This document shows, in pieces, positions 1 to 64,000 of a stretch of DNA of 64,000 nucleotides (positions are counted from its first letter, which is position 1; the number at the start of each line of letters is the position of its first letter). The stretch is from a virus. Under the pieces are notes generated by a model. The model saw nothing but the letters and a program-made list of their open reading frames with translations, did not search any database and had not been told where the DNA came from. Location of the stretch: positions 1 to 64,000 of the IMG/VR virus record IMGVR_UViG_3300030108_001677; one strand, 5' to 3'. A program made the position numbers and the translations under genes.

Positions 1-3
1 CTT

Positions 4-1353
4 GTGGAATCCATGAGAGTCGGTGAATTACCACCAAAGCAAATCAAGCCATTCATGGGTCGTTTTAGCGGCAAGAGAGCCGGTATTGTTGATGAATGGG
101 ATATTCCTATGAAATACAAGGAATTGACCGTTGACAACATTCATGGTGAAACTGTCGGCACTGGTAATCACATGGTTATCAATGAAGCCTATGCAAATGA
201 ATCCAACAATTTTGTCGGTATGCAAATTGGTCGCACAAAGACCGATGTGTATGCTTTCGCTCAACACAGTCATGTGCTACCACACTTCATTGACTGGGCT
301 TCAAAGAACGGACTACCATTCCATGCTTATGCAACCAATTTCGGCTGTGACGCTATGGTTGACATTCACATCTGTGACCTTCAATCCAAAGAGCAAGCAA
401 TCGAATCAATGCGTGATGCTATCGCTAACAGCACAGGAATTTCAACCACTGGCTTTGAAGCATTTGACGATCTTCTCAACCCAGCCAACATGTCATTCGG
501 TGTCCAAATTCGACACTCCTTTGACGGTTCTCTAAGTGTTCGTGGTATCATGCAAAGACTGGTTTGTGCTAACGGTATGGTTGGCACCCGTGAAATCAAT
601 CTAATAGCCGCACAGCACAAGAAGGGTGTATGGGAAACTATCTCTTTCAGTGCTATTGCTGAAATGGTCATGACACTGGTTGGCGAATTGTTCTCCCAGT
701 ATGAGGCTGTTGAGTCCATGAATGAAATCAAATTGAACCCAACCGACCTTGAGGCTCTAATTGCATTACAGGTTGAAAGAGGTATCATGTCTTACCCATC
801 CATTGGACAGGATGCACAATTGACTGGTGGCCGCCAATACAGACTATTCACACAAGGCTGGGCTGACCCTAATCAATCATGGGTATCGGTCGGTGAACAA
901 CACGATGGCTCACAGGTCGGCACACTTTATCAAGCATACAATGACATCAACGGTATCATCAACCACCAGCCTTCACTTCGTGATGCTCACGGTAGTGTTG
1001 ATGGCGGCAAGGCAATTTCCTTCGCTAAGACTGAACAGGATCTAGCAAAGCAACACAGCCTATACATGGAGATTCAAGAGGATGCTATCAGTGCTTTCAC
1101 ACAGGCCACTGGTGCCGCACCAAAGGCTGGCGAATTACAGGCTTTCGTTGATGAGTATGGCATCCCTATGCTCAACAACATGGTCGCACAGGAACCACGC
1201 ACTGAAACAGTTAGCACAGACCGTGCTGGTAATGTAACTATCCGCCAGTGGAATGCTGGTGATATACTACCAACCATCATCAAGAATGTCGGTTCTAACA
1301 ATGAGGTATCACGCCCACTAACAGCACAATTCAACATGGCGGTGGTTGCCTAA
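4..1353 (+). CDS. DUF932/DUF945-like protein (may start before the window)
   Basis: Motif IRHSFDGSLSV...RLVCANGM resembles the DUF932 NSHDGS...RLVCxNG signature; frame is open to base 1. Confidence 0.7.
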   Translation: MESMRVGELPPKQIKPFMGRFSGKRAGIVDEWDIPMKYKELTVDNIHGETVGTGNHMVINEAYANESNNFVGMQIGRTKTDVYAFAQHSHVLPHFIDWASKNGLPFHAYATNFGCDAMVDIHICDLQSKEQAIESMRDAIANSTGISTTGFEAFDDLLNPANMSFGVQIRHSFDGSLSVRGIMQRLVCANGMVGTREINLIAAQHKKGVWETISFSAIAEMVMTLVGELFSQYEAVESMNEIKLNPTDLEALIALQVERGIMSYPSIGQDAQLTGGRQYRLFTQGWADPNQSWVSVGEQHDGSQVGTLYQAYNDINGIINHQPSLRDAHGSVDGGKAISFAKTEQDLAKQHSLYMEIQEDAISAFTQATGAAPKAGELQAFVDEYGIPMLNNMVAQEPRTETVSTDRAGNVTIRQWNAGDILPTIIKNVGSNNEVSRPLTAQFNMAVVA

Positions 1354-1437
1354 GCGGGATATTCATTTGTTCCCTCACCGGTATGACGGCCAGCGTAAAT
1401 GCTTGCTTGACTGGTGATTGGGCACAAATGACCCAGC
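1354..1437 (+). other. Long imperfect intergenic stem-loop
   Basis: TCATTTGT(1363-70) pairs with ACAAATGA(1424-31); TCACCGGT pairs with ACTGGTGA (one G-U); inner AGCG-TAAA-TGCT. Confidence 0.6.
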
Positions 1438-1455
1438 AAATTTGGAGAGATTATC

Positions 1456-1977
1456 ATGAGCGCATTGAACCCCCCACAAAGACCGCATGTGAAGGTATGT
1501 TTCCGCACATTCGTCAAGGCACCAGCCATTACTGGTGTGCTTGCTGAAATGGCTGGAATAAACACCCCTAACAGGCAAGTATTTGCTATCCTCCCATACA
1601 CACCCCTTGAGGCCGGTTTGAAGGCCAGCAACCATGTTGCTTGCATCGGAATCGGTGGCGAGAGATTCATTGGAGATTACACCACACTGATTGCTGAAAC
1701 AAGACCCTCTATGCCACAGGAATTGAAGCCATTGATGAATGAAATGACTCACTTCGGTGGCTGGGATGTCGAGCCGATCATGGCGACACAAATCAATCAC
1801 CAGTTACGCAAGATGGAGTCGGTAGTTAGCGATGCTCAAGAAGCCAGTGATTCACCACAGGACACCGAGATTGAGATTGTCAAAGAGGACATATCCATTG
1901 AGGTTGATGTAGTGAACATTGATGTTGATTCTAATGCTGGATTCGGTAGTAGTGCATTCACGGAGGAATGGGCATGA
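1456..1977 (+). CDS. Hypothetical protein with acidic C-terminus
   Basis: GGAG SD upstream; ATGA coupling to next ORF. Confidence 0.75.
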   Translation: MSALNPPQRPHVKVCFRTFVKAPAITGVLAEMAGINTPNRQVFAILPYTPLEAGLKASNHVACIGIGGERFIGDYTTLIAETRPSMPQELKPLMNEMTHFGGWDVEPIMATQINHQLRKMESVVSDAQEASDSPQDTEIEIVKEDISIEVDVVNIDVDSNAGFGSSAFTEEWA

Positions 1978-2303
1978 CCTGTGAATGCTGTGATTACGAA
2001 GAAGTCAATGTTGGCTATTACCAGTGTGTCAATGATGAATGCGACCCAGTGGGTGCTGTTGTCATTGATGTATTTGATTACGGTGAGATTGTATTCCCCG
2101 AAGGTATTTCATTCGACCAGCGTGCTAAGATGTTGCCACCACCCCGTGCTGGCTATGTCATGTTCGCTGATTCAGCACCGGACATCAATGTGCCGCATTT
2201 GCTCGCACAGGGAATTTCACCGGAGAAGATCTGTATCACAACAATGGGTGAGGCTGATGCTGTTTGGCACTTTGTCGCAAACGATGGAGAGGATTCACAA
2301 TGA
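1974..2303 (+). CDS. Hypothetical protein with Cys-rich N-terminus
   Basis: GGAGG SD; ATGA overlap at both ends; CECC...CVNDEC. Confidence 0.7.
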   Translation: MTCECCDYEEVNVGYYQCVNDECDPVGAVVIDVFDYGEIVFPEGISFDQRAKMLPPPRAGYVMFADSAPDINVPHLLAQGISPEKICITTMGEADAVWHFVANDGEDSQ

Positions 2304-2476
2304 CACAAATCACCATCAAGCACAGTAACTTAGCCAATCATCCGAATTATGATGTTGAGGTTGCACGATGTGGTGCCAAGCACGGCGTGTCCGTGCGCCA
2401 ATGGGGCGACCCATCAAGGAACATTTGGTTCTGTCAAAATTGCGGCCACAGGGTTGATGTGGAGGTTAGACAATGA
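2300..2476 (+). CDS. Small Zn-ribbon-like protein
   Basis: ATGA-coupled; CGAKH...CQNCG. Confidence 0.65.
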   Translation: MTQITIKHSNLANHPNYDVEVARCGAKHGVSVRQWGDPSRNIWFCQNCGHRVDVEVRQ

Positions 2477-2907
2477 GAGAAATTTACACAGTCCAAGACG
2501 GCTGGGGTATTCAGTGCTTTAGCACATGGCTTGCGCTTCGTAAGTATCTATTTGTGCTTCGTGGTCGCTTCGCTAATCAACCGGACACTGGCTATCGAAA
2601 CGGCCTGTTCTTTGACACAGACAACCCGACAACCAATGGGGCATACGAACACGGCACACCGGCTACGGCTCGCCGTGTCAAACAGGTTCTTGATGCTGGG
2701 TTCCAATGCACGCTGGTTGACGGTGCGGATAGTGAGTATTTGACATACTCGATCTCAACCCCACATCCACATCACATCGTCATTACACAAGTGCCGTTAT
2801 ACACAGCGAATGACATGGAGGCTCATTGGCACCATCTTCAACAGAATATACTGGACAATTCACCACAAACTGTGGAGGAATGGAAAAACACATTGGAGGA
2901 TTCTTGA
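2473..2907 (+). CDS. Hypothetical protein
   Basis: GGAGG SD; ATGA overlap. Confidence 0.7.
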   Translation: MREIYTVQDGWGIQCFSTWLALRKYLFVLRGRFANQPDTGYRNGLFFDTDNPTTNGAYEHGTPATARRVKQVLDAGFQCTLVDGADSEYLTYSISTPHPHHIVITQVPLYTANDMEAHWHHLQQNILDNSPQTVEEWKNTLEDS

Positions 2908-3191
2908 TGTCGGGATTTGTTGAACAGCAATTCGATGCACCACCTAAAGGAAAAGGTCGCCACCGAAAGGTGCGAACCCTTTGGAGGACAGTGAAGCAAA
3001 CCACAGGCTCACCACCCACGCTTATTCACTACATGCCAGCAAGACGCTGGTATGAGATCGATGGCGAGCGTGTTTTCACCGAGCGAGCGACATGGGTGAT
3101 TCATCACAAAACAGGGAGATTCATTTACACTGGCACTTCACCGGAGATTGTTCAACAAATTCACACAGACGGGCTTACAGGAGAGGCTTAG
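2907..3191 (+). CDS. Hypothetical protein
   Basis: TGATG coupling; GGAGG SD. Confidence 0.65.
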   Translation: MSGFVEQQFDAPPKGKGRHRKVRTLWRTVKQTTGSPPTLIHYMPARRWYEIDGERVFTERATWVIHHKTGRFIYTGTSPEIVQQIHTDGLTGEA

Positions 3192-3192
3192 A

Positions 3193-3384
3193 ATGAGAAT
3201 GAATGAGCGATTACACGCTTTGAGAAGGTTTCTTATCTTTGAGGGTCTTTCGTGGCTTGATAGGTGGGGTAATGACGCTGTATTGTATGTCAATGACACC
3301 TTCAACAATGAAGGTTACAGTTACACACTGGATGAGATCGAGTATGTCAAAAACTGGATTGTAAAGAGGACAGGAGGTTACTAA
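3193..3384 (+). CDS. Hypothetical protein
   Basis: Fills the gap between neighbours; GAGG SD. Confidence 0.6.
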   Translation: MRMNERLHALRRFLIFEGLSWLDRWGNDAVLYVNDTFNNEGYSYTLDEIEYVKNWIVKRTGGY

Positions 3385-3386
3385 AC

Positions 3387-4769
3387 ATGACCGCCCAAAA
3401 CCGCATAACAGCGAGCCAGTTTCACCAGCACATTGATATACGCCCGACCCCTATTATAGAGCGAGGGAACCCCAATATGACGATTGACGGAGAAAGAAAC
3501 GAATGGTATTACAATGAGAAATACTCATTGATTAATCCAACGAATAAGGATGTGAGAATAAACATCATGGATGTGGCAAAGCACCTGTGCTTGAACACAA
3601 ACTGGGAGGCATTAGCCCAAGAAGCATACGAGTATGCTATTCGTGAAGGTGAGCGACCAACCAAGTTAAGCAAGAGCAACAGTATCAGCAAACACATGCG
3701 TGCTTTGTGGCAAAAGACTGACAAAATGAAGGGCAAGTATCGTGGTGTAAGAGGCACTATTCGCATGTCTTTGAGGAAACGAAGAAGTGGCGCACGGGCT
3801 TCGCCAATCTATGGCATTACCATGTCTGTCACTGACAAACCACACAACACATACCGATCTATCTATGTGCTATTCCATGAGATTATCCACTGTTCACAAT
3901 TGTATGGCTACGACTGTCACAGGGATAGTAAAAGACGGCCACACGACATCATGTTCAACCGCATGATGCTCAAACTGATGCAACCATACTTCAACCTAAC
4001 AGACGACCAATGTAATGTGTTCAAGCAAGGCTACAAGCGAGGTAATGGATATGCGCCCAGCCGTAAGATTGAGCGTGTTGTTGAGCATAAGTTTCAACAT
4101 GGTATGCCACGCAACCATGCCATCACAAAATTCTTCCATCTTTGGACACGAAAAGCCCAGCCTAAAGTGCGTGGGAGGAAATCAAAAGACCCCCAGCGCA
4201 CACATGCTATGAGGTATTTGACTGACATCACCAACCGCATGAATGACACACACGGTGATGATTGGTGCGAGGAACATGACGACTTCATCAAGTGCCGTGA
4301 ATACTACGACAGCAAGTTTCCTGTTGACCAACCATACATGAATTGTTTTCGTGGTATTACAGAACACATCGTGAAGAAACTCAAGGCCATGCCGGTGATG
4401 CACCTTAGCAAATTAGCAAAGCCCGAACAGGATGCGTGGTGGGCTATCATGTATGACTGTAAGTATGAATGGGATCCGTGGTCTAATCGAGAAACCAGTG
4501 ATGCACGCTACAACGGACTGGTGAAATTGGAGGAATACTTATCCCGTGATTTGACACAAGACTCCCAGCAAGTAAAACCATTCAGTGGGCACATACCACA
4601 GCCACAGGAACCACAGCCAGTGGTTGCCTATACATCGTGGTTCGATGCCCCAATAGAGGCGATTGTAGCGGCCATTAGACAGGCTCAACCATCAGTAGTG
4701 CTGACAGGACATGAATCAAGATTGGCTCTCATACGAGTCTGTGATAGATACAGGATTGAGTTATCATGA
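3387..4769 (+). CDS. SprT-like zinc metalloprotease domain protein
   Basis: VLFHEIIH (HExxH) followed by RPHDIMF (third His, H-x3-F) as in SprT/Wss1-type domains. Confidence 0.7.
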   Translation: MTAQNRITASQFHQHIDIRPTPIIERGNPNMTIDGERNEWYYNEKYSLINPTNKDVRINIMDVAKHLCLNTNWEALAQEAYEYAIREGERPTKLSKSNSISKHMRALWQKTDKMKGKYRGVRGTIRMSLRKRRSGARASPIYGITMSVTDKPHNTYRSIYVLFHEIIHCSQLYGYDCHRDSKRRPHDIMFNRMMLKLMQPYFNLTDDQCNVFKQGYKRGNGYAPSRKIERVVEHKFQHGMPRNHAITKFFHLWTRKAQPKVRGRKSKDPQRTHAMRYLTDITNRMNDTHGDDWCEEHDDFIKCREYYDSKFPVDQPYMNCFRGITEHIVKKLKAMPVMHLSKLAKPEQDAWWAIMYDCKYEWDPWSNRETSDARYNGLVKLEEYLSRDLTQDSQQVKPFSGHIPQPQEPQPVVAYTSWFDAPIEAIVAAIRQAQPSVVLTGHESRLALIRVCDRYRIELS

Positions 4770-5365
4770 ATCTATTTTTCCTCCATCGTTTAGCGTGGCT
4801 TGCTGGCATTATGCACTGCGACAAACATGTGCCTAAGATGATTGTTGAAACATGTCAAATGCTATCAACGGCTCTCATGAAGCACACGGGGCTGGGAGAG
4901 TTAATGCCGATGCGTGTTGACGGTAAGACCCCCTATTCGGGCAATAGTTATCCACACCATCCCAGCACTAAGTGGGTGGGCTTGACAAGAGCAAACTACC
5001 AGTGGGCTGTCGATCTGGGAATGTCATTACTCAATGAATACGAAAAGAGATTCGGCAAGACTCATGGTTGCACTAATGCTCTCCATCATTTCGCACAAAA
5101 CGCTGACTGGATTCCGGACTTGACTGATGGAGTAATTACACCTATGGCACTGGCTATGGCTACCCAGTATGACTACATCATCGAGGAACACCAGCACACC
5201 GACCGTGTGCAAGCATACCGTGACTTCTATGTTGCTGATAAGATACGATTTGCTAAGTGGGAAAAAGGCACACCAGCCCCACGCTGGTGGAAAGAAGCCC
5301 TTGCTATACCACAGCCCACTGAACCCAGCACACCGTTGGTTAAATACCCCGAACCCACTGGGTGA
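4766..5365 (+). CDS. Pyrimidine dimer DNA glycosylase (T4 endonuclease V-like family)
   Basis: MNLFFL...HCDKHVPKMIVETCQMLST...HHPSTKWV...NYQW family pattern. Confidence 0.8.
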   Translation: MNLFFLHRLAWLAGIMHCDKHVPKMIVETCQMLSTALMKHTGLGELMPMRVDGKTPYSGNSYPHHPSTKWVGLTRANYQWAVDLGMSLLNEYEKRFGKTHGCTNALHHFAQNADWIPDLTDGVITPMALAMATQYDYIIEEHQHTDRVQAYRDFYVADKIRFAKWEKGTPAPRWWKEALAIPQPTEPSTPLVKYPEPTG

Positions 5366-5369
5366 TGAT

Positions 5370-5951
5370 ATGGCGAAGAAGAACAATATTCCGAAAGCAC
5401 ACCGAAAACCACCTAAGCCAAAGGCGGTAAAGAAGCGCAAGAAAAGCCGCTTCGTTGACTTAGAACAGATCCGAAGATGGTTCATTACCAACCACTACGA
5501 TGTGGAAACACCCGAATCATTTGTTGTGAGCGAGGTTTTCTCTTGCTACAAACACCCCAAAGGTAAGCACAAACCACTGGCGACTTCAATCAAGCAAGCA
5601 ATCCGTAGGGAATGGAAACGCTGGGAAACACATCCACAATATGTTTCGCCAACGCCAACGGATAACCCTAATTTATTCCACATGAATTATCCTAACGGTA
5701 AGGATGTGTATGACAATCACATGAAGAAAACTAATCCCAACAATGCGCTGGGTAATGTTGATGCTTTAGCACGAAAGATACAGCGAGATCTGACAAAGAC
5801 AGAACAGCAAATCCAGCGACTAAAGAAGGAATTGCTTGAGGCTCAAAATAAACAATTGCGACTACAACAAAAACAGTGCATACTCAACAATTTCCTTCAA
5901 CACGATATGACCGTTGAAGTAATTTCTCTTGTGGAAAAAGACCTGCAATAA
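5370..5951 (+). CDS. Hypothetical protein: basic N-terminus, C-terminal coiled coil
   Basis: GGTGA SD; Lys-rich start; Gln/Leu heptads. Confidence 0.7.
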   Translation: MAKKNNIPKAHRKPPKPKAVKKRKKSRFVDLEQIRRWFITNHYDVETPESFVVSEVFSCYKHPKGKHKPLATSIKQAIRREWKRWETHPQYVSPTPTDNPNLFHMNYPNGKDVYDNHMKKTNPNNALGNVDALARKIQRDLTKTEQQIQRLKKELLEAQNKQLRLQQKQCILNNFLQHDMTVEVISLVEKDLQ

Positions 5952-5957
5952 GGTGGG

Positions 5958-6308
5958 TTGTTCGTGACAAAGCGCAAACCACTTGATGTCTATGAATCCG
6001 ATTTTATGGCGGCTGAAAGACATTACAGGAAAAAGAAAGGTGACTGGGAATCAGTCATACAAGAATTACATGCCGATAGAGGAATGCTTCTCGGTTCAAC
6101 ACAATACACCGACTTCACTGGGGTTGAGCGTTGTGAATCTCTATCTAAGATCGACACGGCTATCAAAGACGCACACGAACACATAGCGTGGTTGCGTGTG
6201 CTTCGTGATAAAGCGGTGAAGATACCCTTTCCATACAAAAATAGAGCGAGGCGTGTTAGGAGGAAAGTGTCGGCACTTAGTGACGAAGCACTGGGGGTGT
6301 CCGAATGA
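5958..6308 (+). CDS. Hypothetical protein
   Basis: Operon-like packing; ATGA overlap downstream; start uncertain. Confidence 0.6.
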   Translation: MFVTKRKPLDVYESDFMAAERHYRKKKGDWESVIQELHADRGMLLGSTQYTDFTGVERCESLSKIDTAIKDAHEHIAWLRVLRDKAVKIPFPYKNRARRVRRKVSALSDEALGVSE

Positions 6309-6577
6309 TATTGTGGACTGACCCCGAAGATGAACAGCGAGTTTGTTACATCAGTATCAGTGAGGCTGACCGTGCTGGTTGGCACGAAGCACTGGTCAAA
6401 TTCCCCGATAAGGAGGATTTGAAATTGGCTACGAGCATACTCAAAGAGCAAGGATATACTCGACCTAACGACAGGTGGGGTCGCCAATCGTGGCATAAAG
6501 AGGAATCCACATACATGAGGAAAACAGAAACCTATTGGACTATCAAGATGCGTAAAGGTGGTGAGAATGATGAGTGA
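6305..6577 (+). CDS. Hypothetical protein
   Basis: ATGA coupling; GGGGTG SD. Confidence 0.65.
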   Translation: MILWTDPEDEQRVCYISISEADRAGWHEALVKFPDKEDLKLATSILKEQGYTRPNDRWGRQSWHKEESTYMRKTETYWTIKMRKGGENDE

Positions 6578-6734
6578 AATAACTGATGTGGATTGCCCCG
6601 ATTGTGGGAGTCCTATGTATCGCTGGACTGATGGAGATCACCCAATCAAGGGAATGACACCAAGACTCAAATGCACACAATGTGGCCGTTGGATTTACCA
6701 CACGCATCGTGATTTATCGGCGGTGGAAAAATGA
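6567..6734 (+). CDS. Small Zn-ribbon protein (55 aa, not in ORF track)
   Basis: Hand-translated MMSEITDVDCPDCGSPMYRW...KCTQCGRWIY...EK*; GGTG SD; ATGA overlap with 6731. Confidence 0.75.
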   Translation: MMSEITDVDCPDCGSPMYRWTDGDHPIKGMTPRLKCTQCGRWIYHTHRDLSAVEK

Positions 6735-7399
6735 CAACAGAAGTGGATATTGGTGCTTTGCCACAGCCCAGTGAAGATGATTTTATTTGGGCGCACCGGC
6801 TATGGAATACCTTAGTCGTTAGTGACGAAACACAGGGTGTTTTGGGTGGCGTTTGGGATATGCCCAATGTTGGGCGTTACAGGAGAACGGGCGTTGCTGA
6901 ATTGACACTGATAGAGATTCATGGAAACATGGCGGCTGATAGGTTTGGCATCACGCTGTGGCATAAGCACGATTGGATTAGATTACTCGCTGACAGGATT
7001 GGGTGGTTTGTGCATAGCGACAAGGTGGAGAAGGCTGACTTCAATGAAGAAGCACAAGATCATGACGAACCAGCATTAGAGGACATAGGGCGAGTATTTG
7101 CTTGCGGTTGTGGTATGGTCTATACTTTACTGGATAATACAGCACAGGAAACGAGGCTCAAGGTGCCCGATGATGGACTGTGTTTGAATCCTAATTGCGA
7201 CTTAGTTATACCAGCACCGCACGCTGGTGTGTTAAATGCTGTAAATGACACAGCCGTGATTGCTAAAATGCAAGCGCAAGAATATATTGAATTGGCTATT
7301 GATGAAGATGAATACCCAGCCCCACCATTGGACACAAACGATGGGGATTTAGAGGCACTAATTGGCGAGCCGTTCACCGTTTTGAGCGAAGAAGAATAA
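6731..7399 (+). CDS. Hypothetical protein, possible Zn site
   Basis: CGC...CLNPNC; acidic tail. Confidence 0.75.
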   Translation: MTTEVDIGALPQPSEDDFIWAHRLWNTLVVSDETQGVLGGVWDMPNVGRYRRTGVAELTLIEIHGNMAADRFGITLWHKHDWIRLLADRIGWFVHSDKVEKADFNEEAQDHDEPALEDIGRVFACGCGMVYTLLDNTAQETRLKVPDDGLCLNPNCDLVIPAPHAGVLNAVNDTAVIAKMQAQEYIELAIDEDEYPAPPLDTNDGDLEALIGEPFTVLSEEE

Positions 7400-7407
7400 A
7401 CGGTATG

Positions 7408-7415
7408 TTAATATA
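7408..7415 (+). promoter_or_regulatory. Archaeal TATA-like box (probably leaderless transcript)
   Basis: TTAATATA in an intergenic gap, about 23 nt before ATG 7438. Confidence 0.5.
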
Positions 7416-7437
7416 GGCTACCCTGTGTGGATAGACC

Positions 7438-7611
7438 ATGACAGGAGAGAACCCCCCGATTACAGGATTACAATGCGTTGGCTGTGGCCGACCTATGAAA
7501 GCAAACCCAACCCGTGCTGATATTGCGATGCAGGGTGAGAATGACAGTGAAAGATGCACCACTTGTATTGAAGTGGGCGATCTTTTCATGATACTGGGGG
7601 GAGAGGCATGA
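7438..7611 (+). CDS. Small CxxC-CxxC protein (57 aa, not in ORF track)
   Basis: Hand-translated MTGENPPITGLQCVGCGRP...RCTTCIE...GEA*; ATGA overlap with 7608. Confidence 0.7.
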   Translation: MTGENPPITGLQCVGCGRPMKANPTRADIAMQGENDSERCTTCIEVGDLFMILGGEA

Positions 7612-8399
7612 GTAAGAAAAGATTTACAGAATTTGTTGAAGGATTAAACGATGAGCAAATAGAGTCATTGACTGGCGTTGGGGCAACCTTGCGTGATTTT
7701 GGCACATGTCTTGAGGCTGAATGGCTGAAAAGGAACGGTAAATTACTTGACGCTGATGAGCGCAAAGAGAATGATGGCCGACCCAATGCTGTCGCTAACC
7801 CAGTGGTTGATGTCGAAATACCAAATGTAATGTTCGTTACCCTTCAACCATGTGACGAGAACAATAAGACGAGGGGGCATGGCTATGCTAACGATGTCGG
7901 ATTGTCGGATAAAGTCAAGACTGGTAATGTTCCGCCCACATTGGTAGCCGAGATCTTGCTTGACAAGATGATTGGTATGCTAAACGGTAAGGTTGCTGAC
8001 AAAGCACTTACCGAAGTCAAAGAAGCATTGAAGTCGGGTATGACCGTTGACAATGGTAAATTCAAATTCAACAAAGATGCGGCACCGCCACTAAAGCACG
8101 CTGTTGAAGTGGCCGAATGGATGGCTGAATTAAAGACATCATTCGTGGGCACTACCAACGGTGCTACACACACCAGCATGGCTGTTGTGCCTATTCCTAT
8201 GGATTACTCCACTCCACCAGTAGCACAAACCGACACGGCAGACATCCCATCCCCTGCTGATGTGCTATTGCCGATTCCGGCCAACGGGGGTTCGGCTGAT
8301 GTTTCGGCACAAACAGTGGAGGCAAGCCCCGATGTGGTCGCATCGGGCAATCCGCCTTCTTTTATTGATGTATTTGGACAAATGGAGGGGGTCGAATGA
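7608..8399 (+). CDS. Hypothetical protein
   Basis: 263-aa ORF, coupled at both ends. Confidence 0.8.
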   Translation: MSKKRFTEFVEGLNDEQIESLTGVGATLRDFGTCLEAEWLKRNGKLLDADERKENDGRPNAVANPVVDVEIPNVMFVTLQPCDENNKTRGHGYANDVGLSDKVKTGNVPPTLVAEILLDKMIGMLNGKVADKALTEVKEALKSGMTVDNGKFKFNKDAAPPLKHAVEVAEWMAELKTSFVGTTNGATHTSMAVVPIPMDYSTPPVAQTDTADIPSPADVLLPIPANGGSADVSAQTVEASPDVVASGNPPSFIDVFGQMEGVE

Positions 8400-8707
8400 A
8401 CCTTCAAGAAGTAATTGCTAAACTACAATTTATACACGATGATGAGGAAATAATGTCTTACATTCACGAAAAAGAAAAGGCGCATGAAGATTTCAATGGT
8501 GAAAAACTGGCGTGGAATAAGAATGATGATGATGATGATTCTTTCAGTGTTGGTTGGACTGTTCAAGAGGTTCTTGACGCACAAAACGAAGCATATAGGC
8601 AATTAGGATTATATGAGTCCACAGGAGAAACCTTAGACAGATCTGACTTTAGCGATGAAGAATGGTGCGACTGGATTGAAGAAATACTAACGGAGGGTCG
8701 CTCATGA
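8396..8707 (+). CDS. Highly acidic small protein
   Basis: About 29 D/E versus 8 K/R in 103 aa. Confidence 0.75.
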   Translation: MNLQEVIAKLQFIHDDEEIMSYIHEKEKAHEDFNGEKLAWNKNDDDDDSFSVGWTVQEVLDAQNEAYRQLGLYESTGETLDRSDFSDEEWCDWIEEILTEGRS

Positions 8708-9114
8708 GTGATTCACCACAAGAAACCAACATTTACTATGCCCGCATTAAGATGCTTCAAAAGCGTATCAATTCGTTAGAAGGTGAGAATGAGCGTATGG
8801 TAAAATGGATGGAGTTAATAGACAAAAGACTCGCTGGGCTTGAAGTCACTACCCACGAAGAACAAATAGAGCGTAAATTAAACACGGCTGTTTGTGATAA
8901 GGTGGGGAAAGACATTGAAGATGCCATAGATGAAGCATTTTCCAGTGATGATAGAATATCTCAAGCAATTGATGTCCATGCTATTATGGTTGAAGCCGCC
9001 AAAGCGGTTGAGGAATTGCATGATAAATTGACGGAAAAATATCCCACTATGTATTTCGGCCAAGATCAGTTAGTCCGAAGGATGAATAAATGGAGGCGAG
9101 ATAGTGTCCGATAA
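8704..9114 (+). CDS. Hypothetical coiled-coil protein
   Basis: GGAGG SD; ATGA overlap. Confidence 0.75.
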   Translation: MSDSPQETNIYYARIKMLQKRINSLEGENERMVKWMELIDKRLAGLEVTTHEEQIERKLNTAVCDKVGKDIEDAIDEAFSSDDRISQAIDVHAIMVEAAKAVEELHDKLTEKYPTMYFGQDQLVRRMNKWRRDSVR

Positions 9115-9418
9115 TCGTTACAATCAAGCCTTGCATGGTAAGATTGAAACATCTTTCAGTGCTGGTGAAGAAGTCCATGTCTTGACACAAGATGCCCACG
9201 ATAGCCGCATAATGAACATTAGAGTCTATCGTGTTGCACCAAACAGGACAGGCCATGTCGGTTACACAAAGAAGGGATTTTATCTTACAGAAGATGAAGC
9301 ACTGGAATTGCGTGACATGCTCAATAAATTACTAAGCGAGGAAAACATGTCCGAATTGTTTGATAAGACGGACAAAAAGATGAAGCCAGTATCTAACAAA
9401 TTGGAGGCCAAAGAATGA
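9104..9418 (+). CDS. PC4/YdbC-like ssDNA-binding protein
   Basis: MNIRVY...YTKKGFYLT-EDEALELRD matches the PC4-fold IDIR...TKKGI.L pattern. Confidence 0.7.
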   Translation: MSDNRYNQALHGKIETSFSAGEEVHVLTQDAHDSRIMNIRVYRVAPNRTGHVGYTKKGFYLTEDEALELRDMLNKLLSEENMSELFDKTDKKMKPVSNKLEAKE

Positions 9419-9882
9419 AAACAACAGCGTTCACTAAAGCATGGTTTGATGGTTATTATGACGACCTTTTAGATCTTGCTAATCATTTGATTGAGAGCGA
9501 AGGTTGGAGATTGGCCGACCCCGAAGATGAAACATGGTTGGTAGTTTGTGACACAGCACACAGTATTTGGTTGAAAGCGGTTGGCCGTGTTGGTCGTGCC
9601 CCGAAGCCTTTGTTGGTTGATTGCCTGTATATTTGTGCTAAACTATCGGGTAATCGTGTTGGTATCAAAGCCATCAAGCGTGCCACAAAGGATTTGTGGG
9701 GTAAAGGCATAGAGGTATTACCACTTGACCGTAGGCGAGATAACAGGCGTTGGGTATGGGCATACCGCTATGAGATATTACAGGAATACCCCGATGTAGC
9801 CGCATGGGATGATTTCGTTAGCGCATGGAAAGATAAGATAGTCGATCCTGCATATTTCGATGAGAGTGATAATAATGATTAG
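9415..9882 (+). CDS. Protein with a single TFB/TFIIB cyclin-repeat-like segment
   Basis: GRAPKPLLVDCLYICAKLSGNRVGIKAI resembles the TFB repeat GRSxxxxAAAxLYIACRxxxxPRTLxEI. Confidence 0.5.
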   Translation: MKTTAFTKAWFDGYYDDLLDLANHLIESEGWRLADPEDETWLVVCDTAHSIWLKAVGRVGRAPKPLLVDCLYICAKLSGNRVGIKAIKRATKDLWGKGIEVLPLDRRRDNRRWVWAYRYEILQEYPDVAAWDDFVSAWKDKIVDPAYFDESDNND

Positions 9883-9932
9883 AGAATGGCTGGATTTACT
9901 GTTTCGACTCATAACATGGGATTGGTGATATA

Positions 9933-10220
9933 ATGCTGGGTATTGACGAAGATGGATTTGAAATAGGCGCACGATGGGTGAACAATCACACTGGTGATGT
10001 AGCACGAATGGTGGGGGCTAACACTGTATGTATTGGCAATCGTGGTGTTCGTGTCTTTCGCTTAGAGTATGAAGATGGTTCGTTATACAAAGAAAATGCT
10101 GTCAAGTATAAGTTTGATTTTATCAACAATTATGACGAGGAATCACTAAGAAAACACTTCACATATTTACCACCACTGGCCGAACATCTTGCCAGTATTT
10201 TACCGGATAGCGAGGAATGA
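9933..10220 (+). CDS. Hypothetical protein
   Basis: GGTGA SD; ATGA overlap with the ligase-like gene. Confidence 0.7.
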   Translation: MLGIDEDGFEIGARWVNNHTGDVARMVGANTVCIGNRGVRVFRLEYEDGSLYKENAVKYKFDFINNYDEESLRKHFTYLPPLAEHLASILPDSEE

Positions 10221-11665
10221 GCATGAGCGTTAATTTCCGCCACATCTCCGCTTGCTGTCGCCAAGCATACAATGGTGTTAGGCGACCTGCGGTTGTAGCG
10301 GAATCAGCGTTTGCTCTTTCGCCCCGTGATATACCACAACTGATAGACTTCTTTTACGAGGATAGTCGCATTGACAGGAAATTGACCGATGAGGATTTGC
10401 GTGAGATATTTTATCATCTCACCGACCTTTACCCCGAAGAATGTCAAGACGATCCCGACATCATTGATTTGATGTCGAACCTTGCGCCAAAGGATAAGGA
10501 AACGAGAATGACATTTGGTTTCGCATATCAAAGGATGCAAGACATACTTGATGAAACCGACAACCGCATTCGTGCGTTTGCTATGCGTGTGGTTCTCAAG
10601 CGTAGCGAACCTAAAGACGCTTACTGGTTTATCCTTCGTTTGACACGAACCGCCAACCCTTTCAAGAGGCGTGATATTATTCACGCACTGGCTAAACACC
10701 ACGATATACCGGCTGAAAGGTTGAAGCGGGAATCCATGTTCACTACGCTAAAGGAATTGTCATTTAGGGCTAATGAGGATAAACTGGTTGGGGTTCCAAC
10801 TATTGGCGAGCGCATGTTGTTGCCACTACCAAGAAGGCATACTGATATGGAAAAGCCATTCTCTAAGATGGCTATGGAGGTTATTCGTGGTGAACGACTG
10901 ACGCTACATACACACCCAACATTCTATTGTTTAACATACGATCCGCACGGTGAAGAAATAGAAACCGATGACATAGATACTACACAATTGACAGCGTGCT
11001 TACCAAACGGAATATACATCGTTGAACACACACCACAAGACGATTTCCCGTTGAAGGTCTGTGATGCTTTACATGTAGTGGACACTGAAATATTCGACAA
11101 AGACTACAATGCAAGAAGGGAATGGCTTGAGGAAACTGTTTCGGATTTATTACTCAAAGAAATAGAGCGTGTTGATAACATGAAGCAAGTAATAGGTGCC
11201 GCACCCAAGAATGGTGTTGTTTTCTTACACAATCTTGAGGCAAGCACTACCTTCACTACTTCGCCCAATGAAACTGTATTGTTCAGCACAAAACACAGGG
11301 GAGAGGTATTCCGTGTGTTAGGTGGTGTGTGGAGGCATGAGCCAGCCAAAGGTCTTGCATTGACTGGCTGGCGTATTGGTGCCCGTGATGGGATCGATGG
11401 CTACTATGAGGTCGGAACAATTACAGCCGAACCGGATGTGCAAAAGCGTCTATTCCGTTTGACTGAAAAATCCACAGCCGCCGAAGGCACACGGGTGGAT
11501 ATGAAAGGTGCTACCTTTGTTGAGGTCGAAGTCCATACAGCAGACTATGATGAGCGAGGAATACACCTTCAAGGTATTATCACCGATTTAGCACCAAGCA
11601 TGGGTATATCCGATGTTGTTGCGGTTGAGGATATTGAGTATTTGGTGGGTGATGTTGATGAATGA
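10217..11665 (+). CDS. ATP-dependent DNA ligase-like protein, catalytic Lys missing
   Basis: Helical N-domain, NTase-like core and OB domain (FRVLGGVW...WRIGARD...YYEVGTI); motif I reads EVIRGER instead of KxDGxR. Confidence 0.7.
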   Translation: MSMSVNFRHISACCRQAYNGVRRPAVVAESAFALSPRDIPQLIDFFYEDSRIDRKLTDEDLREIFYHLTDLYPEECQDDPDIIDLMSNLAPKDKETRMTFGFAYQRMQDILDETDNRIRAFAMRVVLKRSEPKDAYWFILRLTRTANPFKRRDIIHALAKHHDIPAERLKRESMFTTLKELSFRANEDKLVGVPTIGERMLLPLPRRHTDMEKPFSKMAMEVIRGERLTLHTHPTFYCLTYDPHGEEIETDDIDTTQLTACLPNGIYIVEHTPQDDFPLKVCDALHVVDTEIFDKDYNARREWLEETVSDLLLKEIERVDNMKQVIGAAPKNGVVFLHNLEASTTFTTSPNETVLFSTKHRGEVFRVLGGVWRHEPAKGLALTGWRIGARDGIDGYYEVGTITAEPDVQKRLFRLTEKSTAAEGTRVDMKGATFVEVEVHTADYDERGIHLQGIITDLAPSMGISDVVAVEDIEYLVGDVDE

Positions 11666-12026
11666 AAATGACATCGCTTTGTTGTATTTGGCTACAAATG
11701 CGAGGTTTAGAATTGCCTCACGCTTGACCACAAGGAACCAAACCGGCTACCAAATAAGACCCGAATGCGACATCATGGGGAGAAAAACGATACCGGCTAA
11801 GGTGAGTAAATTGCTCAAGTCGCAAGGATTACCAGTCCAGCAACGCTATACTAAACCCGAACACTTAACGAGGCTTTTGCGTTTGGTAAAGCCGTTCAAA
11901 GACTTCACTAAAGATCCCGAAGGCTATGAAAGCGTAGTTAATTGGAAACTTTGGGATGAGAAACCTTTGAAAACTCATGCCGATGTGCTTGACATCTTAG
12001 GGAGGTTGGAAAATGAATCTGTTTGA
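11658..12026 (+). CDS. Degenerate LAGLIDADG-endonuclease-like protein
   Basis: N-terminal helix then TGYQIRP and RLLRLVKPF resemble the fold; acidic catalytic motif not evident. Confidence 0.4.
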   Translation: MNENDIALLYLATNARFRIASRLTTRNQTGYQIRPECDIMGRKTIPAKVSKLLKSQGLPVQQRYTKPEHLTRLLRLVKPFKDFTKDPEGYESVVNWKLWDEKPLKTHADVLDILGRLENESV

Positions 12027-12582
12027 AGATGAGTCATTGGGCACAAACGACTGGTTCTCCGTGTGCCCTAATTCTGTGGACATTATATTTGAAGAAAGAA
12101 AGCATGGCTTGTTTTACACTATGCGTCAATTCATGACAAACTGGGATAGGTTAGAGGTTGCCAACATGCTATTGAAAACACAATCAAGTGAGCGCATGAT
12201 ACTCGATACCATGAATTGCACAATCCCAAACAATCCAGTAATACAATTCGTGGCAAGGGAATTGACACTTCGTGTTGACCCCAAGATCTTATTCACTATA
12301 CTGGCACTTTCAAGCGATGGGCTGGGTCGTGGTAAAGTAATATTCCCCGACAAACAGAAGGCTGTGCCAAAGCACCTGCTGAAAGTGTTTGGGTTGCGGC
12401 CAACCGAAGGTGAGTGGTTTGAGCCAATTACTGGGAGAATAGAGAATGTTCGGGCTGTCGTTTCACTGTTGAAAGACAGCGATTACCAACACATCATCCA
12501 TGATAAACCAACGGTCTTAAATTTTCAAGATGAACAGGACACTGCAAGCCTGTTTGACGGGGATTGGGGGTCAAAACAATGA
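12013..12582 (+). CDS. Hypothetical protein; possible truncated clamp-loader large subunit
   Basis: Immediately upstream of RFC-S; no Walker A; C-terminal QDTASLFD is PIP-like. Confidence 0.4.
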   Translation: MNLFEDESLGTNDWFSVCPNSVDIIFEERKHGLFYTMRQFMTNWDRLEVANMLLKTQSSERMILDTMNCTIPNNPVIQFVARELTLRVDPKILFTILALSSDGLGRGKVIFPDKQKAVPKHLLKVFGLRPTEGEWFEPITGRIENVRAVVSLLKDSDYQHIIHDKPTVLNFQDEQDTASLFDGDWGSKQ

Positions 12583-12585
12583 CAC

Positions 12586-12598
12586 CGAATCTTTTATA
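12586..12598 (+). promoter_or_regulatory. BRE/TATA-like promoter for the replication block
   Basis: CGAA-TC-TTTTATA in a rare intergenic gap before RFC-S. Confidence 0.5.
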
Positions 12599-12639
12599 CC
12601 CAACCCCCTGTTGCCCTATACCCTGCGAGAGATGATACT

Positions 12640-13599
12640 ATGACACAGTTATGGATAACCCACAGACCCGACAAACTTTCCGACATGGTTGGGCTTGAGG
12701 AATTGAAACTTGATGTTCCTAACTGGGTTGTCTATGAACAAAACAAACACAACTTGCGTTGTGGTGGTGTTATCTTCTTTGGGTCAAGCGGCACTGGTAA
12801 ATCCAGTGGTGCAAGAGCCATAGGTATGGATCTATTGGGGGATTCATTCTCGCAGAATTTCCATCCATTCAATGCCTCCGATGATAGAGGAATACAATTC
12901 ATTCGCAATAGGTTGAAGCCTCTTGCTGAACAGCGAGCCGTTGGACATGACTTCAAGATTATATTCCTTGATGAAGCCGATGGATTGACTAACGATGCTC
13001 AAGATGCACTTAGAGAAATTATTGAGTCAACGGGCACACATGTCCTTTGGATATTGGCGTGTAACCGTATAGGTCGCATTATCCCAGCCTTGAGGTCAAG
13101 GCTACCTGCATACAATTTTACTCCCTTGAACGGTGATGATGCCGAAGGTTTCATCTTGCGTATCATAGAACAAGAGGACTTGCCCCAAGAATGGCTTGAC
13201 TCCGTTCCACAATTGGTGAAGAAATACAAAGGTGATATGCGTGCCTGTTTGAAACTTCTCCAAACTCTTAATCCAAAAGACGCTGATGCTTTGAGTCGAA
13301 GCGTGGAGAAAGATACAGACGGAATTAGAAGTCTTTACTCGGCTATGGCTGGTGCTGGTGAATTGATTGAATTATCAAGCGATTTAGTAATACAGCGAGG
13401 TTATTCCCGTGATGATATTATTGATGGTATGCACGATGCGATTATCCATCATTACAACGAAGGTGATGTGGGGCAAGCGGTTGCCCTCAAGCACCTTATG
13501 ATACTGGGTCAGTGGGCGGCAAGATCCTCCGACTGGCTATCGAGCGATGTCCTATTCCTCCAATCAATGGTGGGGGATTACAGACAAAGAGGTTTTTGA
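12640..13599 (+). CDS. rfcS: Replication factor C small subunit (clamp loader)
   Basis: WITHRP, Walker A GSSGTGKS, NASDDRGI, IFLDEAD, ALRSR, GDMR. Confidence 0.93.
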   Translation: MTQLWITHRPDKLSDMVGLEELKLDVPNWVVYEQNKHNLRCGGVIFFGSSGTGKSSGARAIGMDLLGDSFSQNFHPFNASDDRGIQFIRNRLKPLAEQRAVGHDFKIIFLDEADGLTNDAQDALREIIESTGTHVLWILACNRIGRIIPALRSRLPAYNFTPLNGDDAEGFILRIIEQEDLPQEWLDSVPQLVKKYKGDMRACLKLLQTLNPKDADALSRSVEKDTDGIRSLYSAMAGAGELIELSSDLVIQRGYSRDDIIDGMHDAIIHHYNEGDVGQAVALKHLMILGQWAARSSDWLSSDVLFLQSMVGDYRQRGF

Positions 13600-13600
13600 A

Positions 13601-14941
13601 ATGAGCGAAAATAGAGAAATAGGTAACGAATGTATTGAAGAAGCGAGCAAGATATTGGGTATCAGTGTTGAAGAAGCACAGGCATCCTTTGGTTCGTGGA
13701 TGAACGAAACTTTCCCCGATATGTGGGATATGGTCGGTAAAACGGTTGATGGTCTTGATGATGATGATTACAATGACTTTGCTGATATGTTCGTTTGTGC
13801 AAACCGCCCGACAGGCGGTGGCGGCGGTTCCGGTGAGGAATGGGTCGGTGCATTCATTGGTTTTGATAGAAGAATTGACTTGATGAAAAGAAAGCGTGAA
13901 ATGGCTATTGACATAGCCACTGCTGATTTATCGGGTGCTATCAATAACGGTTTCACTTACAATGGCAACAAGACCGGTATAGGTCGTGCCTTTACTGCTG
14001 ATGGTGTTTGGCGTGCTGAACACAGTGCGGGAACCTTCGTTTCCACTGTGGCATCCGACACAACACCGGACTGGGTTATCCCTCTCAATGAGAAACTATC
14101 TATCTGTATGCTCAAGCCGGACAATACTCCACAGCGTGCATCAGCACTAAAATCTGTATGGGCGTTTCATGGCAACTTCAAAGACAAATTCCTTGAAGAA
14201 GGTCCGATCACCATCGCTGTTGAAGGTGCATTTGAGGCCGCAAAGCATGATTGGAAACTGTGGGCACCTGTGACTATCAAAGGTAAATTCGATGAAGAAG
14301 GTTGGAAAGGTAGCGGTGCTACTCTCACTGTTTCATCACCAAATGCTGAATACGGCCTTGACTGGGTTCCCGAAGGTAAGAAGCGTGAAACCTGTGAAAA
14401 ATTATTCCAGCCCGACCAGTATCTTACTACCACTGGTGAATGCGCTGTGAATGTCAAGGATTTACTACAACACCACTTAGACAACCGAAGGGAGTCCTAT
14501 GTTGACCGTAATGGTGTTCAGCGATATGACGGTGCTTTGGTATGTGTTGTGGGCGGTGTCATGGACATCAACCATGAAGGCCGTGAAACCGAATGGGATC
14601 CAACAGGCCGTGACTATTACTTATCTATCAGCACACAGGTTCTAAGGCGAGAAAATCCAAACGCTCGCATCGGTATCAAAGTCGGTGGATTACTCAAGGA
14701 GAATCACAATGGGCTATCTGTGTTGAAAGGTGGAGAATGGATGCCATTCGCCAAAGGCTCAAGGATTTGGGTTGTTGGCCGCACTGATTCATACATGAAC
14801 CAAGACGGGGATGAGGTAGTCAGCATTCAAGCACAGGGTATCTATGCTATCCCTCACAAATCTATTCCAGCACGCAAGCCAAGCGAGGACAGCAACGATC
14901 TCGGCAACCTAAGTGGCTTCGGTGTCGGGGGTGATGAATAA
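13601..14941 (+). CDS. Putative OB-fold ssDNA-binding (RPA-like) protein
   Basis: Position between RFC and ATPase; beta-rich, aromatic; OB-like C-terminal KGSRIWVVGR...IQAQGIY; acidic tail. Confidence 0.55.
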   Translation: MSENREIGNECIEEASKILGISVEEAQASFGSWMNETFPDMWDMVGKTVDGLDDDDYNDFADMFVCANRPTGGGGGSGEEWVGAFIGFDRRIDLMKRKREMAIDIATADLSGAINNGFTYNGNKTGIGRAFTADGVWRAEHSAGTFVSTVASDTTPDWVIPLNEKLSICMLKPDNTPQRASALKSVWAFHGNFKDKFLEEGPITIAVEGAFEAAKHDWKLWAPVTIKGKFDEEGWKGSGATLTVSSPNAEYGLDWVPEGKKRETCEKLFQPDQYLTTTGECAVNVKDLLQHHLDNRRESYVDRNGVQRYDGALVCVVGGVMDINHEGRETEWDPTGRDYYLSISTQVLRRENPNARIGIKVGGLLKENHNGLSVLKGGEWMPFAKGSRIWVVGRTDSYMNQDGDEVVSIQAQGIYAIPHKSIPARKPSEDSNDLGNLSGFGVGGDE

Positions 14942-16137
14942 TGGGAACAGGATTTTTAGACGGATTCAAAGAAAAGAAGGGCAACTACGAACCACCAACC
15001 AAAGAGGCTGGTGGCAACAAGAAGGCTAAGGCGAAGCCAAAGGCTAAACCTGCGCCCAAGAAAGAAGAAGCGATGCCTATTGAGGCGTTGGTTGATGATG
15101 CACCACCAGTGCTTGAACACGAACCGGAAGAACCTGTTGAGGAACCTATGCCCCAGCCACCTGCAAAGGCTAAACCTTCACCGAAGGCCAAAGGCGACTC
15201 TCACCTTGAGCGTGTCAATTCTTCTATTGCTAACATGATTAGACAGGCGAGAAACAGCATTCCAATCCAAACCTATGTTATGTGTGGTATCGCTGGTATG
15301 CCTAAGACTGGTAAAACTGGTATGGTTCTTGACAGCCTCACAGAACAAGAAGTCCAAAACGGTGCTGAAATATGGCACATTGATTTTGATTTAGGCGGAG
15401 AAACCACAAAGGCGGCTCACCATCAAGATAAGATGGATAACCTTGTGGTGCTTAATCCGTGGGTTTTCAACTACGGACAAAGCCGTGTGCCTTACGATTT
15501 CCCAGCCACATTCCAACAGACTATTGACATACTAAAGACAGCACAGGCTCAAATGCAAGCACAGAATGAATACTACGCTGAACATGGTAAGATGCCCAAT
15601 CCGTATCTAAAGACAGTCGTGTTCGATGGTGCCGACCATTGGCTACATATCACTGAAACCTGTATGAAGGTGGATGATTTGGATTTGGGTGTTGATGGTA
15701 TTGCTGTATCAAGCAAGAAGGCTACTACACAGATCGGTCGCTTCAACTGGAACATCCGTGCTACACGATACCAAACCGCTATGGTTGCTCTCCGTGAGTT
15801 ATGTCGTGGTGGTGTTCACTGTTATGTCATTACACACATGAAGCCAGCATACGATTCATCGGGTAATGAATTGGCTGGACAGCATTCACCAAAGTGGCTC
15901 AAAGATACCGAAGGACATCTTCAACAGGTTATCCATACCGAGTTAGAAGAAGAAAGGAACGAGCAAGGTGAATTGACTGGTGTAGTGCGTGGCTACGCTG
16001 TTATTGTTGCCGACAGGACTTCACTGCAAGCCAGTGGTCGTGTCCTGTTGTTTGAGCGCAACCAAGACGGTGGTGTTTGGCACGGCTGGCAAGGACTCAA
16101 GACTGGCGATTTCAATGTTGTAAGGGGTGATGAATGA
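14941..16137 (+). CDS. RecA/RadA-fold (AAA_24/Sak4-like) ATPase
   Basis: Walker A GMPKTGKT, IDFD, Walker B VVFDG, YVITH; disordered K/P/E-rich N-terminus. Confidence 0.8.
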   Translation: MGTGFLDGFKEKKGNYEPPTKEAGGNKKAKAKPKAKPAPKKEEAMPIEALVDDAPPVLEHEPEEPVEEPMPQPPAKAKPSPKAKGDSHLERVNSSIANMIRQARNSIPIQTYVMCGIAGMPKTGKTGMVLDSLTEQEVQNGAEIWHIDFDLGGETTKAAHHQDKMDNLVVLNPWVFNYGQSRVPYDFPATFQQTIDILKTAQAQMQAQNEYYAEHGKMPNPYLKTVVFDGADHWLHITETCMKVDDLDLGVDGIAVSSKKATTQIGRFNWNIRATRYQTAMVALRELCRGGVHCYVITHMKPAYDSSGNELAGQHSPKWLKDTEGHLQQVIHTELEEERNEQGELTGVVRGYAVIVADRTSLQASGRVLLFERNQDGGVWHGWQGLKTGDFNVVRGDE

Positions 16138-16931
16138 TGGTGGTTGCTGTAACTTTACATCAACACACAATCAAGCATTTTCTAAATGGTTTCAAGGGCA
16201 TGGATGATTTGGTTATCAGTATCACTGAAAACGGAATCCGTGCGGCTGGAACAATGGATAAAGCATACTTTGTTTCACGCTGGTTTTCATACCGTAATGA
16301 TGAGGAATGCCACACTGCTGGTGACATAGCACTGGGTCAATTGTCCACCTTTGCCGCACTTGTTGAAGAATGTGGTAATGGTGGTGAATTGGTTAAGATC
16401 TCCTTAGACGACAAAGGTGTGTTAAGGGTGGTTGGTAACAGTCAAGATTTCAAAATGCCGACAATCCAAAACGCAACATCACAGGCTGGTGTATCAGTAA
16501 TCCAAAAACAAATTTCTCTATCAGCCGACACAGAATACAAGACATTTGGTAATGAAAACATACCGTTTGACTTTAGTATGTCTTTTATGGCTTCGGACTT
16601 CTCCGCTTTACAAACGACCGGTAAAACAATACAGAATGGTGCATTGTTTTGCCTATCGGTTGAGAGCGACAATACACTTAATCTTGGTGTTCAGCGTGAT
16701 TCTATTCGCATGAACGCTAAACTTGAACCCGAACCTCCACACACTGTGTTAAACGACACAGTAATGTGGTTTGGAAAGTGGCTAATGGATGCTCTTAGGG
16801 CTATGCCTAAGACTGGGGTAATCCATTTGCACGGTGGCAATAATACACCTTTGCTTATGATACATGAGTTAGACAGTATCATGTCCACCACCGCTATCAT
16901 CGCACCCCGCCAAGAGGAAAGCGGGGAGTAA
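16134..16931 (+). CDS. pcn: PCNA-like sliding clamp
   Basis: 265 aa; GIRAAGTMD, NTPLLM, C-terminal IIAPR; directly upstream of PolB. Confidence 0.75.
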   Translation: MMVVAVTLHQHTIKHFLNGFKGMDDLVISITENGIRAAGTMDKAYFVSRWFSYRNDEECHTAGDIALGQLSTFAALVEECGNGGELVKISLDDKGVLRVVGNSQDFKMPTIQNATSQAGVSVIQKQISLSADTEYKTFGNENIPFDFSMSFMASDFSALQTTGKTIQNGALFCLSVESDNTLNLGVQRDSIRMNAKLEPEPPHTVLNDTVMWFGKWLMDALRAMPKTGVIHLHGGNNTPLLMIHELDSIMSTTAIIAPRQEESGE

Positions 16932-16933
16932 TT

Positions 16934-19234
16934 TTGATTGTAACAACATACGCTACTGAAGATCATGATTGTCCTTCAATCCACATTCGTTTCCGCAACC
17001 AAGACGGAAAGGTGATGGAGAAGGTTGTGGATAAATACTATCCTTACTTCTTCATTTCAGCCGACAGTGATATGGCACATATCACCCAAGTGTTTGATGA
17101 AAGATTTGATGGTTGGTATGTTGGTGCTGTTGAGGCAAATTCGCTACCCACAAAGGAATATCCCGAAGGGAGGAAACTGATACAGGTGATTGCACCCGAC
17201 TTGAGTGCGATGAAGCAAATGCGAGATGTTTGTGATGAAACATGGGAGGCAGACATTGGTTATGCCGACCGGTATTTGATAGATGAGATCGCGCCCGAAG
17301 ATTTCCCCGACTGGTTTCCGAACATGGTTCGTGCTGGTGGACTTGACTTAGAATGGAATAAAGACGGTGAGATTACTGCTATGGGCTATACCACAGACGG
17401 TGGGGTTGTTCAGCAGTGGTCTTGGCATCCAACCTATGAGGGTTTTCTCAATTGTCTGTTTTTCCGTTCCGAGAAGGATATGCTTGAGTCATTTGCACAA
17501 GCGTTTGAGGAATTAGACCCCGACATGATTACTACATGGTCGGGAAACCGTGCCGACTGGCCTAAGATATACGAAAGATACAAACACCATGACATCGGTT
17601 TAGACTGGATTTCACCGTTGGCTGGGGTCAGTGCTTCGCCACCAATGATGCACTTGCCGAGAGATGGTCGCTACAATGACGGTAGCCAAATCATACTCGG
17701 TCGCATGGTTTTAGACTTAGCGGATCGGAATCATGGTTTTGAGCGTGTATGGAAAGATAGTGGCAACGGCCAGTTATCCGATAGACGATTAGGTGCTGTT
17801 GGTAAAGAGGCGTTTCCTAACAATCCCGAATTGTGGAAAATAGATACCAACGGCATAACACATCACGACCTTTGGCTTAATCATTTTGAGGATTTCTTGA
17901 AATATCATCGTGCCGATGTTTTACTAACAGACAGACTGGATAGAGAATATCATGTTGCACGCTTCTTCATGGCATTACAGCGAGTATGCGGTGTTTCTTT
18001 TTCATCGGTATTTACTGTCAGTAAATTCGCAAGAGGGTTATTACGAAGGCGTGCTACATGGGCGGCACCCACTGGAACATACAAGAAGGGCGTTGGTGAT
18101 TCATACGGTGGTGGCTTTGTTCCGCACCCAAAGACTGGGCGTTTCTATGATGTAGCATGTTTCGATTTCCGAGCCATGTATGCTGAAATACAGCGTGGTA
18201 ACAACATCAGCCCCGAAACCATACGCTTTAGCACAGGAGATGGAATCCGTGAATTGGGTAATGGCACTTATTGGTATCAAGGTGAGCGTGGGGTATTGCC
18301 CCAACTGCAAATGGATCTTGCCGATGCGAGGAATGCCGCCAAAGCGGAGATGAAAAAACATGCACCGGAATCATCGGAGTATGCCGGTTTCAACACACTA
18401 CAATTAGCCTTCAAGCGTGCCGCCGCCAGCGTATATGGTTTGATGGGTCATACTGGGCACGGTGAGTCGCACAAGACTGTGGCATCAACCATTACCTATG
18501 TCGGTCGCCAATTGACATCACGCTTGATGGAGATATGCGAGGACATGGGCTTTGAGCCGTTGGCTGGGCACACCGACAGCGCATACATACAAATCGGAGA
18601 TAACGATGGTGAGAATATCGCTGATGCTTTGACACAAACCATACAGAAGGAGTTTGACTCCGATAGGTTTGTTGTCGAGTATGAGAAGCACATGAGGGCG
18701 TGGGTAGCGGCTAAGAAGAATAGAAATTTTGGCTGGGTCACTTGGCCGAAAGAAGGACTACACTGCACAGGCTTTGAGATGAAGAAGTCAAATGCGGCAC
18801 AGATAACAAAAACAATACAAGAAAATGCCTTTGAGGCTATGTGCAAAGACAATGCCGATGAGTCATACATACAAAGACTGGTCAATGATGCAATCGCTGA
18901 TGTCCGAAATATGAACCGCAAGGATCTTGTTATGCGTTCTCGCTTAGGTGAGAAAGCCGAATCATATTCACAGAACGGTGGCTTTCAAGGGGCGGCTAAG
19001 AAATACAACCGCTTGAACCCCAACAATCGCTTTGACAAAGGCGATGGTGTTCCTCATGTATATACTACAAAAGGGATTGAAGCGTTCAAGACCGATGAAG
19101 AATTGAGCAAATTAGACATAGATTTCACCACTGTGATAGAAAAGCAAATTATAGCACCCGTTTCCCTTATCTTTGAGGCGATGGGTTGGCGTTTGCCGTC
19201 AGCCGATGGTGCTAAACCACAGGAGTGGTGGTGA
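16934..19234 (+). CDS. polB: Family B DNA polymerase
   Basis: Exo DLE and ADW; motif A DFRAMY; motif B KRAAASVYG; motif C GHTDS; KKNR; TGFEMKK. Confidence 0.95.
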   Translation: MIVTTYATEDHDCPSIHIRFRNQDGKVMEKVVDKYYPYFFISADSDMAHITQVFDERFDGWYVGAVEANSLPTKEYPEGRKLIQVIAPDLSAMKQMRDVCDETWEADIGYADRYLIDEIAPEDFPDWFPNMVRAGGLDLEWNKDGEITAMGYTTDGGVVQQWSWHPTYEGFLNCLFFRSEKDMLESFAQAFEELDPDMITTWSGNRADWPKIYERYKHHDIGLDWISPLAGVSASPPMMHLPRDGRYNDGSQIILGRMVLDLADRNHGFERVWKDSGNGQLSDRRLGAVGKEAFPNNPELWKIDTNGITHHDLWLNHFEDFLKYHRADVLLTDRLDREYHVARFFMALQRVCGVSFSSVFTVSKFARGLLRRRATWAAPTGTYKKGVGDSYGGGFVPHPKTGRFYDVACFDFRAMYAEIQRGNNISPETIRFSTGDGIRELGNGTYWYQGERGVLPQLQMDLADARNAAKAEMKKHAPESSEYAGFNTLQLAFKRAAASVYGLMGHTGHGESHKTVASTITYVGRQLTSRLMEICEDMGFEPLAGHTDSAYIQIGDNDGENIADALTQTIQKEFDSDRFVVEYEKHMRAWVAAKKNRNFGWVTWPKEGLHCTGFEMKKSNAAQITKTIQENAFEAMCKDNADESYIQRLVNDAIADVRNMNRKDLVMRSRLGEKAESYSQNGGFQGAAKKYNRLNPNNRFDKGDGVPHVYTTKGIEAFKTDEELSKLDIDFTTVIEKQIIAPVSLIFEAMGWRLPSADGAKPQEWW

Positions 19235-19235
19235 C

Positions 19236-20183
19236 ATGATAACATATAGAGAACCCCGACCATATCCCGTGCCCGACCATGACAATTTATTCTCATGTTA
19301 CAACTGGCACCCCGATATGCCGGACAATGTTATTCTCCGTGCAAGTAAATCATCGGTGAGCGACTTTACCTTCTGTAAGCAACAATACGCAATCAACAGG
19401 GTTCTTGGTATGAAAGAGCCACAGAATGACAATATGCTACGAGGAACAAATGTCCACGACAGTGTTGAATTGTTTTACCAGCGTGTTGATGTTGACAAGG
19501 CAAGCGAAGAACACGATCTTGAAAGATACTTTCGTGATTGTATTCCACATTCCAGTGAGATACGCTCGGCTCAAGACAATTTTTTCTTAGGAGAAGATTT
19601 GCATATTGATAGATTCTTAGAGAAAGAGATTCAGCGTTTCAACGCAAGCGACCCACAACACTTTTTGCCTACCGGTAATGAATTGGTGATTGACCATGTG
19701 CATGAAATAGAAGTGGATGGTATATCACAAAGGGTGCATTTCACCGGTATCATAGATAGGATATTCACTAATCCCGATGGGTCATTACATATACACGAAT
19801 TAAAAACTGGGGCATGGAAAGACAGTGCAAATAAATTTACCAACATGAGAAAGGAAATGGCTTTCTATGTATGGTTACTAAGAAAGTCCGACCCTACCAA
19901 TACAATTACACATTGGGGTTGGGATCACACCAAAGGTGTCAAGAATACCGATACATTTGATGCTGAAATGTTCCGTTATGTTGAGGCTGTTCGGGCAAAA
20001 GAGATAGGTGAAATGTTGGGCGACATACAGAATCTAATCCGCACGCACAGGAAATACAAAGGTGATGATGATATTAGCATGTTTCCTTTGCTACCATCGG
20101 GTGCCCAGTATATGATATGCGATCCGTGGTGTGGATTGAAAGAATTTTGCCCACGCTATCACCAGCACTTAGGGGATGAGTAA
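19236..20183 (+). CDS. Cas4-like PD-(D/E)XK nuclease (stand-alone)
   Basis: FCKQQY, RGTNVH, IDRI, HELKTG, C-terminal CDPWCGLKEFC Fe-S cysteines. Confidence 0.85.
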   Translation: MITYREPRPYPVPDHDNLFSCYNWHPDMPDNVILRASKSSVSDFTFCKQQYAINRVLGMKEPQNDNMLRGTNVHDSVELFYQRVDVDKASEEHDLERYFRDCIPHSSEIRSAQDNFFLGEDLHIDRFLEKEIQRFNASDPQHFLPTGNELVIDHVHEIEVDGISQRVHFTGIIDRIFTNPDGSLHIHELKTGAWKDSANKFTNMRKEMAFYVWLLRKSDPTNTITHWGWDHTKGVKNTDTFDAEMFRYVEAVRAKEIGEMLGDIQNLIRTHRKYKGDDDISMFPLLPSGAQYMICDPWCGLKEFCPRYHQHLGDE

Positions 20184-21186
20184 TATGACACGAAGCACGG
20201 ACAAGGACTTCACGCATGGAAAACACATTGACATCATGGTTGGTGATTGTGTTGAAAGCATGAAATCATTACCGGACAAAAGCGTGCAAACTTGTATCAC
20301 CAGCCCACCATACTGGGGGTTGCGTGATTACGGCCATGAAAAACAGTTAGGTATGGAAAAGACACCCGAAGAATTTGTGGCTAATATGGTCGAAGTGTTC
20401 CGTGAAGTGAGGCGTGTCTTGCGTGATGATGGCACGCTATGGCTCAATCTTGGAGATAGTTATGCCAGTGGTAAAGCAAGATACTCCACAAAAGAACAAA
20501 CACTTGCTGGTGGCAAAAGAAATGACGCTAAGTTAGGGGCATTACAAGATGGCAAGCGTGCTTGCGTTAAGCATCATGATTACTTGAAGGATAAAGATCT
20601 GATAGGCATACCGTGGCTTGTTGCCTTTGCTTTACAGCGTGATGGTTGGTGGCTAAGGCAAGACATCATTTGGGCAAAGCCTAATTGTATGCCCGAATCA
20701 GTAAAAGACCGATGCACTAAATCGCATGAATATGTATTCTTACTAACTAAATCACCCCGATATTACTATGACATAGATGCCATAAAAGAACCCGTAAAAC
20801 AGGATTGGGGCACAAGGAACCGCACAAACGGCAAATACCACAATGAAGGCACGGGCTTACAACCTCACACCGGATTAGAGAAATCATACACTACAAAGAA
20901 TAAGAGAAGTGTATGGTGGGTTTCTCCTAAGCCGTTTAACGGGGCGCATTTCGCAGTATTCCCTCCGGAATTGATTGAGCCATGTGTGTTGGCTGGCTGT
21001 CCAAAGGGTGGTGTTGTGTTAGATCCGTTTGGTGGTTCGGGAACCACTGGGGCGGTTGCGCTAAAGCATGGGAGAAAGGCGATATTGTGCGAGTTAAACG
21101 AAGAATATGCAAAGATAATACCAAAGAGGATAGAATCTATCACTGGTTTGTCTGCAACACAAAAGACATTTGATGATTGGTGGTGA
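20176..21186 (+). CDS. Beta-class DNA methyltransferase (N4-C/N6-A)
   Basis: TSPPYW motif IV precedes VLDPFGGSGTT motif I. Confidence 0.93.
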   Translation: MSNMTRSTDKDFTHGKHIDIMVGDCVESMKSLPDKSVQTCITSPPYWGLRDYGHEKQLGMEKTPEEFVANMVEVFREVRRVLRDDGTLWLNLGDSYASGKARYSTKEQTLAGGKRNDAKLGALQDGKRACVKHHDYLKDKDLIGIPWLVAFALQRDGWWLRQDIIWAKPNCMPESVKDRCTKSHEYVFLLTKSPRYYYDIDAIKEPVKQDWGTRNRTNGKYHNEGTGLQPHTGLEKSYTTKNKRSVWWVSPKPFNGAHFAVFPPELIEPCVLAGCPKGGVVLDPFGGSGTTGAVALKHGRKAILCELNEEYAKIIPKRIESITGLSATQKTFDDWW

Positions 21187-21190
21187 TACG

Positions 21191-22255
21191 ATGGCGCACA
21201 TGTTTAGACACTTTCCCCGTGAGATAGACATGCGTAAGCGTAAGGTGGTTCATTCGATGGATGAATTACAACACTATGTAACAGCAACAAACGGTGCTGA
21301 CAACCTAACCACTACTGTGTATGGCTTTAGACAATTGAAGCCGAATGGTCATAGAGGGGAATACAACACTGCTGTGATACCACACTTTGTCATGGACTTT
21401 GACTATGAACGGGCACTGAATGAAAATACAACGGCAAAGCAAGCGGGTAATCAGTGTTTCAAGCAAGTCTATGCTTTGCACCAGCATCTTGTGTCAAACG
21501 ACTGGCGACACGCTATGTTTTTCACTGGGGGCGGTGTTCACATTTGGGTTAGCCTTGACAAAACATACGAACCCACACCGGCTGAATTGGGTGACTTCTT
21601 ATTTAGTGGCCGTAAATTGATTGAGAAGTGGGTCAAAACATGGGATTTGACCACGCTTGACCCCGTTGTTTCTTTCCGCCCCGACCGCCATATTCGCATT
21701 CCTAACACATACAATTTCAAGCGTGGTCTTTGGGGTATGCCTCTTTCGACACAAGACATAGAGAAAGGTTGGGAGTATGTGTTGAAACAAGCACAAGAGC
21801 CTCAAGGTGGCATGATTATGTATGGCAAACAAGGCATGGTCATGAAAGTCAAAAAGCGAGATCCTAACCAGCCATTTGCGGCTGAAAAGGTTGATGTTGA
21901 CATGAAGCGTGTTGGTAAAATGACGGTGTTACCTTGCTTGGCATCAGCCGCTTGTGAAAAGGGTAGCAACCCTACCCATGAAGCAAGGGTGTATTTGGTT
22001 CAGTATCTTCAAGACAGACTACGCTCATTTGCACGACCCCCTTCTTCATCACCAATCACCAAGTCCAGTATCAAGAATACAATCGCATCTTTCATAGCCG
22101 ACTTACAATGGTCGGACTACAATGAGGAAACTACACGGGGCTACATTGAACACAGCGTCAACAGGGCATACATCACACCCTCTTGTCGCACCCTCTATGA
22201 GAAGGGGTATTGTATTGGGAGATGTCCGTTTTATGACAGGAGTGGTGGACAGTGA
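21191..22255 (+). CDS. Archaeo-eukaryotic primase, catalytic domain fused to PriL-like Fe-S domain
   Basis: DFD, TGGGVH, RIPNT; C-terminal LPCL...HEAR...PSCRTL...CIGRC. Confidence 0.88.
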   Translation: MAHMFRHFPREIDMRKRKVVHSMDELQHYVTATNGADNLTTTVYGFRQLKPNGHRGEYNTAVIPHFVMDFDYERALNENTTAKQAGNQCFKQVYALHQHLVSNDWRHAMFFTGGGVHIWVSLDKTYEPTPAELGDFLFSGRKLIEKWVKTWDLTTLDPVVSFRPDRHIRIPNTYNFKRGLWGMPLSTQDIEKGWEYVLKQAQEPQGGMIMYGKQGMVMKVKKRDPNQPFAAEKVDVDMKRVGKMTVLPCLASAACEKGSNPTHEARVYLVQYLQDRLRSFARPPSSSPITKSSIKNTIASFIADLQWSDYNEETTRGYIEHSVNRAYITPSCRTLYEKGYCIGRCPFYDRSGGQ

Positions 22256-22316
22256 ATTTTTCAATTGGAAATTCGATTTTTCAATTGGAATATTCAATTT
22301 CAAATTCTAATTGGAT
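22256..22316. repeat. AT-rich direct repeats with CAATTG core; candidate origin or operator
   Basis: ATTTTTCAATTGGAA at 22256 and 22276 (20-bp period); degenerate TTCTAATTGGAT at 22305. Confidence 0.75.
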
Positions 22317-22337
22317 GTTAGAAAACAGGTGAAAATT

Positions 22338-22460
22338 ATGGCGAGATTAACAGCGAGATTTTGTGTGAAGAAGGACTGTAAGAAAATAGCATTAAGCGGA
22401 TTCCGTAAATGTGCTGATTGTATGTTTGGGAGAACCAAAAGGGTTGGTGAAGAAGAATGA
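22338..22460 (+). CDS. 40-aa Cys4 basic protein (not in ORF track)
   Basis: GGTGA SD; MARLTARFCVKKDCKKIALSGFRKCADCMFG...*; ATGA overlap. Confidence 0.65.
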   Translation: MARLTARFCVKKDCKKIALSGFRKCADCMFGRTKRVGEEE

Positions 22461-22777
22461 GCGAAGATATAGAGAAGATCCGTGCTGAAAAGATAGCGGC
22501 ACTGCAAGCAAAGATGAAGAAGGCTGATGAAGAAAACGAAGAAATAACCGCCATGAAGCAAGAATTTACATGGTCGGATTTCGGTTATGAAGAACCACCA
22601 TTTGGTTTTCGTGAAAGCGAAGAAATGCCGGGTGCATTTGATATTTGCCAAGAGCGTCAATCGGTTGCCATAACTGGCGACCCAAGATTCGCTATGCTTG
22701 TCACAGACTTGTTAAACAGGGCTAAGAAAGAGGAACTCATCATTAACCACAAAGCAGGGGAGATAAAGGATGAGTAA
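22457..22777 (+). CDS. Hypothetical protein
   Basis: GGTGA SD; coupled. Confidence 0.75.
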   Translation: MSEDIEKIRAEKIAALQAKMKKADEENEEITAMKQEFTWSDFGYEEPPFGFRESEEMPGAFDICQERQSVAITGDPRFAMLVTDLLNRAKKEELIINHKAGEIKDE

Positions 22778-23474
22778 GATACTATACATTGACAACCGTG
22801 AACGGTCGGGTCTTGAACAGGCAGTGAAAGATAAGGCCGACAAAGCCGGTATCAAGTGGGAAGTAAATCAAAATCTTATCACTGATTACTCATACGGGCA
22901 AATTGGCATTGAGGCCAAAAGCATAGATGATTATTTTTCCTCGCTACAAGGCGGGCACCTTGCCAGTCAATTAGCGAGCATGGATGAAAACTACAACCAC
23001 ATGATACTGGTCATTCACGGTAAGTTAGACGCTTACATAGCCCGTTTGAAGAAGCGTGGTAATAGAACACCATACGCACGCATACAGGCTCAATTTGTGG
23101 GTTCGCTTGCGAGGCTTGATGTGGACTATGATATGACCATCATGCACTTTCCTACGCCCTCCACAGCCGCCTATTGGATTGTTCAGCGTTGTGCTAAAGA
23201 CGGCACACTGGGTAGTATATCCACATACAGAACAATGAGGCGCACATCAAGCGAGGACATACGCATTGATGGACTAAGGGCACTGGGTTGTAGTGAAGCG
23301 ATAGCAAAGCGGTTGCTCAAAGAGTTTGGTTCGATTACCGAGATCGCTGGTGCCAATGCAAAGGAATTGATGGCTCTTGAAGGCATAGGAAAAATCCGTG
23401 CTAAAGCAATTGTAAATGCTCTAAATAGTGAGTCGGCTGTGTCAAAGGAGAAGGTAAAAATCACCAACGCCTAA
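22770..23474 (+). CDS. ERCC4/XPF-family nuclease with HhH domain
   Basis: IDNRE, GIEAKSIDD, C-terminal LEGIGKIRA HhH. Confidence 0.9.
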   Translation: MSKILYIDNRERSGLEQAVKDKADKAGIKWEVNQNLITDYSYGQIGIEAKSIDDYFSSLQGGHLASQLASMDENYNHMILVIHGKLDAYIARLKKRGNRTPYARIQAQFVGSLARLDVDYDMTIMHFPTPSTAAYWIVQRCAKDGTLGSISTYRTMRRTSSEDIRIDGLRALGCSEAIAKRLLKEFGSITEIAGANAKELMALEGIGKIRAKAIVNALNSESAVSKEKVKITNA

Positions 23475-23524
23475 GCGTTGATATATGAGAGTCAAATAGG
23501 GCAAAGTCCAACGGAGGTAGTGAG

Positions 23525-25063
23525 ATGGGAATATCAGTTAATAGCGACATGAATGATATAATGGCGCAACAAAGACAGTGGGATGATTACCAAGTCGTAG
23601 CAAGTGAAAACGAAGGTTCAAGGTTTATTCGTGGATATATTGAGCGTTTCAATACTGTATCGTTTTTCAACGAATACGCTGGCCTGTTGTCCTTCTTTTT
23701 CGTCATGGGTCAATTGTGTGCCCCATACATGAGAATACCCATACACGGCACTTTCATTGATTGCAGGGTGCATATCTATTGGATTCAACAATCAAGGACT
23801 GGTAAATCAATTGCATGGGAATTTACGGACAGGTTGTTAGATGCTTGCGGTATTGAGAGCGATACTTTCACCGCAGGTTCGGATGCTAAACTCATAGGAA
23901 CAGTCCAGCAAACACCCGTTGTTGATGAGAATGGCCGCCCAACAGGTGAAGTCAATCACATCACTGTGCCGGGTTTGCTGAACGGCTACAAGACGCTTCT
24001 ATTCGATGAGGCTTCTATACTGCTCAATGATTCAAAGGCACACTTCTCCGATAAGATCCTTTACCTTCAACAAGCGATGGCACCTTTGGGTTCACGAACC
24101 AATGTATTGGTTAAGCACCTTGTGGGTGGCGATGTAAGAACACCATCGGGTGTTTCATTGTGGATGACAACATTCCCACCTAAAGACATCATGGCGCATG
24201 TGCTGGACAAAGGTTTCTTTCAGCGTGTATTCTTATTCCAAAATGACATATCCAGTGAACAGCGACAAACTACCAGCGAACACCGTGTGGGTGGTGCTTA
24301 TGTCCGTGTGCGTGAGGAAATCATGGACTACGGCAATTTGGCCGAATATCTCAATGCGTGTGTTGGTGATGTAAGAGAACGCCTGTTTGATGCTATGGGT
24401 CTTTCGTGGCAAACTGTGGAGATTAGAAACGAAGAAGGCGAGTTAGAAGAACGCCGTATAAGCCGTGAAGATGTATGGGCACAGATGGAGGATGGAGAGC
24501 GTGAGCAAGCCGCCATGAGGCACGCACACGACATATTCACGGTATCATCGGGCTACCACCCAGCGATACTCAACGCTGTTGACGATTACTATGGTTTGGT
24601 CAATAACATAGCCAGTGAGAATGTCCGTGAAACAGCACTGTCATTCTTGCCTAACATAGAAAACTACACTATGATTTTCTCCAACTTGATTGCGGTTCTC
24701 ATGCGTTCATCACAAATCACTGAAGATCATGTGATGATGGCAAGCGAGATTATCTTCGACAACCTACACAATCTAACTATTTGGCTTGAACAAAAGGAGT
24801 CGGCTAAGGATAGAAAGAAGGTTAGTGCCGAGCGTGCGTCATGGATGGCCGCATTCCGTCAGTGTCAAAAGTATGTCAATGAGGCTGATGGCGTGGAGAG
24901 AGTCATGCAATCCGATCTTCTCAAGGTATATGCGGCACAGCAATCGGTTGCTGATATTACAGCACAGCGAAGATATAACGCACTGCGTAAGGGTGGACAG
25001 GTTGAAGTCGTTAAGCAAGGCAAAGGTGGCCGCAACTATGTTTCATTCAAGTGGGGGAAATGA
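23525..25063 (+). CDS. Divergent MCM-like AAA+ ATPase (putative replicative helicase)
   Basis: Walker A SRTGKS, SDAKLIG, PGLL, Walker B LLFDEA, FFQR arginine finger; wHTH-like C-terminus. Confidence 0.65.
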   Translation: MGISVNSDMNDIMAQQRQWDDYQVVASENEGSRFIRGYIERFNTVSFFNEYAGLLSFFFVMGQLCAPYMRIPIHGTFIDCRVHIYWIQQSRTGKSIAWEFTDRLLDACGIESDTFTAGSDAKLIGTVQQTPVVDENGRPTGEVNHITVPGLLNGYKTLLFDEASILLNDSKAHFSDKILYLQQAMAPLGSRTNVLVKHLVGGDVRTPSGVSLWMTTFPPKDIMAHVLDKGFFQRVFLFQNDISSEQRQTTSEHRVGGAYVRVREEIMDYGNLAEYLNACVGDVRERLFDAMGLSWQTVEIRNEEGELEERRISREDVWAQMEDGEREQAAMRHAHDIFTVSSGYHPAILNAVDDYYGLVNNIASENVRETALSFLPNIENYTMIFSNLIAVLMRSSQITEDHVMMASEIIFDNLHNLTIWLEQKESAKDRKKVSAERASWMAAFRQCQKYVNEADGVERVMQSDLLKVYAAQQSVADITAQRRYNALRKGGQVEVVKQGKGGRNYVSFKWGK

Positions 25064-25064
25064 A

Positions 25065-25613
25065 ATGAGAGGGATGGCTGTATTATTTGATTTTGAGTAT
25101 GAAGATGGCTACCGCAAAGATGCGGATATTTGGCTTATTGCTACATGGGATGGCAACAAATCGGTTGTTTATACTGATGTGTCTATGAGCGAAAAGAGTC
25201 TAAAGACGGACTTGAGGGATTTATCGGAATGGAATATTGATGATGATGAATATGTTGGTCATAATTTGCATAGCCTGTTTGACGGCAAGGCATTCGATCT
25301 TCTCAAGGCCACCAAAGAAGCCAGTGCGCCTGTCCTTCAAAATGAGGGCAAGCGGTTTCAGTTATACGATTTAGCAAGGTGGAACGGTGTGCGTGGCATA
25401 CCCGTTGAATTTGTTACACGAATGAGGAAAGCAAGTGCTTGGTTCAAAGGCCAGCACATAAAGTCGGCAAGATGGGCGATAGAAGATGCCATAATGTGTT
25501 ATGACCTGTTCAATAAAGTGAAAAAGAAAGGACATGTTAGATTTCTTGACGCAAAGACCGGCAAACGGCCTTCGGCCAGTGTTTCGTGGTCAATTGCACA
25601 AGAGGATGAGTAG
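25065..25613 (+). CDS. RNase H-fold (DnaQ-like) exonuclease-like protein, possibly degenerate
   Basis: LFDFE, VGHNL, EDAIMCYDLF. Confidence 0.55.
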   Translation: MRGMAVLFDFEYEDGYRKDADIWLIATWDGNKSVVYTDVSMSEKSLKTDLRDLSEWNIDDDEYVGHNLHSLFDGKAFDLLKATKEASAPVLQNEGKRFQLYDLARWNGVRGIPVEFVTRMRKASAWFKGQHIKSARWAIEDAIMCYDLFNKVKKKGHVRFLDAKTGKRPSASVSWSIAQEDE

Positions 25614-25614
25614 T

Positions 25615-25839
25615 ATGCCTTATCAGTGGTATGAATGCCGCACGAAAAAATGCAATAAAAAGCGAAAATGGTCAATTGCTAAGAGGCCGGGGTGCATAAA
25701 CTGTGGTCGTAAAAAGAATATGACTGTAATGGAACCTCAACCTCCACCACCGAAAGACTTTTTCAAGCAAGACCGTATAGAGGCCGCAGATCGTGTGTTA
25801 AAGGGCTGGGTTGATACCTTCAAGAGCCGTTCAAAATAG
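25615..25839 (+). CDS. Small basic Zn-finger protein
   Basis: CRTKKC...CINC; last + strand gene. Confidence 0.65.
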   Translation: MPYQWYECRTKKCNKKRKWSIAKRPGCINCGRKKNMTVMEPQPPPPKDFFKQDRIEAADRVLKGWVDTFKSRSK

Positions 25840-27186
25840 ACGCTGTTGTAGCGTAGTCGGCATTTGTAGTCCTTTCAACCCGAACATCTCCACCTGTGGG
25901 AATTTGTTTGCCTTTGGCTTACGAAGCCACGGATATATGGTGTAGCCACTGTCTATCGCATCTTTGATATATTCTTCCAGTGGTTGGTGCTTATCTTTAG
26001 CATACATGTAATTAGACAGTATAGATGGTCCGGAATGTTCCCTGCCTAAGCGCAAAATACCACGCTGGAAATCATCGTATGTTCTCCCCAACTGCTGTAA
26101 GCCCGTAGCACCATAGTCCATATCACGGGATATGTAAGGCGGATCTAGATACAACAGGTCGGTGGGTCGTAACAAATCACCGATGTCTAACGCATTACCC
26201 TGTGTAATGTCCACGCCTTTGTAGCGTGGTGCATAAGCATCAAGATTTATTTTGCGACTCATGTAAGGGAAAGCACGGAAATTTTTTGCTTGCTTTTGTT
26301 CATCTTCGCTGAACCCATCCCACGAACCCTGTGCGTGGTATCTGTTGAATTGTTCCATAGTGGCTCGACTGTTATCTCGGAATTTTTGGTTGGGGTATCG
26401 GCCTTCTGTATATGGAACACGATAATCACCTTCAAAATTCTTCATAGGCACTTGTTTGCCCTTCTCATTCATCTCGGTGCGACCCTGCCAATCTGTGCCT
26501 CTCCAATCGGTGCGGTAACTTGCTAAGTTATTTCCTACGAATAGACGAGCCATTCTCAACAATTCTTCATCGGTCATGTCCTCTCCATACATGTCACGCC
26601 TCATTCTCAAATGATTCAATTCGGCAAAGTTATCGTCTAACTCCTGTTGATTTTGAGGAATCACAACATCACCCATGCCTCTTTTGGCCTGTGTGTGTAT
26701 ATTCACAATGTCGGGATTCATGTCATTAATCAGCCCAGTGCCACGATTCATACCTAACACGAATGAACCACTACCACCCATAGGCTCAACGGGTCTATCC
26801 CATTCACCTAACTTAGATGCCATGACACGAAACTTGGGCATTTCGCTGGTCTTACCTCCCTCCCAATTGATGAAGGTTGTGAGCATGTTGTTTTCCGAAT
26901 CGGTAAATCCTCTCATAGCGTCAAAAATAGGTTGAGGATCTTGTCCAGCCAACACAGCGTTACGCATAGGCATGAGGGGTGTTCCCTCACGGACACCAAT
27001 AGAACCCTTCTTTTGCGCTTCTGTGGGCGTAAAAGGTGGGGGTGGTAGTGCTTTCCCTTCTTCTGTGAGTAAGCGCAAGGATTCAACAATCATAGGGTCT
27101 AATTCGTCTATGTCCTCATACTCAACTCCGTTGAATACAATACCTTTCATGATCGACCACGCTTCGGAGAACGCATCTCGATTCAT
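25831..27186 (-). CDS. Dam-family (alpha-class) DNA adenine methyltransferase with N-terminal extension
   Basis: FINWEGGK, VEPMGGSGS, INDMN, GDYRVPY (Dam hairpin-like), LYLDPPY. Confidence 0.88.
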   Translation of the reverse strand: MNRDAFSEAWSIMKGIVFNGVEYEDIDELDPMIVESLRLLTEEGKALPPPPFTPTEAQKKGSIGVREGTPLMPMRNAVLAGQDPQPIFDAMRGFTDSENNMLTTFINWEGGKTSEMPKFRVMASKLGEWDRPVEPMGGSGSFVLGMNRGTGLINDMNPDIVNIHTQAKRGMGDVVIPQNQQELDDNFAELNHLRMRRDMYGEDMTDEELLRMARLFVGNNLASYRTDWRGTDWQGRTEMNEKGKQVPMKNFEGDYRVPYTEGRYPNQKFRDNSRATMEQFNRYHAQGSWDGFSEDEQKQAKNFRAFPYMSRKINLDAYAPRYKGVDITQGNALDIGDLLRPTDLLYLDPPYISRDMDYGATGLQQLGRTYDDFQRGILRLGREHSGPSILSNYMYAKDKHQPLEEYIKDAIDSGYTIYPWLRKPKANKFPQVEMFGLKGLQMPTTLQQRLF

Positions 27187-27197
27187 AAACCAACGCC

Positions 27198-27359
27198 TCA
27201 CTTTTTCGTGTGCCTAAGACCCGACCAGCATATCTCCTGTAATTCAGCGTCATTCTCAAAGATAACAAAATTCAATTCTTCGGTATCAACCACATCATAA
27301 GCAACCCAAGTTACAATAAAACCCAGTATCATTCCGCCTACAAACAAATATCCTATCAT
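27198..27359 (-). CDS. 53-aa membrane protein (not in ORF track)
   Basis: MIGYLFVGGMILGFIVTWVAYD... single hydrophobic helix; ATGA-coupled to upstream gene. Confidence 0.65.
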   Translation of the reverse strand: MIGYLFVGGMILGFIVTWVAYDVVDTEELNFVIFENDAELQEICWSGLRHTKK

Positions 27360-27631
27360 CTATCTCTCGCCACCCTTTGTCCACCTGCACCTAATTGCCT
27401 TCGCATCTTAGGTCTTGCGCCCGAACCGCTACCTCTTGTCTTACTTCTCTTGTATCGGTTCGCTGTTCGCTTGGATTTGTTCTTGCGTGATACGCCCCAC
27501 GCCCTTCTTTTTGCCTGTCGTTCAGCACGGCCTGTGAGAGTATTCTTTGAATATCCTCTAAAATTACCTTTGATTACTGACCATCCGACATCTGCGGCAC
27601 GCTTTTCAACTTGGGATTTGCGTTCCGCCAT
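27356..27631 (-). CDS. Arg/Lys-rich small protein
   Basis: About 29 R/K in 91 aa; GGTGA SD. Confidence 0.7.
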   Translation of the reverse strand: MAERKSQVEKRAADVGWSVIKGNFRGYSKNTLTGRAERQAKRRAWGVSRKNKSKRTANRYKRSKTRGSGSGARPKMRRQLGAGGQRVARDR

Positions 27632-27774
27632 ATATCACCGCATGAAGGACATTCCCATAAAAATATCCTATCACGACTACCTGCATAGAACCCGTTTATG
27701 CGTAATGCCAACACTTCGGAACCACAAGATTTGCATATTTGTGACACCTTCGCACGATATGTTCTCGCCTTCAT
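27574..27774 (-). CDS. Zn-ribbon protein
   Basis: CKSC...WECPSCG; start uncertain. Confidence 0.65.
   Translation of the reverse strand: MKARTYRAKVSQICKSCGSEVLALRINGFYAGSRDRIFLWECPSCGDIWRNANPKLKSVPQMSDGQ
27656..27664 (-). promoter_or_regulatory. TATA-like box upstream of the basic protein gene
   Basis: ATTTTTATG about 25 nt before ATG 27631. Confidence 0.35.
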
Positions 27775-27796
27775 TCCAATTAGGTCTAAGTCCAAA

Positions 27797-28924
27797 TCAA
27801 TACCCCGCATGTGTATATGTAACTTCGACTTGACCACCGGCAGGTGGTATGGGCTGTAATGTTGTTATTGTTTTACCCACTACATTGTAATGCACACCTT
27901 CAATCAAAATTAATGGACCCGTCATGGGGTTTGGTGCGGGCACTGTAATCAAATGCAAATTGTTAACTTGAGATAGTAATGGCTCAAACGACAACAAAGG
28001 CGCACACACACCGGGTGCGGCTGGTAAGGTAATCAATTCCTTTTCCATACGGTGAACAGGCGTTATTTGGTAAGAGCCACCGTTACCTACACCAACTGCT
28101 TGGTCGGATTGGAAAAACAAGTGCGTTTGCCCAGCACCGTGTGGTTGAGTATTGGCTGGCGAATGCCCAGTCGGATCTCTTGTATAGAAAACACCCATGC
28201 CATTAACAGGCAAGTTTCCAGCGTTCAAAGCGGGTGTTAAGGAGTAATCATTCAACGGGTCGGTTGGGTTGCCGCCAGCATTTACTAATTTAGTCAAGGG
28301 TATAGGACCGCCACGAATGAACATGCGCTTATCTTCTATGGCGGCTACATTCAAAGGATTAGCGAAGGCAACACGCAGTGCGCCCAATACTACTGATTGT
28401 TTGACAAGGTGTGAATATGGCATTTGTGGATATACGCCAGTGGTGGTGTCCACAATATCACCACAAACCAAACCTATGTTGTTTGTTCCATTCAATTCGG
28501 GGTCAACTATGACAAGAACCCAGCATTCTTGATTTGCTTGTGAAGGCAAAACCATACCTGCGGCATTGAATCGTGAATTGTAATAACCGGCAGTATCAAC
28601 ATTGAAGGCATTTGCTGAACCAACAGTGTAAAAACATCCGTCAAGACACGCAACACCCTGATCGACAAAGATAGAGTTAGTGCCACCACCACTGTTTGGC
28701 CTCACCACACAATTACCTACAACGGGATTGTTTCTATCAGTGCCGCCACTGTCTTGTGAGTAATTTGTTAGATTGATTGGCACTACTCCATTAGTAATAC
28801 CACGCTCAACCATATTCGTCAAGGTGGCTGACGACAAAACATCCGTATCACGCAAGCCATCGGATTGCCATGTGGCACCCGTTCCTGTTTTCTCATGTCC
28901 TTCATTGAGTCCTGTTGTGCCCAT
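27797..28924 (-). CDS. Putative tail/baseplate structural protein
   Basis: Distal end of the tail operon; G/N/P/V-rich beta composition. Confidence 0.6.
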   Translation of the reverse strand: MGTTGLNEGHEKTGTGATWQSDGLRDTDVLSSATLTNMVERGITNGVVPINLTNYSQDSGGTDRNNPVVGNCVVRPNSGGGTNSIFVDQGVACLDGCFYTVGSANAFNVDTAGYYNSRFNAAGMVLPSQANQECWVLVIVDPELNGTNNIGLVCGDIVDTTTGVYPQMPYSHLVKQSVVLGALRVAFANPLNVAAIEDKRMFIRGGPIPLTKLVNAGGNPTDPLNDYSLTPALNAGNLPVNGMGVFYTRDPTGHSPANTQPHGAGQTHLFFQSDQAVGVGNGGSYQITPVHRMEKELITLPAAPGVCAPLLSFEPLLSQVNNLHLITVPAPNPMTGPLILIEGVHYNVVGKTITTLQPIPPAGGQVEVTYTHAGY

Positions 28925-29265
28925 TATCTCACTTCCATGACGACATCTATTCTTACTTCATTGGTAGCATTTTTACTGATAGGAATGAAAGACGACCTAA
29001 ACGCTGGGTTGTCTAATGGTGTGTTACCGTGTATAACTACTTCTTTGATTGCTTGTGCCGATACTTGGTCTGTTCCAAACAGTGCATTCACTGATATGGT
29101 TCTATCATCAACACGCTGAACAACTGGTGTTTTGGTTAGTGCTACATTACCCACACCGTTGTTTCTCCTTGAGGCTTCACCGCCCGTTGTTCCAAGACTC
29201 ATGTTTTTCACAAGGGTCTGTAAATGGTCTGTTAATTTTGCTTTGATTGAATCTAATATTGGCAT
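28924..29265 (-). CDS. Putative small tail protein
   Basis: TAATG coupling; context. Confidence 0.6.
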   Translation of the reverse strand: MPILDSIKAKLTDHLQTLVKNMSLGTTGGEASRRNNGVGNVALTKTPVVQRVDDRTISVNALFGTDQVSAQAIKEVVIHGNTPLDNPAFRSSFIPISKNATNEVRIDVVMEVR

Positions 29266-32200
29266 TATCGCACCTCGTAAAACACCGACTTAGAATGACC
29301 CAATGGGTCTGCCCTGTTAGAACTTACCCTTAATTCGGTGTTGTCGGGTATAGTTACTAAGTTATTCGCAGTGAGCGTAATTTGTGTGGCTGAAACAGGG
29401 TTGCTCGCAACCACACCAACAAACTGACCATCAGCCAAATACACACCGTCATTCGCTTTGAAACGCTGTCGTGGATCTTTACCATCCACAGTGATAAAGG
29501 TGGTAGTGTTGGCATTGATAGCACCATTCTTCAACACACCAGTAAGACCACCTTTCACACCAATAGCACCCAACTGGCTTGTTTGTTCAGTGTTTCGCCA
29601 CCTACCACCAATCAATAATCTATTGTTGAGAACAAATCGTGTCAAGATTCTTTGGGCTGATAGTATGCGAACAGTGTCCGACATACTTACTGATACCTGC
29701 TCACTAAATTCACCCGTTGGTTTCTCACTGGTAGTTTGTAATGACGACAAAATATCAGCCAGTAAGCCTTCAATGCCTTTTTCGTATTGACCAATAACCA
29801 TAGATGTCATTCCAGTGGTGCTGTCGTGTGTTGTTTCAAACACTGCGAACAAGCCTTTGATACCTTCGTTTGTGAAGTCCACTGCTATGATTTCACCGGG
29901 TTCAATGTGGCTGGCACTTACTAATCCATCCACCTTAATCAGCGATGCACCTTGTTCAGTTTTATTCATTATTCTCTTAGCCATTTTCTTTGCTACGGAA
30001 TTAGATGTCAAACCAGCAACAACATTGGTGGATGTCCTTGTAACCCCATTTTCATTACCACTACCACCCATTTGCTTTATCTTTTCCAAGTCTTTTATTT
30101 CCGCACGCACCTTTTCATTTTGAGCAAGTCTTTCTCCCTCAACAATTACATGGTTTGCCATTTCCAACATAGCACTGACTTCTATGTTTTGAGGACCGCT
30201 ACTTGTTCCAAGTCGCTTTTCTTTAGCCACAAAAGCATCCTTTGAGTATAGTATGATACCTGTGCTATCCATTACTAATTGTCTATCATCGAATTGAGAT
30301 AGTGAGCGCAAAACCTCCATCAATCCAACTCCGGTCATATCACGATCTGTAAATACACTACTGTGTTCAATGGTAGCATATAATGATGGGTGGGCATTCA
30401 AGTATGCTTCTTGGGATTCTCCAATGTCAAACAACAAAATGCTGTTAAAAATAAGGTCGGTGATTTGATTATCCATTTTTTGTGACAATACTGGTTCGTA
30501 TGGCAATAAGTCGGCACCATCGAGAGTATCTTCGACATCTTTCAATAACAACAAAGCGGCATCGGTGGTTCTTACCCCAACGCTCATGTAATGTGCGAGT
30601 CTAACATATCCGTCTAAGGCAACACCGGAGTCTGCAAGTGAATTTTCTGTAAGGTTACGGAATTTTAGTGTGTTGTCAACAGCACCCGATATTCTCCATC
30701 GGTTTCTTGAGGCATCAAGCAAATACGGGGAGAAGTGATTTGTTGAAAGAGCCTTGCCGTCAATATATACGGTGCTTAGACCACCTGTGCCCGGTTTGCG
30801 TATGTAAGACAATGTTCCTTCTTTGTTTCCATCGTTTAGCACGAAACGCTGGGGAGTTAGCATCGTGAAATCGGATGGTTCGTAGTGCCCTATCCCACGA
30901 TATGATATTGCGGTGGATAGTGTAGTATCATCAAGTGGACTGGTAGCCTCCCACTTTTCTATTTCATACCCCGCCATTGTTATAGCGTTATCCACTAACG
31001 AAGGCAAGACTACAAGTGAGTGACCTGCTGGATATGTGTGTGCTATTGTGGATTTTATGGTAGCCGATGGGTTCTTTCCAAATATTACCTCCCTACCCGA
31101 TAAGTCATTTATAGCAAGACAGTCACCTGTTGATGATGAAATAATAAAAGTGGTTTCAGTCCTTGAAGTGTAAAGTAATGAACCACTTAGACCTATGATT
31201 ACTAATGCCCCCGAAGTCGGAAATCCTGTTGCATCTTCAACCGTCAATACATTACCAGCGTCAACCCGAATGGTAGTCCTTGAGCCGAGTGTTGTCATTG
31301 TGTGATCTGCTTGAGAAGTCACGGCAATCTCATCATTTGCCATTCGCAAATATGGGCGCATCCTTCTATGTTGGTCTGTGTAATTGAGTCCGGTTTTGAT
31401 TTCCGTTTGAGAAACTACATGGCCGCCACCGGGATGTGTGCTTTGAGAGTATCTTGCGTCAATTGTAGTGTCCAATTGCCCATTTTGGTTACGCCTTGCG
31501 GCATCGGATTTGAAGTGTTGAAGCATGTTTGCGCTCGGTATCAAATGCCAAATTTCATCTCTATCATTACCATCCGGCCATGTCATAACTGGCGACTTAT
31601 CATCAATTGCAGTGATAGGTTCGATGAAACCTTTTTGTTTGTTGTTGTTTAACTCAAACATACCATATCGTTTGTCACGGGTGAATGGTTGATGAGCGTT
31701 ACCCGATTGTGATAGTGTGCTAAACCCACCAAGCAACCACCCGTCTTGGCCTAAATCATTAGCATCGTCTTGTCTTGACGACCAGCCAAAGACCTTCAAT
31801 GGCCTTACCATACGCATGATGTAGTGTGCTTCTTTACGCACTGGTTGTAAAGTGGCAGATGCCTGTGCTTGTGTGAAGTCAATGTTAGCCAAATCACCAA
31901 CGGGGGTGACAGAACGCATTTTATTCTTATTATCTCTATACTCTAACCATTCTCGTTTCAAGATATATACACCACCCCACGGTGGCAAATCACCACAACC
32001 TCTAACTGCCCAATGGTCTTGTATGTGTTCAGTAAAATTAGATACGGTGTCGCCTTGCACTGGATTTCCTAAATTGGTTTTATTATTCAAACACCATTGG
32101 GGATAATCTTGTCTTAGGTTGGCATTACTTACACCGCCGTATGTTCCTTCAAAGGTTGAAGCGTTAAGTCTTGATGAACCAGCATTTTTCGACATGACGG

Positions 32201-35200
32201 TTTCCGTAACATAGGATGGAGTCAATGGGAAATGTTGCCCTATCGCCAAATCACTGTGCAAAGAAACAGCCTTTGTGCTGGTAACAAGATATTCTTCATT
32301 CTTGTTGTCTTTCCTTTCACTATTGGTTTCAACAACCATACCAAGTCTTGGTGATAAGTCGGATTGGACTTGTCTGTGATCGGCTATCTCGGATAATGGA
32401 ATCGGCATTACGCCCCTTTCAGCACTTGTTCCACCCGTAGCGTCTTTCATGTTTAATGACCGACCCCAATTGTTGGCTGGGTAATGGACTAAATCTCCGC
32501 TTGTTTGGGCGTGGTCGGTTGGGTGTGCGTTAAGATGCAGGTTGTTACCTTTGTATGTTGCTTGATTACCGTTACCAAGTATTGGGTCGGAACCCTCATT
32601 CAACACTTTGGCGTGTAAGAATTTAGCATTGGCACCGGTTGTGTCTGTGATGTTGGTTCTTTCCGCAGTGACTATACCTGCTGGCATCGCTTTGGGAGAT
32701 ACCATACCTAAACTTTCAATTTCTAATGTCCTACCCATACCGACCTTTCTTTCCTTTGGAGTCCACTTATCGTTAGACAACCTTGTGTAGCCTTGTAAAT
32801 CAAATGCTTCGTTAGTATGTTCGCTCATTACTACACCAATAGGAACGGTTCTATGTATTCCATCATTCAATGCTGATGTTTGCCAATCGTCACCAACAGG
32901 CAATTTGTTCATGGTGTCATGTATTCCTCCGTCAAACCTACCCGAAGCCTGTATCTTTTGTTGATTGGTGGCATCAACATTAGGCTTACCTGCAAGCATG
33001 TTCAAAGAGTCACTACCGCTTCGGAAACCAAAGGCTCTTACAGGCAACCTGCGACTCCAATCAACAGCAACCATAGGATTTCTTACTGATGTTACTTCAT
33101 TCCACACATCACTGTTGCTAACATCTTGGTCTAAGATTGAACGGAGAATGTTTTTGGTCGGATTCAACCCATCGCCTATGCCTTCACCACGACTTTTCCT
33201 TCTTGTGTAACCGTAGTAAGAAAAGTGTGGTCGCAATTCAAGTGTTCCTTCGGCCTCATTGATACCATCATGCCCCATTAAAACTGCACCTGCGGCTCTT
33301 TGACCTAAAACACTGCCGTGCCCTGCGGCAAGGAGTCCGTTGTAGCCGTAATTCTGTAACCACTGAAAAGCATATAGCCTTTCAAACGGCATAGCAACCT
33401 TTGGTGTTCCTTCTTGCTGATTACCACCTGCCTCAACATTAGCATTTCTTAACATCAAGCCTCGTAGTGGAGGGGTGTTGATGCCCTTCGGCATACCTGC
33501 ACTTCTATACCGGAATGTCATGTAATGTTCACGGCTTGTGCCAAACAACGCAGGGTGACTATACTCCGCAAGCCATGTGCATAAGAAAGCATCGGGGGTA
33601 GCACCGGAGTTAGTGCCATCAGCCTTCACTAAAGCCAAGTCATTGTGTTCAGCGTTTCTATCGAACCCTGCTGATAATGATTTATCTTTTGGAATAGGCG
33701 ATGCGGAGGCATTGACAAGATCAGGGTCATGTGCTATGAGAGGCGGCACCGTTCCTAACTCCGTTCCTACACGGGGTTGTAACCAACCAGCAGGGTGTCC
33801 ATAATATGTGTTAGTGCATCGGTTTAATAACATGCTACCGGGTTTTCTTTGAAAGTTTTGTAAAGAAGGCTGTGGGCGGCCACCCATTTGTAAATACTGA
33901 TTTAATATAAAGCCGTTCAAGGTAAATTCTTCTCCGGCATTATGTCTATTTGTTACGGTTCTTGATGTTGCTAAATCTAAAGCCACAGCCGCATTGTGGG
34001 CGGCATTACCGTAGCCACCAAAATTCTGTAACTCTTTACCTAAAACATCTTGAACAAAGTGTTGTTGTTCCTTAGCACCTTCGGTGGCAGTATGCTCTTG
34101 GCCGGGTGCAAATAAGATGTCATAATTATCTTTAGGCGCACTGGTAAAAACACGATGGTGGAAAGGCATGGTATTGTTTTTGATTTCACCGTGTGGTAAT
34201 CCATCAGCCGAGAAAGAACCTGCGTTCATGACTTGGTTTCTTACTTCTAATGTATCAAGATAATATGTTGTTGCATTTTGACTGGTGTGTGCTGATTGAA
34301 AGCCCCAGTGTTTGTATTCCGACTCCGCTTCAAACATAAGTGAATATGCCGAACCACTTGAGCGATGCAATTGCCTACGCATAGAAATAGGCGTTCCTCT
34401 TACGGTCATTGGGGTTACGAATGAATGCCCCTGCCTACCAAATCTAATTCGATGGTGTGCTAATTTGTATGCGGCTAAACCTCCATTACCATCAAGCACT
34501 GAACCCCTTTCCACATGATCTGATAATCTATGAGATGCAAACAGTCGTGTGGTGCCGCTTGGTTTGGCACCGGGTGTATTGTTCAAGTCTAAACCAAATT
34601 TGCTGGTCAAAGTATCGTGAAGAATGCGAACAGGATGAAAGTGAAGAACCATGTCGTTTGTGTCAAACTGTGAGGCTTCTCCCTGCGTGGAGTATGGACT
34701 CAACCCTGCTTCAATTACACCCGGCTCATCGGGTCTTGGTATGCTCAATCCACCCATTCCCCAAGATAAGTGTCGCCATGCTTGCACCCTATCATGACCC
34801 GAATATACGAGAATGTTACCCGGTATCTCATCTTGACTCGGTAAGCGTAATTGCAGGTTAGGTTCAATACCACTGTTTGGCGATGAGGGCACTGTTGTTT
34901 CTTGATTGGTTGCAGGATCTATGCGTGATTGTTTGTAATTGTAATCTCTAATAACTGTGCCAAACGGTGAACCTCCCTCAAGCACTAACTCGGCACCGGT
35001 ATCATCAACTACCGGTATTGAATCAAATACTCTTTCTTCATTTGGTATTTGTAATCCTTTTACCCGTTCAGTGTTGACATCCCTTACAACTCTATACGGC
35101 CTGTGTATATGTCCAGCACCACCTGTTGGTAAAGAATTTATGCCCCTTATCAAACTACCAGTTTTTAGACTATGGTAATTTACTGCTTTATTTTTACTCA

Positions 35201-38200
35201 AGTCGTTATTTGTCATGGTTGTAAATTCGGTGTATTCATCGGTATTTCCGTTACGCAATACGGAGAACCGTGAATCTAAAACTCCACCATCCTCAAATGC
35301 CACTTTCCATTTACTGGTTTGCTTTGCCTTGAAAAGCATCTCCCCATGTTGAAGTGTGGTTGCTACATTTTGAGTCAAGGTTATTGTGGGTGCGGCTCGA
35401 TACAATTGCGTTCCTGTTGGTATATCTTCAACAAGGCTGGAAAACAACACCCTTGAGAATGTGACACCGTTGACTACTCTTTCATCTAAGACACCTTTGA
35501 TGATACCATACAGTTTGCCGTTAATATCAACCACTTGTGCTAAGTTACCCACTGATTGATTGACATAATCAGTCAATAATAAATTGCCCCCATAGGTTTG
35601 ATTGTCTATACTTTTTATGCCAGCGTTAGATTTTACCACTAAGTGTCTATCGGTGGTAGCATGTTCAGTCGTAAATGCGTTCAGTGTGCTTGTAGCATTT
35701 TCAAAATCTAATGTTGGTTTGTAAAACGCTGTTCCTTTGTTTATTGTCGTGGCGTTAGTGCCGGGTTGGATTGCCTCTAGATCGGCACCTGCAAAAGTAA
35801 GAGTCTTTTCGGTAAGAGATTCACCAAGTATTGATTGGTTATTGGCTAATCTCAAGTTAACATTTTCAACAGCATTCATTCTATAAGTGTGGGTGCTGGT
35901 GCTTAGGTTACTTGCCAGTGTGATTGTCCAATGTTTGGTGGCTCTTGTCCTTAGCCCAAATTGATAGGGCACCAATGTCAAAGCAATCAAGTTATTTTCG
36001 GCAAGTGTTATGCGTGTTTTTGTCACGCTCGCTATTGTGCCCACTTCGGAACCGGCATTTGTTTCTAAAATAGCACCCGGAACAATCCCTCTTTGTCTTA
36101 AATCTTGCATTAATATGTTGGGTTCAAATTCTAATTGTGTGGTTGTTTGTGCGCCAACGGTAGTGCCCACACCCAACCCCATCGAAGCCTGTGACATGAA
36201 TGCACTTATGGCTTGAGAATAAGATGTTTGTTGGATTTCCGATATTGTTCCAATATACGCTGGTGTGTATAACACGGTGCCCCCTGCTATGGCTGAATTG
36301 TATGCTGAATGCAAAACTATTGTAGTGGCAGTGACGCTTTTTACTACGCCTATGAAAATGTTACTTACTCCATTCACACTGTATATTCTTTCACCTACCT
36401 TTATGCGGTCGCCAAATTGACCTGCTGATAAAGGATTTATGTTACCACCACCACTGTTCAATGTGATGGTGTCCGTATTTTGTGTAAATGCACTAACAGT
36501 AACTTCAGTCTTATACAGCGTATGTTCCGAGTATATCCTTTCACCTTCATGGTATATCAAATTAGGATCGGTGCCATCAACAACTATTGTGTTTATGTCT
36601 TGGGCACTTGATGGTTCTATTGCGTTGCCCGATTCTGTATGAATCTCACAGCCACTAAAGCCAAAACCGGGTGCAAAGCGTTTCACGACTGTTGTTATGG
36701 GTATTGTTCCAATCAAGGTGTCACTATCTGTTCTAACTTCATCTCCCAAATTGAATACAGCATTTGCTTGACCACCTTCTTGGTCGGCAAGTATGGTGCT
36801 TAAATCTCCTGTGCCGTGACTGTTACCCGTTGGGAATGGGTTGAATGTCCTACCTTCAAACCTGTAAATCTTAGTGCCGACTTTCATGCCACTGTCTATA
36901 TTCTTCGGTCCTACTGCTGTCAATCCTGTTGGCGTAGTTTCGCTGATGGTTGATATTGTTCCTATCTCCAAAGCATCGGCAGTGTAAATTTTATCCCCAT
37001 CCTCAAAGTGTGCTTTTACGGTGGTTGCAGGGGTCAATATCGGAATACTTGTGCCGGTTGTAATATCGGCATTTGCCGAAACTACACAGTTTGTGCTAAA
37101 CGGTCCGGCTGTATCTAATTCAGTGCCGTGTTCATTGTCGGTAATATACAATGAATCTGTATTCACAAGTGTATTGCCGAGAACATCTTGCCCCCGCCAC
37201 TGATATGGATCGACTTCACTTGAACCCATGATGTTTGGTCCGTCAAATGGCATATCCGGTGGCGGCATATCGGGCATCGTGCATGAGTTAAGACCCTCTA
37301 TGGAAAATCGTGAATAACCATGACCTGTGCTGTGAGTTTGAGGCTGTGCCCCTCTTGAATCCGCATTGACATTTGGCAACCCCATGTTGCCTCCATCCAT
37401 TGGTTTCGCTGTTAGATGCCACACTGGTAAATCAACACCAAGACCTTGAACAATCGGACCTCCATTTGCTGTTCCCCAATACCCACCACCTGTTGGTGTG
37501 TCTTGTTCCCACGAAACAACAACAGTGTGTTGTTCACTGGTTTCATTATCAATCAACCATGTTGGATATGAAGATAAAATCGAAAACTGAACATCTCCTA
37601 CTGTTCCACTTGATGTTTCTATTTTTGTAATGTTGAATGATAATGTTGCATCGCTATCTATTTCATACCCATCGTATGTTAGCGTATAGAAACTGACTGG
37701 TTGACCACCACTATCTTGAATTGATGAAGCCGGATTGCCTCTAATCGTGCCACGCTTAGGAATATCGGTTGGCATATTACGATTGAAACCTGTAAATGTT
37801 CGCCTGTTAGGGGTGCCTATTTGCATCAAACGCAATAAGCCGCCTCTAACCGGTTGAGCGTTGCTCAAACCCACTGCAATTGGCTCATAGAACCTAACTT
37901 GTGCGCCTTGTATTTCCATTATCTTTCCTATATATTCATTGTTTAGGGTGTATAGGCTGGTGTTTGGTGATAAATAACCACCGATACCGTAATTGAAAGT
38001 CAATGTTGTTGTCGAGCCAGCAACATGGTTTCCGCTTACCTGCAATACACCTTGACCAACATTCAAACCAGCACCGTATAGTTTAATGGGGGCATTTCCA
38101 ATAGTGCTACCATACGCACCATACTGACTATTGCCGGACATCTTTGTGTATCTTGCTCTAAGATACCTGCTGACTGAATGTTGACCTACTTGCCTATGCC

Positions 38201-38600
38201 TACTTGAATTGATGTGAGATGCGATAAGTCGTGCCGCTTCTTCTGTGCCCAAGTCAAATGTTTTGATTGGTATTGCCGAACCATTTGCTCTTGCTGTTGC
38301 ATTTGCCTCCGCCGCCCTTTTCAAATCAATCAACTGAAAGTTTGTTCCATTCCTGTTATCTTCTCCGTTAGTTTGGGCGGCAGTGGTGTCATTCGCTAAC
38401 GGTGTTCTAATTAAGAAATTGATACCCAACTGATTTGTTCCGTTCTTAGCGAATGTCATGTCGGTAGGATCTTCATAAGCAGTATCGGGGTAAGTGAAGT
38501 GAAGGCTGAAATAGCCACTGGCTGTTACACCACTGTCTGTGCCTACTGCTGTCAATTCAGCCGGAAACTCCCGCTTCATGAAAGACAGTCTTTCGCCCAT
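29265..38600 (-). CDS. Giant tail protein (about 3111 aa) with repeated beta modules and C-terminal hub-like region
   Basis: GGTGA SD before ATG 38600; repeated IY-x5-IGTI modules; ANHVIVEG...IEPGEII hub-like segment. Confidence 0.75.
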   Translation of the reverse strand: MGERLSFMKREFPAELTAVGTDSGVTASGYFSLHFTYPDTAYEDPTDMTFAKNGTNQLGINFLIRTPLANDTTAAQTNGEDNRNGTNFQLIDLKRAAEANATARANGSAIPIKTFDLGTEEAARLIASHINSSRHRQVGQHSVSRYLRARYTKMSGNSQYGAYGSTIGNAPIKLYGAGLNVGQGVLQVSGNHVAGSTTTLTFNYGIGGYLSPNTSLYTLNNEYIGKIMEIQGAQVRFYEPIAVGLSNAQPVRGGLLRLMQIGTPNRRTFTGFNRNMPTDIPKRGTIRGNPASSIQDSGGQPVSFYTLTYDGYEIDSDATLSFNITKIETSSGTVGDVQFSILSSYPTWLIDNETSEQHTVVVSWEQDTPTGGGYWGTANGGPIVQGLGVDLPVWHLTAKPMDGGNMGLPNVNADSRGAQPQTHSTGHGYSRFSIEGLNSCTMPDMPPPDMPFDGPNIMGSSEVDPYQWRGQDVLGNTLVNTDSLYITDNEHGTELDTAGPFSTNCVVSANADITTGTSIPILTPATTVKAHFEDGDKIYTADALEIGTISTISETTPTGLTAVGPKNIDSGMKVGTKIYRFEGRTFNPFPTGNSHGTGDLSTILADQEGGQANAVFNLGDEVRTDSDTLIGTIPITTVVKRFAPGFGFSGCEIHTESGNAIEPSSAQDINTIVVDGTDPNLIYHEGERIYSEHTLYKTEVTVSAFTQNTDTITLNSGGGNINPLSAGQFGDRIKVGERIYSVNGVSNIFIGVVKSVTATTIVLHSAYNSAIAGGTVLYTPAYIGTISEIQQTSYSQAISAFMSQASMGLGVGTTVGAQTTTQLEFEPNILMQDLRQRGIVPGAILETNAGSEVGTIASVTKTRITLAENNLIALTLVPYQFGLRTRATKHWTITLASNLSTSTHTYRMNAVENVNLRLANNQSILGESLTEKTLTFAGADLEAIQPGTNATTINKGTAFYKPTLDFENATSTLNAFTTEHATTDRHLVVKSNAGIKSIDNQTYGGNLLLTDYVNQSVGNLAQVVDINGKLYGIIKGVLDERVVNGVTFSRVLFSSLVEDIPTGTQLYRAAPTITLTQNVATTLQHGEMLFKAKQTSKWKVAFEDGGVLDSRFSVLRNGNTDEYTEFTTMTNNDLSKNKAVNYHSLKTGSLIRGINSLPTGGAGHIHRPYRVVRDVNTERVKGLQIPNEERVFDSIPVVDDTGAELVLEGGSPFGTVIRDYNYKQSRIDPATNQETTVPSSPNSGIEPNLQLRLPSQDEIPGNILVYSGHDRVQAWRHLSWGMGGLSIPRPDEPGVIEAGLSPYSTQGEASQFDTNDMVLHFHPVRILHDTLTSKFGLDLNNTPGAKPSGTTRLFASHRLSDHVERGSVLDGNGGLAAYKLAHHRIRFGRQGHSFVTPMTVRGTPISMRRQLHRSSGSAYSLMFEAESEYKHWGFQSAHTSQNATTYYLDTLEVRNQVMNAGSFSADGLPHGEIKNNTMPFHHRVFTSAPKDNYDILFAPGQEHTATEGAKEQQHFVQDVLGKELQNFGGYGNAAHNAAVALDLATSRTVTNRHNAGEEFTLNGFILNQYLQMGGRPQPSLQNFQRKPGSMLLNRCTNTYYGHPAGWLQPRVGTELGTVPPLIAHDPDLVNASASPIPKDKSLSAGFDRNAEHNDLALVKADGTNSGATPDAFLCTWLAEYSHPALFGTSREHYMTFRYRSAGMPKGINTPPLRGLMLRNANVEAGGNQQEGTPKVAMPFERLYAFQWLQNYGYNGLLAAGHGSVLGQRAAGAVLMGHDGINEAEGTLELRPHFSYYGYTRRKSRGEGIGDGLNPTKNILRSILDQDVSNSDVWNEVTSVRNPMVAVDWSRRLPVRAFGFRSGSDSLNMLAGKPNVDATNQQKIQASGRFDGGIHDTMNKLPVGDDWQTSALNDGIHRTVPIGVVMSEHTNEAFDLQGYTRLSNDKWTPKERKVGMGRTLEIESLGMVSPKAMPAGIVTAERTNITDTTGANAKFLHAKVLNEGSDPILGNGNQATYKGNNLHLNAHPTDHAQTSGDLVHYPANNWGRSLNMKDATGGTSAERGVMPIPLSEIADHRQVQSDLSPRLGMVVETNSERKDNKNEEYLVTSTKAVSLHSDLAIGQHFPLTPSYVTETVMSKNAGSSRLNASTFEGTYGGVSNANLRQDYPQWCLNNKTNLGNPVQGDTVSNFTEHIQDHWAVRGCGDLPPWGGVYILKREWLEYRDNKNKMRSVTPVGDLANIDFTQAQASATLQPVRKEAHYIMRMVRPLKVFGWSSRQDDANDLGQDGWLLGGFSTLSQSGNAHQPFTRDKRYGMFELNNNKQKGFIEPITAIDDKSPVMTWPDGNDRDEIWHLIPSANMLQHFKSDAARRNQNGQLDTTIDARYSQSTHPGGGHVVSQTEIKTGLNYTDQHRRMRPYLRMANDEIAVTSQADHTMTTLGSRTTIRVDAGNVLTVEDATGFPTSGALVIIGLSGSLLYTSRTETTFIISSSTGDCLAINDLSGREVIFGKNPSATIKSTIAHTYPAGHSLVVLPSLVDNAITMAGYEIEKWEATSPLDDTTLSTAISYRGIGHYEPSDFTMLTPQRFVLNDGNKEGTLSYIRKPGTGGLSTVYIDGKALSTNHFSPYLLDASRNRWRISGAVDNTLKFRNLTENSLADSGVALDGYVRLAHYMSVGVRTTDAALLLLKDVEDTLDGADLLPYEPVLSQKMDNQITDLIFNSILLFDIGESQEAYLNAHPSLYATIEHSSVFTDRDMTGVGLMEVLRSLSQFDDRQLVMDSTGIILYSKDAFVAKEKRLGTSSGPQNIEVSAMLEMANHVIVEGERLAQNEKVRAEIKDLEKIKQMGGSGNENGVTRTSTNVVAGLTSNSVAKKMAKRIMNKTEQGASLIKVDGLVSASHIEPGEIIAVDFTNEGIKGLFAVFETTHDSTTGMTSMVIGQYEKGIEGLLADILSSLQTTSEKPTGEFSEQVSVSMSDTVRILSAQRILTRFVLNNRLLIGGRWRNTEQTSQLGAIGVKGGLTGVLKNGAINANTTTFITVDGKDPRQRFKANDGVYLADGQFVGVVASNPVSATQITLTANNLVTIPDNTELRVSSNRADPLGHSKSVFYEVR

Positions 38601-38604
38601 GTTA

Positions 38605-41600
38605 TCACCAAGTGTTCCTCGCATTATAGAGATTGGCGACTTGCTGGGCTGTCATACCATGATTCCACATAGCCATTTCACTAAGCACCCCTTTCCAATA
38701 TCTTGGGTCATTATTACCACTACCGTGTGTTCCGTGATAATAACCCGGATAATTTGAAGGGGCTAAAAGATCTATTCCAACACAGTGCATGTATGATGAT
38801 TTACCATAAAGACCACTTGCCAACGCATTACCAACACCAATTGTTTGTGGTAAGTGCCTTCCACTGTCCAACGCTAACGGTTCAAGTAAAGTCCACGGTG
38901 CATACGCCTCCAATACTCCATTGACATAAAGTAATGCTTGTGTTGATGTTGGGTTTCTTGTGATTACTATGTGCTGATATTCGCTCTTTGGCCTATCGGT
39001 GATTTCAGCCGATACCACAACATCAGTGCCATTGTTGTGCGGTGTCATTACCGCCACACGATATGAAAATACTCCGCTTGAAGAACCTTGCTTTGAAAAT
39101 ATTGACACGCCTAACCCTTTGTAATCGGCTTGGCCTGTATTGATAAAACCGTGATACACCGGACCGTTACCCCATGCTTGACTTGACCAATTGCCAGTAT
39201 CACCCGGTAAGAAAAAGAAAGAAAGCGTGTATTGTGATGTTGCATCGTCAACCCATTCATCTTGTATGGGCACTAAACTTGGAACATTGGTAAGGGCGTT
39301 GTTGTTATTTACCACTAAGTCTTTGTCGTGCAAGGCGATTGCGAATGCTGATGTGTGGCCGTTGGATAATACCCCTTTACAACTTGGATCTGCTGTTGGT
39401 CCGGCCACTAATGCAACAGTGTCGCTTCGATTGACATACACTTTAGAGCCATGAATTGTGTCTATGGCTAACTTCTTTCTTGCCTGTGGCTGTCCTAATT
39501 CCTCTTGGCTCATTGGTAAATACCAAAGGCATGTGTTCCTTGTATCTAATGTATTGGCGGCATCGGGCAAAGCCCCAGTGACAACTGTGTTCACTTGATG
39601 GTGCATCCCACGATATGTGTTAGAATTTACAGTATCTTCATTTTTCAATTCACTAAAATCAAGCACTGCGGCTGATGTTTGCACGCCTTCTAAATTTTGG
39701 AAACCACTGTTTCCAGCCGGACCTTTAGAATAATGGTGGGTATAGAAATCACTGTAATCGTTATCGGTTCCATCGCTTATATCGAAGGTCACGCCTGTAT
39801 GACCACCACCAAAGAATAGAATGCCGTTGGCATCAACAAGCGGGTTTAGTAATTTGACAGGCACTTCTTTCAGTGCGCCCGTGTTATCATAAAACAAATC
39901 TTTCCATTTCTTACCAAGTGTTTTGTCTAAGGGTTGTGTGTTAGCCAAACCAATACACGAACCTACACCGGAAACCTTGCTTGGTGGAACACCATTCACA
40001 CCTGTGATTATGTCATCAAATTCTCCTAAATGTTGACCATCAACCAAGATTAATCCTTTATTCTCCCTTGAGATCGTTCCTTTAATTCTATACAATATGT
40101 CCAGTGCTTTGCGCTCAACCATGAGGGTTGGTTGAGATTCGGGGTCATAATTTGGAATTGCATCTCCATTCTCAAATTGCGGTAGCGACACCGTGTTAAA
40201 CTCAAACTCTTGACCAACTCCTTCGTAAGTCCGAAGGTTATTATCAGCATCGCTTACAGCCCCATGCACACCCCCTTGAAATGTAGTTATGGGCAAGTGT
40301 GTTTCACCATCCATACCTAACGGTAAAGGCACGGGGAACGCACCCGCTTGATATGAACGGCTGTTGGTAGCCAATAGGCCACCGTGACCTACCGCTTGTA
40401 TTGGTCTGTATGGGTATGGACTTTCATTGTTTATCCACACTGCAAAGTTACGACCCGAAGCACCCGGCACGGTGCTGTGGATTACTATTGACAGTCCTTC
40501 TTCACCATCCCTGCTCTCAACGGTTTGTCCTAAGAACGCTCTCAAATAACCCATGTGAGAGCCAGTATCGTTACTTGCTACAACAGTGTGTTGACCGGCA
40601 GTGTTTGTGAACAAAGGCGGAGGGTCGAAGGCACTACCGCCCTGCAAATTCTTTGCGTTAGGATGTCCGGCTTGATTGATACGCCTTATTAATTCATCAA
40701 CAGCATCTTCAAATTTGCTTACTGTTCCAACACTGGCAATATCGCCCAGTTTTATTTTCATAGGTCTAACCCAATCAAGTGTAAGACCATCGCTTCTTTT
40801 TCCTTTTAATGACAAATAACCACTGCGGCATTCAACAGGCGGAACCAATGGTTTGGTATCTTGCGAATAAAGATAATTTCCGGGGTCAAAGGTAAAACCT
40901 TCCATAGTCGGACCATCATATATCAACACAGTATTCGGGTCATTGGGATCTAAATGTATTCCGCTTCTATCTGTAACTCCGTTTGTTATTGTCCTACCAA
41001 GTGCAAATGTTTTTTCTAACGGACCAATAAAAGACTGTGCTACGGTGCTTTCAGTGCTGTTCGCACCTACCACACCAGCGTTTAATGCGCTAAAATTGCC
41101 TTCAAGCGCAGTTTGAGTATTAGGAATAACATAATTAACTGGTGGAAATCCTACTCCAACACCGTTTGCGTTAGTCAACCAACTACCCATAACGACAGGC
41201 AACCCAGCAACAATAACACTTTTCAACCCAGCATAACTTAGGTTATTATCTTCAAAGTCTTGGTATGCGTTAAAGTATAATCTGCTTTCGCTACCGACTG
41301 TTAGTGCTTGATGTATGTGTAATCGTATGCCTTTTTCACTGATGATGCCCTCTCCTACGGTTACTACAAAACCCGTATTGTCAAATGGTTCTGTTGCTAA
41401 GGGGGCAGTGACATAATTCCCAGTGTTAGTGCCTTCAAATCCACCTTCTTCGCCTTGTATAAAGGGTAAGATTGAGTCAACTAAAAGGTATGTGCCAAAG
41501 TGCGAAAAGTCTGCATTGTTATTACCTCCACCAAGCACAACTTGTGTGTCGCTGGCCGCACCACTATATGATGCGGCACGGGTGAAAGTGGATGATGATT

Positions 41601-43668
41601 CACGCATGGCTCTTATCCAAAAATCACTTACAACTTCATTGATGGTTAATGCTTGGACTTTGTTTTTAGCACCCCAGTCAATTGCGTTTCGGCTTTCATA
41701 GTCTTTCATTTGTGGCCTATTCATAGCGGTCATTGTTGCATCTAAAACCAATTCCATAGACTTGTTAGAAGGCAGTGGTGAACGCTTTTTAGTGCTGGTC
41801 GCTAAACGCTGTTCAACATCGAAAAACATAGATGGGAATAATGGTAACTCAACTAAAGCACGGGTTGAGGCATAATAGGTTGATGTTTGCTTATCGTTTC
41901 GCACCGATGGATTATCCGCCCCAATCACTTTGTCTTTCCATACAGGCAAGAAAGAATGCTCGGTTCTATCGGGTTTGATGTCTATACCGCCCTGTCCTAA
42001 TCCAGCCATAGTTAGACTTACTGACGGTGAACCCAAGTCACCGATTTCTTTTATTGCGTAGCCATCGGTTAGACTAAAATCTCTTTCAACTATTCGATCT
42101 GTTATGTCCATTAATTGTGATTTGCCACGAATCAAAACACCCCCAGTGTTAGACTCACTGTTCGGTGCTATTTCCTCAACACGACCTTTCATTGTCAACA
42201 AATTGACTTGACATATATGCGGGCTATCGCTGTTTGTTGTTGTTGAAATCGTGTTAAGAATACCACTACGCTTTCGATTCTTTGGATGTATTAACAATAA
42301 ATTCAAATCATTGTCTTTAACATTGTCAATTATGTCAAACTGCTCAAATGTGATAGGTCTTAACGATGTCCTGTGTCTTGATATAGGTTGATTGTAATGG
42401 TTCCCATCAGTGTTACCGGTAGCGGCTGGCACCTTCTCTTTCTTAGGGGATATAACCGATAGCGTATGGTAAGATGATAGGCTTTTCTTAACCGGGCTGA
42501 TAGTGTTAGGTATGCCTTTTGGTCGCCCGTATGCGGATAATTTTGGATTACGACCAACTGAAATAGCCTCTTGTATTATTGTATGTGGACAATTAGACAC
42601 ATCAATAAATGGAGAAAGTGTTTCATCACCAGTCGGATTGACACGCATTACATGGTCTTGTGGTGGCTTATTGAAATTAGCCGATGGTAATGATATAATG
42701 CCACCGGGTGCGGCTATCTCAAGTGCATCCGGTAGCGGAATGGTGGAATTAGGGTCGGTAGGATCTCCCCCATCTGCTATGAAGCGTGCATCAGTGAATG
42801 GCCTTTTCAACCAATCAGCAAGTGTTCTGTTGCGGATTGTTTGTGTTGTAGTATCTGTAAAAACAGTGTTTGAGTCCGGCACTGTCTTTTCAACAATCAA
42901 CCAAGATTTTTTACCACCTACACCCCCAACAGTGTATGACATTCCTTGTATGTCATTTTTGTCGTTTTGGAATTGTTGCCAAGCGGCCACATTACCTACT
43001 GTAAGAAAATTAGGGTCGTCTTTGTATGCGGCTATAACCTCACCGGACAGGTCTATGGCGTTGTAGTGAACCTCGACCACACTTGGCAAGCCACCACCGT
43101 TGATACATTCACTTGGAATAGTTATTTTTGCTATTCTTGATTCTTTTTCCGGTGTCAAGTGCCTTATGTATTCTTGATTTGTTGGCTTAGTCCGGTCGTT
43201 TGTGTCAAACAATGCACGGTGTTCGGTATCAAGACCCTTTAACAAAAACGGTCTTATGTCCTCAACGGCAATTGCTAATATAGAATCGGCTGTGCTTGAA
43301 GGATAAGTGCCGGTCAAGTCTGTATTACCTTGTCCACCCTGCACAATAATTGAAGAAACTTCTTGACCGTTACCTTGTATAGATTCAAAGGTTGATACAA
43401 CACTGTTTGTAATAACATCTAAAGCCTCTCCTTGATACACTGTTTCAGTAATATTGACATTATCATTTAATGAAACAACGCTACCAATAGAAGCATCTTC
43501 ATAAGTGGATTCAAACCTGTCGGCTATACCTTGAACCGTGCGTGTAACTACCTCTTTGTTGGGCTGTGGTAACTTCGCTAAGAAAAAGTGTCCTTCGACT
43601 TTGTTGTATGAAGTAAATCCACACTGACCAACAAAATCATCAACGGCTTCGGGTAGTGTAATTGTCAT
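38605..43668 (-). CDS. Large tail protein with C-terminal LamG/concanavalin-like domain
   Basis: YTLSFFF...QHIVIT...LYVNG...WKGVLSEMAMWN...QVANLY. Confidence 0.75.
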   Translation of the reverse strand: MTITLPEAVDDFVGQCGFTSYNKVEGHFFLAKLPQPNKEVVTRTVQGIADRFESTYEDASIGSVVSLNDNVNITETVYQGEALDVITNSVVSTFESIQGNGQEVSSIIVQGGQGNTDLTGTYPSSTADSILAIAVEDIRPFLLKGLDTEHRALFDTNDRTKPTNQEYIRHLTPEKESRIAKITIPSECINGGGLPSVVEVHYNAIDLSGEVIAAYKDDPNFLTVGNVAAWQQFQNDKNDIQGMSYTVGGVGGKKSWLIVEKTVPDSNTVFTDTTTQTIRNRTLADWLKRPFTDARFIADGGDPTDPNSTIPLPDALEIAAPGGIISLPSANFNKPPQDHVMRVNPTGDETLSPFIDVSNCPHTIIQEAISVGRNPKLSAYGRPKGIPNTISPVKKSLSSYHTLSVISPKKEKVPAATGNTDGNHYNQPISRHRTSLRPITFEQFDIIDNVKDNDLNLLLIHPKNRKRSGILNTISTTTNSDSPHICQVNLLTMKGRVEEIAPNSESNTGGVLIRGKSQLMDITDRIVERDFSLTDGYAIKEIGDLGSPSVSLTMAGLGQGGIDIKPDRTEHSFLPVWKDKVIGADNPSVRNDKQTSTYYASTRALVELPLFPSMFFDVEQRLATSTKKRSPLPSNKSMELVLDATMTAMNRPQMKDYESRNAIDWGAKNKVQALTINEVVSDFWIRAMRESSSTFTRAASYSGAASDTQVVLGGGNNNADFSHFGTYLLVDSILPFIQGEEGGFEGTNTGNYVTAPLATEPFDNTGFVVTVGEGIISEKGIRLHIHQALTVGSESRLYFNAYQDFEDNNLSYAGLKSVIVAGLPVVMGSWLTNANGVGVGFPPVNYVIPNTQTALEGNFSALNAGVVGANSTESTVAQSFIGPLEKTFALGRTITNGVTDRSGIHLDPNDPNTVLIYDGPTMEGFTFDPGNYLYSQDTKPLVPPVECRSGYLSLKGKRSDGLTLDWVRPMKIKLGDIASVGTVSKFEDAVDELIRRINQAGHPNAKNLQGGSAFDPPPLFTNTAGQHTVVASNDTGSHMGYLRAFLGQTVESRDGEEGLSIVIHSTVPGASGRNFAVWINNESPYPYRPIQAVGHGGLLATNSRSYQAGAFPVPLPLGMDGETHLPITTFQGGVHGAVSDADNNLRTYEGVGQEFEFNTVSLPQFENGDAIPNYDPESQPTLMVERKALDILYRIKGTISRENKGLILVDGQHLGEFDDIITGVNGVPPSKVSGVGSCIGLANTQPLDKTLGKKWKDLFYDNTGALKEVPVKLLNPLVDANGILFFGGGHTGVTFDISDGTDNDYSDFYTHHYSKGPAGNSGFQNLEGVQTSAAVLDFSELKNEDTVNSNTYRGMHHQVNTVVTGALPDAANTLDTRNTCLWYLPMSQEELGQPQARKKLAIDTIHGSKVYVNRSDTVALVAGPTADPSCKGVLSNGHTSAFAIALHDKDLVVNNNNALTNVPSLVPIQDEWVDDATSQYTLSFFFLPGDTGNWSSQAWGNGPVYHGFINTGQADYKGLGVSIFSKQGSSSGVFSYRVAVMTPHNNGTDVVVSAEITDRPKSEYQHIVITRNPTSTQALLYVNGVLEAYAPWTLLEPLALDSGRHLPQTIGVGNALASGLYGKSSYMHCVGIDLLAPSNYPGYYHGTHGSGNNDPRYWKGVLSEMAMWNHGMTAQQVANLYNARNTW

Positions 43669-46439
43669 CAAATACCCCACTTATCTTCAATATATTGCCT
43701 CACATCAGTCAATTCGTTTTGGTTTAATTCCTTCTTGTAAAAAAGAATTTCGTGAATCATAAACCCGCTTGGTGCCGTTCCTTCAAAAATTAACCCTCTC
43801 CTACCTTGACCTATGAAACCGAATAGGTTTATGCCAGCGTTGAATACATCGGAGAATGTTGCTGGGTTTCCTAACGGCCAATTGCCCTGTGGATCATCTA
43901 ACACAGGGTGAAAAACAAATCGGCTTGCACCCGGATTACCAGCGAATTGAGCGTTGTATAATGGGTTAGAACCACCAACTTCGGTGTAAAGCGACCAAGT
44001 GCCAGCATTACCGTTTTGTGGGTCACAACGCACTATAACTACTGATGGTGTTCCGGCAACTGGTGTTCCAGCCGTTCCTACTGATACCGGTCCAAAGCCA
44101 CCACCATCCATTAGTAAAGTCGGACCTACAACGGCTGGCAATCCAGCATCTAACTTTTGACTTCTATGACCAACACCAAACTTACTGTCAAACATATTCA
44201 ACGGCACATTAGGGTCGTATGGTGCGGGCGTTACCACATAAACAAAGGTGTATTTACCATTTGTGTGATTTACTTCATTGTGGAACGCACTGAATTGTTG
44301 CTTACCCTGTGGCACCAACAATGGGAGGCTTGGGATATATCCACGATAACCCACTGGATTGGCTGGGTCAAACGGTGCCATGCCTAATCGGCTACCAAAT
44401 TTATTGACCCAACCACTAAATATGGTCGGACCTGTTTTTCCTATTCTTGCCATTTCCCATTCTAACGGCATACCGCCAAATGAATGGAGTCCTTCACCTT
44501 CGGAAAACTCAAGAACCCAACCCATTTGTGTGTCCAAATCGTGTAAAAACGGCACACCTATTTGGCCTTGATAATTATAATCTGTAATGCTGGCCGCTTT
44601 CAAAGAACCTATACTGTTAGTGGCTGGGTTGTGTTTAACATAGATCCACGGAAACATAAACATCGGACCGGAATAAAATACCGCTTCCGGATGAAGTGTT
44701 GATTTGCTTTTCCACCAAGAAACTTCTGTCGTTTGCTTACCTACTTGTTGTCCGTGAGCATCAAACATATAACGAGGATCATTCCCATCCAGCCACAAAA
44801 TCAACTCATTTGTAAAAGGTGCAAGGTAATCAGCAGGGTTGAAAAGACCGGTTGTTTGTGATGGAGAAACACGATTTGCTTCGGTGTTTCGTGATGTTTT
44901 ACTGACCCAATAAGCATCATTCCCGAAGCCCGATTTGTCCGTAAAGAATTGACCTTGTGTGAACCTTGCTCTTGTCATTTGACCCTTCTTTCTCAATTTG
45001 CCACCATTGTCAATGATTAAGTCACCATTACCAAGCGTGAACCAAACAGGGGTATTATCGGTGTGTTCAAACAAAAACCCTTGAGTATGAGGATCTGCAT
45101 CAACATCAGCATCAATCAAGATACTGTTTTGCACTACTACCCTATCGTTTTGAAAATCTAACGCTATGATTCTTACTCTTTCAATAGGGTTTCCAATCGG
45201 ATCTAATGCTATCCCGCCATCGGTATCGGCATCAGTGGGATTAAAAGAATAAGATGAAAAGGGCAAGCCGGTGATAGGATCGGTGCCCGATGTGTTGACA
45301 ATAGCATTTAGACTGGACACAGGCAAGCCATCTGTATGATATGAGTCCTTTGTTACGATAGCACCTATGTCTAAAATTCGACTACCCCACCATGTTTGTA
45401 ATGGCAATTCTTCGACTGGTATTTTCAATAAGTAAGATGCAATTAATTCTAAAGCGGTTGCCTTACCAAAAGGATGATTTCTTATTTTGAATGTTCCATA
45501 ATCCATACCTGTGGCTAAAGAAATCGGATTAGTGACGGGTTGTGTTACTGCAACATTGGTAAAATCATACGCTACACATACCATCGGTAGTGGCATGTCT
45601 GCATCTTCATCTCCTGTTCCGTCAATAATCGGTGTAGTGAATGCGGGTGTCTTGTTGTTAAAGAAATACAAATCCGGCACATCAATTTCATCTTCAAAAT
45701 CCCATAAGCCTATGGTGTCTTGTGTCTTGGTAAGAGGCTGTAATTGTGGTGCTACAATCCCCCTGCTAATACGCACACTTTCGATAACGCCCCTGTATTG
45801 GCCGCCTGTTCCTCCGATGTGAAGATCCGATGAGAATGCTTTTGTTGTCCGTGTTTCACCACCAAAGTCTAACTCGCCAAACAACTCTCCGTTGACAAAG
45901 ACTCTTAGCCCCTCTCCTGTGAATTGAGCGTTAATGTAAAACATCGGATTGCCACTTAACGATAAATCATGAGGCAAATTGCCACCTACGCCGTATGTTC
46001 CACCTACGGCAAATTCATTTGCGGCTGGCGACCACAAGTGTGGGATAGTTAGAGTTTCTATTGCTTCACTATTCCCAGCATTTCGTGTCAAAACACTGAA
46101 ACTAAGATTTGCTGACTGGCGTATTTCACCAAATTTCAAAGTGTAACAGCCTTCTTTATGCACTATAACACCGCCACAATCCGGTATAACATAGGCTTCT
46201 ATTGTGAATGGTCCGATTAGATTGTTCAACGGATTCCCTTCGTTTGGAATATGTCTTAGGCCAATCTTTGGCTCATCACTGTTATATGAAGAAACTTTGT
46301 TGGTTATACCCTTTTTTTCAGCATGACCGCTTGGGAATAAATCAACACCGGTTTCTCTAAATGCACCAGTGGGAACAACCATGCCGTCAGTAAAGCCGTT
46401 CAACCGCACGGCTTGTGTGCTTACCCTCTCAACCGCCAT
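43668..46439 (-). CDS. Tail protein with LamG-like domains
   Basis: FTIEAYV...VFVNG...YRGVIESVRIS; LWLDGND...HEILFY...YIEDKWGI. Confidence 0.75.
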   Translation of the reverse strand: MAVERVSTQAVRLNGFTDGMVVPTGAFRETGVDLFPSGHAEKKGITNKVSSYNSDEPKIGLRHIPNEGNPLNNLIGPFTIEAYVIPDCGGVIVHKEGCYTLKFGEIRQSANLSFSVLTRNAGNSEAIETLTIPHLWSPAANEFAVGGTYGVGGNLPHDLSLSGNPMFYINAQFTGEGLRVFVNGELFGELDFGGETRTTKAFSSDLHIGGTGGQYRGVIESVRISRGIVAPQLQPLTKTQDTIGLWDFEDEIDVPDLYFFNNKTPAFTTPIIDGTGDEDADMPLPMVCVAYDFTNVAVTQPVTNPISLATGMDYGTFKIRNHPFGKATALELIASYLLKIPVEELPLQTWWGSRILDIGAIVTKDSYHTDGLPVSSLNAIVNTSGTDPITGLPFSSYSFNPTDADTDGGIALDPIGNPIERVRIIALDFQNDRVVVQNSILIDADVDADPHTQGFLFEHTDNTPVWFTLGNGDLIIDNGGKLRKKGQMTRARFTQGQFFTDKSGFGNDAYWVSKTSRNTEANRVSPSQTTGLFNPADYLAPFTNELILWLDGNDPRYMFDAHGQQVGKQTTEVSWWKSKSTLHPEAVFYSGPMFMFPWIYVKHNPATNSIGSLKAASITDYNYQGQIGVPFLHDLDTQMGWVLEFSEGEGLHSFGGMPLEWEMARIGKTGPTIFSGWVNKFGSRLGMAPFDPANPVGYRGYIPSLPLLVPQGKQQFSAFHNEVNHTNGKYTFVYVVTPAPYDPNVPLNMFDSKFGVGHRSQKLDAGLPAVVGPTLLMDGGGFGPVSVGTAGTPVAGTPSVVIVRCDPQNGNAGTWSLYTEVGGSNPLYNAQFAGNPGASRFVFHPVLDDPQGNWPLGNPATFSDVFNAGINLFGFIGQGRRGLIFEGTAPSGFMIHEILFYKKELNQNELTDVRQYIEDKWGI

Positions 46440-46443
46440 CTCA

Positions 46444-47709
46444 TCAAATCCCTATCAACTGCTCAACTGCGGCGAACCCAATGTTGAATGTATAGACCGA
46501 ATCACCTGCCGCATAGGCTGGTGTGAATGTCTGTATTACACCGGGTATTGCCACCTTTTGCTGGAAAAAAGGGTTAGGTCTGTTTAGAACCCCTCCTTCA
46601 ACAGTGACAGGATCGAAAGGTTCTGTATTATCTTCGGATGGGTAGTCTGTGCCCGGTCCGGATGGAATGATAAACTGCCTCAAGACCTCACCACTTGCCC
46701 CAGCAGTTATCATGGATTCGTAAGGCACCCTTAAACCAACGATATACTTCTTTACCGATGAAGATTCATCTATGTTCAACAATTTAGAAACATCAAATGA
46801 TGATAATGAATCGGGCAATTCAACTAAATCTCCCGTCAAGGCTTGTGGTGAAATCATACCACCACCAGCCGATGCGTTCATTGTCATATTCAACAAGTCT
46901 TGAACCTTATCTCCCTTGCTTTTGCGTGAGCCAGTCACGCCTCCTGTAAAGGCTGATACAAAGAAAGAGTTAGTCCAAACACTGCTGTTTGATACAAGAG
47001 GATCGGCACCTTTTATGACCGGCTTGTTACCCTTTTCACTTTTTACTGTATTAGTAATGGTAATCTTGCCATTACCTTGCCCCGCACCCCCCATTTGGTT
47101 GCTCAAAATTTGATTTGCACCTGCGCTTACTGTTGCAGTAACAACGGTATTTATGACCACCTGTGTCGCCGCAACTTGCACAAACGAATTACCTGCAACA
47201 GCCGTTTGTATTGCTGTGGCAACTCCGCCTATGTTGGTGACATTTTGTATATTGATGGGTATTGTGGACACACCACCAGTGATAGTGTTGTTGATTGCGC
47301 CTGTTTTGTCGAATTTCAAAACAATTGATTCTCCGTTACCAGCGTCAATTTGACCAGCAGTGCTAAATCTAATTTCCTTGCCATGCAAATCATCTTTTAT
47401 GTTTTGGGCGGATGCCTGTGCTACTGAAAGTGCGGTGGCTAATTGAGAAGCCCATGTCGTGTAATTGCCCGTTGCTCTTGTTAAATCAATCACACAAGAA
47501 GCGGCACTACCAGCCGATGCAAACTCATCGTCTGTGATTACCCCATCAATCGTAATGGACAACATGTTGCTGTTCAAATCTAAAGCGGCACGGGTAGCGA
47601 CAATCGGTATAGGCCATGTTGCTACCCCCCTTGTTACTGCAAACGAAATTTGTGATGCCTTTAATTCGATGATTTGTCCGTCTTTACGAATTAATTGTAT
47701 CATTGGCAT
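46444..47709 (-). CDS. Putative distal tail protein
   Basis: Immediately downstream of the tape measure gene. Confidence 0.55.
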   Translation of the reverse strand: MPMIQLIRKDGQIIELKASQISFAVTRGVATWPIPIVATRAALDLNSNMLSITIDGVITDDEFASAGSAASCVIDLTRATGNYTTWASQLATALSVAQASAQNIKDDLHGKEIRFSTAGQIDAGNGESIVLKFDKTGAINNTITGGVSTIPINIQNVTNIGGVATAIQTAVAGNSFVQVAATQVVINTVVTATVSAGANQILSNQMGGAGQGNGKITITNTVKSEKGNKPVIKGADPLVSNSSVWTNSFFVSAFTGGVTGSRKSKGDKVQDLLNMTMNASAGGGMISPQALTGDLVELPDSLSSFDVSKLLNIDESSSVKKYIVGLRVPYESMITAGASGEVLRQFIIPSGPGTDYPSEDNTEPFDPVTVEGGVLNRPNPFFQQKVAIPGVIQTFTPAYAAGDSVYTFNIGFAAVEQLIGI

Positions 47710-47711
47710 GA

Positions 47712-49286
47712 CTAAATCCCCCTACTAAACCCACCTTGTCTTGAACGGTTCTTGAATAATCGCCCAACTTCTTCGCCCACCATTCGTGCTATCCTACGGG
47801 GGTCGCCATTTGCACCACTTACATTGATGTTGATTGTGGTTTCACCGCCTCCCATATCACCCGCACTTTGTATAGTTACAGGTATGGTTCGGCCATCGGG
47901 TAGTGGCACTACTGCTTCTGTGCCGTGCAATTCAGCAGGGTAGCCGGACTTAGGACCAGTTACTACACCACCCCTTGCTAACTTCAACCCTTCAATGTTA
48001 ATTTTCGGCACATCGTCAAATGGATTAATCTTGTTAAATACGCCAATTACTTTGTTCAATAACTTCAATGCTGGTGAAATGAAGTCAATTAGGCTATTAA
48101 CGAATTGCTTGAAGAATGCCTTAACTCCGCTTAATACATCTTTCCAAACACCGCCAATTGATATTAGAATCTCCTTAACCTTGCCAAAGTCACCACGCAG
48201 TAATGCTACAAACGCACTAACAAGTTTCATGGCGGTTCTAACGATTCCCATAAAGATAGTCAGTATAAAGCCAAATGCGGCTATCAGCATTTTGTAGTAA
48301 GGTGCTATGTATGGATATACGAAACGCACGATCCTAATCACGATAGAAATGATGGCCGCCGCAAGGAACACTACGGTTGCTATAATCTCACTTACTAACT
48401 GGATTATGTCACCTATGAAAGCAAATATGCCGGAATTGACCAAGAAATCCATAAGATATTGGAATAATCCGACAACCATATCGAAGAATTGTTGAACACC
48501 ACCGTCACCAAGCGCACCCATTATCATATCCCATGCGTCAGCAAACCCTTCGTAAATTGTAACAATACCATCAAGCACTGCTTGTAAGAAACCGGATTCG
48601 GCTAAAGCAGTAATAAAGGACATGATGATGCCAGTTATCATTGTCCAATAGCCCATGAATAACTCCGCTACGAATGTTAAGGCATCAACAATACCATCCA
48701 CTACTGATTGGAAATCAAGACCATCGGGCAGTGTCAAATTATCTTTGAGCGTTTGCCATGTTTCTTTTATCTTAGCGATAGCGTTGTCAATAACGCCCAT
48801 CAATCCACCGATAATTGGCAGATCTTCTAACCACTTTCTAAGCGTTCCTCCACCTGTATCGAAAGCGGCAACAAGTAACATAACGACACCTACCACCCCC
48901 ATCATCAGCCCCATAAGCGGCAATATAGACATCAATAACATCTTGAAGAAACCACCAACCCCCTTGACAACACCACCAAGCAACATGAACGGTGCGGCAA
49001 GGACTGTGGCCGCCACACCCATACGCTCACTGGATTCTTCGGTTTTATCAGCCGATTCTTCCATAGTGTTGCCCAAATCTTGTGCTGGTTTGTTAGCATC
49101 AGTGAAGGTTGATGTAAGGCTCTTTACAGCCATGTCCACTTTCATGTATGTTTTCATCAAAGGACCGAATACCTTGAGCAACACACGGGTTTTATCGGGT
49201 AAAATTGTTAGAACATCGTTAAATTCTTGATAGGTAGCAATCAGATCCGCCATAGCGTAATTGTTTTGCTTTAACGAATTAGCCAT
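47712..49286 (-). CDS. Tail tape measure protein
   Basis: Amphipathic and hydrophobic helices; LARGGVV...HGTEAVVPL C-terminal motif; follows tail chaperones. Confidence 0.85.
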   Translation of the reverse strand: MANSLKQNNYAMADLIATYQEFNDVLTILPDKTRVLLKVFGPLMKTYMKVDMAVKSLTSTFTDANKPAQDLGNTMEESADKTEESSERMGVAATVLAAPFMLLGGVVKGVGGFFKMLLMSILPLMGLMMGVVGVVMLLVAAFDTGGGTLRKWLEDLPIIGGLMGVIDNAIAKIKETWQTLKDNLTLPDGLDFQSVVDGIVDALTFVAELFMGYWTMITGIIMSFITALAESGFLQAVLDGIVTIYEGFADAWDMIMGALGDGGVQQFFDMVVGLFQYLMDFLVNSGIFAFIGDIIQLVSEIIATVVFLAAAIISIVIRIVRFVYPYIAPYYKMLIAAFGFILTIFMGIVRTAMKLVSAFVALLRGDFGKVKEILISIGGVWKDVLSGVKAFFKQFVNSLIDFISPALKLLNKVIGVFNKINPFDDVPKINIEGLKLARGGVVTGPKSGYPAELHGTEAVVPLPDGRTIPVTIQSAGDMGGGETTININVSGANGDPRRIARMVGEEVGRLFKNRSRQGGFSRGI

Positions 49287-49590
49287 CTTGATACCCCAGT
49301 TTTGCGTTCATGCGCTCAAAGAAGTCAGCGTCACTTGTTGTTTTTACGCTACGCCCCTTATTACCGCCCACATCGTTCTCACGCTTTAATTTCTCCATCT
49401 CATTGGACTCTATTTCTTTATATGTGGACAGTATGTAGTAATCCATAATCACCTGTTCGGGTGGCATGTTATCCCACGCTTGTGGAGAACACTTGAAAAA
49501 ATGTGCAAGGAAAAACACTGGTAGTCTGTGTGCAATCACTGGGATTTTGTATTCGTCTATTGGCGTTTCGCCCTCTCCATCCCATGTCAT
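49279..49590 (-). CDS. Tail assembly chaperone, T segment (reached by -1 frameshift)
   Basis: The -1 frame from the slippery site at 49617-49626 runs open into this ORF. Confidence 0.75.
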   Translation of the reverse strand: MTWDGEGETPIDEYKIPVIAHRLPVFFLAHFFKCSPQAWDNMPPEQVIMDYYILSTYKEIESNEMEKLKRENDVGGNKGRSVKTTSDADFFERMNAKLGYQDG

Positions 49591-49613
49591 GAATGACCGA
49601 ACATCGTCAAGGG

Positions 49614-49976
49614 TTATCCCAAAGGGGCTGAACCGCCCGCAATACCACGCATCAAATCCTCAAACGAAGGCAGTATTGATTGTAGTGCTTCACCGACTTC
49701 GGGTTTGATGTTTAGCAATTGAGATGTTGTCAATGATGGTTCGGTCTTTTCGACACATGTTGTGATTACGAATTTCCAATAACCACCAAAGTCAATCTTT
49801 GGTGTCATATCCCCGCCATCAGCACTGATACTAACGAATTTTGTCAAAGCATTTTGACGCTCAAGCCAAGTCAATTGCTTGACCCATACCGTCATTTCGC
49901 CAAATGGCGTGTCAATTGTATGTTCTTCTGCTTCGTTTCCAATCAATAAATCATTCGCTGTCGCTTTCTCCGCCAT
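49614..49976 (-). CDS. Tail assembly chaperone G-like
   Basis: Between tail tube and tape measure; slippery site at its 3' end. Confidence 0.8.
   Translation of the reverse strand: MAEKATANDLLIGNEAEEHTIDTPFGEMTVWVKQLTWLERQNALTKFVSISADGGDMTPKIDFGGYWKFVITTCVEKTEPSLTTSQLLNIKPEVGEALQSILPSFEDLMRGIAGGSAPLG
49617..49626 (-). other. Programmed -1 frameshift slippery site
   Basis: GCC CCT TTG GGA TAA contains C CCT TTG and T TTG GGA (X XXY YYZ) just before the stop. Confidence 0.8.
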
Positions 49977-50316
49977 CTGTTTCACCTTCGGTTACTGGCT
50001 CGGCTTGACCTGCATCATCTTCGCTCAAACGAGCAATAAGATCTGCTTTCAGTCCGGTAGCGTCAAGACCACGCTGGCTACACAAGACCTGCAATTCAGT
50101 CTTGTTCATGTCAGCGTATTCTTTGTTTTCCGCTACTGGTGCCTCAACAGTCACTTCCGGTGATGATGTCGGTTCAACAACAGGAACAGTGCTTACGGAA
50201 ACTTCTATGCCTTGTGCTGAAACACCAACGCCTTCAATAATTCGGCCATTGGTAATAGTCCAATTCAAAAATTCCCTGCGCCCTGCGATTTCAACATATC
50301 CTGTTAGCCTTACCAT
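49951..50316 (-). CDS. SAP-domain protein
   Basis: MNKTELQVLCSQRGLDATGLKADLIARL. Confidence 0.8.
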   Translation of the reverse strand: MVRLTGYVEIAGRREFLNWTITNGRIIEGVGVSAQGIEVSVSTVPVVEPTSSPEVTVEAPVAENKEYADMNKTELQVLCSQRGLDATGLKADLIARLSEDDAGQAEPVTEGETDGGESDSE

Positions 50317-50339
50317 TATTCTCACCCTTGTCATGCTTG

Positions 50340-50347
50340 TTAATTAA
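50340..50347 (-). promoter_or_regulatory. TATA-like box
   Basis: TTAATTAA in an intergenic gap about 24 nt before ATG 50316. Confidence 0.4.
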
Positions 50348-50353
50348 CTTTAT

Positions 50354-52612
50354 TCAAATGATGTAATACGGGTTATGCTCTTGAACCTTTAGATGTCGGA
50401 CAGCAAACTCCACGCTTGCAGTAACCGGTCCTTTATCATCGGGCATTGGATGTTCCGCTTTCATCAATGTGTAATCTTCAAGTGTAATTGTGCCTCTTTG
50501 TCTTGTGCCAGCCGAGCCGGGTTTATTCAAGACCAGTGTGCAATCGTTTGTGTTTATGTTATGCTTACGGGTTCTCAATTCTTCAAAGAACCTATCATCT
50601 TCAACCAATGCGGTGAAGGTGAATGAGTATTCCCTTGCCGCCTCCGTGATTTCCGAAGCATACTGTGTAGCGGCTTCTTGCACCTGATCTGCATCAGCAT
50701 ACGCACCATCTGTGCCTCTAATGTAAAACTGTGCGGTGTTGCCATTAGCAATACTGATGTTGACATCTTTTGCTCGCAATACGGTAGCACCAAAGGCACT
50801 GAATAACATGTGCTGGAATAGGTATGGCTTTTCGCCATTGACGGCAATACCGGACACACTACGCTTGGTTATGTCATTTGCAGTGTTCTCAAACATACGG
50901 TGTGGTGTAATGAATTGGTTGTTGGTGTCTTTGAACATGCGTGTCGCTTCAAAGTTAGTGGTCATTTTTAATTCACCTTCACTGTCAGCAGTTAGGCTCA
51001 AATCACTCACTTTACAACCGGAAAACACCCGTAGCATTTGGTTTGTGCCCGGTGTTGTATCGGTGGTGCGGAATGATTGCTCAAAGCAAAAGGTCGGTAG
51101 TGTAGTGTAGCCAAAGAAGTTATGCTCAACACCATTCTTCAATTCGCCAGTGGACAACAGTGCTGGTGAGCCACGCTCATGTGCTACTGTTCCATCAAGA
51201 GTATATTGTAGTCTTTCCACACCACACGATGCGGCTACATGGTCGAATAAGAATGGTTCCTCAACATAGATGTAACCTTGATCTGAACCATTTGCACTAC
51301 CAATGCCAATGACCCTGCGGATTTCATGCTTGTGTAATGTGGGTGCTGTAACATCAGCACCCGGCACTTGAACAGTATCTTTGTCAAAGATTTGAATGTA
51401 ATCACCAAGAGTAAATTTAGCCGCATTTGCATTTGATAGTTTGATGCGTATATCGCCAGCACTCACAGCAAGGGTTGGTCGAGCCAGTAAGTAAAGTGGC
51501 ACACCTACGGTCTGTGCCCTTGCTTTAGCACCTGTATCAATGTCAGCCAAGCCATCTATTTGTGCGGCGTTTAGTGTAGTGTATGAGCCAAGTAAAGGCG
51601 CACCTGCGGCACTTAGCACCTTAAACAGCCCTGCGGCTGGTGCATCTTCAAAGATTGAAGCAAAGCCAGTTATGCCATTACCAGCAGTGCTGATTTGTGC
51701 ATCGGTAGCACCTGCCGCCGCAACGGTCAATCCACCTATCAATATATCTTGGTCAAGATGGCCGGGTTGGTCAAGACCTGTTACATCTGTGCCATTTGCG
51801 GCAATACCCGTTACAGTGATGTCAAGAACCGGTGCAGGGTCAAATGTGTTTTGTGCGGCGTATGTCATGTTGTTGACATTTGTTTTGAGATTTAATGGTG
51901 TAGCCGTTATGGTTCCATTACTGTCACAGTGAGCAAACTCACCTACGCTCTTTGCAGTGTGTCCACCCAAAGCATATTTCCACATCTTCAATGAATGTGC
52001 ATTCAAGTCCATAGAACCACCAGCAAGAGTTTCCTTGCCCGATGTTAAGACATTCACATCACGACCCATACCTATGATGTGTTGCTTTCTAACATCTATC
52101 TCCGGTTCGGGTAGCGTGAATGAGTTAAGCAATCCTAAAAATTGGTCGGTTTTGATTCTTTCATCGGAACCTGCTGTGCAATTGTGGTCGTATGTTGGAA
52201 CACGCAGTGAATCAATAATGAAGAAATCGCCTGTGTTTGCAGTGGCCGGACTGGTTGCCAATCTCGGTGTGACGGTTATGGTAGCATCATCGTTTGCAGT
52301 GATGTAGTATGTTCTCTTTGTTGTTGGAAAGTGATCGGCAGTGAAAGCGTTGCTACCGCCCGATGAATAGATACGCAGTGTAGCACCAATCAACATGCCA
52401 TTGGGCACCATCATGTGCCCATCGGTGTCAACCCAATACATGGCCTCTCCGATAGTAATTATACTGCTGTTCTCGGTGGTTCCGTTGGTTGTTGACCAGC
52501 CCGATGTAGCACTGCCTCCGCCCGCTACATTGGTTCCTTGTCCTACTAATCCGGTTTCTTTGCCCATAGATATTTCAATTAAATCTCCTTTGAATACTTG
52601 ATTTACTGGCAT
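50354..52612 (-). CDS. Major tail (tube) protein with inserted domains
   Basis: ISMGKE start, LPTFCFEQ, RVFSGCKV; position before the chaperones. Confidence 0.75.
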   Translation of the reverse strand: MPVNQVFKGDLIEISMGKETGLVGQGTNVAGGGSATSGWSTTNGTTENSSIITIGEAMYWVDTDGHMMVPNGMLIGATLRIYSSGGSNAFTADHFPTTKRTYYITANDDATITVTPRLATSPATANTGDFFIIDSLRVPTYDHNCTAGSDERIKTDQFLGLLNSFTLPEPEIDVRKQHIIGMGRDVNVLTSGKETLAGGSMDLNAHSLKMWKYALGGHTAKSVGEFAHCDSNGTITATPLNLKTNVNNMTYAAQNTFDPAPVLDITVTGIAANGTDVTGLDQPGHLDQDILIGGLTVAAAGATDAQISTAGNGITGFASIFEDAPAAGLFKVLSAAGAPLLGSYTTLNAAQIDGLADIDTGAKARAQTVGVPLYLLARPTLAVSAGDIRIKLSNANAAKFTLGDYIQIFDKDTVQVPGADVTAPTLHKHEIRRVIGIGSANGSDQGYIYVEEPFLFDHVAASCGVERLQYTLDGTVAHERGSPALLSTGELKNGVEHNFFGYTTLPTFCFEQSFRTTDTTPGTNQMLRVFSGCKVSDLSLTADSEGELKMTTNFEATRMFKDTNNQFITPHRMFENTANDITKRSVSGIAVNGEKPYLFQHMLFSAFGATVLRAKDVNISIANGNTAQFYIRGTDGAYADADQVQEAATQYASEITEAAREYSFTFTALVEDDRFFEELRTRKHNINTNDCTLVLNKPGSAGTRQRGTITLEDYTLMKAEHPMPDDKGPVTASVEFAVRHLKVQEHNPYYII

Positions 52613-52622
52613 ATTTATCATC

Positions 52623-53054
52623 TCATAATGTTGGTAATGGTTGGGCGAAAATTATACATTCGGCTTGCATCGTGTATCGGAACAACCTCTTGCTACGGTC
52701 CGACAAGTCGGTTCGGGTCTTGAAGATTACCCTATCAAAGTTAACATTATCGCCCTTTCTCACCAAATGTAGTATGCGCCGAACCTCATCTCTAAGCGTG
52801 CTAAGACGCTTACGACTTTTTACGGTGCGTATGTCAATGGTGAGATTAATGTGTTCATTAACGAAGTCAAACAGCAATTCCGGCTGTGCTTCGTTATGTG
52901 CAGTTTCAAAGACACGAATGATGTCATGATCTTGAAGCCGTGTCCTTTTACCCTCGCCAGCCTCAAGTGTGGCAATATCCAAAATAGAAGGTTTGGGTGA
53001 CACATTCCAATTGCTGTTCAAGGCAGTAACTATGCCATCAATAGCGTCAGTCAT
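52623..53054 (-). CDS. Putative tail terminator/neck protein
   Basis: Size and position; TIDIRT...LRDEVRRIL. Confidence 0.6.
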   Translation of the reverse strand: MTDAIDGIVTALNSNWNVSPKPSILDIATLEAGEGKRTRLQDHDIIRVFETAHNEAQPELLFDFVNEHINLTIDIRTVKSRKRLSTLRDEVRRILHLVRKGDNVNFDRVIFKTRTDLSDRSKRLFRYTMQAECIIFAQPLPTL

Positions 53055-53329
53055 TCTTTCATAGCCCCCATGAATTTGGCCTCGGCTGTCTTTACATCAA
53101 GTGCGAAAGGACTTGCTTTTTTATGTGCCTCCATTACAATGGCTAATTCTTCATCGGATTTAGGTTCAACGCTTTCAGCATCTTCACTATCCATGTTCCT
53201 TTCTTCTATCATTAGCCTCTCAAGGTGTGCTGGCTCACTGGCCTCCTGTGTTCGCATAGCGGCAAGCAATTCTTTCAATGCCTTACCTGCATTATCGCTA
53301 TACTGTATGAGATCTTCCACATCAACCAC
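53051..53329 (-). CDS. Hypothetical acidic protein
   Basis: Coupled within the neck operon. Confidence 0.65.
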   Translation of the reverse strand: MVDVEDLIQYSDNAGKALKELLAAMRTQEASEPAHLERLMIEERNMDSEDAESVEPKSDEELAIVMEAHKKASPFALDVKTAEAKFMGAMKE

Positions 53330-54965
53330 CCATACCTGCTACAACAATTGATTCTTGATATGGCACTAAGAGTTTAGCAACCTCCGCTTCTAACTTTTGG
53401 TGCTTGGTTGTTATATCCATGTTTGATGTTCCTTCGGGGAATAATACTGAATAATCATCGGACATCAATATATCCATCACAACCAATTTAGTGCAAGCCT
53501 CTTGTATAGAACCCTCCACATACCTCTCCCCATAGATGTAAGCACATCTCAAAGAATGATTCTCAAAGAACGGATATTCATTGTTGAACGCAATCATACC
53601 GTTTTCTTCAATAGACCACCAAGACTTTTGGCGTTCTTCATCAGTGATGTCACATGCAAACCTGTTTTGTCGTATAACAACATCTTGAATCAATGTAGTC
53701 GCATTGTCAAAATCATTTTGCTCATCATTGACAATTGTAAAGGTGTTACCATTTCTTGTAACCAATGCAATCTTGTTTTGGTTGCCCACAGTATAATACA
53801 CAAGACTGTGCCCTTTGACAAAGTTAGTGCCATCATCCACTGTAAATGATGTGACAGGATTGCCCGATACTGAAACAACCTTGCTCTTGATTTGGTCTGT
53901 CAAACGGGCATCCACTGTAACTGCTGTGTCGTTTGTGATAGCCAGTGTAGCATTTTCTCCGCCTTCGGTGCTACGCATACTGCTAATCTCAATCACACCA
54001 TCCCCCATGTCGCTATTGGCAAGTCCTAAAAATTCGTTATTCACATTCAACACACTGTCGGAGGCTGAATCGGACTCAACCGTTAAAGAGCCAATTGGCA
54101 CAGCCGCCTTACTAAATGCAGGGTCTTTATTGACCAAAGCCGATAGGTTTTCAGCCGCACTTTTGTTATCGAAGTCGGCTCTCCATTTTGTCTGTGCATC
54201 ATTACCTTCGGTTAGCGTGGCTACACCATTAGCACCCGGACACAGCAGTATTGATTCGCCCGTCATAGCCGTATGATCGTTGAATCTTAATGCCGCACGG
54301 GCACCAGCCATCTCACGGTAATAATCTCCTTGCCAAGCACCTAACTTTAGCATACGCTGAATTGCGCCTCTTTTCATGAACACAGCACCTACATAGTCTG
54401 TGTAGTATCGCCTTCGGAATGGTTTGAATGTGGTGAAGTTTTGATATTCTTCGGCTACCAATCGTGGTCGCCATGCGTGTCGTGTTACTTTGTCAATGTA
54501 GTCTTGCCTGTTGGCAATCAAGTGCTTTACATGGTCAAGTTTTATCCCACGCTCATTACTGTTGGTGAACGCTGATTGATGTTGAACATGTGCTTGGTTG
54601 TTTGTGGTAAAGGACTCCGGTGTTGTTTGGTCAGCCGCCTTAGCCACCAAATACACCTGTCCGGCTGAACCAACCGATTCAATGCCTGTCAATTTGTATA
54701 TGTTGCCGACAGCGTTTGCGTTGTCATATACAAGAACGCTCTCACCTGCCGCATAACCCCAGCGTCTAAAGTCAGCACCGGTTATTGGAAATTTTATGTA
54801 ATCCACCGTCAAAACAGTGGCAATCACAGTGTCGCCAGCCAAAGCCACAGGATCGGGTAATGGCAATTGAAGATACTCACTAACCTTAGCGGGTGTTGTA
54901 TATACTGCTTCATCGGGGTATAATGGTGAATCGGGTCTATGACCGGGTGAAAAAGAACGGGGCAC
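53322..54965 (-). CDS. Head-tail adaptor-like protein with insertions
   Basis: YTTPAKV...YIDKVT...YIYG...IQEACTKLV adaptor pattern. Confidence 0.7.
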   Translation of the reverse strand: MPRSFSPGHRPDSPLYPDEAVYTTPAKVSEYLQLPLPDPVALAGDTVIATVLTVDYIKFPITGADFRRWGYAAGESVLVYDNANAVGNIYKLTGIESVGSAGQVYLVAKAADQTTPESFTTNNQAHVQHQSAFTNSNERGIKLDHVKHLIANRQDYIDKVTRHAWRPRLVAEEYQNFTTFKPFRRRYYTDYVGAVFMKRGAIQRMLKLGAWQGDYYREMAGARAALRFNDHTAMTGESILLCPGANGVATLTEGNDAQTKWRADFDNKSAAENLSALVNKDPAFSKAAVPIGSLTVESDSASDSVLNVNNEFLGLANSDMGDGVIEISSMRSTEGGENATLAITNDTAVTVDARLTDQIKSKVVSVSGNPVTSFTVDDGTNFVKGHSLVYYTVGNQNKIALVTRNGNTFTIVNDEQNDFDNATTLIQDVVIRQNRFACDITDEERQKSWWSIEENGMIAFNNEYPFFENHSLRCAYIYGERYVEGSIQEACTKLVVMDILMSDDYSVLFPEGTSNMDITTKHQKLEAEVAKLLVPYQESIVVAGMGG

Positions 54966-55297
54966 TATTGAAGCCCCCTGCTCAAACCATGACTACCAAG
55001 ATTGAATCCCATAGGCGCACCACACGCACCACACTGGGGTGTCCAACAAAAGTGTAAGCAACCGCAGGTTAAACACCGTGTTCCGGCACCTATATTTTGT
55101 ATGTCTTTGCGATCTTTAGATTTAAGCATGATACGCTTTGTTGTAGCATATTCCATATTTTCTTTGGAAAATGGACTTTCCGATTCGTGAACGGATGATT
55201 TGTTTGCATTGGCGATTTCCGCCATACGGACACGCCTACGCTTCTCGATGTCAATGACTTCTCCTAAGTCAATGTCCTCAATTTCCATGCGTGCCAT
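54965..55297 (-). CDS. Zn-finger protein
   Basis: CLTCGC...CGAC. Confidence 0.7.
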   Translation of the reverse strand: MARMEIEDIDLGEVIDIEKRRRVRMAEIANANKSSVHESESPFSKENMEYATTKRIMLKSKDRKDIQNIGAGTRCLTCGCLHFCWTPQCGACGAPMGFNLGSHGLSRGLQ

Positions 55298-55321
55298 TTG
55301 ATGCCACCCCTTGAGGCAACA

Positions 55322-55699
55322 TCAGCGACCGCCAGTAATAACGATTTCAGCAACCATATCTTGTAATTGTGCGCTTGTATCGGCTATTTCGATAAAAGAC
55401 AATCCACCTGCTATTGCGGCGGCACCTTTAGTAACTTGATTGCCACTGGCTTCTGTGCTACTGGCGAAAGCCTTGATTGTTTTACTGGTGTAATCATATC
55501 TTAACAAAACACCACCAAGATCGATATTTGGTGACTCTTTTACAAGAATGTCAACACTATCAACATCTCCCACATACGCATTTGCGTCAAATGGCTCTCC
55601 GCCTAACGGATAAGAATTGTCAAAGGTTACATTTACAAAGGCTTGGATTTTAGTGCCGGTTACATTGTTTCTTTTGGTTTGGGTAATCGTCAGTGCCAT
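55322..55699 (-). CDS. Putative virion structural protein
   Basis: FDNSYPLGG; head module context. Confidence 0.6.
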   Translation of the reverse strand: MALTITQTKRNNVTGTKIQAFVNVTFDNSYPLGGEPFDANAYVGDVDSVDILVKESPNIDLGGVLLRYDYTSKTIKAFASSTEASGNQVTKGAAAIAGGLSFIEIADTSAQLQDMVAEIVITGGR

Positions 55700-55730
55700 G
55701 TTGCTCAACTCAAGGGAATGTGTCAGTGGT

Positions 55731-55737
55731 CATAAAG
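55731..55737 (-). promoter_or_regulatory. TATA-like box
   Basis: CTTTATG in an intergenic gap upstream of 55699. Confidence 0.35.
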
Positions 55738-55742
55738 GTTGC

Positions 55743-56318
55743 TCAAGAATAAAGGATTGTCATACGGATTGCACCGGTATCAGCCGCCCATGACTCCGTG
55801 CAAGCAATAGTGAAACCGACCCTACCACAAACCCTACCAGTCCACGGTTGGTTTTTGTCAATCACGGTTGCTGTTCCACCAGTGTTTTGGACTTTTGGTG
55901 CGGCTGGTGTGGTATGTCCACTCAATCCTACTGATACGGATAGAGCATGTTCCATAGTGCCTTGAGCCGCACCTTCATTGGTTTGAAATTTATACACACG
56001 GTTTGAGCCTTTGTTGGTAAAATCCAGTGATGTAATAACATTACAGTATAGGTTTGAACCCCCACTTAGAAGGGTGTAATCTTTGTTATCAATACCAAAA
56101 GAACCCTTTACAGTGTCAGCATCATTGTTGGAACTTAATTTAGATTGACTAACATCTAAAATTACCATGTGTATGTCGCCATTCAAGTTAACTTGCGCTA
56201 CTGCGCTATTGTTACCAGCAAGATCTTCTTGTGTGAAATCATAGACTAACCTATTAACACGGGTTCGACCAGCGTATCGTGCTTCACCGTCAAAGATGGT
56301 AAAGTCACTTTCACCCAT
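55743..56318 (-). CDS. Hypothetical (probable structural) protein
   Basis: TAATG coupling; beta-rich. Confidence 0.7.
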   Translation of the reverse strand: MGESDFTIFDGEARYAGRTRVNRLVYDFTQEDLAGNNSAVAQVNLNGDIHMVILDVSQSKLSSNNDADTVKGSFGIDNKDYTLLSGGSNLYCNVITSLDFTNKGSNRVYKFQTNEGAAQGTMEHALSVSVGLSGHTTPAAPKVQNTGGTATVIDKNQPWTGRVCGRVGFTIACTESWAADTGAIRMTILYS

Positions 56319-56785
56319 TACTGCTCACCTGCCGCATTGTCAAGAAGGGCGTGAGCCATTTCAGTGATTGCGGCCTTTGTAGCAGATCTTGGAACACTAT
56401 GTCCTCTTGCTTTCATCCACTTGACCATCTCATTTCGTGTCCAAGATTCATTGAAAGCGGAGTCAGCACTACCGGAGTCGTCATTTGCTATGGCTTCAAC
56501 CATTTGCTCGGACTTACCAGCGTCAACCAGTGGTTCCTCAACTACTGGTTCCTCAATTACTGGTTCCTCAACTACTGGCTCAACTGCTTCGGCCATTTGC
56601 TTAGTCTTTTTCTCAACTTCGCTTTCCTCAACAATAACTTTCCATTGAGGGTAGTTATCACCTTTGAATCGCTCACACAATTCTTCGGGCAATTCTTTGA
56701 TTGTGCCTCTTGCGAAACCAATCATTGTTCCGTTGACAGGAAATTCCACATAAGGTCTATGCCCAATGTATTGCACTTTACCCAT
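56318..56785 (-). CDS. Protein with EEPV linker and C-terminal HeH/SAP-like motif
   Basis: WTRNEMVKWMKARGHSVPRSATKAAI. Confidence 0.7.
   Translation of the reverse strand: MGKVQYIGHRPYVEFPVNGTMIGFARGTIKELPEELCERFKGDNYPQWKVIVEESEVEKKTKQMAEAVEPVVEEPVIEEPVVEEPLVDAGKSEQMVEAIANDDSGSADSAFNESWTRNEMVKWMKARGHSVPRSATKAAITEMAHALLDNAAGEQ
56531..56575. repeat. 15-bp tandem repeat, 3 copies (coding)
   Basis: TGGTTCCTCAA(C/T)TAC x3, encoding V[VI]EEP. Confidence 0.9.
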
Positions 56786-56805
56786 TATTGATTCCCCCTA
56801 CCGAC

Positions 56806-57186
56806 TTAACGGTATAGGAAAACCAACCGATAAACAGTGTCAGCACCGTTAGCACCTGCGCCTCTCCACTTGATTTCAGTGGATGTGTGAGCAAGGTGTT
56901 GAAAGTCAACTGCGTTTGCACCTGCTGTGGTTGAGAAGATTCCCAAAACCGCCAACAATTCTGTGCCTGTTACTGGGTTGGTTGATACTGAAATATCGTA
57001 TGCTGAATCAGCATCACCATCATCAATGGTCAACTCAACAACTGCCATGCTTGCTGTTGTCTGTGCATCATTACTACCCATTGGGGATTGAAGCCAATCG
57101 GTTGAAGTCGGTCCAACTCCACCCCAAAGCCTTGAATCAAATACTGCCTTAATTTCTGCTGTTCCTAAAAGATTTGCGTTTGCCAT
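56806..57186 (-). CDS. Putative head-associated protein
   Basis: Directly after the capsid gene; GGTGA SD. Confidence 0.65.
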   Translation of the reverse strand: MANANLLGTAEIKAVFDSRLWGGVGPTSTDWLQSPMGSNDAQTTASMAVVELTIDDGDADSAYDISVSTNPVTGTELLAVLGIFSTTAGANAVDFQHLAHTSTEIKWRGAGANGADTVYRLVFLYR

Positions 57187-57220
57187 GTAATCACCTACTT
57201 TGTATCTCCTATTTTAATCC

Positions 57221-58381
57221 TCAACTCAAATCTCGGATTTTACCGCTTGATTTGAAGAACGCTTGCCACAATTCACCCATTGTGTGAAACATACCCATTT
57301 GACCCAATCTGTTAATTCCGAAAGGATCGCCTGTTTCAATACCGGACTCATGGTATAGTGTTGGTTTTGCAGTGCAGAACCACATGTAGTCAGTATCAAG
57401 GAAGTATAGTCTTGAAGAACCGCCAGTGCCCTTGTGGACATCCTTAGATGGGATAATTGGCACACCATTGTATGTTGCTACCATGAATCCACCTTGAATA
57501 CCCGGAACACCCTTTACACCGTTAACACCCGGCACAACTCGCTTCATTTCCATAAAGCGTTGTTGAGGCTGTAACAATTGCTGGATTGTTTCAAGAGTAT
57601 CGTAGCCAGTTAGGATAACCTTTGGCTGGCCTCCCGCTTCCCAAATTTGTCGGAACATTCCGTCAAGTATGTTTAGAGTTAGTGGCCTGTCAACACCGTT
57701 GTTAGCACCTGCATCAACTTGAGCATCATACCAGTGTTGTGCTGGCTTGGTTGTTCGTGTCAAATTGTAAATGTTGTGTCGGCTGATGTTGTCAATGTCA
57801 CTGAATGCCGCAGTTTCCACGAAAGCCGAAGAAGTGATACGGTCAAGAGATTCAAAGTCATTTCCAGCCACAGTGTTAACATCGGTAAGAAGCATCTTGT
57901 TGATGTGTTCTGTGTGGTGTTTTGCCATTTCCATCTTCATGACAGCCCTTGCATCACCAAGTCCATCGTCTTTGTCAGCAAGGAACATAGCAGTTTCAGT
58001 CAAGTCAAAGGTGTGAGCCACAGTCTTTGGCTTGGTGTTCACATGCTCAAATGTTGGCTTGCTTGTTTCCGGAATTGTTGCGTTCTCCGGCACACCGCCA
58101 CCCTTGTTGAAGTCGGGTTTAGCGGTGGTTACACGCCATCCGGACTTTTCCCACGGTTTCTTTGGTAGTATAGAGAATGCGTTAAACTCTTGATTCAATT
58201 GTGACCATACTTTACGACCAAAAATCGCTTGGTATGTTCCAGCAGTGCTGGACATCAACGGTGAGTCAGCCTTCAACAGATCTGTTCCGGAATACGCCCA
58301 TGCGTTTTGTCCGGCACCTGCACCGTAGTATAGTCTTTCCATATCTTCAATTGTTCTAATATAACCTGTGCTTCCACTCAT
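57221..58381 (-). CDS. Major capsid protein (HK97 fold)
   Basis: 386 aa downstream of the protease; GGVPEN, YNGVPII, LYFLDT. Confidence 0.9.
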   Translation of the reverse strand: MSGSTGYIRTIEDMERLYYGAGAGQNAWAYSGTDLLKADSPLMSSTAGTYQAIFGRKVWSQLNQEFNAFSILPKKPWEKSGWRVTTAKPDFNKGGGVPENATIPETSKPTFEHVNTKPKTVAHTFDLTETAMFLADKDDGLGDARAVMKMEMAKHHTEHINKMLLTDVNTVAGNDFESLDRITSSAFVETAAFSDIDNISRHNIYNLTRTTKPAQHWYDAQVDAGANNGVDRPLTLNILDGMFRQIWEAGGQPKVILTGYDTLETIQQLLQPQQRFMEMKRVVPGVNGVKGVPGIQGGFMVATYNGVPIIPSKDVHKGTGGSSRLYFLDTDYMWFCTAKPTLYHESGIETGDPFGINRLGQMGMFHTMGELWQAFFKSSGKIRDLS

Positions 58382-58394
58382 CTTAAATCACCCC

Positions 58395-59717
58395 TCAAAG
58401 GTTTCCTCCGCCATATAACGCACGCTGTCCTAATTCCTCAAGCGCACGCCATCCGTCTAATTCATTTCCAAGTGCCGCAAATTCCTCATGGGTTGGCACA
58501 CGGATTTGGCTTTGTTCCGGCATAGGAACAGCCGATTTTGTAATAGTGGAGTTTTCTTGCTTTAGGTTCTCAATTTCTTGCTTTAGCATTTCAATCTGTG
58601 AAGAATAGTCTTTGGACTTTTGAACAGCCAATGCTTGCTGGGTTTCAGCCTCATATCGGTTTGCCCATTCTTTCTCAACCAGTGCTTTTACCGCTTCTTC
58701 GTCACGAATTGCGGAGTATGCTGAATATCCACGCTCAAGGGATTGTGGAGATAGGTCAAGTCCGGACTTGATTACATGCTTGCCACTGTTAGGTGCGCTC
58801 ATTTGCATGTTTGGAACCTGTGGTTGCTTGATAACATACTTGTTGGACACTGCGTTAGGTAGTGTTGGTGCTGGTGCTAATGTTGCATCTTCACCTGTTC
58901 CGTATAGGTCGCCTTGTCCTCGGTGTGTAAATCCGTGATTGCCGTCAACGCCAACCATGTAAGCCTTTCCGAGTCCGAAGTGGTCACGAAGTCCATCAAG
59001 GTCAACGCCTTGTTCGTGGGCAAATTTCTCAAGTGAGTCAATGTATGCCACTGCCGCTTCTTCTTCTTTAGCAAGTGTAGTTTCCTCCATTACTGGCGGT
59101 GCTTCCACTGCTACTTCTTCTTCCATGTGTTTGTTTATGCGTGCGAGCGCATCTCGTATTTCCGTCAATGTTTCTGCTTGTTCAGTCATAATATCATCAT
59201 CCATCTTCAATAGTGTATAGGTCGATTCGGGGTTTATTCCTTTTTTACACAGGGTAATTTCATGCAACTCCATGTCCGTGATTTCACGGTGGGTTCCATG
59301 TTCCGGTGTTGTTTTACTAACACGGAATAGAGCCTGTCCTCCAATAGAGAAGGCTCTCAACTCTCCTGTGCGAATTTGTTTTTGGACTTCACGGGCTTTC
59401 TCGATGTCATTCCTAATTCGGCAAATGACAAACAAGCCGTGATCGTCAACAGTGGATTTCCATACTCGGCCATCACTGTCTGTGTAATTTGGCAAGACTT
59501 CGCCCACTTGAATACCACTGTGTGCCAATTGCACATTACGGTATGCTGGGTCTTTCATGAAGCCATCAAATGCTTTCTTTAGTGCTGATACTGGGATTCT
59601 ATCTCCCTGCTTGTCAACCATATCAACCGAAGCATAGCCCGCTATAACAAGGTCGTTGCCAGCATCCGATTTCAAAATGAAATCGCTACCAACTGCTGTC
59701 CATGTTGCGGTCGCCAT
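58395..59717 (-). CDS. Prohead protease fused to scaffold-like C-terminus
   Basis: IAGYASVDMVDKQGD, LAH, AFSIGG, EITLC...N; helical/coiled C-terminus. Confidence 0.9.
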   Translation of the reverse strand: MATATWTAVGSDFILKSDAGNDLVIAGYASVDMVDKQGDRIPVSALKKAFDGFMKDPAYRNVQLAHSGIQVGEVLPNYTDSDGRVWKSTVDDHGLFVICRIRNDIEKAREVQKQIRTGELRAFSIGGQALFRVSKTTPEHGTHREITDMELHEITLCKKGINPESTYTLLKMDDDIMTEQAETLTEIRDALARINKHMEEEVAVEAPPVMEETTLAKEEEAAVAYIDSLEKFAHEQGVDLDGLRDHFGLGKAYMVGVDGNHGFTHRGQGDLYGTGEDATLAPAPTLPNAVSNKYVIKQPQVPNMQMSAPNSGKHVIKSGLDLSPQSLERGYSAYSAIRDEEAVKALVEKEWANRYEAETQQALAVQKSKDYSSQIEMLKQEIENLKQENSTITKSAVPMPEQSQIRVPTHEEFAALGNELDGWRALEELGQRALYGGGNL

Positions 59718-59741
59718 TGACTCACCAATTTTATGTCAAGG

Positions 59742-59748
59742 TATTTAA
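59742..59748 (-). promoter_or_regulatory. TATA-like box for the protease-capsid operon
   Basis: TTAAATA about 25 nt before ATG 59717; GGTGA SD between. Confidence 0.45.
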
Positions 59749-62700
59749 CCGCTTTGGGGAGGCGGGGGTAGTGGAGGCATCATTTCATCTTGCACCGAAT
59801 CATCCATTGGCACTTCAACTTCTTGCTCATCCTTCATTTCTTGTTCAGTCTTTCTTGGTAAGCGAATTGTGGCTCGGTTGCCCTCAACTTCTAACTCTCC
59901 CTCAAGATCTTCACCCCTACCATCTTTGGTGCTGATGCGAATATGTTGTGCCCCGCCTGTTGGTATTGTATCTTCGGGTTGATATGGGTCATAGAAAGGC
60001 GTGGCTTCTTCATCCACCAACTCGGTCGGTCCTGTTGGATTAGTGAACATATCCATCATACCCGACCAACCACCACCAGTAATGCTACCGGTCAATCTTG
60101 CCAATGGTGAGCCTTTGCCACCTTTCTCGGTAACATCATCGTCAATTGCTTCATTGACAGTCCATTTACCATTCTCATCACGCTCAAGTCCGTATTCTGT
60201 GCCAAACTGCTCAACATCTTTTTCAGTTAGTCCTTCGACAGCATTAGTCAATTCGTCAATGGACATAGACTCATCTTTCTCGGCAATAAGCCTCCTTGCC
60301 GCTACCAGTTTTTGCTCAACGGGTTTAGGATCTCCTTCGGCATCTAACAGTGACGCTTTGTATAGTGTTGACTTGACTGTGGTTAGTTTGGGTGGGTATG
60401 GTGTCAATTGTTTTATGTCATACTTCAACAAATGCACACCGATAGCACCCCATACGGGTATTTGTCTTTCAGCGTGCTGTGCTAAAGGACTGGCTGGTTC
60501 AATACTCTCAATGTCAAAACCCTCACCATCCCATTCACCTTTTACTACCAAAGGTGCAGGGTGCCCACTGTATTCTAACACGATGTTTTGGTTACGAATA
60601 GACACTGTTGGGAATGGCGCATACATCTTTTTCATGTCGCCATCCGGTGTGTAACACACCCATTTGTGGTGAGTTTCCTTGCCCTTCATGAATGTTGAAG
60701 TGGCATCACGCAACCACAAATCACCACCCAAAGCATCCATGTTTGAGCGCAAACCACCAGCATCGCTGAATTTACAATCGGCTGGCATAGGGAATGAAAT
60801 GCCTTCATCGGTTTCATACAAGGTGCGGAGTATAGACAACCTATCCTCCAATTTTTCCATGTGTATATCATCGCCTTTATGCACTAACAAATCAATAGCC
60901 CGATAATGCCCATCATTTAGAACACCATCAAATAGGCAATCGCCATCTTGCTTTCTAACTCCCTCTTTTACCTTTAATGGTAGTGATACATTTTTGCCCC
61001 TACCGTTGGTTGCCTTAACATGACCACCTTTCTTTTCGACAAAGACACGCTTGCCTTCGGGTTTCTTTTGCACTACCCAATCACCAGTAAAGCCTTTGAG
61101 ATCTGCAATAGATGAAAAGTCGTATATGGTATGTGCTGGTATTATTGATTGCTCAAATACACCTGTCGGTTTGTAATCATCGGATTTGAATAAGTCACCA
61201 CTTATCATAGAGTTTGCACCCATCATATCCGTAGCCTCAAGCGCAGGTATGCCGTTGACCTTTTCTTTGATTTGGTAATCTTGAAATGTTGGGTGAACCA
61301 TGCCTACATGGCCTTCATGTGCGGTTCTTTGTAATGTTTCAAACGGTTTGTCTTTTACATCAAAGCGTATTGCATTGTTTTTCCTATCCCAATTATATGC
61401 CAATGTCGCTGGCATTTTATGACCCCAAGCATCTTTATCTCCTGTAAGATACACTGGTGGCATTGTAGCCATTGATGTTGGTGAAATAGGTCCGATTGGC
61501 ACATCACGCTGTGCCAAACCTAAGCCCATCACCATAGGTGCAAATGATGTCATGCTGTCGTCACCACCAGCCCTCATCAATTGCATGTTAGCCGCTTTAG
61601 CCAACTGTTGAATGTTTGCTCTTGCTATTGTATTGCCTAAAACATCTTTAGGATCTGTTCCAAATAACAACTCCGGACCGTATTCTTTGCTCAACTGTGC
61701 CGCCATTTGTTGCATCATTCGGCCTAAGTGTGCATCGGTCTTTTCATAATGGTCATTGTGATATGTGTGAAATTCCTCATCACCGGGATGTCGCTCTCTT
61801 GTCGGTCCGATTCTTGGTTGCCCTGCATCTGTATGTGATGCGATTATCCTACCCAAACCATTCGGATTGGTAGCGAAAGCATAAGATGGTATTATCATAC
61901 GCTTACCTGTGCCTTGAATCTCACTTGGGTGATAATGTGCCCCGTTTGATATTGTTGACCACAAAGCCCTTCGCCTGTTGAAACCACGAACATAAGGATG
62001 TTCCGAACCTGCCGCCCACCCTGTTGAAATGGCTGAACGGTGCGGGTGTCCTTTCATCATTTCGTGGTTTGCAGTTTGAGGAAAAAATGATGAGCCACTA
62101 CTATGCCAAGCATCTTCACTGTCATTTAATGGATGATTGCGGTCAGCCAACCAACCAAACAACTCATCACCAAGCCAACCTTTGAATGCGGCAGGGTATG
62201 AATCTCGCATCATTGTTTGGAGGGATTGAGCATCACGACCAACCCCTCCCCAGTATTGGAAAGGCAACCAATAGTGATGAGTCATTGATGGCTCAATCGT
62301 GTTATTGTCACCCATAACATACGGGCTTTTCAAATGAGTCAAACCCGAAGCCGTATCTTCGGGCGATACAGGTCCGTGGCGATCTGATGGGCGTTCCCAC
62401 CAACGGGCTATCGGTAAGAAACGCTCAAACCAATTGCGCTTTGCTCTATCCCACGATACACCCGATGTTGCTTTGAAATCATTTTTTATCTTTCTTGCAT
62501 CGGCACCGTTTGGATTTTCAGTTTGACCCAATTTCTTGAGGGTGTTCATGAATTGCTCACGCTGGTCAATACCTTGCCATTCTAAACCAAACAAGTATGA
62601 CAATAGGCCAAGCCTACCTTGTTTGCCAGCCCACTGCTCTTTCTTTTGCTCAAGATATTCTTCATCGTCAAGATATGAAAAACGGTTCATCCTATCAGCC

Positions 62701-63251
62701 ATATACAAATCATGTAGTGATTCGATTGGCCTACCTACAATATCAGCATACTCTTTGGGTATCTTGCCCAGCCTTTGAGCCTCTTTCATTGATTTGATAA
62801 TTGATTGACCTTCTTCATCTTCCTCAATCAAATGTAAAAGGTGGTCAACAAATGATGGTTCACCATATTCAGCCCCGTGTAGCAAAGGCATTGTTGGCAA
62901 TTCGTATGACATTGGGTGTCGCTTACCAAACCTGTTATCTTCACTTGCTACCGGCCAATCCTGTGCGTATGTGCGTGAGAACCTTCTTTGACCAGCGATA
63001 TAGTCCTCATACCCCTGTGGTAAATTGAGCGTGGTCATTGGTGATGGCTTGTCCATATCAAGCATCGAATACTGTGGTGGTGCTGTCATTGGTAGCATAC
63101 CAAGTATTGCCTGATCTTCTTTCTCTATTTGTGTGCTATCGCCATAGTAATCGTCTAACGCTTTGAGATAGATGTCGTGGTCTATGTCTTGATTTTGAAC
63201 AATTGACAAAAATGTGTCTGTTCTTATCCTTACAAATTCTTCACGGTTCAT
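59745..63251 (-). CDS. 1168-aa head-module protein with an internal ATP-dependent ligase-like nucleotidyltransferase domain
   Basis: WVVQKKPEGKR, LFDGVL, AIDLL...LEDRLSIL, LWLRDATS...KW. Confidence 0.75.
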   Translation of the reverse strand: MNREEFVRIRTDTFLSIVQNQDIDHDIYLKALDDYYGDSTQIEKEDQAILGMLPMTAPPQYSMLDMDKPSPMTTLNLPQGYEDYIAGQRRFSRTYAQDWPVASEDNRFGKRHPMSYELPTMPLLHGAEYGEPSFVDHLLHLIEEDEEGQSIIKSMKEAQRLGKIPKEYADIVGRPIESLHDLYMADRMNRFSYLDDEEYLEQKKEQWAGKQGRLGLLSYLFGLEWQGIDQREQFMNTLKKLGQTENPNGADARKIKNDFKATSGVSWDRAKRNWFERFLPIARWWERPSDRHGPVSPEDTASGLTHLKSPYVMGDNNTIEPSMTHHYWLPFQYWGGVGRDAQSLQTMMRDSYPAAFKGWLGDELFGWLADRNHPLNDSEDAWHSSGSSFFPQTANHEMMKGHPHRSAISTGWAAGSEHPYVRGFNRRRALWSTISNGAHYHPSEIQGTGKRMIIPSYAFATNPNGLGRIIASHTDAGQPRIGPTRERHPGDEEFHTYHNDHYEKTDAHLGRMMQQMAAQLSKEYGPELLFGTDPKDVLGNTIARANIQQLAKAANMQLMRAGGDDSMTSFAPMVMGLGLAQRDVPIGPISPTSMATMPPVYLTGDKDAWGHKMPATLAYNWDRKNNAIRFDVKDKPFETLQRTAHEGHVGMVHPTFQDYQIKEKVNGIPALEATDMMGANSMISGDLFKSDDYKPTGVFEQSIIPAHTIYDFSSIADLKGFTGDWVVQKKPEGKRVFVEKKGGHVKATNGRGKNVSLPLKVKEGVRKQDGDCLFDGVLNDGHYRAIDLLVHKGDDIHMEKLEDRLSILRTLYETDEGISFPMPADCKFSDAGGLRSNMDALGGDLWLRDATSTFMKGKETHHKWVCYTPDGDMKKMYAPFPTVSIRNQNIVLEYSGHPAPLVVKGEWDGEGFDIESIEPASPLAQHAERQIPVWGAIGVHLLKYDIKQLTPYPPKLTTVKSTLYKASLLDAEGDPKPVEQKLVAARRLIAEKDESMSIDELTNAVEGLTEKDVEQFGTEYGLERDENGKWTVNEAIDDDVTEKGGKGSPLARLTGSITGGGWSGMMDMFTNPTGPTELVDEEATPFYDPYQPEDTIPTGGAQHIRISTKDGRGEDLEGELEVEGNRATIRLPRKTEQEMKDEQEVEVPMDDSVQDEMMPPLPPPPQSG

Positions 63252-63265
63252 CTAATCCCCCCTAT

Positions 63266-63982
63266 TTAGAGGCGATTAGCAATTGACTCCATGAGGTTAG
63301 CAATCTCATCAACAAGTCCGGGATTTGTAGCCCCTTTTTTCAATTCCGTTAGCCTTTCTTCGATTGGTGCGATATTCCAATTGCCATCAGCACGGTCGCC
63401 TCCGTCAATCAATTGCATGTGTAAAGATGAGCCTTTAGCATCATAGCCTGTCTTAGCAAACGCTGGCATCTTTGCCTTTTCGCTAATTGCGTTGATATTT
63501 TGTGCGTTTTGTTCGTAGTGTGGTATGCGCCCATTGGTTTGGTAATTAACCGCCCTAATTCCATAGTGGTCAACAAACTGTGGCACACCATTATCGCTGA
63601 TTGACTCTTGCTCATACTTTACTAAGTCAAGCCCAGTCTTTTGTGATATAAAGAGGGAGGTAGCATCGGCTGATGCCTCTTTCATCCAGTCGGGTTTAGG
63701 TGCTAATATGCTTGACCCATCACCTTCTGTGCTGAAATCCGAGCGTTGTCCGAAACCGGGTCGTGGTGTTCGTGTTATTTCTCTCCTTGCATCGCCCGTT
63801 AATGTGTTCTTTGAACCCGGCACTGCTTTACCGGTTCCACGGATTTTGTTTCCGTGTTCATCTTTATCCTCCGAGTCAGTGTAGTGTTGCCGACTCGCCA
63901 TGTTAAACGCTCTCGGATCGACGGTATATGCCCCGCCCATACGGTCGCCTTTGCCACCACCCATCGCTTCGTCTTGACTCAT
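63266..63982 (-). CDS. Hypothetical head-module protein
   Basis: 238-aa ORF in the late operon. Confidence 0.7.
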   Translation of the reverse strand: MSQDEAMGGGKGDRMGGAYTVDPRAFNMASRQHYTDSEDKDEHGNKIRGTGKAVPGSKNTLTGDARREITRTPRPGFGQRSDFSTEGDGSSILAPKPDWMKEASADATSLFISQKTGLDLVKYEQESISDNGVPQFVDHYGIRAVNYQTNGRIPHYEQNAQNINAISEKAKMPAFAKTGYDAKGSSLHMQLIDGGDRADGNWNIAPIEERLTELKKGATNPGLVDEIANLMESIANRL

Positions 63983-64000
63983 TCTTCGGCTGGTTGAATT

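Follow-up and report, generated by a model that had tools for sequence, protein, structure and literature searches.

Our results show that a marine virus, probably of archaea, has been purged of some 55 short restriction-type words, and that several of these words persist solely at overlaps with GATC. We judge it very likely that this shadow stems from some mark directed at GATC. With distinctly less assurance we also favour the full account, in which the mark shields the purged sites, is N6-methyladenine and is written by a Dam-like methylase encoded by the virus itself.

Results

Purging of restriction-type words

The window, that is the whole stretch analysed, comprises the first 64,000 bases of an 86,382-base viral contig (G000 in the comparisons below), a record estimated to be 81% complete. 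It contains no copy of ACGT, AGCT, GTAC, CCWGG or GCWGC, and YCWGR, CTAG, CGCG and ATCGAT are confined to overlaps with GATC. Words of five and six letters with zero copies include GAGAC, GGGAC, CTCAG, GTAGA, GAATTC, GATATC, ATGCAT, TGCGCA, TGATCA and CGATCG. By our own criteria 55 minimal words of four to six letters are purged from the contig, far more than the sequence-only reading of this DNA had listed, and five 4-mers are down to 0-3 copies across 86 kb. The null used for comparison was a set of 100 synonymous-codon shuffles of 71 ORFs, which cover 92% of the contig. The shuffles gave on average 417 copies of YCWGR (range 385-450; 7.5% overlapping GATC) where 16 are observed, 134 of CTAG (4.8% overlapping GATC), 129 of CGCG (2.8%), 214 of ACGT, 266 of AGCT and 232 of GTAC; ACGT and AGCT are both observed 0 times. 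Target-type words thus lie far below a codon-preserving null, as is characteristic of restriction-site avoidance. The avoidance is visible at the level of codon pairs, and the earlier suggestion that Pro-Gly pairs steer clear of the purged words was borne out: ahead of a codon beginning with GG, proline is encoded by CCC (27) or CCG (25) and never by CCA or CCT, while CCA is the commonest proline codon overall (631 of 1412).

GATC itself is retained at about half of expectation in the marine lineage. Some palindromes that contain it are lost altogether: TGATCA is absent from G000 (0 vs 37 expected) and also from the related contigs G001 and G004, and CGATCG has no copy in G000, G001, G002, G006, L005 or L017, where each should have 8-9. 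AGATCT is scarce in G003 and G006.

Survival at GATC

In the window all 12 copies of YCWGR, all three of CTAG and the single CGCG overlap one of 107 GATC (Table 1). Over the whole contig the figures are 16/16 for YCWGR, 3/3 for CTAG, 1/1 for CGCG and 4/4 for ATCGAT, against 142 GATC. The sites that had been picked out by eye prove to be correctly placed and to be every window copy of YCWGR, CTAG and CGCG, and the full count of window and contig yields no exception to the rule. Other words that survive only at GATC in the contig are GCAGGA, CGACG and CGTCC; all four contig copies of GCAGGA have the form GCAGGATC. Two of the three copies of CTGAAG overlap GATC, both as CTGAAGATC.

Table 1. GATC-overlapping copies of purged words, and two methylase genes, in the window
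Feature	Position	Strand	Basis or remark
GATCTAG (CTAG at 1042; only C of GATC in common)	1039..1045		word count
GATCTAG (CTAG at 26145)	26142..26148		word count
CTAGATC (CTAG at 35777)	35777..35783		word count
GATCGCG (sole CGCG, at 17290)	17287..17293		word count
GATCTGG (YCWGR; TCTGG at 5014)	5012..5018		word count
GATCTGA (YCWGR; TCTGA at 5789)	5787..5793		word count
GATCTGA (YCWGR; TCTGA at 8642)	8640..8646		word count
GATCTGA (YCWGR; TCTGA at 20598)	20596..20602		word count
CCTGATC (YCWGR; CCTGA at 28657)	28657..28663		word count
GATCAGG (YCWGR; TCAGG at 33721)	33719..33725		word count
GATCTGA (YCWGR; TCTGA at 34519)	34517..34523		word count
TCAGATC (YCWGR; TCAGA at 49241)	49241..49247		word count
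CCTGATC (YCWGR; CCTGA at 50683)	50683..50689		word count
GATCTGA (YCWGR; TCTGA at 51282)	51280..51286		word count
GATCTGA (YCWGR; TCTGA at 62383)	62381..62387		word count
CCTGATC (YCWGR; CCTGA at 63110)	63110..63116		word count
GATCGAT (ATCGAT, ClaI-type word)	3056..3062		one of 3 window copies, all GATCGAT
GATCGAT (ATCGAT)	11392..11398		one of 3 window copies
GATCGAT (ATCGAT)	55519..55525		one of 3 window copies
GCAGGATC (sole surviving form of GCAGGA)	34912..34919		word count
GATCCTGC (GCAGGATC on opposite strand)	9844..9851		word count
GATCGACG (sole CGACG)	63916..63923		word count
CTGAAGATC (CTGAAG)	16956..16964		word count
CTGAAGATC (CTGAAG)	24720..24728		word count
Beta-class N4/N6 DNA methylase (SPPY motif), 336 aa	20176..21186	+	PF01555 at 182 bits
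Divergent Dam-family (D12 class) N6-adenine DNA methylase, 456 aa	25831..27201	-	PF02086; candidate GATC-mark writer

Readings that dispense with any modification can be given almost no weight, and no observation speaks for them. Chance would have to place 16 of 16 YCWGR at GATC when 7.5% are expected to overlap it (about 1e-18), so the count against the shuffled null that the sequence-only reading had called for speaks clearly for a real association. An extended specificity of the host enzymes is difficult to reconcile with at least ten unrelated words carrying the same GATC exception across different genomes, since no single enzyme specificity encodes that. Sequencing or assembly artefact is opposed by the origin of the contigs in different metagenomes, by their intact reading frames and by the marine runs from 11 studies that contain part of the stretch.

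Rate and geometry inside the shadow

The neutral expectation inside the shadow was obtained by extending GATC by order-1 base transitions, with both strands counted. Against it the contig has 16 vs 18.2 copies of GA|TCWGR, 6 vs 4.5 of GAT|CTAG and 2 vs 4.2 of GAT|CGCG. When seven lineages are pooled, purged words overlapping GATC by two bases are found 154 times against 147.8 expected (ratio 1.04), and those that share only the C 33 times against 127.4 (ratio 0.26). The survival rate steps up once the word takes in the T·A pair of GATC. Within the one-base class, CTAG (9 vs 13.4 expected) and CGCG (7 vs 12.5) survive without the A of GATC inside them; further words with the shared C as their first base go unshielded, namely CCWGG (0 vs 13.0), CAGAG/CTCTG (0 vs 10.4) and CTCAG/CTGAG (0 vs 8.6), as is GATCTAC (0 vs 9.8). 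When all 4-mers were scanned without bias, GATC overlapped more residual sites than any other in G000, G002 and G005; for G001 and G004 it was one site short of the leader or level with it, the leaders being AGAT and ATCG, which are sub-words of GATC contexts.

The shadow in related viruses

The same GATC shadow is seen in related marine virus contigs, in which other words have been purged. TCGA lies at GATC in 41/41 cases in G004, 18/18 in G002, 16/16 in L005 and 15/15 in L017, and ATCGAT in 12/12, 8/8 and 6/6 cases in G004, G005 and G002. The shadow sites are mostly non-homologous between clades: 24 of the 43 sites of G000 are held in common with its close relative G001, and 0-3 with each of seven other relatives compared. 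The strongest shadow, that of G005, comprises YCWGR 29/29 and CTAG 3/3.

The proposal that GATC is modified and shields host restriction sites has therefore gained strong support, of an indirect kind, from the neutral rate, from the rank of GATC among possible shields and from replication in relatives.

A proposed cytosine mark

One account of the writer, put forward in the sequence-only reading, is that the C of GATC carries N4- or C5-methylcytosine made by the SPPY methylase, which would cover CTAG and CGCG directly. The SPPY motif is typical of N4-cytosine enzymes, and the survival of CTAG and CGCG with only the C in common agrees with such a mark. We nevertheless regard this as highly improbable. 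The orthologue is missing precisely at the syntenic site in G005, where a PD-(D/E)XK gene ending at 59996 is followed by a gene with its start at 59993, and PF01555 has no match anywhere in the 64-kb G005 record, yet G005 keeps its shadow at all YCWGR, CTAG and ATCGAT copies. In the L005/L017 clade a different beta-class methylase occupies the slot, and neither genome has an SPPY orthologue. The SPPY methylase is thus dispensable for the shadow, because relatives without it retain one. CCWGG, CAGAG/CTCTG and CTCAG/CTGAG begin with the same C and are unshielded all the same, and CGATCG remains purged. A search for the C5-methylase domain PF00145 found none in all six records searched (G000-G004 and G006).

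The Dam-like methylase

The other candidate that had been named, an effect of adjacent N6-methyladenine from the Dam-like methylase, fares better than the SPPY enzyme. The protein matches PF02086 at 43.8 bits (cut-off 22), its EPMGGSGS motif precedes DPPY, which is the alpha-class order, and it has an N-terminal extension of about 110 residues. Searched alone, its best solved relative is found at E 7e-06. With a profile of seven orthologues and a limit of E 1, eight solved sequences were matched; the six with E below 0.001 all belong to DpnM (E 1.8e-08), which is GATC-specific, or to E. coli Dam (about 2e-04), and the other two are unrelated proteins at E of about 0.8. The gene is the last of the late, structural strand. 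Orthologues were found in four of four whole records in one search and in one of two in another, and are present in G001, G002, G003, G004, G006, L005, L006 and L009. Dam-like gene and full shadow occur together in G000, G001, G002, G004 and L005. From its sequence relationships, this enzyme appears the likeliest writer of the mark in the present genome, and its product would be N6-methyladenine.

The loss of CGATCG and the scarcity of AGATCT fit a mark on A rather than on C, since Dam methylation leaves enzymes of the PvuI and BglII types unaffected and methylation of that C stops them. Several observations count against this assignment. TGATCA is purged although Dam methylation stops enzymes of the BclI type; CTAG and CGCG are protected with the methylated A outside the word; GATCTAC gains no shielding; and ATCGAT in the shadow of G003 numbers 1 vs 7.4 expected. 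In G006 and its clade the orthologue is intact and the shadow is nearly empty of TCGA (1 vs 9.5). The TIGR00571 dam score of the protein, 47.1 bits, is below the NCBIfam cut-off of 114.85.

Exchange of the methylase cassette

In L017, L008, L021 and L002 an unrelated C5-methylase-like ORF stands in place of the Dam-like gene. The swap is clean, with flanks 91-92% identical to L005, and after it every TCGA still lies at GATC (15/15, 10/10, 5/5 and 13/13, respectively). G007, G009 and G011 also carry the C5-like gene, and their shadow is full (TCGA 11 vs 8.3 and 17 vs 8.7 expected, ATCGAT 5 vs 4.7). Together with L017 they have a full shadow and no Dam-like gene in the sequence searched; the records of G007, G009 and G011, which give no D12 match, are just 40-51% complete. 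Since the shadow is intact in these relatives, the mark may be written by some other enzyme or by the host. The two kinds of cassette share an N-terminal W-[SD]-[IV]-[ML]-K tag and a C-terminal LF, and every virus contig examined has one or the other at the slot.

These data give substance to a second account, in which GATC is modified and shielding but the writer is a GATC methylase of the host or the methylase, of either class, that occupies the cassette slot. It would explain why the shadow outlasts the swap in two clade pairs with similar purged sets (Jaccard 0.92 for L005 vs L017, 0.68 for G004 vs G011), why L005 and L017 each have GATC-overlapping sites of their own (5 and 7) where both retain GATC, and why G006 combines a Dam-like gene with little shadow. 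G010 points the other way: this 94% complete record has the C5-like gene, no D12-class match and a weak shadow only (two-base overlaps 2 vs 8.8 expected, three-base 1 vs 11.2). The partial state of the records without a D12 match also tempers the argument, and if the host wrote the mark it would be strange for every contig examined to bear the expense of a methylase at the slot. On balance we consider this account unlikely, if by no means negligible. In its slot-methylase form the writer would be Dam-class here and C5-class in relatives of the L017 type, where the mark would be GATm5C. The comparison of relatives with and without each methylase that the sequence-only reading had proposed thus speaks against the SPPY enzyme and leaves a mixed verdict on the Dam-like gene: the shadow persists where that gene has been replaced and is weak in G010.

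Discussion

The account that we prefer, with a viral Dam-family writer, can be put as follows. Hosts with many restriction systems would have driven the loss of about 55 short target words by synonymous change, and GATC itself would have been kept because the virion DNA is modified there, most likely as N6-methyladenine on both strands. Where a word includes the methylated A·T pair, as in GA|TCWGR, GA|TCGA, G|ATCGAT and GCAGGA|TC, the host enzyme would be blocked, and such copies would therefore be neutral and accumulate at the chance rate. Where only the C·G pair is in common, the mark would adjoin the word and protect some words, CTAG fully and CGCG partly. More tentatively, a whole lineage of marine archaeal viruses may keep a GATC mark as a broad-spectrum shield by means of interchangeable Dam-class and new, very divergent C5-class cassettes, placed where the replication module meets the structural one.

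Neither the avoidance of restriction sites nor the inhibition of restriction enzymes by overlapping Dam methylation is new. The literature searched contains no account of the two combining into a sharp, countable footprint, in which a purged word has no copies outside GATC and the number expected by chance within it. Such a footprint reveals a virus-modified motif without methylation sequencing, lists the restriction targets of uncultured hosts (about 55 words here) and identifies the host enzymes that respond to the mark, together with the overlap geometry required. If the reading is true, the viral epigenome, the restriction catalogue of the host and the methyl-sensitivity of individual enzymes could all be read from sequence alone, and cutters of CTAG and CGCG would be subject to an unexpected block by a mark on a neighbouring base pair. 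In the relatives the same read-out exposes the methylase cassette swap and clades with a failed shield, which are natural experiments on anti-restriction in marine archaea, none of which can so far be grown in culture.

Comparison with known systems

The virus belongs to a marine lineage of tailed viruses, and its host probably belongs to the Archaea. All nine capsid protein matches are to archaeal viruses. For PolB the best-covering matches among those listed are haloviruses (21-23% identity), and the majority by number of the 330 matching records are cyanophages. Magroviruses, the viruses of Marine Group II archaea, are described in PMC5434244 as marine, with a halovirus-like head module, PolB and a clamp loader, and with an MCM helicase, an archaeo-eukaryotic primase, a RadA-like ATPase and a sliding clamp in all genomes. 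The present virus likewise combines marine origin, a halovirus-like head module, PolB and a clamp loader (an RFC-like AAA protein at 12640-13599); MCM (PF00493) has no match in the 86-kb, 81% complete record. The closest deposited capsid relative, Haloarcula tailed virus HVTV-1, is a tailed virus of archaea whose genome, about 100 kb long, likewise encodes PolB and a clamp loader, and its CTAG is depleted as well (7 vs 111 expected in 50 kb). It differs in having removed GATC itself (0 vs 319 expected in 50 kb), whereas the marine lineage keeps GATC and appears to use it as a shield.

The haloarchaeal virus PhiCh1 encodes a Dam-like enzyme, M.PhiCh1-I; no purge or shadow was seen in the 50 kb examined, in which none of 11 CTAG lies at any of its 558 GATC. 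Orphan Dam methylases of phages include T4 Dam and P1 Dmt, according to a review (PMC12707154). The present enzyme would resemble them in being virus-encoded, without a partner nuclease, putatively GATC-specific and a proposed protector of viral DNA, and it is distinguished by its great divergence and its 110-residue N-terminal extension.

Avoidance of short, mostly palindromic type II words in phage and archaeal virus genomes has been described (Rusinov et al. 2018, PMC6286503), in a paper that nowhere uses the terms 'overlap', 'orphan' and 'Dam'. Compared with the avoidance set out there, the purge reported here is extreme and conditional on context.

The shadow has a counterpart at the laboratory bench, where Dam-blocked enzymes are a cloning nuisance in vitro; in the virus the same effect would appear as an evolutionary footprint of a putative methylation. 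Overlapping Dam (Gm6ATC) methylation blocks ClaI (ATCGAT), TaqI (TCGA), XbaI (TCTAGA) and NruI (TCGCGA), and also BspEI (TCCGGA), BspHI (TCATGA) and Hpy188I (TCNGA). The words shielded in the virus or its relatives include ATCGAT, TCGA, TCWGA, TCGCGA, TCCGGA, TCATGA and TCTAGA, and in both settings the overlap places the Dam adenine inside the site. The viral shadow goes further than its laboratory counterpart, in that it extends to CTAG and CGCG, which share only the C with GATC.

Purged words survive only at GATC

The sequence-only reading of this DNA had held that YCWGR, CTAG and CGCG are missing from the multi-kb stretches it covered, and that the few exceptions it found all overlap GATC, a pattern that we call the shadow. 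Our full count of the window gave 12 copies of YCWGR, 3 of CTAG and 1 of CGCG, and all 16 overlap one of the 107 GATC sites; every site coordinate in that reading was correct and its list of exceptions for these words was complete. The same is true of the whole 86-kb viral record that contains the window (the contig, or G000), in which the overlap is 16/16 for YCWGR, 3/3 for CTAG and 1/1 for CGCG, with 142 GATC sites. As a null we used 100 synonymous-codon shuffles over the 71 ORFs of the contig, which yielded on average 417 YCWGR (range 385-450), 134 CTAG and 129 CGCG, with 7.5%, 4.8% and 2.8% of them, respectively, overlapping GATC, so the observed overlap is not chance-like. ACGT, AGCT and GTAC averaged 214, 266 and 232 copies in these shuffles; these three words and CCWGG have zero copies in the full count of the window. 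The suggestion that the words are avoided through the choice of codon pairs was also borne out, since proline before a codon starting with GG is encoded 27 times by CCC, 25 times by CCG and never by CCA or CCT, yet CCA is the commonest proline codon. The purging pressure falls on synonymous sites. By our own criteria 55 minimal words of four to six letters are purged in the contig, far more than had been listed, and they include GCWGC, GAGAC, GGGAC, CTCAG, CAGAG, GTAGA, GAATTC, GATATC, ATGCAT, TGCGCA, TGGCCA, CATATG and GTGCAC.

The expectation at GATC was obtained by extending GATC with genome-wide base transitions, both strands being counted. On this basis the overlapping forms occur in the contig at the chance rate (GATCWGR 16 vs 18.2 expected, GATCTAG 6 vs 4.5, GATCGCG 2 vs 4.2), and away from GATC the same three words are at zero where hundreds are expected. 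Several further words behave similarly: all four contig copies of ATCGAT lie at GATC, as do all four of GCAGGA (every one as GCAGGATC), the single copies of CGACG and CGTCC, and two of the three copies of CTGAAG. When every 4-mer was tested without bias as a potential shield, GATC overlapped 28 of the 66 residual sites in the contig vs about 0.9 by chance, and no second shield motif stood out there. A second shield that might have revealed the target of the SPPY methylase was thus not obtained, as the G000 scan yielded GATC and its sub-words only. Candidate shields in related viruses (G numbers denote whole records, L numbers related loci) were likewise rejected: GTTA in G006, G004 and G007 looks like part of a degenerate asymmetric purged word, VAACT, ACTG in G003 looks like part of another, CCAGV, and the CCGG signal in G010 comes from words that themselves contain CCGG. 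AACT/AGTT is purged from the whole records of G006, G004 and G007 save as TAACT, a purge that looks like that of a VAACT target.

Positions of the features discussed (window coordinates unless a record is named)
Feature	Position	Strand	Remarks
Contig	G000, 86382 bases		IMG/VR, linear; ~81% complete by CheckV; 44.6% G+C; window = first 64000 bases
Pyrimidine-dimer glycosylase	4766-5365	+	weak match, below Pfam cut-off
RFC-like AAA ATPase	12640-13599	+	replication block
PD-(D/E)XK nuclease	19173-20183	+	
SPPY methylase	20176-21186	+	PF01555; SPPY motif
ERCC4 + (HhH)2 nuclease	22770-23474	+	replication block
Dam-like, D12-class methylase	25831-27201	-	PF02086, 43.8 bits (cut-off 22)
C5-like ORF	L017:20192-21454	+	420 aa; syntenic with window 25831-27201; also in L008, L021, L002
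Tagged methylases	25831-27201; L017:20192-21454; L030:1468-2658		pattern W-[SD]-[IV]-[ML]-K-[GA]
SPPY orthologues with insertion	L001:13270-14487; L012, L013, L014, L016; G004:C1:24550-26418		
GATCTGA sites	5787-5793, 8640-8646, 20596-20602, 34517-34523, 51280-51286, 62381-62387		

The exception moves with the purged word in related viruses

Relatives were collected as 21 IMG/VR loci through the PolB protein (58-93% identity), with more through the Dam-like and C5-like methylases, and 11 whole records were compared. The sets of words that they purge differ in part, and the GATC exception moves with the purged word. GATC-overlapping copies make up 41/41 of TCGA in G004, 18/18 in G002, 16/16 in L005 and 15/15 in L017; 12/12 of ATCGAT in G004, 8/8 in G005 and 6/6 in G002; 29/29 of YCWGR in G005; and 5/5 of CGCG in G004. 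In G003, TCCGGA (6 vs 2.3 expected) and TCGCGA (4 vs 2.8) are found at GATC. The contig has 24 of its 43 shadow sites in common with its close relative G001 and 0-3 with each of seven others; shadow sites are largely independent between lineages. A tie between shadow strength and shared sets of purged words was also considered, but no clear association emerged from the Jaccard values.

The shadow is real, extreme and replicated, and a protective mark directed at GATC is by far its best explanation, one that we regard as very probable. This is the part of the original proposal that gained strong, if indirect, support: that GATC is modified and shields overlapping host sites, as the chance-rate shadow and its replication suggest. 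Of the two routes offered alongside it, cytosine modification by the SPPY enzyme did not fare as well.

Overlap geometry and a probable adenine mark

For the geometry we pooled seven lineage representatives (G000, G002, G003, G004, G005, G006 and L005). Purged words that share two bases with GATC are observed there 154 times against 147.8 expected (ratio 1.04), those that share the C alone 33 times against 127.4 (0.26), and those that share three bases, as in GATCGAT where it was counted as a minimal word, 5 times against 11.1 (0.45). The jump from 0.26 to 1.04 coincides exactly with the entry of the T·A pair of GATC into the purged word, as predicted for a mark on adenine. Among the one-base words, CTAG is shielded (9 vs 13.4 expected) and CGCG partly so (7 vs 12.5), with no shielding of CCWGG (0 vs 13.0), CAGAG/CTCTG (0 vs 10.4) or CTCAG/CTGAG (0 vs 8.6). 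The shielded two- and three-base words are ATCGAT, TCGA, TCWGA, TCGCGA, TCCGGA, TCATGA and TCTAGA, and these are the sites given in suppliers' tables as blocked by an overlapping dam site. The two-base class has its failures: GATCTAC is at 0 vs 9.8 expected, and GATCAGA is at 4 whereas GATCTGA reaches 23, with 17.9 expected for each. This asymmetry at the central base of TCWGA may reflect a strand-specific sensitivity of the host enzyme.

Some GATC contexts stay purged. CGATCG is absent from G000 (8.9 expected), G001, G002, G006, L005 and L017, and AGATCT is scarce in G003 (2 vs 11.3) and G006 (0 vs 5.1). Enzymes of the PvuI and BglII type are insensitive to Dam methylation and are blocked when the cytosine of the site is methylated, which argues for adenine and against cytosine as the marked base. 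TGATCA is also at zero in G000 (37 expected), G001 and G004; BclI is Dam-sensitive, so this purge is at odds with simple Dam protection. The lack of TGATCA and CGATCG, the rarity of GATCAA (2 vs 64 expected) and GGATCA (4 vs 49), and the biased 5′ flank of GATC (A 120, C 65, G 69 and T 30 in the contig, both strands) indicate that some GATC contexts are themselves purged.

Candidate writers of the proposed mark

The Dam-like protein carries EPMGGSGS and DPPY motifs and an N-terminal extension of 110 aa, and it falls short of the NCBIfam Dam cut-off. A profile built from seven orthologues matched eight solved sequences at E ≤1, six of them below E 0.001; these six belong to two enzymes that act on GATC, DpnM (E 1.8e-08) and E. 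coli Dam, and the other two, at E ~0.8, are unrelated proteins. Orthologues with 35-94% identity occur at the same module border in G001, G002, G003, G004, G006, L005, L006 and L009. The likeliest form of the mark in this genome is N6-methyladenine made by the Dam-like enzyme that the virus itself encodes, and we give this reading somewhat better than even chances.

The SPPY motif is a hallmark of N4-cytosine methylases, and the SPPY enzyme was the earlier candidate for a cytosine mark. Its orthologue is precisely absent from G005, where the neighbouring genes abut, and the 64-kb G005 record has no PF01555 match, yet the shadow is strongest there. The SPPY enzyme is therefore very unlikely to be the writer. 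L005 and L017 have a different beta-class methylase in its place and keep the shadow, and searches of G000-G004 and G006 detected no PF00145 methylase. A cytosine mark from the SPPY enzyme is thus the disfavoured reading. In some SPPY orthologues an insertion that ranges in length from ~190 to 480 nt sits near residue 278 and may form a variable region for target recognition. A single 704-aa frame of G004 contains two PF01555 domains, and several such domains are present in G003.

The shadow is kept not only without the SPPY gene but also where the Dam-like gene has been swapped. In L017, L008, L021 and L002 a C5-like ORF on the opposite strand takes its place, between flanks 91-92% identical to those of L005, and the shadow is undiminished; where L005 and L017 both retain GATC, they have 5 and 7 lineage-specific overlapping sites, respectively. 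The ORF has no Pfam match, but it shows the C5-cytosine-methylase motifs FSAGGG, S-x-P-C-E (SPPCE) and E-N-P. It has 35 homologues in a large protein collection, with PF00145 on two of the most distant, and it founds a family with at least 35 members, carried on marine virus contigs of ~100 kb. A 19-member profile matched the solved cytosine-specific methylase 8yf3 at E 0.0016 and M.HhaI at E 0.8. GATC-specific C5 methylases exist, for example M.Sau3AI. Both cassette enzymes, although unrelated, have an N-terminal G-G-W-D-V-L-K tag and a C-terminal LF, which would be consistent with a shared fate. The Dam-type and C5-type sisters did not distinguish m6A from m5C, as CTAG is at GATC in 2/2 copies in L005 and absent from L017, L002, L008 and L021, with only about 2 expected, which is not significant.

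The strength of the shadow varies among genomes with either cassette. Three partial records of more distant viruses, with the C5-like gene and without a D12 match, retain it (G007, TCGA 11 vs 8.3 expected; G011, TCGA 17 vs 8.7 and CGCG 5 vs 1.8; G009, ATCGAT 5 vs 4.7). G010, which is 94% complete and has the same gene content in this respect, has only 2 two-base sites vs 8.8 and 1 three-base site vs 11.2. In G006 (the record behind L013) the Dam-like gene is intact and TCGA inside the shadow is at 1 vs 9.5 expected, likewise in its clade mates (L066, L068-L072); the sole TCGA, CCATGG and TCGCGA copies of the clade are still at GATC. A broken Dam-like gene in G006 was considered as the cause and rejected, as the in-frame TGA precedes the start, and both the 385-aa ORF and its motifs are intact. 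Either both cassette enzymes write a GATC mark, and the exceptions reflect host enzymes insensitive to it, or the mark has another writer, for instance a methylase of the host.

Comparison with known viruses

The stretch was found in marine metagenome runs from 11 studies. Its replication and repair genes (RFC-like, PD-(D/E)XK and ERCC4-HhH) are of archaeal flavour, and no tRNA genes were found in the window. Among the PolB matches listed, those with the best coverage are haloviruses at 21-23% identity; by number, cyanophages account for most of the 330 records that matched. The virus fits the magroviruses as described in PMC5434244 and may be one of them; no MCM match was found in the 86-kb, ~81% complete record. 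We found no prior account of such a shadow in the literature on restriction site avoidance and overlapping Dam methylation, including PMC6286503, PMC12707154, PMC11706807 and PMC5434244.

Against deposited phages the capsid protein had nine matches, every one to an archaeal tailed virus: HVTV-1, HCTV-1 and HCTV-5 of Haloarcula, and a Methanofastidiosa virus. Neither of two cultured viruses served as a model of the shadow. Natrialba virus PhiCh1, whose Dam-like methylase is M.PhiCh1-I, purges CTAG alone in its first 50 kb, and none of its 11 copies is at GATC. HVTV-1, the nearest cultured capsid relative, is without any GATC in 50 kb (L081, record positions 50001-100000; 0 vs 319 expected) and has 7 CTAG. 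HVTV-1 thus removes GATC, the opposite strategy to that of the present lineage for the same word.
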